Notes under the pieces: generated by a model
What the model was told of the DNA's origin: nothing
Database searches by the model: none
Seen by the model: only the letters and a program-made list of their open reading frames with translations
Translations under genes and position numbers: made by a program
Shown here: positions 1 to 64,000 of the stretch, piece after piece
Layout: each line of letters begins with the position of its first letter
How positions within the stretch are numbered: the stretch's first letter is position 1
Assembly (NCBI GenBank): GCA_964035545.1
Contig: OZ037768.1
Span: forward strand, 18,397,700 to 18,461,699
Source: Bugula neritina
Lineage: Eukaryota > Animalia > Bryozoa
Length of the DNA stretch: 64,000 bases
Direction of reading: 5' to 3'

Positions 1-90
1 ATCAGTAAATATAATATAATATAATGTATAAAAATTATATAATATAATACAATATAATATAATAAAATATAATATAGTATATTATAATAA
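1..90. repeat. (TAATA)n-type AT microsatellite
   Basis: Similar to the tract at about 18545-18620 that precedes the last exon of copy B, suggesting copy A's last exon lies just outside the window. Confidence 0.7.
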
Positions 91-367
91 TTCTAATATT
101 TTACAATTCACTGCACTTGGTCCTCTAGTAGTTTTTAGCTTTTACAAACCTTGTTTCAAAAATGTATACTGCATTTAGGCAGCATTTGAGTAAAAGTGTA
201 CTAGGTTATCGTGTTTATCATTGCAAGTTATACAACCATGTTTGGGCAAAATACCAGGCAATGTCATTTCATTATATATACGGGCTGAAACAAAGTAAAA
301 AAATATAAACAAAAATAAAAAATATACAAGAACAAAGCCATAACTTCACTAACATCCTAATCTTGTT

Positions 368-857
368 GGTGTCATCCCAGATAGACGCTTCCCAGTTAGA
401 CGCTAGGCTAAATTTCCCACTTGGACTCTATTTATTTATTTTGGTACAATATATATATTCTATGTGCAATTTATTTGAATATTATTGAAATATATAAATA
501 TATTTAAATAAACTTGGATCAATTGTTTGTTATCTAGCACATAAATAAGTTCCTGTGATCTGCATTAACTTATTAATTTTGCATATTCTATACTTCTTGT
601 CGTTGAAAAAAATATTTCGTTAATTATAAGTATTCATTAAAAATAATGTCTATTATTAATGTATTACTGTTTTTTTGCCCCAGACAAATCCGTGAAAAGT
701 AAGCTATTATTCCAGATACTTTACATTAGCTATTATAGCTATTAGCTATTTAGCAATCAATACAACATTTATATTATACATTATTATGGTACCAAAATAA
801 AAAATAGCCTCTAACTGGGAAGCGTCCAGGTGGGAAACGTCTATTTGGGATGAAACC
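368..857. mobile_element. Non-autonomous DNA transposon (MITE), family 1, copy 1
   Basis: TIR GGTGTCATCCCAGATAGACG ... CGTCTATTTGGGATGAAACC with subterminal CCCAGTTAGACGCT-type repeats. A closely similar copy lies at 41077-41476. Absent from the equivalent intron of contactin B. Confidence 0.8.
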
Positions 858-960
858 ACTTTGTTTGGTTAGCCCACCAAAGCTTTATTCAGCACAGCAT
901 ACACCAGTATATAGACAAAAAGTAATTTCACGGATAATTTGTTGTAAGAAGAGTTCTTAC

Positions 961-3900
961 CAATAGAGAATTTGATAAGTGGGGAGCTCATCTTTCCAAC
1001 CCCTCCCCTGCTGTAACCAAATACTCTTAAATTATAAAAACTGTTTTTCTCAAAGTTGTAGTCTATGAATATCCAAGTTCTACGGCCACAATCAAAATCC
1101 ATTGCATTCCTCACATCTTCTCCTTGTCTCCAGATACGAACCTAAAATAAGAAAAATGGAAGTCACTGACATATAATGGCTTATTAATACTCTGCCCTTT
1201 ATGCTTTTGATTGAGTATTTTTGAAAAAATAATAACAATCACTTACTTTCTAGATAGGAAGGGTTTAAAATTCATTAAAGAAAGTCTTAAAATAACTACA
1301 TTATTAAATTATGAATAGCATTGTTGGCACAAGCAAGCTGAGGTACAAAGACTCAAAACAAAAAGTTCTTTATGATTAAAATTGGTAACTAGCAGCTCAA
1401 ACTCGAATTAAAATATCATTTAATACAATTTGATGGGTGTCCAAATCATAAGTTGAGATCACACCAAGCCTTATTTTGCTAAATAACTTTTTAGCTACAC
1501 AATGTTTCAATAGGATATATTGAATAATGAACAGGCTAGCTATAATTATGTAATATCGGTAAATATCTGGTGGTAAACAAGTTGTTGATAGTGTGGGAAA
1601 TGTTCTAAAACACAAGAGAGATGCTTCTAATGATGTACTAATACTCTAGAGGATACAACACAATAATACTATACGCATATTTCTGTGCTTTTAAATCTCA
1701 GCATCAAATCGCCTCATTGTTATCGTCTTTATATAAAATAGACACTTGAAACTAAACTGTTAAATGCCATTATCTAAACAAAGAGTTAAATCAGATAATA
1801 AAATCTTATTAATAAAGTGAAGTAACTAGTAAAGTCTGAAGGACAGTAAATTATGCTGGACTGACACTAGTCATGGAAGTCAGATAAAATTCAAGTATAT
1901 CACTGAGTGAAATCTTTAATCAAGTTATTTCTTGCTGTCATTAGGCAAGCAGAAGTGGCTTCTATGTCTACCAGACTTAGCTGCTCTTAATCGACAACAA
2001 TCTTAAGCAAATGATAAAAGCAGTTTTGTAAAAAAAGCTTATCACGTCGTTGACATAGTGGCAGGTGTGTGAAAATCCTACAACCAGAGGAACAATGATG
2101 TTTTCTAACTAAACATAATTTTTAGCTTAGTTGGTTTTGATGGCGTTTGCTGTAACTGTGATAGTTGTATTTACAATCTTGAATAATCAATAATCAGACT
2201 TTCTTATGAGATAATGAAAGTAAACCATGACTAGTTTATATCATATTTTATTATAGTATGACTTGTGAGCTGACAGTTTATACCTTATATCCATCGAGAG
2301 GTTCTTCGTTAGGGCCTGTGACAACACCTCGGAAATTGACTCCAAGAGTTCCATCAGTTGTCCTGTTTATTGTTACATACTCCGGCATATTCAAAGGAGC
2401 TGCAATCAATATTCGTTGAATGAATAAAAAATGTTCAGGAAACCTTTCATGTTACAAAACACAGTTCTGTTTGATGATAGGGTTGGCAAAGATAACCATA
2501 GTCCTCTAATCAGAAATATATTACAATTAAAACTCGTATCAAGATTGAGTTTTCAACAGTATTGACTGTAAGTTACTGTTATGTTGTTCAAGGAAAATAT
2601 GTTTCCAGGTTTAGAAAACATGCACAATAAAATATATATTATAAGCAATACACATGTATGTATATTACACAACAGTATATGGATAGTAGAATATATATAA
2701 GCTCACCATTATACCAGGTAGTCTGAGAAATAATTCTACCAGGTGGTGCATCTCCAGCTGAGTTAAACAGCTGAGCTGTAACCAGGTAGTCTGTTGCTGG
2801 CTCCAGACCAATGATGGTACCTTCTGTAACATTACCAAGTACAGTGTTTCTACGTCCATACTCCTGTCTAGTCCCATCTTTCCAGTACTGGATCTGCAGG
2901 TAAACACAGTGGAGGTAGAGTAGGTAGACACAATGTAAGTAGAGTATGAATTTCAACAGCATAAAACCACTCTAGTGCTACCCTTACAAGAAATTGACAA
3001 TCTTCAACTAACTATGGTTAACTAATTACCAAACTAAAATTCAATTATAAAATTATATGGAATTTGCTAGTGGAAAAATTAAATCAGTAAAATAAAGAAG
3101 CGCGCATATAAAAATGCCTATATAACGTCATACAAAGAGAGTTATTGCATTTTTACAATGTTATAACAGATAACACTAAACTTTGATAATTTTAATAATT
3201 TCAGTATAGAATGTTTTAAGCATCACAAAAAAATATTTTTTATCAGCTATATGTTGGGTACAAAATTTAACCTTTTCAAGCAAGATCAATATTATGCTTT
3301 GTACTGTATTATGCACATTGCCAATGCGCAGGTGTTTGGGGTTCTATCTTACGCCAGTCTTATCCCTGCAAGACATTTAATAAGCTGGCGTTCATGAAAA
3401 GTTTTGTTTCAAGCAGTTAGTTGAAGATGAATTCTAATAGTTTTGAGTTGTCTTGCCTATCTATTTTAATAACAGTAACATGTCCCAACAGTTCATGTAC
3501 AGTAAAACGCTACCGTACTGCTCGCAACTTATATCTATGCATGCCTTTTGAAGCTAACTAAACATAGCACCCATGGACTTACATGAAAGCCAGAGAGCTC
3601 TCCTCCAGTGACAGTCTTACTGTTAGGAATAGGATCCCAGTAAACTGTTAGAGCTGTGGCATTCAGTGGCTGTACAAGTATCTGCTGGGGTGTTTGGGTT
3701 GGCACTACACATACAAAGGTTTTTACTTACACAATGCAATGCATGTACATGTTTATTGTTTTAACATCGGTAACATCAAAATATTTTCATATTTCATTTA
3801 TTAGATTATACCATATTTGGGTATTTATTATGTCATTGTTTAGTCTGAAAGCACATGTATCTTTTGAACTACATGCTATACTTTTATGCAGAAAATAACA

Positions 3901-6900
3901 TGATAGTGTTGGGTTTACAACGCCAATTCACTATACACTATACTACGTGGATTGGCCTGGAGTTCAAGCTAGATTGAAATTATAAGGAAAGGCTGGAATT
4001 ATTATCAGACACTATTATATCATTATGATTTTACAAATTTATTTGAATGCTTACTTCAAGTGCTAAAATATAAATAAGGCAATCTGATATTGCTACTTGC
4101 AAAAATTTTCAAGACTTGCCGCCAGTCAATCGAAATTTTCAGGTCAAGGCGAACCAAGTCAGTGATATTATCAAGTCAACTCAAGTCAAAGAGTTTCCTA
4201 TGCTCAAGTCTGCAAGTGTTCTAATCAATTTAGCCCTAACTCTGCACACAATTATTATGTCATCAAAGTACACTGTACACAGCGAAAATCCTAGCTGGTA
4301 AGTGGACAACTCCAATTTATATAAACTTTTATATTGTGATAAAAACCAGTGCAAGAGTTATTACTTCGACTATGCATGACTACTGGTACGACAGTGACTA
4401 CTTGTGTGACAGTGACTACTGGTGTGACAGTGACTACTACTCAGTAACTACTGGTGTGACAGTGACTACTAGTGTGACAGTGACTACTAGTGTGACAGTG
4501 ACTACTACTCAGTAACTACTGGTGTGACAGTGACTACTAGGGTGACAGTGACTACTAGGGTGACAGTGATACAGCTAGGAAACCAGGTCTTAGATTGTAC
4601 TGAAGCTAAAGCATACCTCTTACAGCTGACATTCCAACCACTGGCTCTGGTATTGGCCCATCTCCAATCTCATTTCTAACCCACACTCTGACATAGTAAG
4701 GTAGATAGTATTTAGTTAGGCCAACAGTCACAGTACATCTGGTAACCCACTGGTCTCTGTACACGTAGTTCATCTTTTCAGCATTTTCCTCAGGTTTACA
4801 ATTCTTCAAAGTTCAAATATATTAATTAGAATAATGAATGTATAGATAAAGCAAAAGTTTTTAGTAGAGGACACTGGTTAACGGCTTCATTTAGTGACAT
4901 AAAAATATTTGTTTCGATGGTGGTGTTTGTGTGAAACTTTTTAAATTAGCCTTGGGTAAAGTGGCTTATTTTAGGTGCAACTAAATGAATACATCGACAT
5001 GGAAGAAGCGCTTTCAAGTTTAAATCAACTTTTAAAACAGTTTCATACTAATCTGTGCAATTACTAATTTTTTCTGCAACTTCCATAAAAAACTTGTTCA
5101 GAAGGTAAAATGAGTGAATATAGGAAATATAAGAAAATTAAACTACTTTGTAAAAATGAAGTCAAATTAAATTTTATATCAAGTCTAGATCCATCTCATT
5201 TATACTGTAAACTTGTTAGCTGTTAGCTTCACTTACACTCCATAAACCAACAGAAACATCTTCATTGTACTCTTTATACTCAATCATGTATTCAATGCTA
5301 CGTGCATTCCATTGCTCTCTTGGCAGAGGATCCCACTCAATAACCAGGGTGCCTTCCTTTCCACCCCCAGCCCTTATGTTAGTTGGATATGATGTAGGCT
5401 TATCAGGAGTTGTCTGAACTAGGGCTACAAGCAGATAATAAACTACAGTGTCCCGGTGTCCCTACATAATATATTAGGCAATTGATGCTGATTTTAAAAT
5501 AGCATTTTAGCATATTTTTGAATTATAAATTCCAATGTATAAAACTGCCCAACAATTAAACGACCTTATAAATATGACAAATGCTCTATATACCATCCAC
5601 TCATTCAGCAATGGGTAGTAAATACTAAATTTATGAATGTAAAAGCTAATTGCTTGATATGCTTCACAACCTAAGAGTTCCATTATATGTCAGCCTTGTT
5701 TATTGCTTTGCAATATAGAAATAAAAAATATATCAATTCTTATAGAAAGTTGTTTTTAAACCACAACTTATTCTGCCAACCTTAGCAAGTAATACGAGTA
5801 TGAAACTCGGTAATGCAGTTCAGGAACACAAAGACTTACGAGATTCAAGACTTGCAACTCCAACTCCATGTATATTGACAGCTTTAATTCTAAACTTGTA
5901 GCCAGTGTCAGCAAACAGTCCAGTAACTGTTGTGTTGCTAGTTGCAACGTCTGTTGGGTCAGTAACTGAAAGAGTAAACCCATCATCAGGTTTATTGCAA
6001 TAATATAAGTCACCAAGTCTCCCAGATTCTCTAGGATTCTTTATTATTTTAATTATTCTCTAGCCATCTTTCGTTTTTACTTCTCTGTTTTTAAAGCCCT
6101 AACTAAAAGTTCCTTAACCCATGTGCAAATTAAAAACAACTCTTTTTTAAACACAGTGCCACTGCTCATTCTGGGTTCTGGTCTATATTAGTGGTTGTTT
6201 ATGGTACATTTAAAACTTTTACTAAAATACTCTTCAACCGGGCCTGTTTGTTAATATATTTTAATGCTTATAAATATATTTTAATAAAACAGTAACACTA
6301 ATAAATATTAGGCTACTAAAGTTAGTTGAAAATAATTTCTCACATATTAGAACTTTCACTTGCTGAACCAGAACTTGCGGGTTAAAAAGCTGTTTTTTAA
6401 TATAATTATTGACTACTTTCTTGAAGTATTATATATTTTTAAATAACATCAATGTAAGTATAAAGGACAGTATAGCAATGGATTGCAATGCAGTGAAAGT
6501 GATGTGGAAATTTAAAATAAACTAGCGTGCTTATTATGCAAATAATGCTGAAACTACTGTAATATATAAAACATAGCAAAAGGTCTAAACATCATCAGTA
6601 ATGATGGTTTTTCTTGTATCTGCATATACACGTGTGTAATTGTGTGTTTTATAAGATTATATGATGTAAAGTACAATAATCTAAGTACATTCATACAGAA
6701 AATCTACACTTCATATCTAATAGAGCAACATAATGTTTATCCCAGCCATTAGCATAAGGGCTATGCAAATGCAAATTAACTGTTCAACTTTTATTTTAAA
6801 ATTTTATTGTTTCAATAAGTTTAGTTTTGAAATAAATTTCGTGTATCAATTATGTAGCAGTTAATACACTTTTATTAAAGTTGAGAAAAAATTATCTTCT

Positions 6901-9900
6901 CACCATCATAATTTCTAATGCAAACACAATGTTCTATCTCCTAAATACCTACTACAACTTACATATGAATTTGTGTCAGATAACTGAAGCATGACTATAA
7001 AACCTCAAACTTATAAGAGAAAAATCTGTTCGCTCAATATTTTTGAAGTAAACTAAATTGTTATGTAACACATAGAAAGTACCTTCTTTGGCAAGAACCC
7101 ATTCTTGAGATTCTACATTATACTTTTCTATAATGTAGAATATGATTTTCTCTCCATTAGTAGCTCCCTTAGACCAAGATACAATAGCAGAGTGTTTTCC
7201 TGGGTTACTTGCTTTAATTCCAGCGGGTTCTCCTGGAGGTCCTGTCAAGAAAAACAGAATTACTGAAATCATAGGCTATAGTATCAAAACAACCAGACAG
7301 TCACAAACCAGCTAAAAGGTAATAGCCACAGACTATTCAAGAATTCTGAGTTTTAAATCTTTAATATAGTCTATAAAATTTATTATTTAAGGTTGCAGAA
7401 AGGCTTATATTTAATTATTTTTAGAATAACTACCAAAACAATCAGTTGGAGCTCATTTCTTATACTATTAGACTGAGCTAGGTTTAAGTCACATTGACTC
7501 AGGGAATTCTTTGACTTTATTGACTTGACTCAACTTAACCCAATTGAAGGACCTTATGCAAGTCTTAGAAATTTGTAGCAATTCTAAGTGTTAAATTGCC
7601 ATATTTGGCATTTAACACAGCAAGCTTTCAGATAATTTTTTGAATCAATAGTTTTAGTATGTTAAGAGTGATCCTAGTGATATATAAAGAGACATGATCC
7701 AAAACCTTTTGCTTAGGCTGCTGAATGCTTGCAAATACCCATAATTAATGTAATTGTATGAAATATGTTTAATTTTAAATAGTAATTATATATCGACTTA
7801 AGCCTATAACTTAAAGTATTGATTGACTTGAATTTTTCTGTTTAAACTGAGATCTGGTTTCATTAACTTTGCTTGTCGTTTTACATAACAGAGCATTATT
7901 AGTGAGTTCTATAACATAACCCATTCTGTATTTATGTTCACTAATAAATACCAAGCTATATGATTTGTAATGCAACTTTTACAGAGAAATGCGTTTTTGG
8001 GAAAACAATTTGACCTTAGACAGTAGCAACAATCTTAAGTAAGCCTCGTGAGAGTTTATAAGGTATATTAAAATTGTGGAAACGCCAAGTGAACCTACCA
8101 AATACTCCGATTCTTGCGGGGAGTGTAGCCTGATCACTCTTGGTCTTGACTTGACATTTATAATAGCCTCTTTCCTCATACGTTATGTTAGAGATATGTA
8201 GGTCGCCTCTACTCACCCCCTCACCACGTTTGTATGTCTGGGACATCTTCCAGTCATCAAAGTCTATCACTACACAACAGACGTAGTATGAACTTTATTA
8301 GGCGATGCATAACAATATATAATTATGTAATAGTTGCTTCTATGATATAATATAATAATGATATAAATAAAATTGTGATCAGAAGAGGTAGGTGCAGTAA
8401 CGGAGAAATTAAGAAAAGCCTGTGTTCTAGGTTTGAAATGAAGCAAAAAAGTTTTGTTTTCACGAGAATTTCAACAGTGCCCCAAATCATGGGTAGAGCA
8501 TGCAATAAATTGACCAGGGTGTCGTTTGTTACACAATCAAAGCTACACCAATTTATCCTTAATTTTGAAAATGACAAGTCATGTGGCCAGAAGGAGAAGC
8601 TTTCTTAGCAACCAATCTCAAATATCACGGTAACTTACGCTTGTCATTGTGATACCATAAATAGACAATATCCAGGATGCGGTGGAAGTTAGCTCTGCAT
8701 TTCAACACAACATGTGACCCCAACAAATAGTCGTCTGCTGCTGGTCCATAGTTTAGAGTTGTCCTCTCTACAATGCATAACCTGTAGGTGAATTGTTAAA
8801 AGACCAGTAAAATAAATTGCTGGAAGCCACATGCTTATCAATTTGTAGTATTTTGACCCTTATAAACTTCAATGACTTACGGACAACTTTGAGGAAGGTT
8901 GTAGCCCGAGCCTCACTCAGTCTTTCACCAGTTTCAGGATTTAAGGCTGTGTTCTCAGCAACACAAGTATACTCAGCCTCGTCTACATTCTTCTGTATTC
9001 CGCTGAGGTAAAGGTCATCATTGGGTAGAATTCGCTTTGGACTTGACGAATCTTTGTTTACATTGAAAGGCTAAAATATTTTATAATGTTAGGTGGTAAT
9101 TATGCCTTAATTTGTTTCTTCCTTACTCTTATTAAATTCTGTAAGTAACAGAATAACACACACAATAATATATGTATTTATGTAACACACAATAAAATAA
9201 TATGTATTTTTAAATATATGGTGCGAATTTTTGTAATTCCTGCTACAATCAACTAGGAATATGACAACTTATGTTTACTTATGTTTTAGTTGTAACTTAC
9301 CACTCCATTCTTTAGCCATCTTATAGTTGGTTTGGGTGCTCCTTCAGGACTACATGGAATAGTTGCATTTCCTCCTTCAGTTGCCAGAACTTGGCTAAGC
9401 ATTGGATGGTGTTTAAAATTGGGTGCAAACTCTAAAAGTTATTAAACAAGACTAACTTTACTTTACTCTTTAAAGCTTCAAGATACTTTCTATGCCTGGA
9501 AGAAAACAAAATCTAGCTTTTGGAGCTCAAGGAAACAAATAAACAAGGGGTGAAATTGTTAAAATAGTCTTACCTAGCACTCTGACTTGAGCAGAGCTGT
9601 ATGTAGTTCCATGAGAATTGCTGGCTGCACACTGGTACATCCCAAGATGAACATTTTTATCTAAATTATGAAACTGAAGGACTCTGTTGTTATCACTGAA
9701 TGAGATTCCTGCGGGCGTGTTAGCACCCCCCAGCAGAGTTCCATTAACATACCAGGAATATGTGGGCTAAAATAGAGAATCATCACTTATCCTTTGAATT
9801 GCTCTATAAGCAGCTCCGAGTTGGAAGTGATTGAGTGCAATAGTTTGAGGTTTTCGAATTTGGAGTTGGGATCCCCAACAATGAAATCACAAGAACCCCA

Positions 9901-12900
9901 AACTACCGCGCTCAGTCACCTCCAACTCTGAGCTGCTTATAGAATAATTTTTATCTTTCGCTGTAATACGAGTAGGTAGGAATACTAAACATGCTATTGC
10001 TAAAATCATTGAAAAAGGAGACAACTCCATGCTCTTCCTACATTCTGAGTCACAATTACTACCATTTGATACATACTTGAGGATTTCCATTGGCAAGACA
10101 CGTCCACTCATAGTCACCTCCCTGGTCTAAATGGAGATTATCTAACCTCCCTTCACCAAAATACGGTTTAGCTGAAAACATAGAATAATCATAAGTTTGA
10201 TATGTTCATTGCACTGGAGTGGCTGGTTTTCACAAAATTTGAGCTGCTATGGCGCATAAAATAAAATAAACCTCTTATGCATTACAACAGGCATAATGCA
10301 TTTAAACAGTGCAAATAGAAGTGCTAGCTGACGGTATTTTGATTCGTAAATATAGAACAAACATGTTGGGACAGTGTTACTCAATCCTCCACTTTTACAA
10401 GGCTGATAAAACACCTTGGGTCAACCAACAACATGAAGATAATTACTTATTCAAGCAACTCTTATGTACTGTTAAGCCATTTTAAAGATTACGTTATATA
10501 TGCTATCCTTGATTTGACAAAGAATCAGGGCAATGGCAACTTTACAATAACTTACAGGATATGCGGAGAACAACAGATTTAGAGTGAGATACTAGCAGGT
10601 ATGAAACTGTGCAGGTATATTCCCCTTCATCTTGTTCTGTCACACTCGGTATTGTAAGTCTACGATTATTTTCATTTTCTTCAACAACACTACCGGGTGG
10701 TAGAGGCAGGCCATCGGCTCTCTTCCATTCATATTCAGGTGACTGGCCCCCTTTCCTTCTGTTATACAAGTAGAGTACAACATAACAGCATCTTGTAACG
10801 CTAAATGATATGTGTATGCTACTGTATGAACTAGAAATGTCACACAAAATCTTACTGCTAGGAACATGCTCAAAATTTAAGTTGGATATAATATGTTGAC
10901 TTAAATTATGATACTGCTTTTTATAATAGCAGAGACACTGCTGCAGAGTTTAGATGACTGAGCTTGTGTACATTTAGTCACCAGTTTCATAGTTTACAGT
11001 ACCAAAGTTTACAGTATTAAAGTCACAATACTAAAAGTATATGAATTAGCTTTAAAAATTACGTAGAGCAGTAGAAACATTAACAACCCTGACGCACTGC
11101 ATTTATACAACATTAAAATACTTATATATGTATGTCTTAGCTACAATCTACAGACTGTTTTGGGGTTGTCCACTCAAACAATTTTGTTTTATAATAAATT
11201 TTGCTTGAAAATTATTTTGAATTAATTTGGGATTCTGATTGCTAGGGGATAAACTTTAGGCTTTAAAATTTTAACCAGCTCAGTGATTAAGCTGTGTGTT
11301 GCAGCAACTAAGGATAGCATGTAATAAATACTAGCAACAATTAGTATCACTTGTAAGACTATATGGACTTTGGAGCCTACAAAAACGTGATGATCTTCTA
11401 GCAATTAAAAGTCCTAAATTAATTAAGGAAATGTACCCAAAATTTATTATGAAGCAAATTTTTATGGGCATGCAACCCTGAAACAGTCTGTAGATGATTG
11501 TTAAGATATATATGCAAATTTTGATAATGCATATACGTTAGTGTCAGCGTTTGATAGAAGGCTTCTTTCCAACTCGTTAATGCTGACATTCAATCAATAA
11601 TGCAGAGTACTGATAGGCCAGTTAAAAAGAAGTAAATATCGAGTAAGCCATTAACTTCATAGTGACGAAATATTTAGAAATCACAGGTGACAAGGCAGCA
11701 GTAATGCATGCAACTAGTTCTGGTCATAGTAATTTATAGCATTTATTACAGCTATAATTGATGTAATTGATGATATTATTTATTTGTAGTATAGTAAATA
11801 AAATATGGCACAAATAAGCATGAGCAGCTAGTGTCTAGAGGTTAGAAGCGCTGGTTTATCATGACTCGGCTGTCCAACTTACCAGCAGTACTGTTTTTAA
11901 CGCTGAAAAAATATATTCACTACAACATAATAAGCAAAAATTTTACAAAGAGGCATTATTACTGCATGATTTAACCTTGATTGAAGCATCTTTAGTATTA
12001 TAACAATTGTTCTAGTGTAGAAATTTTTATGTCAAGCAAATGTTGGGAATTTCAAGCTTTCTAAATAGTGCTAAACAGCAGATAAATGCAAAGTTCAAGA
12101 CCACTTTGACAAAGATTCTCTAAAATTCATCTGAGAAAGAACCAGGTAAAAGAGCCATGAATTTAATTACAGGAGATCTTGAAAAACCCGAAAGACTTGA
12201 TGATTGTTGAAACTTCTGTAAAAACATATGATTGAAAACTTGAAGACAACAGTTACAACTTTTGGAATAAATATTATCAGATAAAAATAATATCTGCAAT
12301 ATTTGCTAGCATGCATCTTTCCATAATTTATAAATTAATCAAAATGTTTTAGCCGCTTATACTGAGACTGAAAGCATGTGTTTAAATTTTTATAAAAGTC
12401 AAAATAAAGTTTTGACTGCTTTAAGATACAAATATTATTTTATATATATATATATGAACTATAAAACCGTACGTGAATCTAGCGAAGCACTCCAAATAGA
12501 CTTTGTCTCCTTTGACAGGGTTCTTAGGTATTATCTTGATGAAGTCGTTGTGTATGAGAGGACCAACATCCTGGTAACCTTTGCGATACAACATGTTGGT
12601 ACTGAGGCTAACAAGTTTGTACATGAATATAATTTATATGTTTAATCAACAATTTGATAGGCTGTTTTATAACATTTTTTAGAAATAATTAATGAATAAA
12701 GTTCAGGGACCAGGTGTGGTCTAGGGGTTAGGGTGTTTGCCTAGTAAGCATGAAGTCATTGGTTTGAGCCGGACAAAAGCTATTAGTAATGTCAGGAAGA
12801 GCATTTAGTCATAATTGCTCCTGTTCTCCATCTGAACAAGTCCTTAGCCAATTTTTCTTACAGGGATAGCTACTATAAACTTGCGTGTGTGTGTTGCATG

Positions 12901-15900
12901 TACTACAACTATGTAATATTAAATCAGTTTGACATAGCTGAGGTGAACTCTCTGTAGATAAACCTACTGGAGCCTTCATCAATCTCAAGTTTGTAGGCTG
13001 CGCTGTGTACAGATTCGGTTCCTCCATCCTCAATAGACACAGAGCAGTGGTAGTCTGCGGCATCACTGCCAGAGACAGACTCAAAGTACAGACTACCGGA
13101 CTTGGAGGCCAGAGTATTGCTGTAGGTTGGACTAATCCAGTTTGTAGGGTCGTTATTCAAATACCATCTGTAATTGTATTCTAAAACATACAACAATAAT
13201 AAGGATTAGCCAAAATAAACCCTAACCATTCGTATTAATTTCAGAGTGTTGTGTTGAGTTTAACCAGCAGCCCCTGTGGTGTAATTGGCTAGCGAGCCTG
13301 CTTGCAAGCCGGAGGTTTGTGGTTCGAATCCCGGTTGGGGCAATCATTTTACACAGAGATGTGATTTAACCTCTGAAATAATGTTGACTATGTTGGCTAT
13401 AATGCATGCAAGTATACACAGTCAATATCAAAGTTTACTTGAGTATTTATGTGCTTTTTTTGAGATATAAGCTATGGACACTGTGCATCAAGAAAAAAGT
13501 TGGAAGAGCTTTCTGCAAGATTCATTAATTTACTCAATGCTGAAAAAAGAATCCAAAAAACGTTCAAAGTCCTGACAAATAAATTATTATTATTGGCTGT
13601 GGAAACCATTAACTTCAGGATTTTGTTTTAAATAATGAATTTATTTAATGTGCAAGATATTACTTCTGTTTAGTGTTATAAAATACAATATGAAATAAGC
13701 CCAACATTATTATGAACAACTTACGGATGCCATCTTGTTTATTGTGTTCACAAACTATAACGGCAGACTGGTAGAGTGTTGCTGGTACAGTTTTAGCATT
13801 GTTAGGAAAGTCACTCAACACTGAAATGATAGCATAGTGTTAGTACCATTCAACATCATAGCAAAGTAGAAGTACATAGCGCAATCTAACAACGCATAGC
13901 ATACTGATGTGATGACGTATAGCATTAGCCTGTATATACCCAAAATGATTTTAGGTAAAAATGGTAACAGTAAAAATGGCACAAATAGAAAAGTAGGAAA
14001 AATTGGCACGTCTAAAGAAATATAGCTTACTCATAAACAAAATGGTGGCTGATTCACTCTTGACTTTCCCAAACTGATTGGAAGCTTCACACCAATAGGA
14101 TGAAGTGTCTCGGTCTCTGCTAGGATCATGTATGGTGAGGCGGCCATTAGTGATGGTGATGTGATTAGCATTAGTAGCAACTATTGGTACGGCCTGAAAT
14201 ATTTTCAACTAATGTAGTAAAACTAAAAAAGGTTTTCGAAAAGATCTCACAGCAGCTTTGTATGAAGAAACAGCATTGTCTCTCTTATCTGCCAATAGTT
14301 TGTTTTATCTATATAATAATTATGTCTATAGGAACTAAAACATAGCATCACCTCTGTTCCTAGCCCTTTATACCACTGGTAGGTAGGTTGGGGGTATCCC
14401 CTGGCGTCACACTCAAAAGTCACAGAGGTGCAAGCCTTCGTGCATTGAAAGGCATTTGCTCGAGTTTGAAAAGTGACATCCTGAGGTTGTGTCACAAAGT
14501 AGGGACCTCTGTAGATCCTATCCGGATGCACATTGTCAGCTCCAAAAACTAAAAACAATTGATTTACTGTCATTTTATCAACTTGTTCACTATGCAATCT
14601 ATCAAACTCGAATACTATGTATAGTTGTTGCTAATGCAAGCTCAAAAAACTATACAAATATTCAAGTGTATTTTCATTGAAAAAAAGTTGTTAAATTTTT
14701 TCAACTTAATATTAGTTGCTAAAAATATTGTTTTATAAATCTAAGTTACAAAGAAAACAATTAAATTGACAAAACAGCTTTGATGAAACAGAAAGGTAAA
14801 AATTATATGAGTAGCTAGCTACCCAAAATATATAATTCAAATTTCTTTATATCACCAGTATATATAGAGCTGCATTGTAGGTGCTGTAGTTTACTCACTG
14901 AAGCTTCTTGTTTCGGAACTAATCAGAGTAGTATGAATTTTGAGTATCTCACAGATATAAGCTCTCTTGATTTCACCAATTCCTCTCACCCAGAAGTAAC
15001 CGGGTTGATCCTGGTGGTTTCCCGTGTCATCATACTCATACACTACGTAGTCACCAGTATCTGCCTGGGGGGTTTCTGGTGTAGTCCAAAAGACTGTGGA
15101 ACCAAAACCTGTACCATCCAACCACTGAAAAGTGGGACTTGTACTGATGGAGTTTGGTCGCACGTGCCCAGACGTGTACCAGGTGTTACGCTGACCTGGT
15201 TTATCATCATTCGCTGAAAACCAATTTTGTACAAACTGATTTTCTGCTTCAGAGTTGATACTGATAAGTTCAGCACCTTGTTTCTGCAATAAGTAAATAA
15301 ATCAACACTATTTTCAGTATTTATATGTCAGCAAGCATCATGATCTAACCTAAAAACACAAACACATTATATAGCAAGTTAAATTATCTCAGAGGTTGCC
15401 AATAGAAACAATTTTTTCCAATGATAAACACTAAATAAGGAGAAGCATACCCGACAATTGATCATAGCATCTTCCCAAGACAACAGGGAATCTACATCTG
15501 ACACAAACTTGTAACACTTAGATGATTCTGGAACCCATGGAGACGGACATTCAGGAGAAACTGAAACATTAAACTGTTTAGTAGTATAAATCATAAAAAT
15601 CTAAGCCACAGAACACAGAAAGAAACATGGTTATATATACATGTCTATTAACACTGAGGTGATATACATAATATTAGTTATAGAACTTCCAGTTAATACT
15701 ATTGACCTGTCAAAGGCAAACAAGTTCATAAATTTATGAATAAGGTGACTATCATTATATATATATGGGTTGGCCAAAATCGGACAATATTTTTAGTAAT
15801 TATATAAATTAAGTAGAAAATATTACTTGTATATTATAAGGGCAAAGATAATAACAGCACGCCTTGAACAATTTTAGGTAATAATTTTTTATCTACATAT

Positions 15901-15998
15901 GCTAATAAATTTAGAGCAGTGATCTTACCAGAGTTTTGACCAACAGCACACTCTGTTAGCAGAGTGATTATTAATAAACAGAGTCTGAGGAACATCAT
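961..15998 (-). CDS. Cont: Contactin (CTL-6Ig-4FN3, presumed GPI-anchored), tandem copy A; 23 coding exons in window, terminal exon presumably left of position 1
   Basis: Hand-spliced GT-AG exons with consistent phase: 15929-15998 (signal MMFLRLCLLIITLLTECAVG); 15451-15560 and 14899-15283 (C-type lectin); 14352-14548, 14031-14193 (Ig1); 13725-13820, 12968-13180 (Ig2); 12473-12578, 10556-10758 (Ig3); 10077-10171, 9574-9766 (Ig4); 9301-9431, 8881-9070 (Ig5); 8639-8767, 8099-8269 (Ig6); 7083-7241, 5840-5965 (FN1); 5237-5424, 4617-4803 (FN2); 3583-3704, 2707-2893 (FN3); 2284-2399, 961-1141 (FN4). No stops. Motifs include GPYFVTQPQD, CDARGYPQPTYQW, DEGEYTC, GPPGEP and GGGKEGTLVIEWDPLPREQWN. Confidence 0.9.
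4030..4210. repeat. Diverged dispersed repeat; inverted copy at about 7490-7640
   Basis: aaaattttcaagacttgc and tcaagtcaaagagtttcct resemble the reverse complements of gcaagtcttagaaattt and agggaattctttgacttt. Confidence 0.45.
4376..4570 (+). repeat. 18-bp minisatellite (GGTGTGACAGTGACTACT)n, about 11 units with 14-bp variants
   Basis: Directly visible tandem array in contactin A intron 19; absent from copy B. Confidence 0.9.
9796..9950. mobile_element. Small MITE with about 55-bp imperfect TIRs, specific to contactin A intron 10
   Basis: ctataagcagctccgagttggaagtgattgag ... ctcagtcacctccaactctgagctgcttatag, flanked by ttatccttt/ttatcttt (TSD-like). The paralogous B intron (25510-25655) shows the empty site. 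Confidence 0.8.
11085..11551. mobile_element. Probable MITE with long imperfect TIRs
   Basis: tctacagactgttttggggttg near 11148 versus caaccctgaaacagtctgtaga near 11473; similarity extends outward to aaccctgac / gtcagcgtt. Confidence 0.55.
12706..12790 (+). mobile_element. Degenerate tRNA-derived SINE-like head
   Basis: A-box-like TGGTCTAGGGG and B-box-like GGTTTGAGCC at tRNA spacing; no cloverleaf. Confidence 0.4.
13270..13342 (+). mobile_element. tRNA-derived SINE head or tRNA pseudogene
   Basis: GCCCCTGTGGTGTAATTGG...GGTTCGAATCCCGGTTGGGGCA: A and B boxes, tRNA length and a partial acceptor stem, but mismatched T and anticodon stems. Confidence 0.6.
13946..14010. mobile_element. Terminal fragment of the element at 32634-32847
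   Basis: gattttaggtaaaaatgg...aaaaatggcac...aattggcacg resembles the reverse complement of the right end of the 32634-32847 element. Confidence 0.55.
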
Positions 15999-17201
15999 CA
16001 ACTCTCTGCCACCTCTTCAACACAAAAAATCTTCAACTCACACCTATAAATCAGAATTAAGCTTGCTATACAGTAATTTTTTCCACTCAAGAATACGAGA
16101 TTGTCGTTAACTTGCCAATATACCTGTTGCCATACAACTACTGAGTCAATGCCAGAAGCATGAAGCCATGTTTATAGGTGAATGAGCTTTAAAAGTGATG
16201 CATAGCTTAATAAAGAAGAGCTAAAATATTTTCATTTTATTGAATGCTAAATTGAAGTAAGCTGAAAATGCCTCCTACATGTGTTGATACTTGATACTTT
16301 TGTCATAGCTGTGCATGCGTACAGTTACAGAAATATTTCATTGCATGGAGAAAAATCTAGTTTCTATAAACAGCTAAAGTTTCCAATAAGCATATTCTAA
16401 CCATTGCTAATTCACCATCGCTGGAACATTGGCTGAAGTTGCGCTAATATCTCTCACTATTTTTAGCTAGAAATTCAAGTTGCATTGCACTTGGACAATG
16501 TCCATAGCTAAGACTTATGCAACACTGCAGCTCAATTTCAATGCTTATTAAAACACACAAACAAAGTTTTGCATTGTTTGTACTTCAAATTATTACTTTA
16601 TATAAACAGAAACGATATCTTACTAATCAAATTATAATTACTGTTCCGATAAATGAGTTGGGAGACAACTCCAACATCTTACTCAGATTGGCATAAAACC
16701 TGTGACAGTTCCTCGAAGTACTAGCTAAAACATGGCTGGCCATGGCAAAAAAATTAGATCCGCTACATTCACGACTTTATAATCATTGTGTTTCCTAACT
16801 CATTGTTTTGCAAAGTCTAGTTTTCTTTTCAAGGTCTCTATTTTAAACTGACCATTAACCACTTTTTTTCAAATTTGAGGGCTTTGTGCAGAATTCTAAC
16901 TACTATTCATTACTTTGGAACAAAAATATTGAAATATATGGGAGGTTTAGTCTAATTTTGATATTAGACAAGATGACAGATGTAATTAATGTTTATGGTG
17001 AAGCTAGCTGGAACAGTCCAATTGCTAAAAGTTACAGTTCTACACTAATTATAACTAAATTGCTGTGGGTAGGTACCAATTAAAAAGTAAAATTATGACT
17101 TTGATCTCTATGCTATAGTAATTCCATCTTGCAGCAAGGTGCAATATGCATATTATTATTGGCTACTACAAGAAAAAAGTATATACTTAAGTAGAGGATG
17201 G

Positions 17202-17300
17202 CTTACCTAGTTGCAGCCGCATTAATAGGAAAGCTCTCAGCTCCAAATACCTAGCTAAAAGTCTAGACTAGCTAGTTGTACACACTCGACATACACAACG
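17202..17300 (-). promoter_or_regulatory. Probable 5'UTR first exon/promoter region of contactin copy A
   Basis: Strong donor AG|GTAAGC at 17202-17208. The signal-peptide exon has an acceptor (tttatag, 16044-16050) 45 nt upstream of its ATG, so an upstream exon is required. The upstream boundary is approximate. Confidence 0.4.
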
Positions 17301-18392
17301 CGATTATGTAACATTTTCAATGCCATGGATATAATTTATAAAGCAATTACATCACTCTTTTCAACACACTGCTAGTGGGGAAATGGTATATAAAGCCTTT
17401 CTATACTACCTTCATAATAAAGGTAATTATCTTTTAGCATAACAGACTATCATCAGAGTATATCGATGTTACCAGTCTAGCAAAAATGTATTTTACAAGT
17501 GTATCATGAAAAATTATTTGCAAGTTATTGTATCTCTAAACTTCAACTTTAAACCATAACATTAGAAAACTAAACTACGTATCTGTTGAGTTCTTACTGA
17601 ACTCTAGGTTATATGACTTGAAACTTGAACCAATACTTTTTATAAACTATTTCTTGTTGCATTGTAGTCTTATTATGTGTACAGAACTTATTAGCTTCAG
17701 AGTGTGTTTAAATCTGAAATGTGAGTCATTCGCCAAAAAAGGTAGAAGATTATCAGTTTATAAATTATATAACACTGTGTTATATGACTATCAAAGGACA
17801 CCCTTGGAAACATATTATACTGATGAGCAAAAGAGTAGTCTGAGAATTGGTGAATAGACATTTTTAAACTACATTATTTCTGAATGAAGGTTTATCACAC
17901 ACTGTATATTTCAGACTATATGCATACTCTACTACAAATAAAAGTGCCAGTCCAGGTTCGAATGCGCCAGTTGTGTAACTAGTGAAGCATAACGCTGGTT
18001 ATAATGTCTATTCAAGAGTAACTCACTGAAATTAGAAATTGATTAGAATAGAATATTGAATATATATACAAATACATTATATTTTGATTTCAAAGTTTCA
18101 ACATATAATATAATATAATATAATATAATATAATATAAAAGAGATATTTAAAAAGAGTTAAGAGTCTTATTTGGAATGTTTAACATGGAATGTGCTATCT
18201 AAAATGAAGAAATCACTAATAAAAGCTATTAATGATTATGTGCATGTGTACGTATTACTGCACGAAAATACTACGGTTTTACTGAATAGTCTTTTAAGCA
18301 AAACCAGTAAATATTTTGATTATATACAAAGTAAAATTAGGCACAGGTGTACAAAAAATGCACATCATATAAGCATGGAAGGTACAGATTAA

Positions 18393-21300
18393 TCAAAAAA
18401 CACCCGCTAAGATTTGGTGAAAAATAAGAATGAATGATATTGAGATATATGAGGCGGAAAGACAGTAAGAACCTGAACAAAGATATTTCCATACTGTTTC
18501 AGTGTCGTCGGTGGTTTGCTTCTGATTGCAGCCTAGTAAATACACAGCAAAATAACATAATATAACATAACACAATAATATAGTATAACACAATAATATA
18601 ATATAACAATACAATAATATAGGATACAGAGAAGAATAGTTAAATAATTAGAAGGTCACAGAACTGAGTCTACATCACAGTTTGAGAAGCAGTGAAACAT
18701 GATATTCACGAAAAAAGTAAATTTCAATACAATTTTCACATTTTAATAATTATATTGCTGAACAACCAGAAAAACGGACAAAAAGTAATTTCACGAATAA
18801 TTTGTTGTAAGAAGAGTTCTTACCAATAGAGAATTTGATAAGTGGGGAGCTCATCTTTCCAACCCCTCCTCTGCTGTAACCAAATACTCTTAAATTATAA
18901 AAACTGTTTTTCTCAAAGTTGTAGTCTATGAATGTCCAGGTTCTACGGCCACAATCAAAATCCATTGCATTCCTCACATCTTCTCCTTGTCTCCAGATAC
19001 GAACCTAAAATAACAGAAATGGAGTCACTGACATATATTGGCTTATCAAATTCAAACTTTCATTCTAAAACAGCATAATTAAATGATAAACTTGGACCAA
19101 TGATGATAATGAGATATTTGTAACTTTTCAAACATGCATATTAATGTTTAAACAGACTTTTCAAAAACTTATAAAATAAATTATTTTACAAAGATATCAA
19201 AATCCCTACAAACTTTCAAGTCAGACACACTTGATGCTGGTGCCACTATTTATAAATAATATTAAACATATTTTATTATAGTATGACTTGTGAGCTGACA
19301 GCCTATACCTTATATCCATCGAGAGGTTCTTCGTTAGGGCCTGTGACAACACCTCGGAAGTTGACTCCAAGAGTTCCATCAGTTGTCCTGTTTATTGTTA
19401 CATACTCCGGCATGTTCAAAGGAGCTGCAATCAATATTCGTTGAATCAATAAAAAAATGTTCAGGAAACCTTTCATGTTACAAAAACACAGTTTTGTTTG
19501 ATGCTATAAGAGTTGACAATGATGGCCATAATTCTAAATATTAAATATACTAAATATATAAATATTTTACATAAAAACCACATTTACTTCTGATGTTAAA
19601 GCTAAAGAAAATAACAAAACAAATTATTAATAAAATGCTCACCAGAGTGAACTTTCTCAGCAATGAGGGCAAATTATTGCTAGCGCCTTCTAGAAACTAC
19701 TGGTTGAAATTTAGAAAATGTGCACAATAAAGAATTTACACACATGTATACAGTATATTACACAACAGTATACGGATAGTAGAATATATATAAGCTCACC
19801 ATTATACCATGTAGTCTGAGGGATAATTCTACCAGGTGGTGCATCTCCAGCTGAGTTAAACAGCTGAGCTGTAACCAGGTAGTCTGTTGCTGGCTCCAGA
19901 CCAATGATGGTACCTTCTGTAACATTACCAAGTACAGTGTTTCTACGTCCATACTCCTGTCTAGTGCCATCCTTCCAGTACTGGATCTGCAGGTAAACAC
20001 AGTGGATGTAGTGTGGGTAGACACAGTGAAAGTAGAGTAGGTAAACACGGTGTAAGTGGAGTACACATTTAAACAGCAAACAACCACACAACTGTGGTGA
20101 TGCTTAGATAGATTAGGCAGCAATAGTATGAATAAATGCTGCTAAGTATGGTAGGCACATTACAAAATATCCCAACAAACACTTCTAGATTCCATAATGT
20201 AAAGCCTTTAAACTATAAACTACCAGCTAACCTATTATCTTAGCACTGTTATTTGTTGACCAACTTAACCTGTGACCAAAAAGATTGACCATCAACACAA
20301 ATAGCACGAGATGTAGTATTTTCAGTCAACTTGTAATATGTAACAGGACTTATAGGCATAAACATACCACATGTACTGAATCTAACTGATGTAATTTTTA
20401 GCTAACATCACATTGGAATAAGTAGAGAGGCAAGAATAAACCGGATATATGTAAAAACACTAGTAATCAGCTGTACACAAAAAGTATCGTATATGTCAGT
20501 GCTCAACTGTTTACTAGTGAAAAATAACAAATTTGATCGAACACTGTTGACAAGAGTGAAAGACCTAAAATCAGGTAAGCGCTAAGCACATGATTTGAAA
20601 CAACTCGGTTTAGACTTGATATACCTAATTAGAGAACTACCAGCATCTGGAGACTTACATGAAAGCCAGAGAGTTCTCCTCCAGTGACAGTCTTACTGTT
20701 AGGAATAGGATCCCAGAAAACTGTTAGAGCTGTGGCATTCAGTGGCTGTACAACTATTTGCTTGGGTGTTGAGGTTGGCACTAAATGTATATCCAACATA
20801 ACGTTATGCAAATGTACATATAACACGTTATGTTTGTATGTTTATGTGTACAATTCTATATTATGTAAGAGTGCATAACTGATTGCTATACATTATAATG
20901 TAAGCAAATATAATTACACCCAAACAAATGACTTTTTCACTCATCATAAGAAACACATACATCAGATAATTTATCAAAAGAGTAAATATTAGTGCCTTCA
21001 ATAAGTGTGCCCAAATTGTTACAAATTATGCTTTTTCCAACAATAGATGAAAGATTCAAAATATCAATTTAGGAATCCCAAGCAGTATCACTAGTATCTG
21101 TTCATCATTCACTTGGAGAGTTTACCTAGAGTTTGATTCGGTTGATAAGTTACCCATTTTAAAGTGTATTTTATGAATATTCTTCTCAACAATAAAAGTA
21201 AGATACACATTCAAACAACAGTAAAAGTATATTATAATGAAGCTAAAGCATACCTCTTACAGCTGACATTCCAACCACTGGCTCTGGTATTGGCCCGTCT

Positions 21301-24300
21301 CCAACATCATTTCTAACCCACACTCTGACATAGTAAGGTAGATAGTACTTGGCACTACCAATAGTCACCGTGCACTTGCCAGTCTTCTTGTCACCATGCG
21401 GAATCGGCACATCGTCATTACATCCCTTCATACAAAATATGAACCTCTAGTTTTTATCTAGCACAGTTTAAAGGGTCAACTATTATACCAAGAGCAATGC
21501 TAGGTTATGTAAGCTCGCTTGTAACCAGAGCTAAAAAATGTTTCGTACAGTTACGATAAAGCAGTTCAATATTGAGTTTTTATAATTTTATAAAACAATT
21601 CGGATGAAACAGAAAACAATTCTTACAACAATAGTCAGATTTAGACATTTATATTCATGTAACGACTCTTAATATTCATTTCACAAAATAGTATTTGTGC
21701 CAAACACTTCTCCTTTCCATGAATATGAAAAGAAACTGCAAAATACATTGATCAGAAAACTTCACATTAAAGAGCAATAAAGATATTTTCTGACCATTGT
21801 TAACTCTATAAAGTAAGTCATACTCACACTCCATGAACCAACAGTAACATCTTTATTGTACTCTTTATACTGAACAATGTAGAAAATGCTACGCGCATTC
21901 CATTGCTCTCTTGGTAGGGGATCCCACTCAATAACCAGGGTGCCTTCCTTTCCACCCCCAGCCCTTATGTTAGTTGGATATGATGTAGGCTTGTCAGGGG
22001 TTGTCTGAATTAACTCTACAAACAGATCAGGAACTGTGATTTGTTGTCTGTTAACTATAATCCTGTACATCTGCTAACCACACAATAGAATGGAATATAA
22101 GAATGAACACAGAGTATAAAATGTCCTGCTGGTGAAGAGCTTAACAAATACTCACTAGATTCAAGACCTGCAACTCCAACTCCATATATATTGACAGCTT
22201 TAATTCTAAACTTGTAGCCAGTGTCAGCAAACAGTCCAGTAACTGTTGTGTTACCATTCGCCACATCGTCTGGGTCAGTAACTGAAAGACAACCGGCACG
22301 ATAAGACAACGAAGTAGAGCAGTGCTTAGTGGAGTAAGAGAAATTATTCTAACATTTCAATATTATATTGGGCAATATTCTAGGCTAGAGTTATGCAAAC
22401 ACATACACTTTGTTACCATTGCTTTGCATTATGCAAATGGATTTTTCATTTAATGTTTGGGAACAGGTCAATTGAATGAAACCACAACCATAACTTAATG
22501 CAATCCGTAAGAATAATTATTACACAACTCTATCCGTACGGATTTATTCGAAGCAATGGGCACAGTGATAGAAATGTAATTCCAAGCATAAGTATGGAAC
22601 TCAAAAACTACCTTCTTTGGCAAGAACCCATTCTTGAGATTCCACATTATACTTTTCTATAATGTAGGAAGTTATTTTCTCTCCATTAGTAGCTCCCTCG
22701 GACCAAGACACAATAGCCGAGTGTTTTCCTGGGTTACTTGCTTTAATTCCAGCAGGTTCACCTGGAGGTCCTGTTAAAAGATAATTGCAGAATTACGGAA
22801 AGTCATGACTTTTTAAGTAAATATCCTGCCACATAGCTAATGAAGACTTTCAACACCAGTTAAATTAAAAAAAACAAAACATAAAGACTATGAAAATTAT
22901 TTAATAAGTCAATAAACATTGAGCACAGCACAGCACAATTTTTCGGAAATAAATTTGCAAACTGGTGTAAAATGTTTGTTTTTCTGTCCAAGACTTTTAT
23001 TTAAGGTCATTGCCTCGTGCACACACTTACTAAAACATAATCCTGTTTGTAAATCACAAATTGAGATTAGGGTATTGTCAGTCCATTAACTCTTGGCAAT
23101 CAAAATTAAATGTATGATGGTGGCTATGTGCAACCCTTAGCCAGCTAATAAGACATTATTTTCATATGAATTAGCAGGGAGGGTGATTAGATAAATACTT
23201 TTGTATAGGTTAGAAAGATAGACTAATTCTAGAACTTACCATAGACTTCGACTCTTGCGGGGAGTGTAGCCTGATCACTCTTGGTCTTGACTTGACATTT
23301 ATAATAGCCTCTTTCCTCGTACGTTATGTTAGAGATATGTAGGTCGCCTCTACTCACCCCCTCACCACGTTTGTATGTCTGGGACATCTTCCAGTCATCA
23401 AAGTCTATCACTACACAACAGACGTAGTCTGAACTTTATTAGGTGATGCATAACAATACATAGTTATGTTATAGTTGCTTCTATGATATAATATCATATG
23501 GATATAAATAAAAGCTTCATTATGGGCAGAGCATGCAATAAATTGATTATGGACAGAAATAATTTAATTATACAGTATAATACAAGACAAGTACACAAGT
23601 AGGGTGCATATAATGTGCATAATGTTGTCATTAAACATGATGAAGGATAAAAAATTATATAGGCAAGGGTATGAAACAAAAAGACATGCTTACAAATATT
23701 ATACTTTGAAACTTCAACTTAAACATTGTGATTTGAACAGTTTTATTTAGTTTTACAATCGCAGCATAACCAGACAGGAGGGCATTAAGATGAAGCTAAT
23801 CATACTAGAAAATAAGGCACAAAACAATTACGATTCTAACAACTTTTACTCTTCCTATGTCCCTCCACATACTGAGTCAACTTACGCTTGTCATTGTGAA
23901 ACCAGAGGTATACCAGGTCTAAGATATTGTGGAAATTGGCTCTGCATTGCAGCACAACATCTGTACCCAGCAGATAGTCATCTCCAACTGGGCCGAAGTC
24001 CAGAGTTGTCCTCTCTGCAATGGTACATATTACATTGGTCAGCTGATGAAATCCCCAACATAATTGAGTACTGGTAGCACAGTTAATAGAGCATCTTCAG
24101 TGACTTACGAACAACTTTGAGGAAGGTTGTAGCCTGAGCCTCACTCAGTCTTTCACCAGTTTCAGGATTTAAGGCTGTGTTCTCAGCAACACAAGTATAC
24201 TCGGCCTCGTCTACATTCTTCTGTATTCCGCTGAGGTAAAGGTCATCATTGGGTAGAATTCGCTTTGGACTTGACGAATCTTTGTTTACATTGAAAGGCT

Positions 24301-27300
24301 AAAATATTTTATAATGTTGGGTGGTAATTATGCCTTAATTTGTTTCTTCCTTACTATTATTAAATTCTGAAATTGAAAGGCTAAAATATGTTTTAATAGT
24401 CTGTAAGAAAATGCCCTAAACTGTTTTTTTACTATTATTGCATTATGTAAGTAATGGAGTAACTCAACAATAACCGAAGGCTTGGGAAGAACACTACTAT
24501 ACAGCAGTAAATAACATTTTCATTTAACATTTAGAGACAAGAATACAACTAGATGAAACTGTCTATCGTCACGGCAATTAATTGAAGAGTTTAGTATAGT
24601 GTAAAGATAACATTCTCCATGTCCCCCAAGAAGAAAGCATAAATCTTAGGTTGGCCAATATACTGTAACTTACCACTCCATTCTTTAGCCATCTTATAGT
24701 TGGTTTGGGTGCTCCTTCAGGATTACATGGAATAGTAGCATTTCCTCCTTCAGTTGCCAGAACTTGGCCTAGCATGGGGTGTTTATTGAAATTGGGTGCA
24801 AACTCTACAAGGGGGCCAGGAAATGTGAGCTCAAAGTAACACATGAATCATATATATTTATATACTCAGTCACTTTTCTAGTCACTTTTATTGACTAATT
24901 AATTTTCAATAAACAATTTACTGGCTCTAGTGTTTCAGTAATGTGAATTATATTGCTAGTCCAACTACCGTTGCAAAATTTAGGTCGAGTGATTTGTGCT
25001 AAGGGGACAAGTTTATGAAAGCTTGCTTCAAAGTTGTACTACATATAAGCTATATTGAAATTGAAATTTGCTGCAAGTAATACAGCCACCATATGCATTT
25101 ATATCTCTATTAAAATGGCTGCTCATAATTTGAAAATGTACAGAATTACAGAGTTTCATGGCAATAAAAACGCTGAATGGCAAGAAACCCAATCCAATGA
25201 GGTTTAATTCAGTATTTAGTCGCATTCATGTTTGAGCATATGGAGTCTGTATCATGTGATTTAATCATAATAACGTTTACCAATCACCACTCTCATAATC
25301 AGGTAACCCCCCCTACCTAGCACCCTGACTTGAGCAGAGCTGTATGTAGTTCCATGAGAATTGCTGGCTGCACACTGGTACATCCCAGGATGAACATTTT
25401 TATCTAAATTCTGAAACTGAAGGACTCTGTTGTTATCACTGAATGAGATTCCTGCGGGCGTGTTAGCACCCCCCAACAGAGTTCCATTAACATACCAGGA
25501 ATATGTGGGCTAAAACATAAAATCATCACTTAGCATTCACTTTAATATGAGTAGGTATGAGTACTCAACACTCTATTGTTAAAATCATTAAAAAAGAGAC
25601 AATTCTACTCTCTTTAACACGTTCTGAGTCACAATTACTATCATTTGATACATACTTGAGGATTTCCATTGGCAAGACACGTCCACTCATAGTCACCTCC
25701 CTGGTCTAAATGGAGATTATCTAACCTCCCTTCACCAAAATACGGTTTGGCTGGAAACACAATTAAAAAAATACACAGGCATTGAATTCTCACACTCGAT
25801 TGACAATCAAATCATAAAATGAGCTCCGTAGTAAAGGTAATATAGTTTGAAAAAGACAAGAAAAATTTGTCTCAAGCAACTAGTAACGTCTCTGGAAGAC
25901 TTGCATTTCCGTTAAACGACGGACTGTTAGTATTTTAACAATTAAATAAACTGCAATGTGTAATTTCCTCAAGTACAATGGCAATAACAATGGCTATTGC
26001 TATAGTTTCCATTTAAAACTGGACATATTTCTGACTGACTGTTCACGCTGTACGCCAAACTCTATTCACTATATTTGATATAAAATTACTCCTAAAATGC
26101 TTTTCATCAACGTTTGAAATCAACAGAAAACAGCTGTGTCTGATCTCATAAAATTCTCTTGTCACAAAACTAAAATGTTCGACTAGCAAACTCATGCCAT
26201 ACTTATAAAAATAAGAGCTTAGCTTGAATGTCATTTAGCACAACATTCAATTAAACCTTATCTCTTTCCAAAAAGACAAAATCAATGACTATAACTTCTA
26301 AACACCATAAAAACAGTGTGTAGAATAAAAGCAAGCAACATATCCAAAAGTAATTTTCGATTAAAAATAATAGATCATAAAAATGGTGGCAAAATAACTT
26401 ACACGATATACGAAGGGCAACGGTTTGAAAATCAGATGATTGCACATCTGAAACTGTGCAGGTGTATTCTCCTTCGTCTTGTGATGTCACACTCGGTATT
26501 ACAAGTCTACGATTATACTCGCTCTGCTCAACCACACTACCAGGTGGTAGAGGCAGACCATCGGCTCTCTTCCACTCATAGCGAGGTGGCTGACCATGGT
26601 TTCGGCTGTAGTTGAACATCACAGTCACACATTCAACATTCACATTAACAATAACAAAATCATGTTTTTACTATAATAATACAAAATATGAATTTTATCT
26701 TTTCATAACTTCAAGAGAAAAGAGTTATAGGAATTGACACCAAAAAATAAAGCAGATAATTTGGTAGACAACTGGACAATATGTTGTATATGAGCGAAAA
26801 TTTCAACAACTGGATTATAAATTTTTCAAACAAACATCCAACTGTGAAAATTTTTAAATGTTAAGTTATTAAAATCTTCCAAAAATTAGTCACAACAATT
26901 AATTATAGTTGTCCATTTGACGTGGCTGTTAATTGAGAGTTTTTAGCTCCATGAAATGTGTTTTAAGACACTCGGTGCACATGGCTGCTTCTAAAATCTA
27001 AAAACCATAAAAAGTTGTTTCTTTACAGTTTTGAAACTTTTTTTTTAAAAAAAGACTACATACCAACAACTTGGTGATTAATAAAAATTGCTTTCTTTTA
27101 CAACAGTTCTTTTAATGAAATTGCAATGATCAACAACTACCCAAAATACAGCTCATCACCAATCAACATATGGAAAGAAAACAATTTTATATAAATAACA
27201 AATCCGTACGTGAATCTAGCAAAGCACTCCAAATAGACTTTGTCTCCTTTGACAGGGTTCTTAGGTATTATCTTGATGAAGTCGTTGTGTATGAGAGGAC

Positions 27301-30300
27301 CAACATCCTGGTAACCTTTGCGATACAACATGGTACTAAGGCTAACAAGTTTGTACATGAATATAATTTATATGTTTAATCAACAATTTGATAGGCTGTT
27401 TTATAAAATTCATTATATATATTTAATGAATAAATTTCAACACACAGTTTAGGAAGCCGGATAGGTAGTAGAATACGGCAAGGGTAACTCACTTGGACTG
27501 GTATCAACTATTAGATTGTATGCTGCGCTGGTCCTAGACTCAGTTCCTCCACCCTCGATAGACACGGTGCAGTAGTAGGCAGCGTCGTCAGCGCTAGTAA
27601 CCGAGCTGAAATACAGGCTGCCAGACTTTGACACCAAGATGTGATTTCCATAACGTGGACTAATCCAATCCGTAGGATCATTGTTCTTGAACCATCTGTA
27701 GTTGTACCCTAAAATTTAAAAGTAATGTTTCAAATGATGATTTTTCAAATATTTTGCATATTCATTACCATGCAACAGTTTAGTAAATACATTTCCGCTC
27801 AAAAATGACTGGCCAGATTGAGGATGTAGCCCCACTTCTAGAGTGTTTGCTTCTGTGTTTAAGCATATAGCATGTCGAACTCCAAAAACTGAAACTGTCA
27901 ACAATGAAACATGTATACACAACTCAACAGGAATCAAACAACAAGGTAGAGATATTGAAAAAAGCTAGATTAGAAATGTAGCAAAAGAAGTTATATTCTT
28001 GTATTTTAATTTCAACGCGTGCCCCAAACCAAACTTTTTTGAGAAACTTGAAGAATTTGGGCTACTAAAAATCTTGAATACTGCACTTAAATGGACAAAC
28101 ATCCAGCAGACAAAAACAAACAACACTTACCGATGCCATCTTGTTTATCGTGATCGCAAACAATTACAGCTGACTCATATGCTCTAGCTGGAACATCTTT
28201 ATCATTGTTTGGAAATTCATTCAGGGCTAGAAAAGAATTACAGTTGCCTACTATACAATTTGACTTTAACTAAACTGGCAAACGTTGTGAGAATAGAGCC
28301 ATGCAATTTCCTACACATTGGAAATAAAAATATAACTTTTATCAGAAGTCTGTCCCATGATGAACACAAAATGACTTCTACTCACTCTATTTTATTATGC
28401 TGATGGTGGGAAAGTAACTTAACTTTATTTAAGTAAGTGCTTTTCATATTATATTGTCTTGCAACAACTTCACATGCTTTGATTGGCTAAAGAAACGACT
28501 TACTGATATATGAGATGGAGGCTGATTCACTTTTGACTTTTCCAAACTGATTGGAAGCCTCACACCAATAAGATGAAGTGTCTCGGTCTCTGCTAGGATC
28601 ATGTATGGTGAGGCGGCCATTAGTGATGGTGATGTGATTAGCATTAGTAGCAACTATCGGTACGGCCTGAAATATTTCAAGTGTTGTGAAAAATAAGCTA
28701 TACGCAATCAGGGTTTTTAGAAGTTGTTGCGATGCAGTGTGGTTGATCAGAATACATAGCCCAGTACTGTTGCTGACCGTATGCAGAAACGTAATTCACA
28801 AAAAAAAACTTCATACGTTTATAACTTCAAGATTTTCAGTCACAAATTCAATTTGGTGGAGTGACAAATTTCACCAATTTGTAAAAGCCACTCGTGAAAA
28901 TTTTTGTCTTGAGACTTAACTTAATCATGAGATTAACTAAAACCCCTTATTAACTGAAACTGAAGGTAAAAACACACCTTATTAAAATTATAAATGAATA
29001 CAAGAACCACCAAGAGAAGCAGCTGAAAACAACCAAATGCACTTTTCCAAGTTTATGTTTTTGCCCTTGGCAGATCTAGTGAAGACTTGATGACATTTTA
29101 TTCTACAAAGTCTCAATTTCTCTCACCTCTGCCCCTAATCCTGCGTACCACTGGTAGGTAGGTTGGGGGTATCCCTTGGCGTCACATTCAAAGGTCACCG
29201 AGGGACAATCTTGAGTGCATGCCGGAGCATCTATGCTAATTTGAAAGCGAATATCCTGAGGTTGTGTCACAAAGTAGGGACCTCTGTAGATCCTATCCGG
29301 ATGCACATCGTCAGCTCCAAAAACTAAAAACAATTGATTTACTGTCATTTTATCAACTTGTTCACTATGCAATCTATCAAACTGGTGTTCAACCATATTC
29401 TATTAAACTTAAGAGGTTATAAAAAATGTTTCCGGTGAAGTTAACCAATATATGTATATCTAATATTCATTTTATAAAACGAAAAGTTGATGAATTGTTA
29501 GATCTTAATATGGTTATTAAAGTTACATTTCTAAACTTGAGTCAAAAAAAAGTAAGAAAAGCCAAGACAAAGAGAAAAAGTGGCTGTTATAAGAGTAAAA
29601 ATACTCAGATTATCATTTCCCTATTTAATGATTAAACCATAATTGACAATAGTTTATAGAGTATATGAAACTTTAAACAGACTTGGTTAATAAGTTTGAA
29701 AAAATTTGCTTAAAAATTGCATCAGTAATGAGGATTACCAAGTAAATTGGTTCTCAAGAAACAAAAAGCATTTGTATGAAAAATGCAGAAAATATTTATT
29801 TGAAGAAAAATTCCATACTAAAAAGATCAATGTACTCACTAAAATCTCTTGCATTAGAATTAATTTCCGTCGCCTCAACTTTGAGTATCTCACAGATATA
29901 AGCTCTCTTGATTTCACCAACTCCTCTGACCCAGAAGTAACCGGGTTGATCCTGGTGGTTTCCCGTGTCATCATACTCATACACTACGTAGTCACCAGTA
30001 TCTGCCTGGGGGGTTTCTGGTGTAGTCCAAAAGACTGTGGAACCAAAACCTGTACCATCCAACCACTGGAAGGTGGGACTTGTACTGATGGAGTTTGGTT
30101 GCACGTGTCCAGACGTGTACCAGGTGTTACGCTGACCTGGTTTATCATCATTTATTGAAAACCAATTTTGTACAAACTGATTTTCTGCTTCAGAGTTGAT
30201 ACTGATAAGTTCAGCACCTTGTTTCTACAATAAGTAAGTACACTAATAATAAATAAATGAATCACTAAACATATACCAAAATTTCAACAATGATGGTAGT

Positions 30301-31902
30301 ATCAGTATGGTTTCTTAAAATAGTTTACAACTTCCCAACTAATGATCAAAACATTCAAACTGTGACTGTGATTTTCAGTTTAAATCTCATTAAACAACTT
30401 TGCTTCTGTATATCTTTCGGGAATTGCAGTCGAAAAATCTTTGGAAAATATGAGCTGTTATTTTATTATTCATTTCTACTTATTGATAAGTATGAATTGT
30501 TGATATGTTACTGGGATAGCTATATGAGTGATACTACGGTAAACCGATAGAGCTCTGAAATAAAATATTATTTCATTTGTAGTCATTGATATTTCAGCCG
30601 TTCAATTTAGTATGCACAACTTCTCAAGTGGGGAGTTTGATTTTCAATTCAATTGTCCATATCTTAAAAATAGCTAAACCACTCTCAAATCTTTATTTGC
30701 TCTTCGCTATAGGCCCATCAGCACATTTTCTATATTTCTAGAGGTCAAGTTAAAACAGGGCAAAATTGCCTGGAACTAACAAATATACAATTTGGGGTAA
30801 AAAGACAACTATATGTTTATATGGTTAGTACGCTGGCTCACAACCTTTTTAGTATGTTTTATATATTTTCTCTCCCCACTTGTTAGCCAATGTTTGTGCA
30901 AAGCAAAACGATGATGTGAATTGCTTTTAGTATATCGTCATTCAGACATTATCTTATGAAACAAACCCTATAACCAAGTTAAAAAATATTACTTCGCCTA
31001 AATTAAAATTTTTATCACAATAGCTCAGCATTTATGCCACAAACGTCTAGGAGTATGGCAAAACTTTTCAAAATCTTGTGTCACTATACTCCGTGTCACC
31101 TACACACTTGATTAACTTATTCCCTTTAGATCATAAAAAGCATACAGAATGCTAATATTATATTTCATAATTGAAAAGACAGGCCATTCCTATACAGCAC
31201 CAGCAACAAACATCTTAATTGCAGTCACAACTGTGAAAACCGGTCTCCAACTTGTGAATTGGTGTAATTTGACAAAATAAGAACAAACTTATTGGTTTGA
31301 GGAGGATATTTTTTAATACCTAAAAATCAATTACAACAAAACACTGAATACCTGTAACAGTAACCTGGTATCCTTTATGTAACACTTACCTGACAATTGA
31401 TCATAGCATCTTCCCAAGACAACAGGGAATCTACATCTGACACAAACTTGTAACACTTAGATGATTCTGGAACCCATGGAGACGGACATTCAGGAGAAAC
31501 TGAAACATTAAACTGTTTAGTAGTATAAATCATAAACATCTCAGTAACATAACACAGAGAGAAACATATGATAATATACATGTCTATCAAGACAATTCAC
31601 TGAGGTAGTACACAATATTAGTAAATCTTCTAGTTTAAAAGCAAGACATTTCATTGGCCTATCACAAGCAAACAAGTTCAATTTTATACATTTACAAATA
31701 AGATGACTATCATCATCACAATCCTTTAACATTTTAATAATTGCATAAATTAAGTTAATTAATATTGTTTGTGTTTAATAATACGTTTTTTATCTACAAA
31801 ATATGCTAATAAATTTAGAGCAGTGATCTTACCAGGATTTTGACTAACAGCACACTCTGTTAGCAGAGTGATTATTAATAAACATAGTCTGAGGAACATC
31901 AT
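18393..31902 (-). CDS. Cont: Contactin (CTL-6Ig-4FN3-GPI), tandem copy B; complete, 24 coding exons, about 1281 aa
   Basis: Exons 31833-31902, 31390-31499, 29840-30224, 29127-29323, 28504-28666, 28131-28226, 27493-27708, 27210-27315, 26403-26605, 25656-25750, 25317-25509, 24674-24804, 24109-24298, 23886-24014, 23240-23410, 22612-22770, 22156-22281, 21828-22015, 21254-21425, 20659-20780, 19800-19986, 19309-19424, 18824-19004, 18393-18532. Exon sizes and phases match copy A except +3 nt in exon 7 and -15 nt in exon 19. The last exon ends LCSGSYCLSASYISISFILIFHQILAGVF*: small residues followed by a hydrophobic tail and no cytoplasmic domain, i.e. GPI-signal-like. Confidence 0.92.
19992..20063. 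repeat. 24-bp minisatellite abutting the exon-21 acceptor (3 units in B; 2 units in A at about 2899-2946)
   Basis: GGTAAACACAGTGGATGTAGTGTG-type units shared by both paralogues. Confidence 0.7.
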
Positions 31903-32633
31903 CAACTCACTGCCACCTCTCAAACACAGAGAACTTTCAGCTCACACCTATAAAAGAAATGATTTACAAAAACATTGAACAAATTTAATAAAGCTACCGT
32001 TTTATGAGCACATTAGACAAACCAGTCATTTTCAATGAGAAATCAGCTTTATTAGAGCTTGATACACAAAAATCTAGAAAAATATAACAATCATTATTTT
32101 TTAAAACTAATGGCCTATTTGATTTTCGAGTTTATTTAATACAGAGCAAACTTATGAGTTGCAAACAAAACTATTTAACTATTAAGAAGTGCAGCGATCA
32201 TATATTAACTTTTATATTTAACATAAAACACCCATTTTTGCATTCATTACTAATAACAGTAATGCCGATGGGATTATTAAAATAAAAACTTTAGCCAAAA
32301 AGATAATTGCTAAATATTGAATAATTATAAAAACCAGCTCTGAAAACAGCTACTAGCTATCTAATTTAAATTTATTACAAACATTCAATATTGTTAGCTT
32401 CTGTTTAAAGCTTTTATACACAAAAAACTATTGTAGCTGAATTATTTGTAATTTATATTAGTAAAACAAAATACTATGAAAGAAAATAAAAGAATAGTGC
32501 AATGGCCATCTGTAACAGTTATCTTTCTGATTACTACTACTGCCATTGACTATGCACTCATTAGACCTAAACTGATGAAATAAATAAAATTCAAACTTGT
32601 TAAATTCCATTTCACTTTTCAGGTGATGGCGAA

Positions 32634-32847
32634 CGGTGTCCAGCAAAAATGGCACAGGTAAAAGTGTCACAGGTAATAATGGCACAGGTAAAAATGGCAA
32701 CTGGTTCAATATTAGGGTTTGAGGTGGGGTTGGGTGTTAAGGATGCGGGTTTAAGGGTTTGAGTTTGGGAAAATTTAACATCAGCGTGCCATTTTGCTAC
32801 TTTTCCATTTATGCCCTTATTACCAGTGCCATTTTTACCTAAAATCG
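32634..32847. mobile_element. 214-bp non-autonomous DNA transposon with subterminal 15-bp repeats and 8-bp TSD (hAT-like)
   Basis: (CAGGTAAAAATGGCA)-type tandem units on the left, inverted GTGCCATTTTTACCT on the right, a central GGGTT-rich tract, and flanks ATGGCGAA (32626-32633) / ATGGTGAA (32848-32855). Confidence 0.75.
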
Positions 32848-33201
32848 ATGGTGAACATCATCAGCAAGAATATGGCTAATCTAGGATTTTGAATACTATT
32901 ATGAGCTGGTCTAATGCTTGAAACAGAACTGTTATCATAATCATCATGTGAAATTGTATGCATACTCATACTCACAGGCCATAAAAGCTCAAGGTGATAT
33001 AATTTTCAGTCATAATTATTTATTATAATATTAAATTTAATAGCTAATACTTTGTATCAGCGTACACTGACCCTGAAAGGAATTAACATCTGGACTAGTT
33101 GTAAATATTGCCTCAGTATACACTGATTCTGTAAAGAATGGACATCTGGACTAATGTAAATATTGTCTCAGTATAGCCAATGACCTTTGGACTAGTTGCA
33201 A

Positions 33202-33263
33202 AATCTTTCCATGGATTGATCTCGGATCGAACAATTTCGCTGAGATCGATCCATGGAAAGATT
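33202..33263 (+). other. 62-nt hairpin (24-bp stem, 14-nt loop)
   Basis: AATCTTTCCATGGATTGATCTCGG pairs with CTGAGATCGATCCATGGAAAGATT; the only two non-Watson-Crick pairs are G-U on the + strand. Preceded by a roughly 56-bp tandem duplication (33064-33200). Confidence 0.75.
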
Positions 33264-33431
33264 CTTAACCTAAGTCATTTGGATAGTACACAGCAGATAG
33301 TGAAAAAGTCTCTTAGCCTACAACTGGTTAGCCATTAGTTTAATAAGAAGTAAAGTTGCACATTTCAACACAACTGTTTAAAGGTCAAACTATCCAGAAT
33401 AATATACATGCTAGTAACACTTATAAAGGGA

Positions 33432-33972
33432 AATAATTATAGTAATAGTAATACAGTTTTAGCTAAGTAATTATTAAATAATAACAATTTTAGTCTGAAT
33501 TCTTGTAATTATGTGATAATCAAAATTGTTTCTCTCAAACATGAGTTAATAACTAATGTAATGTATGATGATTATTAGGCTATCTTAACTTTTAAACTTT
33601 AACTTTAAGTTTGTGATTTAGTTTTACTTGCTAACTATAAGTATGTGCTAGTATTCACTATACGTCTTTGAGATGTTTAGCAACACTGCTGTTTCATATT
33701 ATCAATGAAAAACAGCGGCGTTGCCAAACCTGTCAATGGTGTGTAGTGGATACTAGCACATACTTAAAGTTAGCAAGTAAAACTAAATCACAAACTTAAA
33801 GTTAAAGTTTAAAAGTTAGGATAGCCTAATAATCATCATACATTACATTGATTATTAACTCATGTTTGAGAGAAACGATTCTGATTATCACATAATCACA
33901 AGAATTCAGACTAAAATTGTTATTAATTAATAATTACTTAACTAAAACTGTATTACTATTACTATAATTATT
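33432..33972. repeat. About 540-bp near-perfect palindrome (foldback-like)
   Basis: 33432-33663 is the reverse complement of about 33741-33972 with 11 mismatches by hand count; the inner part is also self-complementary. Confidence 0.92.
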
Positions 33973-33974
33973 AG

Positions 33975-36050
33975 TTTTACTATTGAATTTAGTAGTAGTA
34001 ATACTATAACTACCAGTATGAGTATCACTACCAGTACAAATTAATGAATTATCTATTATGTTATTATCTAATAGTAATAGCTCTGACTCATAACACCCAC
34101 ACTGAAGGCGAGTCTGACAGTGACACTGACTCAGTTTGAGTTCCAGTTCTACTTCCAGTTTTAGTATAACTCACTATAACTATAATTATAGTATCAGTAT
34201 GACATTGACTACCACTTACACTATGACGTTGAGTATAACTATAAGATTAAGTATGAGCAGCAGTAAAACTAACTTGCAGTTACTGTTACTGATGAGTGAG
34301 TATCACTATGACTATCAGTATGAGAAAACTATGGCTATATTCATGACTATCGATATGACTATGAGTATCAGTACAGTGAGTATGAGACTCAGACTGACTC
34401 TCACTCTGAGTACAAAGTTAACTAATAACTGTACAACTACAACTAGTACTACAACTACAAGCCACAATGACAATTACAATAGCCAAGCATTAGCATTATG
34501 ATTATTCCATTAGCCTTAGAGTTAGACTTACTCTTACTCTTAGTATTACCTATTGGCTATTAGTATTACGACCATCACATTATGATTGAGTGATTATCAT
34601 TATGATTCACTATCACTAAGACATTGATGATTGACTATCACTATCACTATGAGTATGACTATGAGTATGATGATCAATATGAATATCAGCAGGACTATGA
34701 CTCTAAGAGTAAGAGTAACTGTAAGACTAAGAGTAACTGTAAGTCTATCACTCTATGACTATGAGATTGAGACTCAGACTTGAGTATCAGTATGACTATG
34801 TTTATTCATTATGATTATATGTATTGTATTTCACTGCTTATAGTATAACTATAAGTATAAGTATAAGTATAAGTATTTGTTTACCATTATCAATTATGAG
34901 CTTATCATTATATTTAAGTGTTACCTCGCTTTGCTTTGAAGGCCAGGCTAGAATGAGAATAACTGTGAGTTTTAACTACGTCACTTTTACTAGTCACTCT
35001 TTACAAATAGACTTATAGTTGATGAGCTATGCTATATAAATTATAATCCTTTCAATTTCATTACTCTGGGTGACTCTGACTTTTACGACCTACTTTGATA
35101 TTCGTTCAGTTGCGCGATCTTGTCAGATTTGAGAGTTGTCTATCTATGATGAATTGCATATATGACAGATAATGATTATTGCCCTTGGGTCCGGCGTGAA
35201 ATGAAAATCATATACTAGTATAAAATTAAAATCGTATTTTATTGTAGTATATACGATGATTAATTGAGTAGTTTAAAATTCAAAGCCGATTCCAGTATCG
35301 CGTCTTCTTTGATTAAATTTGAAACTTTTTTTTTTTCTATTACAATCATCATTGGCATTAGAATTGCTACTAGAATAAATAAGAATTACAACATGAATAT
35401 TAATGGTCACATTGGTACATATTGCTATGTTATTATTAAAGTGTTGTTATATGTTGGGAGTTGATAGATTTATGTAATTCCTTGTATTTTGTAATACTAA
35501 TTTTAATTGAAACAAAAATGTCGAATCACTAATCTCAAAGTCAAATCTGTAATCAGAAATGTATTTCAAGTTCAACTTCAACTTTTACTTGTACTGCTAA
35601 TTAGTCTAGTAGGAGTTGCAGTTGTTACTTGTTAGCCTTGGTGCGGTGAAGTAAACTTAAACTAACTCCTAGTTTTATTTATTGTTAATGCTATCTTTAA
35701 TTTTATATTTAATTTTATGATTATTGTAATTCACTAATACTAATAGTAATAGTAATTGTAATTTAAATTAATATTTAATTTTATTAATATTAATCTTGTA
35801 ATTATTGACATTTACTTCTAAGTTTTTACTTCAAGCCTTAGTCTACGTCCTAGCCTGAGCTTGAGGATGACTTACAGTCACTAGAAGTAGAAGTAAATCA
35901 TCATAATAATCATAATTAATATTATATGATAATGATTGTAATTGCCAATAGCAAAAATAATGTGTGCTGTTAGTGTATCAGTATGATTATTGCTACCATT
36001 ACGTAATCATTATGATTATGGCAATACTTAATTATAACTTGAGCAAAGTT
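33975..36050. repeat. Degenerate 6-nt-periodic low-complexity tract (ACTATG/AGTATG/AGTATA-type)
   Basis: Runs such as actatgagtatgactatgagtatg and ataagtataagtataagtata; boundaries approximate. Confidence 0.65.
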
Positions 36051-36099
36051 TTTTGAATGAATGTCAACTTAATGAGATATGACTAATAGCTTGGCTCTC

Positions 36100-37400
36100 T
36101 GCCCCCCCCCCACAATTATGAATTGAATAAACTCTAGCTAAAAGAAATCCTCTCAACAACTAACTTTCAAATGACCTTTAGATGTTTGGAAATCATGCAA
36201 CAATGTTTAAATATTTTTTAAAAGACTGATTTTCTAGCACAATTGTTCGAGAGAGTACTTCAATCTTCAAATATTTGAGTTCTGATGAATAATCTCAGAA
36301 TAGTTTTACCCCTGAAGATATTTTTTAATGAGATAAGCTGCAATGGTCAATTGTTGGCAGAGGATAAGACAAATCTAATGTTTCCATAATACTAGTGCTG
36401 CAGCTGCTTTGGTGTTATTCATCTACCACAATATTTTACTTATGCGAATGCAAGGTTGAGTGCATAAATAATTATAGCATTTTATGTAGCAAATGCATAA
36501 ATTTGCAACAAAGCATAATTATTCAATTTATATATTTCGACTGCTGAGTCATACCCCCTTAGGCTCTTAGTAACATGTAAACATAATACAAACTGAATAT
36601 TTAGTTTTAGTGCTACAGAAAGCTTTGCTTCTTTAGCAAAGAATTTAGTGCCTATAACATTGAGATGGTGTTTCAATTATGCCATTATAAAACCTTGGCT
36701 CATAAAACACAAGTGGTTACTACTAAAACTGAACCTATGTGAGTGTATTATAATATGAATTAATAAACGAATACCAGTAAGTTTGAAAATCATCAACAAT
36801 ATTTTTAAAAAAGAAACAGCTATTGAATTCAATGACAGCCAGTGTGGTGCCACCGTTGTTTGGCATTGTTCAATTCTAAATTTTGATATAAGCATGTTTA
36901 GCAACAGGGAAATACCAGCAGCTTTTGCCTATCTGATCATGAATAATCTACTACGATAGCCTCTGGGGATTTGTAGCACCTAAGAGGCTTCAATAATCTA
37001 TGGGTTTGAATACAATTATCATTTGAACTAAATAATGACGCAAATAGTAAACACAGTGACTTATCCTTTGTACTAAAGTTATAATTTTACTGCAAAGTTT
37101 CAATATTATGTTTGCTCTATGCAGAATGGTAGAAACAAGGTATATGAAAACTTTCTGTGTAGTTTGCATGGCTTTGAACCTCTATATTTTGTTGCAATTA
37201 AAGCAATGTTTTTCAGTCAAACTAGGTTTTCATAATCTTGTTTAAATATATTTGTTCCATAGTTGTTTAGGGGGAAGGTTTCATGGTAAATCAAATATAC
37301 AAATGACTTCATAATTATTCACCAATATTGTGCTAGTGTCGTGTACTCATCAGGGAATGTTTGCATGTGTTTTGAAATCAATCATATTTTGTGCCTTCTT
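36100..37400 (-). pseudogene. Possible heavily decayed hAT/ZMYM1-like transposase relic
   Basis: Broken minus-strand fragments occur in the expected order: RGYDSA (about 36540-36560), CY..ALNLA (about 36445-36480), ILCQQLT (about 36343-36365). They resemble the GQGYDGA, HCYAHALNLA and LCPTRW motifs. Many stops and frameshifts. Confidence 0.3.
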
Positions 37401-39504
37401 GTGTTCTTTTTGAAAAGAAGTTATCGACAGTTTGCACTGGGGATTTCTTATTGCTATTTGATATGCATGTAAAGTATACAGTCTATTATGTATAAGAGGA
37501 AAAATATAACTAATCAGCTCTCAGAACAGATTCTTTCAGAAGTTCGAGTTATGGTGTAATCATACCATCTCCAATTGAAATTATCCTAACTTAGGTAATT
37601 GGATCTTATTTCCAAAGAATGGTTTCCTCATGTTACCTTATTGTTGTTGTTGGCTTCCTGTATGTCTTCAAAACTTGTGTAAGTTGCTTAGGATTAAGGC
37701 TGCGTATTTCTAAATTTGTAAAATTTTTTCTGATTGAATTAATAACTTTCCCTGATGCATCCAATGAATTCTAATTGATTACAATCACACTATTACTTAA
37801 TTAAGTTCTTGTCCATCAGGAAAAATCTATTCCCATTGTATAAGTTAAATGCCAGTGAACTCTACATGAATTTACCTTTGAATTTCAGGTTTCTCATTTA
37901 AAACTAAAAGCAGCGTCAGTTTCCACTCTACACTTTTTAATTAAATACTACTGATATAATATTATAGCTGCAATTTAAAATAATTATAATAATTTTTTTT
38001 CAGCTCAAATTGAGGTTAAACGCAACACTTCGAGTTCACAAAAAATGGTGGAAAATCTGATACTAAGACTCCTTAATTTTCAATTTATTTATATCAGCTA
38101 TGCAAATAAATAACATGTTATAATAATATTGTTTCACTATTGAAAATGCTATTGTTTATTTGCCATACTATACCTATATATACCAGGTTTATTTTTGAGT
38201 AACTGGCCGTCTACATTAGCCTACAAATAGCAAGACAAGCAAATTTATAGAGCCAAGGCACAATGACAAAAATAACTTAGGTATATATGCATAATTTCGA
38301 ATCATAGTATTCAATTTAGGGGCGAAATCAATTGTCTTAAAGATATACAAAAACTTTGGAGTGTGAGTTTCTATTTTGAAGCAATCTTGAATTTATATAG
38401 TGCTAGAGATGCAAATGGTAACTGGTCAATTATAGGCAAGCAGCTTAGCTATGTTATTAAGCAAGGGATAAAACTCAGCTAATGATAGTAAAAAAGTTCC
38501 AAGGGCTAGCAGTTTAAAATTACTTCTTAGCATTTTATGTTTAAAACGGTTGGCAGTAAATTGTGTGCTGTCAAAATAACCTTAGGTGGTTTGAAAAAGT
38601 GTATTTCTTCTAGATGGATAATTATTTTGTTCTAATAAAATATCTTCTGTACTAAGATCCCAATTATATACTACTAGACCTTCTCTATACAATTGATATT
38701 TTAGAGTTTGTCTCATGTGAGTATGGAACAAACCTGGCCTGCACCTTCACAACAGAAGTAATTTATATTTCTATCTCAGCTATTTAAAAGGTGTATGAAT
38801 TCAAGCCAGAGTGGTCAAATAAATCTAGAATTTGAAAACTCTGCATATAATATAATAATATAATCTACAAGTTTTAATATTACATGATGTACATATTCAT
38901 AGCAATGGAAACATTTTATCTGATGTCTGCATGAACAATACATGAAACGCTAACGATAAAATTTTACAAATTACAAGGAATCTTAATCTTTTATCTTTAA
39001 ATTCAATAGTCTGATCTGTTTTTGCATGGGTACAACTATACAGCTGTTGGTGAGTGTGTTATAGTGCGAGCTCACTACCAAGACTGACTATTTCAAATTT
39101 ATCAATGCCACTCTGGCTTTATGCTTTTAACTCCAAGGAAAAGTTTTTAAAAATTTCAGTTCAGTCTGCTAACTACTACCATTCAGTTTAAGAGGCTGTA
39201 TGCAAGCTCAAGTAAAACAAGAGTAATTTTTCATAATTTTATTGAAATTACACATACTATAAGCTATTCAACTTTTGGGTTGCAATCACTACATGGATTA
39301 TCTTTTTGAAGAATAATTGAGGTAGTCAAATTAGTTAATTTATGCAGATTAAATTTTCTACCTTAGTAAAAACAAGGAATAAATAGAAAGAAATGCAAAA
39401 CAATTTCTCAAACAAAACTTACAGCTGGTTGCTTATAGCAATGTACATTTATTTCCATTTCTTTAGGTAAATTATCCAGCATTGAAAAACTACCGGTCTA
39501 GCTG

Positions 39505-40581
39505 TCAATTACAGCATGGTAGAGATTTCTTGAATGATTTTCTGAATTCAGGTATAAATACTGTGTATATTACAGGATTTAACATACTATTTGAGTATCC
39601 CAGCCAAGTAAAGATATCTTTTGCATTAGGCGGAATCAGATTTTTGTTGAATGGTGTTATCACAGCATTCACAAAAAATGGCAGCCAACATACACAGAAT
39701 ACTCCAGTTATTATTAATAATATGCATAATGCTTTTCTTTCTCGTTTTTTTACTAGTTTCAGGCACTCGACTGATTTTTTATTCAAGAGTTGCTTTGTAG
39801 ATGGGTCAGTATTATTTGCCTTTGTGAAGGTTGATTCTAGCTTGGTACCATTAAAGCTTTCAGCGGGTGTTTCCTGTTGGTCCTTTATTGTCACTTCAGT
39901 TGCATTTCGTGAATATTCCCCACTTCTTTTTAGCAGTTTTTTGGAGCGTTTTCTCACGTGAAGAAACAGTTTTACATACACATAGATTAAGACTCCAGTT
40001 GGAATATAAAAAGCGGTTAGTGTTGAATAAACGGCTATGGCTAACTGTTGGCTGATAATACACCCCTTCCCATTTTTGTCTGGCTCTAATAATAACATGA
40101 CTAAGTTTGGCAAACAGACAACTGCTGGGGGTATGCTCCAGCAAACTCCCACAGCTATCTTTACAAATCTTCGTTGTTTTTTCTTGTCTCTAGAGTACGT
40201 TAAACTACTAGAATAGAAGAATGTATCCAAAGCAATAGCTACAAGATGAAGAATACTTGTGGTACAGAGTGTTAGGTCTGCCATTAAATAGACCATACAC
40301 ATAGCTTTACCAGCTATCCAATAGCCATATATTTGATAAATAGCTGCCATCGGAATTACAGTCATACCAACCAGTAAATCTGTAACTGCCAATGAAGAAA
40401 CTAACCTGTTCGCATATCGTTGCCTCAACTGGTGGTCGGTTCTTATTGCATTAATGACAAATATGTTGCCAACAATAGTACAGAAAGATATACAGCTTAT
40501 TGACAAGCCTGCTGCCAGCGCCATGTTCATATTCACTTCAGTGTTGGTGGCTGAAAATAACTCTATCGAACTGTTATTCAT
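39505..40581 (-). CDS. Class A aminergic GPCR, 5-HT1-like serotonin receptor, intronless, with DRY replaced by DTF
   Basis: 358-aa ORF with 7 TM segments: GN (TM1), LAVTD (TM2), C3.25 and D3.32 in CMVYLMADLTLCTTSILHL, ECL2 CIISQ, YSTLTAFYIP (TM5), RERKA...CWLPFF (TM6), WLGYSNSMLNPVIY (TM7), helix 8 EFRKSFKK and C-terminal CC. Confidence 0.9.
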   Translation of the reverse strand: MNNSSIELFSATNTEVNMNMALAAGLSISCISFCTIVGNIFVINAIRTDHQLRQRYANRLVSSLAVTDLLVGMTVIPMAAIYQIYGYWIAGKAMCMVYLMADLTLCTTSILHLVAIALDTFFYSSSLTYSRDKKKQRRFVKIAVGVCWSIPPAVVCLPNLVMLLLEPDKNGKGCIISQQLAIAVYSTLTAFYIPTGVLIYVYVKLFLHVRKRSKKLLKRSGEYSRNATEVTIKDQQETPAESFNGTKLESTFTKANNTDPSTKQLLNKKSVECLKLVKKRERKALCILLIITGVFCVCWLPFFVNAVITPFNKNLIPPNAKDIFTWLGYSNSMLNPVIYTVFIPEFRKSFKKSLPCCN

Positions 40582-41076
40582 GTTTATATCTTCTAAGAGG
40601 TAAACTTTTAACAGGTTGCTTAGCTTTACGAAGATTTAATAAAAATGAAAGTACGAGCCCATTCAGACCTCAAGTTGCCAAGGTATTGATTGCATGTTTA
40701 TATGACAGCAACCAATCACATTCTGTTCTAGATTTACAACAAAGATAATTTCTCCAGTAGAAATAATTATTAACTGGGATTAGTAAAACATGATATTATG
40801 GTGTACAGCATAATAAGGAGTTTACATTGCCATTAAATTTGCTCTAGTATAAAGCAGCATATAAACATATTGAATGGGGTAATGCAGATTAGATAGTTTT
40901 AGAGTTGTTCCCGTTTGACTAGGTAAATTCTCCACATAACCTTACTATTGCAAGAAAATTCAATAGTTCTGGGAAACCTTCATATCGAACTACTCAACTT
41001 TAAAAACTGACTACCCGTACACATGAAGCACTGGGCTTTTTAAACCTCAACTCCACACTGTACCGTCTGTACGGAA

Positions 41077-41476
41077 GGTGTCATCCAGTAGAAGCTAGGC
41101 TAAATTTCCCACTCCGATGCTTTTTATTTATTTTGGTACAATATATATTTTCCGTGGAATTTATTTGAATGTTATTGAAATTTATAAATAAACTTGGATC
41201 AATTGTTTGCTATTTAGCGAATAAATAAATTTTTTTGATTTGCATTAACTTATTAATTTTGCATATTCTATACTTCTTGTTGTTTAAAAAAATATATTGT
41301 TTATAATTATTCATTAAAAGTAATGTCTATTATTAATGTACTACTGTTTCTTGCCCCACACAAATCCGTGAAAAGTGGGCTATTATTCCAGATACTTCAT
41401 ATTAGCAATCAATACAACATTTATAGGTATTATTATAGTACCAAAATAAAAAATAGCGTCTAACTGGGATGAAACT
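41077..41476. mobile_element. MITE family 1, copy 2
   Basis: Colinear with 368-857 (shared gctaggctaaatttcccac, aacttggatcaattgtttg, caaatccgtgaaaagt, ccaaaataaaaaatagc). Ends GGTGTCATCC ... TGGGATGAAAC. Confidence 0.8.
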
Positions 41477-42742
41477 GTAGTAAGTTTTATTCTCTGCAAG
41501 ACTAGCCAGGTATCTCTCCCATCATGGAAGCTGATCCAATATTAGCATCACAAACTAATGCATCCAACATAAATGTAAAAGCCAAGCCATTTAACGATGG
41601 TTTTGCTCATTACATTTTAATAATATTACCGGCTCTTTTTATCACCCATCACTGCATTTCCAAGCTTCAGATTATGGGAATGGATTTATAATGTTTGAAA
41701 ACAGTGGCGTTGAAGCCATAAGTTCATGCAAATGGCAATCTCAAAATCATTAATTCGCATAATGCAAAATAATGAAAACAGGTGATCATAAATCTCTACC
41801 AATTACTCTTGACTGTAATGGCTTGGATAGCATACAACCAATCGAGTCAGCACTAATGATACAAAAACTTGCTCACTCTCAAGATCCAGAGTATCATCTA
41901 TACTCCTACTGCTATACTATGTAGCCTGCACTTATAAAAGGATATATTCAGCACGTTCATAATTATAATTACATTGAATAGAAAGTGTTGCAGAACATCT
42001 CCATAAACAAATTTTACACAGGCAACAAAACATTACAAGCTAAAACAGGTTCTATGCCTACACTCATTAGCAGCTTGAAAAAACAACATTTTTTCAGATA
42101 AACAAAAGGATGGGAGAAGATAAGTTACAGTGTGAATGATAACCAAATTAAAATAGCTTTGGGTTAAATATTGATTGAGTAGAAATACAGTTACACACTG
42201 TCTGTTATTAACTTATACCTTACAACTTTGTATTAACCATCAGTATAAATTGTTACAGTAACATAAGCTGAGCATATCTAAAATGTAATGTGTGTAATAA
42301 GCAACACAACTACTGCAACATTTCGTAAATAAAAACAAAAACAGTAATCCTCTAGTTTTAACAGATCGCTAGATTTTCCAGATATAAACCATGGGGGAAT
42401 GCTCCAACCTCACTGAAATCCAGTTTGATGAAGCTTACTCAAGATACAAACAAAAATTTCTTTTAATAATTGCCTACTGTTTCACTCTTACTAGGTGGAA
42501 ACTGATGCCTGAAAATTCTAATGAAGAATAGTAACGCTACAAAAGTCCACTTCCATCTACTGACAAAGCTAGAAGGCCACTTTCAGTTATAAGCCATGCC
42601 CAGAGTTCCAATAAAATATAATAAAACTGATAAATTCTAAGTTAATATTTTTTCCAGATGATTAGCTGATGGTTAGCAGCAATAACAGTCATTGGATGAA
42701 AATCATCCTACAGTTAAGGATGTATCCAGCGCTGCCTATAGT

Positions 42743-45700
42743 TCAGCGACACTCCCAGACTTTAATTGTTTGATCTACACTGCCAGTTAGTACGTATGGT
42801 GCATTTCTATGCATATCTAAAATAGAACCATCAAGTAAAGTGCACAGAGAAGATCAAACAATAACAAAGTTTCAAGTCTGTTTTTAATTGTCAATATTAT
42901 TAACCTGAAAAATATTCAATGATATCATATCAGAGATAATAAAATAAAAATACAAGCATAAGATTAGCTTCACTTGTAGCACTTCACTAGTATGAAAAGC
43001 TAATACATACTTTTATACGATAATTATTAGATACGAGGGAACTGTTCAGGCTGTAGGGTAGTGGGCATTTATAGCAAGTAATTTCATGCCATTAAGGTAT
43101 TCCAATGTTAAATTATTACTATTATATATATAGAGATAAAACAAAGTGCTTACGAATATTGCTAAATAAATTAGAAAAATAATATATAAATTTGTCTCAC
43201 CTAAACAAGTAACAAAATGAGAATGAGCCTCAATTGTTTTCGAGTTACGCTTGTTGGCAATATCCCAGATTCTCAAGGTTTTATCATCAGATGCAGTGAG
43301 GATGAATTTACCACCAGGATGAAATACTATGTCCCTGATCCAATTGTTATGGCCAGACTGCAGAAGATGTTACGACTGAGTTATTTGAAACAAGTGCTAC
43401 CACAAAAACATTTGATAAGCCTAGAACTTTAATTGAAAAATTTAGAAAATTGTATAGACACATTTTGTAAAACAAATTTGTCAATATAATCCAACAGGTT
43501 TTTACTATGAAATACTTTTATTTATTGATTTTATGAAATGTTAACTTATACCTTTACTTCTTAAGTTTATAGAGTGTTGACTTATGCTTATATACACAAC
43601 TTTATAAATGTACAAAGTACTCTAAAGAAATAGGCTCTCAGGATATAGGATATATAGTATAACTACTACAGAACACAGTTACGTTATGTCACAACCATCA
43701 TGTATCCAATATTTTATACAGTGTCCTTACATCCTTGCCAGTCTGCATTTACAAAAATATTTTCAACTGAAGCTATTAATTATACCTTCATAGCAAATGA
43801 GACATGAAGATTTATAAAAGAAATTGGAGCAAATGCCACTTTAAATGTATACTGGGTATTGCATTTCAGACATTCCAAAGAAATATTCTTTTTAGAGCTC
43901 ATGACTTGTAAGACTTTAAGATCAGACTTTTGCTGCAAAGTTTAGATTAAGACATATTGATACTTTAAGCTAGCAAGTGAACATAGCTTCGGATAACGAC
44001 TTTAGTTATCATATTGAAGACAGTTATGTCTGAATCTTCATCACCACTCGAGATCATGACTTTATTATATACGAAAAAAATCGAATCTCCAATATTTCAT
44101 GTAATGCTGCTATGCTGGAATACTAATAGAGGATTAGGTCAACAGCCACTATTCCATAAATGCATGAATACAAGATAATTTCCCTTGCAAAATGCCTGTA
44201 GGCAGATATCATGACTATTTCAATTCAAGTAGCTCTTTCAAAATCAAACTAAAACATTGATCTAACATTTCTGCAGATGAAAAACAATATTTAGCATGGA
44301 AAATATCTATTTTTAGATATCTCTGTACTATCAATCACCTAAAGAAACCTAAAAATAGATAATGATTTCATTGGCTGAATGTGAGAAATGTAACCTACCA
44401 AAGTGAATAGACACTGGCCAGAGTTGACGTCCCACATTTTAATAAGTTTATCTCTTGAGCCAGATATCAGGTAGGGTCCACTAGCACTGGCCTTCTGCCA
44501 AGACAATACCAGACAGCATGAAGTATAGATTATTGAATAAATTGTACACAATTGGATGAAACTAACTTAGAAATAAAAACCTCTGATGATTGCTCAGTGA
44601 GCAGTTGAGCTGAAACCTTAGGAAATATCTTATTACAATTATTTTTTTATAAAAACTGCTTCTAGTTATAAATTAAAAAATAAAATAGATTTGTGTTCTC
44701 ATTGCAAAATACAACATTTGTTGAAAGCATTTACTGGTATCCCTGCAGCAGTGGCTATACTAGAGTAGGAAGAGTGTGGGGCCCAGCTGACGCACTCTAC
44801 GACATGGTCATGCTCCCTGAAGTCCGCCTTCACTTCTTTAGTAGCAACTGCCCACACAACTACAGTCTACAAAATAACTACAAAGTTAACTGATGGCTAG
44901 CATGTAGTTTCACTTACACATGTAAAGGTGAGCAAGAAAAGTCAATTAACTTTCAATTACATGATCGGAAAACTTAAACATAATAAAAATACAGGTACAC
45001 AGCTGAATAAAAATTTAAATCCGAGAAAAATTCTATGACAAAATTTCCCTAGTCATTAAAATTGCTTTTTAATAAACCAGCCACCTCTAACTATTTGGGC
45101 AACTACATCTTATTTCATTCTAGCTACTTGATGGCAAAGCTTAGTTTCAAATTAGTCTTTACCATAAAACTCAAGGAGAGTATCCTGGAAAGTTAACAGT
45201 AAAGTTAGTACATTAGTACTTAGTACATCAAGTAACCAACTTTGTAACAAAACTACAGTCAGAAAGGCTTTAAAGGGCCAGAATGTTAATAACAGACAGC
45301 CAGTCTTTCTTTCTGTCGAAAATCTTCTGAACTTTGGAGAAAGTATTCATTAATCAATTGATCTTTTAGTACAATTTATTCATAGCTGATTGACTTGAGA
45401 TAATTTTAATATCATTATAAATAGTCAGAAACCGCGTGAAATTACAAAAAGTCAGCCACGATTAGAACACTGTATACTCAACACGTCAAGTATTACTAAA
45501 CATAACAAGTATGTGGGTTTTTACTCAGTGAGTGTAATATAGTAGTGTCTATCTAGAACTAGAAAGGTATAATTGTATAACTTTTAAAAGAGTAAATTTT
45601 AAAATATCACTGAGATGTTAAAATTGACTAATTTCACATCAGTGATGGATGAGCAGTGAAGACTGAAAAAATGTCAAAACCTAAACTTGCCAAACTCTGC

Positions 45701-48700
45701 TAATACTGTTAACATTCTTGCCACCACAAAAAGTCCGCTTTAAGCTCTGAAAATGCTCATCAAAAGCACGGTCCATATTAACAAAATCCTATTAAATATG
45801 ATATACCATTACATCATCCAAACCTATAAAATCTATTTAATTAGTACACTGGATTCAAAGTGTCACATTATTGATTATTGAATCGGATGAGGATGACCTG
45901 CTAGAAGTATATACCTGGTCATTAGAGCAGCTGGCTAGGAGTGAGCCATCTTGATTGACACAGACAGATCTCACCCACTCTCTGTGCCCGGTAAAGGTCT
46001 TGGTGCAGTACCTACAGTATATAATATATAATATGTTCATTAACATTAAAATATTTCATCATGAATATTGCATATTATATTATACATGGCTGAGATAATC
46101 CTAACTTGAAAGCCTATTGGTAAAAACAATTCATTTTTACATATTCTATTTCATTTTAAAGTATTTATATTTGGTATTGCAGCACAAGAACTATACCAAG
46201 TTTGCCAAGTCAATCAAAGTTGTTGGTGGCTCTAGAGCAATAGTTTAATAGCAGCTGTTCTATGTTTGTTTGCAACCTTATAATTAAGTATAATGAAGAT
46301 TATTGATATATGCTCAACGGTGGTTTATCCAATAAAAATTCACCGTAGAAAATGATTAGCTTTGCTTGCAATTTCTTACGTGTGTCCAACTTTAATAGGA
46401 GAATGTATTATCAGGTTCTACTACCAACTAATATTCAGCTTTGTGAAAAATGTCAATAATCAAATCAAATTTAATCCTATTTATTCATCTCTTGAGAAAT
46501 GATTGCTTTATGTAACAGTATTGGTGAAAATAGGTGTCCCAGTGTTGCATAACTATAGTCTACACTCTACAGTCTATGGGAGTCAACACCCAAAGCCTGA
46601 AATTACAGAGCTGGTGACTTAGAAGCATGAAGCAAAATACTGCAGTGCTTCCTAGTATCTCTATCACACTAAGCTACGGTCTTGAAACCTCAATGACATT
46701 ATAGTAGACATAGCTAAATTCGGTTATTTTGTTACTATACACGCATAGATAAGCAACAAAACTGGGGTCCGAGCCCTTCTCATGACCTACAGAATTTCCT
46801 GAGCCACTGAGGGAGCACTGTACATGCAATTACTGAAGGAGAATGAGACACAATTGAATGTGTTGAGTGTGGAGATGAAGATTGCGATACTATTTTTAGA
46901 GTCAAGTTGTTAGAAAGAGTCAACCAACCGAGTGCACAATTTAGCTTTTCTCATCCACTTAAATAATATGAAGTTAGATTGCACAGGCGACACCAATGTC
47001 AAGACAAGAGCAGTAGAAAAAAGTATATCTGAGCTTTGACCAGATATTAGCCCAACATTTCATGCTTGAATGTTTTCAGGTCTCATTTGTAAAAATTTGA
47101 AAAGCCCGCTTTTTGCAAGTTTATGAAGATTTGCATTCATAATATGGGGAGCAAGCTAAAGAGAAACCTATGAATATACAAAATTGGTGTTATATGTTTT
47201 GGTAGTCAGTACTTTGGACATCTACATTTGGATTTTGTTATAAATGGTCAAACAAAGCTCTCTATCTACTCTGAAAAATCACCTTGTTCACACTAATTTA
47301 ACTTGGTCAAGCCCCATTTTAGAGCTTAACTAAAATACTGATGGGGGAAGATCAACTGTAACTGTAACTAAACAATTATAAATTACACAACTTGTTCATG
47401 AGTAAATCAAATGTTTGCAGCTAAAAGAATTCATTATTTGCTTTTACTGTATTTTTGTATTAAATCAGAAAGAGATAGAAAAAACGATAACTTTAACAAG
47501 TCTAATGAGTTATTTATGTAAAACGACAATAGTAGGTGAAATTGCCCACGTTGCTAAATTGAATGTTTGACTGAAAACCTAATGACAAGTAGATTTGTAG
47601 CCGCTTTAGACAAATTGAAAGTCATTTTTTTATGAACAGTAGTACATTTACTAATGGTTGTGATAACATTGCAGTTTCTGCAGCCACTTATAAGTGTTGC
47701 ATAGTATTGCAATATCTAAATATTGTTGCAAAACTATTGCAATATTCGATTGAGAATATTTTAGAAGTTATTTTCTCCTGATAATCGGTACATACTGCAT
47801 TAGCCTGTTAATTATTAAGAGGTGAGCAGATTTCTTTGATGGCAAAACTTACACATATTCCTGTGAAGCACAATTTTTTCAATTTATATAAACACATGAA
47901 GATAACAAGTAAAATTATTAGCATATAATTTTACGTAATCAATAGCATCAGACATATTTCCTGTTTCCTGCTTTTAGTTCAGGTCTGCAGGAATGAGTTT
48001 AGTTGCATTATAGAGTGTGATTTTATACATTACATGTTACAATTTGTTTTTCCTATAAAACTGAGACAAACGAAATTTTCCAATAAATCATAATTATAGG
48101 CTCAATTAGTGCATTTTGCAAGGGGAAGTGACTCCAACAGTAGTATTTACAACAGAGTCTACTGCTGAAGACAAACTACACAGTTGCTACTCACCCAGAT
48201 GCCACATCCCACATCTTTATAGATTTATCTCTAGATGAGGAGAAGATGAAGTCTCCATTGGGAGAGAAGAGTACACACGATACGTTATGGTCATGACCTT
48301 GCAGAGTCTTGGTACACTCATAGGTGGTGAAATCCCACAGCTTCACGCTCATGTCGGCCGAGCAGGACACTAGATCAGAAATGGTCAACTTACAAAAATC
48401 AGGCACACCGGATTCAATTTTCAAATGATGGTGTTTGGTTGTAGAGTAATACAAAAAGTGATTATTTCTTTCGAGCTGACACATAACTATTGTGAAGACG
48501 CAAGAGTACAGCCGGTTATGATACATAGGAGTTGTTTTCTCAACAGAAACAATTATAAGAAATATCGCGCCTGGGCACTTTTGGCAATTTACAAGTTGAC
48601 AAAGCTATTTCCAAATATGCTGGAAAAAAGAATACACAGCAAATATAATGTTTCTTTTGGTAATTAAATGGACATGAAAAAGTAAATATTTTGCATTAAT

Positions 48701-51700
48701 TTAAGAAAAAATGTTATGAATAAACCAACATATTAACTAGAGGCCAAATCTGGAAATGAGTTGAACTCAGACTACTTTTTGATTGAGAAAGAGTAACATA
48801 AATTTAAAAAAATGATTAGTTTAAATAAGCCAACACAAAAAGGAATATGCCGACATAAAACACAAATTGATTATACAAAATTACTACAGCGAATAAAACT
48901 CAACATTCATCTCTATACTATTATATTCTGTAAAAGTTATTCAAGTTGGTTAATAACTTGAAAATTAGTTTTGTGGTTTAGTTGAGAGCAGATAACTCTA
49001 TAAACATTATGAATAAATCTTCTGATACTCCTTATAAGTTTCACTTACAGTTTTTACGTCTAAGTTATCATACATCAGACAACTCCAAAGTTCGTCTAAA
49101 AACTTAATAACAACTCCACTCACTTGCCTACAAAGACTTTGAAACCCAAAGGGACTCACCCATTAATTTTCCTGTGTGATCAAAGGCAACATCTTGCACA
49201 GCATCTGTGTGACCTTTGAGTGTCCTTTCATAGTCTCCGGTCTCATAGTCCCATATCTGATATAAAACAAAATAAGAAGCTTCCAACTTTTCAACATACA
49301 CCAGCTTAAAAAAGTTCAGAATTAAAAAATCATAGCAATGCTAAAATGCTAAAATAACACCCGACACAACACTATAACCATATTCTGGAGAGGGAATAAA
49401 TTCCAGACATTAGACTAGCACCGAATGCTCTGACCTTGATGGTGGCATCCTCGCTGACACTCGCACAGACGCTAAAGACAGGATGGAAGATCACTTTAGT
49501 TATTGGACTTCTGTGACCAGACAGAGAGAACTTCTCAGGAGGTCTGGGAATCCACTCGCTAGGATCCCGCTTGTCTCTGGTAGGTCCACCAGAGTGAAAC
49601 TCTTTTTCTGCTTCAGCCAACTTGGCCTCCAAATCCATTACCTAGAATATACAGTTGGTAGTACAAAGTAGTGCTTTTAACACAATCAAAACATTGGTGC
49701 ACTAAATTTACAGAATTCTGGTCTCTATTCAGCGATGAAAACTAATTTTGAATAACCACAGGGCCACATTAGAAGGATTTTCCGCGTGAAAATACTTCTC
49801 AGGAACAACCTACTACACACAGTGCGTTGCCAGTAGTGCGAAAAAATTTTTAGCTAATGATAGTTTGTGTTTAATTTTACTGCTACGTCAATTGCTTTGC
49901 AGCGAGAAAATGACTTTAAGCATAAAATCGGAAAATGTAAATTATTAAAAAGAAGTTTTAATTTAGTTCGGCAAATTAAAAACGTGAATTGAAACTCAAA
50001 AGATGTGCTCGCTAAATGGTAACCAGTCAATTAGATCAAATCCAAACTCGCCGTTCTGCATTTTATCCTCATGACTCTGCACACAACAGTTCATTTTTGG
50101 TTTAGACAAATTTTCCTTGTGCGGAAAATCCTTGTAGCCCTACACTAAATTGAAGAGACTTAATGATCACATGTTAACATTGGTCAGGGAATAATCACAA
50201 AGAGTGTGTACTGCTTCTTTTCTAATGTTTAGTTACAAATCTGAACCCAAGTGCATTAGTATTTGTACTAAACCAGTAAATGTAATTAGAAAATGTTCCT
50301 TAGCAACCCAAGACACTTGAGGATTTTGAAAAACCCGGCCCAATCCCAATACTCCATTTCTTCTCATATAATCAATCATAAACATATTTATTATAGATAT
50401 AAATGTCATTAGCTTAGTTCAGATAAATTTAACATAGCTGCACTCTCAATAATGCAAGGAAAAAGAAATCAAGATACACAAGATAAGAACCCGTTATACG
50501 AGAGTTCAAAGCAAACAATATACAATTTGGATAAACCCATTATGCAAACTCCTACTATATTTCTTCTATTGTATCACAGATACACTTGTTAAACACATTA
50601 GTGGTGTACATACCTTTTTTTGTAGTCTTATGACTGATGTCCATTTTTTCTCTAATAATCCAGAAAATTTATCTTCTATGTTTTCAGGCTACAAAACATA
50701 GAACCTTGGTCTACATCCCTGGTTATCAGTGACAACTAAACTACACAAACACCACTTTACTTCATCTAAACAGAACAACTTTACAGCGTATCACATGTTT
50801 GACCATCACAATCAACACAGCAATCATACCAATGGTGTCTACAATAAGAGAGAAAGCTTAAAAAGTCTACGGTCCATTTTAGAAACCCTGGCAAACTTTA
50901 TTCAGTGCAATCAATATTAAAATATAATATGAATGCAAGAACTGCTGAAATAAAATTTATGCAACTAACGTTGTATTAATGTGATACCGTTGGACTAATG
51001 CAGCATTTACTCTAATATATTCTTAAATGTTTCATGAGGGGTATATCAGAGAATAAGATCAGTGCGATTTAATTTATGGCTTCGTACAACAAATTTCTCT
51101 GATTTAAATAAAAGTAATGGATGATCAGGATATGTTGGAGAGAAAAAAGAAAATTCTAGCATCAGGTGCCTTTTAAATAGTCTGATCACTTGGCCTCAAT
51201 ATCACAGAAGCTTGCTAACCACGACCAGATAAGGAAATGTTTTACACACTCATCTATTTAAAGGTGCAGTTAGATGCATGGTCTCTGAAGAATATTTAGA
51301 CACAAGTGCACTTGAGTGTCTAGTCACACTTAGTTACAATGAACAAAATATGTAACTAGAGTCTCTAATACACACTCATTGTGAAATCAATAACGCTACT
51401 AACCCAGTTTTCTAAACTTACAATGCATAGTAAGTAGCAAAAATAAACAGCTTCTTTGTGCCAAGCATTGTGATAATGAATTACTATAGAGTGAGATGTA
51501 TAATCATACTGCAGGTGAAGGGGCACAGCTGACCCAAACCAAAACTCAGCAAACTTACCAGTTCTGCTTCCTTCACAAACTCAGAGTGGGCAGAATGGAA
51601 TCCCATACTCTTTAAATAGTCAGCAATAGTCTTGTGCCTACAACCAAGTGCATCAACATGCATCATTCACCCAACTTTCAAAAGGCTGTCTAAATAAGGT

Positions 51701-52286
51701 TCTCCTATAACTATGTACATGAATATAAATTCCTTGTTGCTGATGTTAGATAAAACATTCTTTTTCAGAGGAATTTACAACACATAATACTGTATAGGAA
51801 TTATAAAAGCAAAATAGTAAAAGTAATAGAAATGAATACATTACTACATGATAGTTGCCATCAAGTTTAAAAACTGAAAGCTTGGCATACTCAATTTGAT
51901 ATCAGATCTGATTTTATGTTAGCGAAATCCACCATGTTTCAACTCTTGTTATATGGCCAAACTGGACAGGGATATATAGCTAAACAGCATAATATTATTA
52001 CAGTTATAGTTCATTGATTTCTGAAATAAATATTACTCACCCACAGCCCCACACAGTCATTATACATACAATTTCAGTCTAGCAAATTGACCTACATGTA
52101 TCTGTATAGACTAGAAACTGCTGCATAATGAACAAACATGCTCATTGCAACTGGTGTATAATTATTCAGATAGTAATGGTGAGTAATAGTTGAACAAATA
52201 CATGGAAAAATACATATCTAGACGTTAAGTTTTACATAACTTGTGTTAACTTACAGTTCTTCTCGCTGCTTTTGTGAGAGACCCAT
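42743..52286 (-). CDS. PAFAH1B1: Lissencephaly-1 (LisH, coiled coil, 7 WD40 repeats), dynein regulator; 11 coding exons, 406 aa
   Basis: Exons 52255-52286 ([11 protein letters not shown]), 51559-51637, 50614-50688 ([15 protein letters not shown]), 49435-49641 ([26 protein letters not shown]), 49160-49256, 48195-48369, 45915-46011 (GHREWVR), 44735-44866, 44399-44494, 43201-43357, 42743-42816 ([14 protein letters not shown]). Phases are consistent. An in-frame upstream ATG lies at 52298. Confidence 0.96.
49759..50142. mobile_element. Probable hAT-like MITE in LIS1 intron 3
   Basis: CAGGGCCACA..AAGGATTTTCCGC ... GCGGAAAATCCTTGTAGCCCTA inverted termini; no clear TSD. Confidence 0.5.
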
Positions 52287-55099
52287 CTTGACTCGCATCT
52301 ACTTGTAACCAGCTATTTCATTATGCTATGGCAACTACAACATCAGCAGACAGTATCCCTAATAGTGTATATTTATAGATGAGTGATGAGATGCAATACG
52401 AAGTTGTGAATCGGCTTTTTGGAAAAAAATATTATATTTTCAATTTTATGGCAAAGTTACTATCATAACAATGATGATCGAACTTGAAAAGAAAATTTCA
52501 GAAAAAAATTATTTTCTTTAAAAAGAGAAATTACTCTAAAATCTCTGTTCTAGACTCAGAATAAATTTAAACTTAACTGGAGATATAACTGAAAGGTTTT
52601 AGCAACATAAAGTTCAGCTATTTTACTGGTAATATTTAACCAAAGAACAATAACAAAATCAAAATGAACTACTTTAATATTAGTTGACAGTTATCAAACT
52701 ACAGTGATGATTAAATCTACCTCTGAAGGTGGTCAAATTATAGTCAATGCTGAAAAAACTTGGACAATCTTTATCAAAACATTTCTAAATTAAAATGATC
52801 AAAATAATTTGCCTAAATACTGCTCATATACAGCGGAAACATACTTTGCAATTTGGTAGTTTGACTTGTCACAATTCAGGTCAAATAAATTACTTGAGCA
52901 AGTTCCATCGATGATTTTAGCAAACAGTTTAGACTTAATGAATTTTAACAGCTGCATTGCAAGTTCAATTTCAAGAGAGAGATATGAAAAACCTCATCCT
53001 GCTTGAATCTCGGGCACAAGCCCAGGCAATTTAGATGGCAGGTGAAACTCTAGAACCTAAGTAGTTATATAAACATGATATTCATTTTCAAGTATTTAAA
53101 TGTTATCCATACCATTACTCCACCACTTTGAATAGAAATTAATATGCATATGCAATATTAAACCAAAAGACTGATAACATTTAAAAAAACATCATTAGAA
53201 AAAGGGGAAAAAACCCAGATGAATAATTGGGCCTGCTGATAGAAACAAACTCTTAGAAGAGGGTAGGGGGATATTAAAAATACACGAAAACCAAGAAAAC
53301 TAAAGTTAATCCCACAGATTATAAAAAATTACAAAGAGATAATTATAGAGAAATAAAAATATAATTATTGAGTAGGTGATCAATCTGGATCAACAGACAA
53401 AGTAGTAATAAAATTATCTTTAAATTCAATACTTTCTGCCAGTCTGTTTGATTATTTGGTGTCACAAGCAAGCTATCACTATACTCAAATGATAATTTGA
53501 ACATTATTTATAAAAGAAAAAGCTTCCAATTTTTATAACATAGTGCTACTAAAAAAAAATTAAATATATTTACATTAAGAATAGAAAAAAATTTATTCCA
53601 TTCATTGAAAGATTTTGCTAAGCTGAATGCAATCAAAATTTAAAAGCTTAAATATAATTTCATGTGGTAGGCTTTTCACACAGTTTCAACTATTTATTAA
53701 ATTTAAAAACTGACTAAAAACTAAATATAAATACAATATAGACATTTTATTAAGAGAAACCCCTTAAAAGTTGGTTCAAAACACCAGCAATGACCATGCC
53801 GTATTGTTGAAAAGTAGTTTAGCTTAGTCATTTCTAGGAGTCAGTACAAACTGCTATTGAATACTATTACTAATAATTATAAGCTTCTTTATGCCTACAA
53901 CAGTGGCCATCAGCATTTCCAATTTCCACACAATTGCTTTAAGTTTCAAAAACTGCACCCAATTTAGCAACACTCACTTATTACTTTACAATTGATAAAT
54001 ATAAAACAGGGAACAATGTTTTTCTGTGAAAACCAGACACAAGTGCCTAGACTCTAGAATGTACTTATACCTACAACCACCTATAATGATGATTAATAAT
54101 GTCTTTCATCAAGAGGAGAGTTCAACTTTAATAAATAAAAAATTAGGTTTCTACTGTTATTTTTTCAGCTGTTATTCTTAAGTTAGTATTGACTTTAATA
54201 ATGATAAGAGATTCCTAGTACTACAGATATTTTTTCATACTTGCTTACTTCTACTATATTTTTCTATAGATATAAAAGCATTCAAGATATTACCAAAGCT
54301 CATATTTACATATTCTTGATACTCATCTCTACTTTTAATTCTATCATATTGATACTCAACTTATTATACACCATCATTCCAACATTTTTACATCAGCATC
54401 TTGATAAATGCACCTTAATATAAATGGAACATGCGAAATAAAAACCCACTAAGACTGGTGACTCACAGTAGCAATTAGTATTAGTATCACACTGAATATA
54501 ATAAACATTTAAAATAGAACCACCGGTATTTATAACAGTATGTAAAATATAATCTCTGTTCGTATTAGTCAAGTTACCAGTGGAGTTGTGCAATACTGCA
54601 GATTCTTGTTTTTAAATTCATTCTCAACATACCTATCACAACAGTGTATATATTAACCGGGACGAAAATAGGATTGGTACATAAATATTGCCATCAGTAC
54701 AGAACTATTATTACCAGTATGGCTTTAGGTCTAATCTCAACACTAAACAAAGATTGAGACAATTGCATTAATTAATAATTCTAGCGGCATGTGTAGTTAG
54801 CACTTAAAACTGAACAGTTGTGATTTGAATAGGCAAGGTATACCCACAGGCACACGTGATGTGATTAGCCTTATGTTTGTCACCCAAAATCACGCCCATA
54901 AAATTAAATAGAAGTAACATTTGTTAACTGTAATTATTAGTGATCTATAACTGTAAGTAATATATTTAATATAAATCACATTTGAATACAATAAATATAA
55001 TTAGACTGCAAATACTAATTTAGTGAACTTGAACTTGAATTTTCAATGTTAGCGATACTGATAGCTTTAATTCCTAAAGCTAATTTTTGCCTATTTATG

Positions 55100-56130
55100 C
55101 TGATATATTTATATTAGTTCTAGTGATCAAGATACTAAAGAGTGATGATAGTGATCATCATCTCAACTTGAACTAGAAGTAGATCAAGCTGAGTCGCGGA
55201 ACTGAGATTGACAATTCAAATAAAATTCAAATTGAATGTCAATAACTACAATATTAAGTATAACTATAAACATTAAGTGAACGACTATTACTGTTAATAT
55301 TAGTATTACAACATAACAATTTTATTTAGTTATTACTATTATAATTATTGGGTATTCAGTGATTTACTGAGTACTAAATTGAATAGCGATATTATTATGA
55401 TCATGATATTTATATTATGATTATCGCTATGAGTATGAGTATCACTAGGCGAATTAATACTAAAACTACAAATAAATTAAAATCTGATAAGATGAGATTC
55501 AAGTTTAACACGATAAAGCCCACTACTCAGACTAAAACTTAAAACTAGTACTCGTACTCATAATCACATTGATACTCATAGTGATAGTGATAGTTTTACT
55601 AATACCAATACTAATACTAATAGTAATAGCAATAGTCACACACACTGATAATTATATTTCATTGATACACATACTGACAAGACAAGACTAAGAGTAAGTG
55701 ATAACTCTGATAGTGATAAACGTTAGACGAGTTACTGAATACGTAAAGTTAATATACAATTAAAGAATTATTGGTCACTCTCAATGATACTCAAAGTCCA
55801 TGCCATAGTTAGTATCATACTGATAGCCAGATTCAGATTGAGATCTAAGAGATACTCATACTAATAGTGATACCTATGGCTATAGTCTGCATCATACCCA
55901 TAGTGATAGTCATAGCGATACTCATACTCATACTGACACTGACTCACTCTGAGTAGTCAGTCACTGAGTGACTATGGGTCACGGCTGACTTACAGTTACT
56001 GAGTCTCACTTCAACACTTATAGTTATACTATTAAATGATACTCATAGTCATACTCAGATACTGATAAGTCATAACTGATAACATTAACTATAAGTATAA
56101 GTATAACTATAACTGTAAGTGTATAAGTCC
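55100..56130. repeat. Degenerate hexamer-periodic tract of the same type
   Basis: gatactcatagtgatagtgatag, catactcatactgacactgact, ataagtataagtataactataact; boundaries approximate. Confidence 0.65.
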
Positions 56131-57364
56131 GAGTCCTCAGGCTCCTTCTCAGTCCAAAAGTAAAAGCAAATTTGAAACCAAATGAGTAAGTTAATATTAA
56201 AAAAATTTAAATACTTGAAAGAAAAAATAATACAGTAACAAACAAACCTCTTTATAAAAATATGGTTTTTAACTATTACTATAAAGTATGTACAGAAAGG
56301 TAAATCACATTTTAAACTTATTAGTTGGAAAAACAGCAACAACTGTGAAATCAAACGGAAAGGTAATAGTAAGTCAGGCATGCGCAAACTTAATGATTTC
56401 AGCTGGTGATCATAACCTCGTAATTATGCTGTTTATCATTAAACTGCAAATAAATATTATTCAAGCTGTTTTGAATAAACTTAATTTTCTCTTTTGTAAA
56501 ATTGATTAAAAATCAACCATTACTTCGAACTTGTTATTTTTAAAAACCTGGCTGTGGCAATGGTGCGGTTTATATCAGACATGAGAGGACAACACCTGTA
56601 AAATCTGCATTGTGTTTCTTTCTTATGTAGAAAGAACGCATGAAGCGAACAGAAGCCATCGATGTAAATTTTCACGATCCTATTGCACATCATGTAACCT
56701 TGCATGTCTATTTTAACGTGGTTGGTAAGCTAGAGATACTTAAAGACATTTATTCATTTTCATCCTCAATCCACCTGTACACTTGTTTTTAAGTTATAGT
56801 ACAGACTGAACCTAAATATTGGGAACCTCAGCACACAATATCCACCATAGCTAAATTTACCATTCACGGTGGTCAGGGTAGAATTTAAAAACCTGCAAAT
56901 AATTTATATATTTAAATTTTTATATTAAATTGGATTCTTCTCATGCTATTAAATTAAGTAAAATATGGAGTTTGTTTATATGCTACAGTTTAATATTTCA
57001 TTTTATTAAACTCAATATAAACAAAATCTGCATAATTGTTAATATTGACCACAACATCCCTTAAAATCATAATTCATTTAAAAACAAATGTGTTAGATGT
57101 GTTATAATCCTAGAGCAGTTTTCTGACAATTCTAATAACAATATACAACAATACAACAAATCAAACAACATGTATAAGATATAATTCACAATGTATATCT
57201 GCACCATTTATAAAAACCTACAAATTATCAATCTGTAGTATAGTTGGCCTGCAAAAATTTCTAGTTTCAAACTTTTCATATCTTATCGTAACTTCACACA
57301 ACTGTCACAGAAACACATGTATTTGGTCGCCTCTACTAGGTGTTTCTCCACCCTAACAAACTGT

Positions 57365-60300
57365 TTAGTCTAGGTCATCTGCCACAGCCACTTTAGATGC
57401 AGGAAATTCAATCTTGCCATCAGTTTCCTTATTTATTTGAGCAATATCAGAGCTACCAGCAACTTCATTAGTCGTAGCAACGGTCGATACGGATTTAGGC
57501 AGAGCTGCAGCACTACAAATTATTTATATGTTTATATATAAATTGGCAGATTTGGAACAATCTTTAAACAAACGCCTTTTTCTTTTAGCAATAAGAGTAG
57601 CAAATGAAGCATATCATCAGATAACTTTACTTGAAAATTCGACTAGAAGAGCAAAATAATGGAAAGATAGACAAATTTCAAAACATTATTATGGCATTAA
57701 ATGGGAATACCACAGAAAAACAAATACAAAAAAGAGAAAAAGTATAATGGAATGAAGGACTTATAAAAGAACACAACTCCTAATTTTAACATATATTCAA
57801 AGAAAGGAATGATGGAAAAATTGGTACTAAAACTACAGAATAAACAGAAAGACAAACAACTTCAGCTCTTGCAACTCACGAATATAGTCTGCCAAATATA
57901 AAAGAAAATAGAAAACTATTAAAATAAAGGAGCTTGCACGGAGATCAAACGGGTGAAGAAAATGGATGTCAACCAGGTATGAAAAAAATTATATTGCTAA
58001 ATGTAGCACATACCTAATGGGCACAGGCACAGCTATACCATTCACAACATTCAAAGTCTCCAAGATGCTTCTTACAGAAGGAACTTGGATCTACAAAAAC
58101 GATGCCATGTCAATATATAGTTGCTGAGAGTGTGATTTAAAATCTTTGAAAAATTTATATACAAAAATATGTTTCGTTCAGATGTTATTTAGAGAACTTG
58201 TAAGGTGCTTCACCAATCAAATTCCTATGAATGTTAGTTTCAAGATACTCCCAGGTAATCTAATAGCAATAAGAGCAACATACAGACTGTAGCAGAGCCT
58301 GGATAGCTGGCAGGCCCACACCCTTATCTCCCTTGCCAAGTTCCACCATCTTCTTCTGGAAAACGACAGCCTGGTGAGTGAGGTGCTTGAGACACTCGGA
58401 GCTTTCCTTTGTTTTCTCGTGAGCTTCTCCCAGCTAAAACGGCAAAGTTAATTTTTAGTTAGCGCCTTCAGAGGTTGTCTTCTCGAACGTATATAGATTA
58501 GATGCTGCAGTTAACCAGCAGAATAATATTTTTATTTTAAAATCTGTGTCCTTGTGAAAACCCTGAGTTTAAGCATGCCAAGGACGGTCGGTCCCAGCAA
58601 CAGTTTGAAGGGTTTACTGGTGTACAGGAATAATTAGAATCTGTCTGACATCACCAATTGCCGATAGTCAAACCTATGACCTGGGTTTTACCAGGCCAGC
58701 GCTCCAACCACCTTTCAAACAAGACAGACGAGCCACCAGGAAAAGTAAAACCAAGAAACCTGTTAGTAAGCTCACCCGCTGATTGTAGACAACATATGCA
58801 GACTTCTCATGGCCCAGAGCAGTCCTAAAGTCACCTCTACAGGAGTAAGATCTGGCCAACAGGTGGTAGGCCGTTGCTACCTTGAGTGAGGACGATCCGT
58901 AGAATCTAGTGAATGACATAATCATAGTTGAAAAAACAAGGTCAGTATGTACTAGGCTATATCAGTATGTGTTATGCTGCAGCATGTATAGAAATAATAA
59001 TTATCATATAGTTGAACCACAATAATATGTTTTAGAACATATTTATAGATTTGGGCCTGTGCTCAGTTTGAATAATTATCAAGCTAACAGAAAAAAGCTA
59101 TAAAACAGAACTCACATAGCAAACAAATCCTTAGCATTACTAATGAAGTTGCAGGCCAACTCATATTCACCAACACCATTGAGAATAAGTCCAATGTTAA
59201 TCTACAACAAAATCAAACCAAATTAATACAGAAATAAAAAGACAATACATTATACCATGAATAAAAAACCAGTGAAAAAAGGGGAGGCAACTTACATCGA
59301 CCAGAGCAACATCAGGGTGGTTCTCTCCAAAGCAGAGAAGCAAGAGATATCTGGCTCTGTAGAGAACTTGGAGAGAGCTGCTGATCTGGTTGTTGGCAAA
59401 ACTATAGATAGCCAAGTGAACCTGCAATGTTACAGAACAAAAATGGTATTGGATAGAAAATATAGTTGTGGAGGTAGAAGTTTCACTGAATTATTATATT
59501 TATAAATAGTAAAGCCATCTTGCATAACTGTATAATCCTAAACAAGCTCACTATAGCCTATAGTGTTTAATATAGATGTCCACAAATTATTTTCTAAACT
59601 CTCCACACTGTCATAACTCATAAGAAAATCGGACATAGCGGTTTTTGTAGAAACTTCGATTTAGGATGGTAATGGCACTAAACACAGTAACTGGGATTAG
59701 AGTGAAGGAATTGGAAGACACCACTCACATAATCGGTGATAGTACTGGGGTGATCTATTCCAAGACATTTCTCATTCATGATTGCAGCCTTCTGCTGGTA
59801 GGAAAGAGCTTCAGCAAAGTCACCCATGAGGTAGTTGAGTCGGCCAAGTAGTCGGCAGCAGGCAGCTATTTCAGAGTGCATTGGCCCATACACTGACAGC
59901 AGGTTAAGTGACTCCTGAATTAGCTCGTAGCCTTCTTTAAACATTCCCTGCTGTATCTTTGCTTGACCAGAAGTGAAGAAACGATAGGCGTCCGTAGCCT
60001 GAATAGGTTGCATAAAAACAGGAAATAAAGCGAAGCTGCCATGGCAACAAGAAAACACGACCAAATAGCAATAGTATAAAACTGAAATTTGTACAAGAAT
60101 TATTAAAATTATGAATGGAATTTGGAAGAAAAACTTTGTAAATATGAAGAAGATATTGAGACCTTTGGTGAGACATGCTTTACTACGGGATACATGTTGA
60201 TGATGTCATCTTCGTAGAAGGGCTGACGCTGTCGGTTATCAAAGTTGTACTCTCTCAGCAGAATCTGAATTCCCACTCTCTGCGTGAAAGTTCGGAGAAG

Positions 60301-61072
60301 GGAAATCTTCTGAAACTTGTACTTTTCACAAGCCACATCGATGGAGTCACTAGACAAGCAGAACTTTACTGTGTGTATTCAACATATGGCCTGTTATTCA
60401 TAAAGGCTTAGCCAACTCTCTTATTCAGTATAATCTTCAACAACATTCTAAGGGCCACAATATAAGCTAAACAACTAGCAATGCTGTTTAATATCAAATA
60501 TTTTGTATTCACAATTTATTATATATAACAACCTTTGAAGTGAAAAGTTGAAATGCTCTTGGATATCAATGTTGAGTTTCTCCCACAAACTTTTCGGTAT
60601 AAGTGTACCCCATTCGCTTCTCTCTACAACCCATAACAGATACATCAACGCGTGTAGAGGTTTTGTCTTATGAGCAAGGGAAGACAATAAATGAAACTTA
60701 TCACAAATTTCACATGGTCGAGAGATGAAAAACTGTGGTTACAACTTGTCAATACTGAGGCTGTCACAAAGATGATACATTGGCAGCTGCTATTTATAGC
60801 ACATAATTAAGACCTTGAGCAATCAAATGCGACTTACCCAACAAGTTATCCTTTGCAGGCTTGTTTTTTCCTTTTTTGTTCTTCTTTTTTGCAGGCTTGT
60901 TTAGAGGCAGGTCTCCACTGTAGGGAGAACTAGTTGGTAAAGAACATGAGCTAAGAAGGCAATTGAGAAAGTGGGCTACGCCAGCCGCTATGTTGGTAGG
61001 ATCTGTACAGTGCATATACCTCTGGAACAGGTGTTTCGCCGATCTGCACAGCATCTCCGTTACGCAAATAGT
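57365..61072 (-). CDS. CLUH: Clustered mitochondria protein homolog (clueless), 3' portion: CLU-central, TPR region and C-terminus; 5' part beyond window
   Basis: Exons 60838-61072 ([21 protein letters not shown]), 60533-60623, 60163-60349 ([25 protein letters not shown]), 59729-59998 ([19 protein letters not shown]), 59296-59421 ([17 protein letters not shown]), 59116-59201, 58776-58905, 58284-58433, 58014-58090, 57365-57512 (ends VADDLD*). Phases are consistent. Confidence 0.92.
57880..57888 (-). other. Candidate 9-nt frame-preserving microexon in CLUH last intron
   Basis: Minus strand reads ttttctattttcttttatatttggcag|ACTATATTC|gtgagt: polypyrimidine tract, AG acceptor and consensus donor; would add R-L-Y in phase 2. 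Confidence 0.5.
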
Positions 61073-62989
61073 CTGCAAAAGCGCAGAACTAGTATTCACC
61101 AGCACAACACTAGAAACGCATTTCAATCAAATTGTAAAGAATCACGATATCTTGACCAAAAGCATATTTGTGACCTGGCACCACAAAACAAGAGATGTAG
61201 ATGAAATGTTGAAAACCTAGTTATTACTATGGAGTGATAGAGCAGACTTTCTCGAACATTTGCACTTTATTTGAAGTCTCTAGCATAAATAGAACTCGAG
61301 ATATCAGTATTTAAAAACTTTAACGTTTTTAGAATTTCTAAATTACTGTTTCGAGAAAATCGCGTTTAAAGTTGGCAACTCTAGAATAAGTTGAGAATTA
61401 TTTGTTTACAATTTACAAGCCTTAGCAACGGGTCTTTGTATAGAAGAAATAGTGACAAATTTGGTATCAAAATAATTGTGAAAGTTTGGGCTCTCTGTTA
61501 AACTAAATTTCATGCTGCCTCAACATTTAATTAGGTCAAATATGGCCGCCAAACTTTTTGTCTAATTTATTTGTCAATTCGCTTTTTACTTTGTTTAATG
61601 GTTGAAAGATTTAACAATTCTAGCAAAGAAGAGGATATTTCAGCAAGTTTGTGTGTTGAGATATTAAAATTAAGCATCCAAGTCAGCAGGAAGTGATATA
61701 AAACAAAATGGCAGCTGCTTCCTCTTATACATTGAATATCTCCCTTTCCTCTAATATATCGTGTAATATATCAAACTGCAGCTATTGAGCTGTGCTGTTT
61801 CATAATTATTGCTTAATGAATAGAACACTTATAAGAAAATTATTTGACTACTATGAGATCATGCGAGGTTCATTTATAAATATCTTTATAATCTCTAACA
61901 GCTACTAAATTTAGCAATTGATTTGGCTGAGATGTTCATGTTGAAAATATAAACATAAAATCAGCTATTTGAACTTTTGAGTTTTATTAGGCAATAATAT
62001 TCACATTTAAAACATCAAATACATTATTTTAAAAAACCAATTAAATGCAGTAAAAAATCCAGCCTGGATACAACCATTATGCTTGAATTAACTCTTATCA
62101 AGAAAAGAAAATTAGGTAGCTTCTACGGTTGTTGCAAAGAAGGCACTTATCATCTTTCTACTTCCTAGGTCTTCATAACATGAGTTTACGAAGTATGGAC
62201 ACATAACATCATGTATGTGGCAAAAGCTTCATCACTATCATCAGCTGATTTTCTAGCAATTATAGATGCTGCTACTTGACATCCATTCTGCCAATCTACC
62301 CATCTATTGTCTATTCCAGAGCTGCAAGTACAATGTTGACTTTTTTTAAATAACAAAAAGAAACAGTAGCTTGATTAGAAATTATACCCAGTTATATTAT
62401 AAAAATTTAGTTTGCTAAACACTCTTGTGGTACTATTATGGCAGCAGTTAATTGTGATCCTGCATTTCATCAACGTTTAAATTTATTGAATTAAACAGAA
62501 CAATTTAAATTAAAAAAATTCTTGATAATTTTCAAGCACATCATTAAAAGACTGCAAACCTTTTTAAGAATGAAATAAGCAGAAGCCATAACCTTGCAAG
62601 CCAAAATCCGGAGTGTCTACACTAGAAGTATTAGATTGAAAGGGAGTAGAGTTGTGTAGGTATAAGTCTTCACTCTAATGCCCTCACAAGTTCACTTTCT
62701 GAAATGTACAGAATATCGGATTATTCTATATTAACATAATATTATCAGTAAAATTACACATTATGCACTTGAATATCTAGCATATCTGCAATTGGCAATT
62801 TTGAAGCAATGTCTTTAGATAACTATTAACCACTCAGGCATTTAATAGAGTAAAAAGCTAGCTAAGTGCAACTGAATTTATTAAAAACATTTACTATAAA
62901 ATCAATTTGAATTCAATAAGTTACTTTAAAATATGAATAAATATTTGCTCATCTTATAATAAAATTAAAAAGTTTAGACTATTTATGCA

Positions 62990-63990
62990 TTCAGTTAGTG
63001 TTACTACTCACTAAATAAAGACTAAAAGTAACTCACTGAAAAACCAAGTCAGTCAACTATAGAATCATCATGAACTCGCATTAATATTTCATCATTATAC
63101 TCGTTTACATTTAGTTACATTTATCATTTCAATTTGGTTAGGCTATAGGTGATGCTTTTATCAATATGAATATGATTATCAATTGAGTTTTGACAGTAAC
63201 ACTAACTGTAAGCCTGCATAATGTGATAAAGATTTTATCATTATACTTTAAATCAAACTTTGAGCTAATTTAAAAATCACAAAAGGAACCGGTAGTTTGA
63301 CTAGTATTAGTAGGCCTAATATTAATACTAATAGTAATAGTAATCAGTAACTGTATTGACAAAATCTAAGACAGAGGCTAAAAGTTACTAAGACTAAGAG
63401 TAAGTCTAATGTAAATTGAAATATTAACTATAGAATAAATCAATAAATATAATACCATCAGTATGAGTATCAAGTTTTAAGAGCAAAGGCGAAACTCAGA
63501 GTCAGACTCAAATACTAATACAGTAATACTAATAGTAATAGTGAATTTATAATTATTAATTACTTATAGTAATAGTTATACTATTAATATTGATATTAAA
63601 AATTTAATGAGCTACATTTGGTTTTACTACCAAATACCAGTATCAGTAAAACATGAATACTATTCATTATGATTATCATTATGAGTAACCGTACCTCAAA
63701 CTGTGAGTCATAGTGAGAGTCATTTAAATAGTTACTAGTAGTAGTAGTAATATAGAATAGAATAGACTAACTCTAAGTCTAAGACATACTCCTAGTGATA
63801 GTCATAGTATAAATATTATTATTATTAAATTGATAACTACAAATAATCCTGGCAACAATTCTAAGTTAGTAGCGTAAATGATTGTTTTGAGTATAATTAC
63901 CTGTATTGTTGTGGTTTTCAAGCTTGAACGCTAAAGTTTAAGATTAAGTTTAGCATTTATCACTAAAGGGCAAAACAGCTCAGTAACTTA
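62990..63990. repeat. Degenerate hexamer-periodic tract of the same type
   Basis: aagactaagagtaagtct, actcagagtcagactca, tagtgatagtcatagtat; boundaries approximate. Confidence 0.55.
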
Positions 63991-64000
63991 AAAGCTAGCT

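What the first reader, a model, noticed from the sequence alone, without database searches (positions are those of the whole stretch)
961..31902. Tandem contactin pair with bimodal, exon-scale mosaic divergence: homogenised scaffold, divergent recognition surfaces
Seen (hand counts): exon 2 differs at 1/110 nt, exon 8 at 1/106, exon 10 at 1/95, exon 13 at 3/190, exon 22 at 2/116 and exon 23 at 3/181. In contrast exon 6 differs at 25/96 and exon 14 at 31/129, including many synonymous sites, and most intron interiors do not align by eye. Near-identity often runs 50-120 nt into flanking introns and then stops; it also switches off inside exons (last ~40 nt of exon 3, ends of exons 5 and 15). Inference: an old duplication with recurrent interlocus gene conversion, resisted in specific segments. 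Established: Ig-superfamily recognition systems (Dscam1, Hydractinia Alr) pair conserved scaffolds with variable specificity segments, and Drosophila has a single Contactin. This could be a contactin-based diversified adhesion or self-recognition pair, possibly part of a longer array continuing left of the window.
Basis: partly seen in the sequence, partly recalled or inferred. Interest (0 to 1): 0.85.

Follow-up and report, generated by a model that had tools for sequence, protein, structure and literature searches.

The report
Gene-conversion mosaic in tandem contactin genes
Two neighbouring contactin cell-adhesion genes of a bryozoan (almost certainly Bugula neritina) are an old duplicate pair that keeps being partly overwritten copy-on-copy, exon by exon; this is a clean but ordinary case of gene conversion, not a diversified self-recognition system.

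Summary
The window holds two intact head-to-tail contactin-type genes on the minus strand: signal peptide, C-type lectin, 6 Ig, 4 FN3 and a GPI-like tail.

- **Divergence.** Synonymous divergence is strongly heterogeneous: about 0-0.1 in exons 2, 8, 10, 11, 13, 15 and 20-23, against 0.5 to over 2 in exons 4, 6, 7, 9 and 14.
- **Tracts.** Near-identical tracts (19-287 nt) all touch exons, run 3-103 nt into the introns, then stop.
- **Conversion.** Contigs from other Bugula samples carry both paralogues. Divergent blocks group by paralogue (35:2 sites). Inside two tracts the reference copies are closer to each other than orthologues are. This points to conversion after the taxa split.
- **Artefacts.** Assembly artefact and allelic haplotypes are very unlikely.
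- **Recognition idea.** It is not supported. The genome has only two copies and no array. The divergent blocks are under purifying selection (dN/dS 0.09-0.31 between paralogues, pN/pS 0.10 between orthologues) and are not hypervariable.
- **Gene model.** RNA-like contigs show both genes spliced and reveal a 24th exon. Copy A's exon 24 lies just left of the window.

Other notes of this scan report exon-restricted conversion elsewhere in this genome.

The parts
1..15998 (-). Gene A (downstream copy), ATG at 15998; exons 1-23 in the window. Exon 24 (GPI-signal-like tail and stop) lies just left of the window, at window coordinates -7 to -143 (G000:C4:18397556-18397692).
   Evidence: Model; exon 24; collinear tblastn to annotated contactins.
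18393..31902 (-). Gene B (upstream copy), ATG at 31902, stop at 18393, 24 exons, about 1268 aa.
   Evidence: spliced RNA-like contigs across introns 21, 22 and 23.
15929..15998 (-). A exon 1 (signal peptide); B partner 31833-31902; 4/70 differences.
15451..15560 (-). A exon 2 (lectin start); B partner 31390-31499; 1/110; dS 0.
14899..15283 (-). A exon 3 (C-type lectin plus linker); B partner 29840-30224; 27/385, of which 18 are in the last 40 nt.
14352..14548 (-). A exon 4 (Ig1 first half); B partner 29127-29323; 35/197. The first 71 nt are near-identical, the middle is divergent.
14031..14193 (-). A exon 5 (Ig1 second half); B partner 28504-28666; 11/163, clustered at the 3' end.
13725..13820 (-). 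A exon 6 (Ig2 first half), divergent; B partner 28131-28226; 25/96; dS 1.09.
12968..13180 (-). A exon 7 (Ig2 second half), the most divergent exon; B partner 27493-27708; about 68% identity plus a 3-nt length difference; dS saturated (2.6).
12473..12578 (-). A exon 8 (Ig3 first half), converted; B partner 27210-27315; 1/106. The tract runs about 95 nt into the upstream intron (12467-12672).
10556..10758 (-). A exon 9 (Ig3 second half), divergent; B partner 26403-26605; 47/203; dS 0.69.
10077..10171 (-). A exon 10 (Ig4 first half), converted; B partner 25656-25750; 1/95.
9574..9766 (-). A exon 11 (Ig4 second half), converted; B partner 25317-25509; 4/193.
9301..9431 (-). A exon 12 (Ig5 first half); B partner 24674-24804; 10/131, with 8 differences in nt 16-35.
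8881..9070 (-). A exon 13 (Ig5 second half), converted; B partner 24109-24298; 3/190. The tract is 8867-9141.
8639..8767 (-). A exon 14 (Ig6 first half), divergent; B partner 23886-24014; 31/129; dS 1.56.
8099..8269 (-). A exon 15 (Ig6 second half), converted; B partner 23240-23410; 5/171. The tract reaches 103 nt into the upstream intron.
7083..7241 (-). A exon 16 (FN3-1); B partner 22612-22770; 11/159.
5840..5965 (-). A exon 17 (FN3-1); B partner 22156-22281; 12/126.
5237..5424 (-). A exon 18 (FN3-2); B partner 21828-22015; 18/188.
4617..4749 (-). A exon 19 (FN3-2); B partner 21254-21386; 21/133, with 18 in the first 39 nt. The acceptor is weak and predicted only.
3583..3704 (-). A exon 20 (FN3-3); B partner 20659-20780; 7/122.
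2707..2893 (-). A exon 21 (FN3-3), converted; B partner 19800-19986; 5/187. The tract is 2660-2946.
   Evidence: B intron 21 joint.
2284..2399 (-). A exon 22 (FN3-4), converted; B partner 19309-19424; 2/116.
   Evidence: B intron 22 joint.
961..1141 (-). A exon 23 (FN3-4), converted; B partner 18824-19004; 3/181. The donor is at 960 (A) and 18823 (B).
18393..18532 (-). B exon 24: short stalk, hydrophobic GPI-signal-like tail and stop. It is 54.5% identical in protein to A's off-window exon 24.
   Evidence: RNA-like contigs join 18823 to 18531 with GT..AG ends on the minus strand.
15999..18392 (.). B-to-A spacer (B 3' flank plus A promoter). The orthologous spacer is contiguous with A exons 1-5 in an independent metagenome contig, L015.

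Best explanation
An ancient head-to-tail duplication of the single invertebrate-type contactin gene in the bugulid bryozoan lineage is undergoing continuing interlocus (non-allelic) gene conversion. The tracts are short, tens to about 300 nt. They start where the copies are still similar, which means in exons kept alike by purifying selection. They spill a few to about 100 nt into the introns and end in intron sequence that has diverged and is full of indels. Exons, or parts of exons, that drifted past the identity needed for heteroduplex formation have dropped out of the exchange and now evolve as independent, paralogue-specific sequence under purifying selection. These are the Ig1 N-terminal part, all of Ig2, the second half of Ig3, the first half of Ig6, the start of the exon encoding the second half of FN3-2, and the GPI tail. 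The result is a bimodal, exon-scale mosaic. Shown here: the mosaic, its significance, two intact transcribed genes, the age contrast, tract-wise phylogenetic incongruence, and conversion after the split of two Bugula taxa. Inferred: the divergence-dependent barrier as the cause of the exon-scale pattern, and functional divergence of the N-terminal Ig head.
For: 1. Synonymous divergence differs 10- to 50-fold between exons of one gene pair (G=184, p=1.5e-27). Four-fold sites are clustered.
2. Thirty high-identity tracts of 19-287 nt, 28 of them on exons, extend 3-103 nt into introns, which excludes protein-level selection as the cause.
3. Exon 4 plus 80 nt upstream, four sequences (reference A and B, and metagenome orthologues L015 = A type and L020 = B type). 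In the divergent block 35 sites group by paralogue and 2 by species. In the adjacent 131-nt tract, reference A and B differ at 1 site while the other taxon's A and B differ at 12 (Fisher p=0.003).
4. Exon 8 region with the B orthologue L023. Upstream of the tract, 15 sites have B equal to its orthologue and unlike A. Inside the tract, 10 sites have A=B unlike the orthologue, 0 group B with its orthologue, and 1 has A equal to the orthologue. Under homogenisation only before the split, the chance of 10 or more out of 11 is 1.3e-4.
5. In exons 4, 6 and 7 all five metagenome contigs cluster strictly by paralogue: 2-5% difference within, 18-27% between.
6. A contig of run X1 that ends exactly at the A/B branch points of the exon 3 tract carries B letters at 6 of the 9 sites where reference A and B differ. 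This suggests the conversion state is polymorphic.
7. Exon-only coverage and GT-AG joints in RNA-like runs for both copies.
8. A published model with purifying selection plus divergence-dependent conversion yields this kind of exon/intron mosaic of divergence.
Against: - There is no GC enrichment at third positions in the homogenised codons (0.39 against 0.40), so there is no signature of GC-biased conversion.
- Only two tracts could be tested with orthologues of both copies.
- The metagenome contigs come from colonies and show more than one haplotype (L015 and L021 differ by about 5.6%), so the 'taxon' labels are approximate.
- The depth and absence arguments from Logan contigs are weak by the tool's own warning.
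- Several exon borders (exon 7 donor, exon 8 and exon 19 acceptors) are predicted, not confirmed by RNA.
Confidence: 0.85

Rival explanations
1. Selection, not only a passive homology barrier, keeps the divergent blocks apart. The two contactins have distinct ligand-binding heads (Ig1-Ig3), and converted haplotypes in those blocks are removed. This adds to the best explanation rather than replacing it.
For: The divergent blocks have the same borders in two taxa. Each paralogue's version is strongly conserved between taxa (pN/pS 0.10, pS about 0.10). The divergent part includes Ig1 and Ig2, the domains through which vertebrate contactin 1 binds neurofascin 155 (PMC9633819). The 5' flanks are also diverged, so the copies may be regulated differently.
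Against: The mosaic follows exons, not domains: Ig3 and Ig6 are each half converted and half divergent. A divergence-dependent barrier alone predicts stable escaped blocks. There are no binding or expression data, and no converted haplotypes at low frequency have been looked for.
Confidence: 0.4
2. The pair is a diversified self- or allorecognition system of the Dscam1, Hydractinia Alr or Botryllus fuhc kind, with variable specificity segments on a constant scaffold, perhaps part of a larger array.
For: The animal is colonial. The proteins are Ig-superfamily surface molecules. The variable parts are concentrated in N-terminal Ig domains.
Against: There are exactly two copies in the genome and no arrays of alternative exons. 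dN/dS is 0.09-0.31 in the divergent exons. Orthologues from other samples differ by only 2-5% there, with pN/pS 0.10. Nothing contactin-like lies in the other 32 kb of the window.
Confidence: 0.03
3. A recent duplication followed by very fast local evolution of one copy, with the near-identical parts simply being young.
For: Distant relatives are somewhat closer to B than to A in the divergent exons: exon 7 at 61-69% against 53%, exon 4 at 60-64% against 54-58%. Four distant fragments also share B's form of the exon 3 linker. So A is the faster or the derived copy.
Against: Synonymous sites are saturated in the divergent exons (dS 1.1-2.6). Intron interiors are unalignable and of very different length. 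The divergent states are shared by both taxa, while A has changed little since their split (0 A-specific sites in exon 4). Inside tracts the paralogues are closer than orthologues.
Confidence: 0.05
4. Artefact: the assembly collapsed or cross-polished the copies, or A and B are two haplotypes placed in tandem.
For: Heterozygous marine invertebrate genomes are prone to retained haplotigs. No single read or contig spanning both copies was seen.
Against: Five contigs from two independent metagenome samples reproduce both paralogues and the same junctions between shared tracts and copy-specific sequence. L015 joins B's 3' flank to A's promoter and exons 1-5. Contigs of run X1 match copy-specific stretches with 0 differences. 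dS above 1 is far beyond allelic divergence. Scattered differences remain inside the tracts.
Confidence: 0.02
5. Exon-limited homogenisation by conversion from spliced cDNA (an RNA-mediated template).
For: Essentially all tracts coincide with exons, and intron interiors are untouched.
Against: Most tracts run 10-103 nt into the flanking introns on one or both sides, and some stop inside exons. A spliced template cannot produce that.
Confidence: 0.02

Closest known systems
Interlocus gene conversion mosaics in tandem paralogues (e.g. Arabidopsis halleri HMA4, bioRxiv 10.1101/2025.10.29.685298; from my own knowledge also primate L/M opsins, RHD/RHCE and gamma-globins)
   Same: Tandem copies and short conversion tracts. 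Exons, including their synonymous sites, are homogenised while introns diverge. Divergence is mosaic within one gene, and conversion depends on remaining similarity.
   Different: This pair is much older in its escaped blocks (dS above 1). It is in a bryozoan and in a 24-exon adhesion gene. Whole exons have escaped permanently, giving a sharply bimodal pattern. No GC bias was seen.
Invertebrate Contactin (Drosophila Cont type; annotated contactin-like proteins of Owenia, Mizuhopecten, Argonauta and Tubulanus)
   Same: Architecture of N-terminal C-type lectin-like domain, six Ig, four FN3 and a hydrophobic GPI-like tail, about 1250-1270 aa. Collinear similarity over the whole length.
   Different: Only 31-51% identity per matched segment to the nearest full-length relatives compared, one annotated (Argonauta) and one unnamed. 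It is present as a tandem pair, whereas Drosophila has one gene (my own knowledge). No functional data exist.
Diversified Ig recognition systems (Dscam1, Hydractinia Alr1/2)
   Same: Ig-superfamily surface proteins with conserved and variable segments, in a colonial animal.
   Different: Two fixed genes instead of many isoforms or alleles. Purifying rather than diversifying selection in the variable parts. Little difference between individuals or taxa.

Membership tests
Contactin (invertebrate type) | Collinear full-length similarity to annotated contactins | tested here: met
   tblastn of two full-length contactin-type proteins hits 8-12 exon-level segments of both copies in order, from lectin to C-terminus, at 26-51% identity. 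The two are P0008 (annotated contactin-like, Argonauta) and P0007 (unnamed ENA protein).
Contactin (invertebrate type) | N-terminal C-type lectin-like domain | tested here: inconclusive
   Pfam Lectin_C on exon 3 alone gives E=0.0063, 17.7 bits, below the 22.6 cut-off. The exon aligns to the lectin region (residues about 55-170) of annotated contactins at E down to 1.7e-8. The domain is split over exons 2-3 and could not be searched joined.
Contactin (invertebrate type) | Six Ig domains followed by four FN3 domains | tested here: inconclusive
   Exon-wise Pfam hits to Ig_3, I-set or ig in exons 4, 5, 7, 9, 11 and 15, and to fn3 in exon 16; only exon 9 passes the gathering scores. The count of 6+4 rests on the exon pairs and on collinearity with 6Ig+4FN3 homologues. 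The joined protein was not scanned.
Contactin (invertebrate type) | GPI anchor signal at the C-terminus | not testable with these tools
   Exon 24 of both copies ends in a hydrophobic tail after small residues. No GPI predictor was available.
Interlocus gene conversion | Tracts of near identity covering synonymous sites and adjacent non-coding DNA within otherwise diverged paralogues, more clustered than chance | tested here: met
Interlocus gene conversion | Phylogenetic incongruence: tracts group by species, the rest by paralogue | tested here: met
   Exon 4 block 35:2 by paralogue. Exon 4 5' tract: A-B 1/131 against 12/131 in the other taxon. Exon 8 tract: 10 sites A=B against 0 grouping B with its orthologue. 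Only two tracts could be tested.
Interlocus gene conversion | GC-biased repair signature (frequent, not obligatory) | tested here: not met
   GC3 is 0.386/0.391 in low-divergence codons against 0.398/0.398 in high-divergence codons.
Diversified recognition system (Dscam1 / Alr type) | Many alternative variants (exon arrays, many paralogues or hyperpolymorphic alleles) | tested here: not met
   Two matches genome-wide for exon 3 and for exon 13. No internal exon duplications in the self-comparison.
Diversified recognition system (Dscam1 / Alr type) | Diversifying selection or high polymorphism in the variable segments | tested here: not met
   dN/dS is 0.09-0.31 between paralogues. Orthologue pN/pS is 0.10 with 2-5% nucleotide difference in exons 4, 6 and 7. 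The sample is small.

The most novel reading that the evidence does not exclude
Natural selection actively protects two different ligand-binding heads (Ig1 N-terminal part, Ig2, half of Ig3, plus half of Ig6) from an otherwise continuous homogenising exchange. On this reading a bryozoan has evolved two contactin specificities on one shared, concertedly evolving stalk, conserved across cryptic Bugula species. This would be a natural domain-swap experiment showing which contactin exons determine partner choice.
Probability: 0.35. Interest if true: 0.45.

Novelty: new member of a known kind. Interest (0 to 1): 0.3.

Why it matters
The pair is a very clean worked example, checked with orthologues, of how interlocus gene conversion, purifying selection and a similarity threshold together produce a bimodal exon-scale mosaic. 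It comes from a phylum (Bryozoa) with almost no molecular-evolution case studies. It is also a practical warning for annotation and selection scans in this genome. Per-gene dS, duplication dating and dN/dS tests will be misleading for tandem paralogues. Other unchecked notes of this scan report similar exon-restricted conversion at several other loci of the same genome. Biologically, it marks which contactin exons are free to differ between two co-existing copies (Ig1-Ig3, half of Ig6), which gives a testable hint about where partner specificity lies. It does not open a new kind of recognition system.

Tried and rejected
- **Whole-locus MAFFT alignments** timed out twice. I used exon-anchored pairwise alignments and BLAST tracts instead. 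Global alignment of introns with cheap gaps gave inflated identities of 63-86%, which I do not use as evidence.
All later work used coordinates only.
- **The first automatic exon chain** over-extended exons because of a length bonus. Borders were then fixed by phase and by A/B agreement. Exon 23 was at first read through to an in-frame stop and was corrected after RNA-like contigs showed intron 23.
- **DNA search of the own genome with the whole gene** was swamped by a dispersed repeat in intron 7. Exon protein searches gave the copy number.
- **Two metagenome scans** (exon 13; exon 3 of B) found nothing, probably because records near this genome are withheld there. One query was too short.
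- **The GC-biased conversion test** was negative.
- **Age of the duplication.** The word-based protein search with A's exon 7 found no distant A-like relatives. So I could not settle whether the duplication predates the split from the more distant species behind L016 and L018.
- **Joined protein.** No database search, Pfam scan, fold or complex prediction was done on the joined protein. The joined CDS was used only inside local scripts for dN/dS.


Full report
**What is there.** A self-comparison of the window gives a collinear chain of matches between 914-16050 and 18777-31954. The open frames in every block lie on the minus strand. Using reading-frame phase, GT-AG sites and agreement between the copies, I built two complete models. 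Both are intact.

RNA-like contigs later showed that exon 23 ends at a donor 181 nt in (961 in A, 18824 in B). It is spliced to a further exon that carries a hydrophobic, GPI-signal-like tail.
- B's exon 24 is 18532-18393.
- A's exon 24 lies 7-143 nt to the left of the window, in L019, and is only 54.5% identical in protein.
- The finding's left border (961) is therefore the end of exon 23, not of the gene.
- The order on the minus strand is B (31902 to 18393), a 2.4-kb spacer, then A (15998 to just beyond the window edge).

**What the genes are.** Exon-wise Pfam scans give C-type lectin (weak), Ig and FN3 hits.
- A library-wide phmmer search with exon 3 finds full-length proteins of 1183-1256 aa. 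Their sources call most of them contactin or contactin-like, from Argonauta, Owenia, Mizuhopecten/Pecten and Tubulanus.
- Two of these (P0007, unnamed; P0008, Argonauta contactin-like) align collinearly with 8-12 exon-level segments of both copies, from lectin to C-terminus, at 26-51% identity.
- The pair is thus the invertebrate type of contactin: lectin, 6 Ig, 4 FN3, GPI-like tail.
The joined protein was never sent to a search, scan or fold. The joined CDS was used only in local scripts.

**The organism.**
- The assembly has 216,009,554 bases, and matches fell on pieces numbered C1-C9. This matches the published Bugula neritina genome of 216.00 Mb in 9 chromosomes (PMC11480708).
- The related JGI contigs are named after AY690838, the B. 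neritina mitochondrial genome (PMC2678162).
- I take the window to be from B. neritina, a colonial cheilostome bryozoan.

**Check of the observation.**
So are the switch-offs inside exons 3, 5 and 15.
- Nei-Gojobori dS per exon is 0-0.1 in exons 2, 8, 10, 11, 13, 15, 20, 21 and 22. It is 0.46 in exon 4, 0.69 in exon 9, 1.09 in exon 6, 1.56 in exon 14 and about 2.6 (saturated) in exon 7.
- Heterogeneity among exons is overwhelming (G=184, df 22, p=1.5e-27).
- Differences at four-fold sites are clustered: 93 runs against 119.9+-5.3.
- Of 1252 aligned codons, 645 sit in windows with at most 5% divergence and 328 in windows with at least 15%.
- Stringent BLAST resolves 30 tracts of 19-287 nt at 92-100% identity, 3.8 kb in all. 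Twenty-eight lie on exons; one of the other two abuts the exon 8 tract. They reach 3-103 nt into the introns, and intron interiors give nothing.

**Copy number.** The proteins of exon 3 and of exon 13 each match exactly two places in the genome, both in this window.
- The rest of the window carries an intronless rhodopsin-type receptor gene, a WD40 exon and a CLU-like gene.
- According to another note of this scan, the left neighbour is a PDZ gene (not checked).
- There is no array.

**Is it real?**
- Five contigs from two JGI metagenome samples of Bugula reproduce both paralogues. L015, L021 and L022 are of A type; L020 and L023 are of B type.
- L015 starts about 140 nt downstream of B's stop codon and runs through the spacer into A exons 1-5. 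The tandem arrangement is therefore conserved and is not a scaffolding accident.
- L023 runs from B-type intron straight into the shared exon 8 tract.
- Contigs of run X1 match copy-specific stretches with no difference.
- Together with dS above 1 and introns of very different length, this makes collapse, cross-polishing or mis-placed haplotypes very unlikely. No read spanning the whole pair was available.

**Expression.** The RNA-like runs X7 and X8 cover exons, with little or no coverage of introns and spacer.
- They show joints with GT..AG ends (read on the minus strand) at A introns 2, 3 and 4 and at B introns 21, 22 and 23.
- The contig across A intron 4 continues 78 nt into the A-specific end of exon 4.
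- The exon 24 joint and the contig 18343-18531 are B-specific.
- Both genes therefore appear to be transcribed and spliced as modelled, at least in the animals behind those runs.

**Gene conversion tested with orthologues.** In exons 4, 6 and 7 every metagenome contig groups strictly with one paralogue: 2-5% difference within a paralogue against 18-27% between.

For exon 4 plus 80 nt of upstream intron, all four sequences are available.
- In the divergent block, 35 sites group by paralogue and 2 by taxon.
- In the adjacent 131-nt tract, the reference A and B differ at one site, whereas the other taxon's A and B differ at 12 (Fisher p=0.003).

For the exon 8 region:
- Upstream of the tract, 15 sites unite B with its orthologue against A.
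- From the tract border on, 10 sites unite reference A and B against B's orthologue, none unites B with its orthologue, and one unites A with it.
- If homogenisation had happened only before the taxa split, these three classes should be about equal. The chance of 10 or more out of 11 is 1.3e-4.

Conversion has therefore continued after the split of the two Bugula taxa. Synonymous difference between orthologues is about 0.10. That is similar to or larger than dS between the paralogues in converted exons, and 5-25 times smaller than dS in the escaped exons.

One contig of run X1 spans exactly the exon 3 tract (14939-15285). It carries B's letters at six of the nine sites where reference A and B differ, which hints that conversion states segregate in the population. 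This last point rests on contigs only.

**Why exon-scale.** The tracts cannot come from spliced cDNA, because they enter the introns.
- They fit the published model in which conversion needs similarity. Purifying selection keeps exons similar, so synonymous sites are dragged along. Introns, and any exon that has diverged too far, drop out (Teshima and Innan 2004 and Thornton 2007, as cited in bioRxiv 10.1101/2025.10.29.685298).
- The mosaic here follows exons rather than protein domains. Ig3 is converted in its first exon and divergent in its second, and Ig6 is the reverse. This favours a mechanical barrier over selection on whole binding domains.
- I found no GC3 excess in the converted codons.

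**The recognition idea.**
- The divergent exons are under purifying selection between the paralogues (dN/dS 0.09-0.31). They are under stronger purifying selection between orthologues (pN/pS 0.10).
- They are not hypervariable between samples.
- With only two genes, this is unlike Dscam1 or Alr.

What remains plausible is ordinary subfunctionalisation.
- The escaped part includes Ig1 and Ig2, through which vertebrate contactin 1 binds neurofascin 155 (PMC9633819).
- The promoters are diverged.
- Each copy's version is conserved.
- Distant relatives (L016, L018, P0034) are somewhat closer to B than to A in the divergent exons. Four distant exon 3 fragments share B's form of the linker. A is therefore the derived or faster copy.
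- Whether the duplication predates those species could not be decided.

**Context in this scan.** Other notes on the same genome describe exon-restricted conversion between paralogues at several other loci: a PAN exon, BCL11 fingers and a PAN+TPR receptor pair. I did not check them. If they hold, this pair is one instance of a common behaviour of this genome.

**Verdict.** The conversion reading is well supported. The array is refuted and the recognition-system reading is not supported. Selective resistance remains open. This is a new, well-documented member of a known kind.

Noticed in passing
window 960 to -143 (left edge; L019 9857-9993): Copy A's last coding exon (exon 24, GPI-signal-like tail) lies just outside the window. 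Intron 23 is about 970 nt in A against 291 nt in B, and in A it holds a repeat.
   Followed up: yes
window about 12700-12900 (A intron 7): A dispersed element of about 150-200 nt with at least 40 copies at 75-88% identity on many chromosomes (SINE- or MITE-like). It swamped the DNA search of the genome.
   Followed up: partly
window 392-820 and 41085-41469: An interspersed repeat of about 430 nt at 81% identity, one copy in A intron 23 and the other near the receptor gene.
   Followed up: no
window 4377-4569 (A intron 19): A short tandem repeat with a period of about 68 nt and copies 95% alike.
   Followed up: no
window 39505-40581, minus strand: An intronless 358-aa ORF with a full rhodopsin-family 7TM domain (Pfam 7tm_1, E=2.4e-46).
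   Followed up: partly
window 48191-48526 and 59678-61126, minus strand: A WD40-repeat exon, and exons with eIF3_p135 (CLU-type) and TPR domains, belonging to neighbouring genes upstream of the pair.
   Followed up: no
L015 4033-4035 (orthologue of A exon 3): The metagenome A-type contig lacks 57 nt (19 codons, in frame) of the lectin exon relative to both reference copies. This is either an allele or an assembly gap.
   Followed up: partly
L015 against L021/L022: Two A-type contigs differ by about 5.6% over 700 nt, although L015 and L022 come from the same sample. The sample therefore holds several haplotypes or cryptic types of the animal.
   Followed up: no
window 14939-15285 (A exon 3 tract): In run X1 the only contig laid here ends at the A/B branch points and carries B's letters at six of nine A/B-different sites. 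This is a possible segregating conversion haplotype.
   Followed up: partly
window 18550-18625 (B intron 23): An AT-rich low-complexity stretch with very high summed contig depth, small indels and back-joints in the DNA runs. It is a repeat-prone spot and gives unreliable joints.
   Followed up: no
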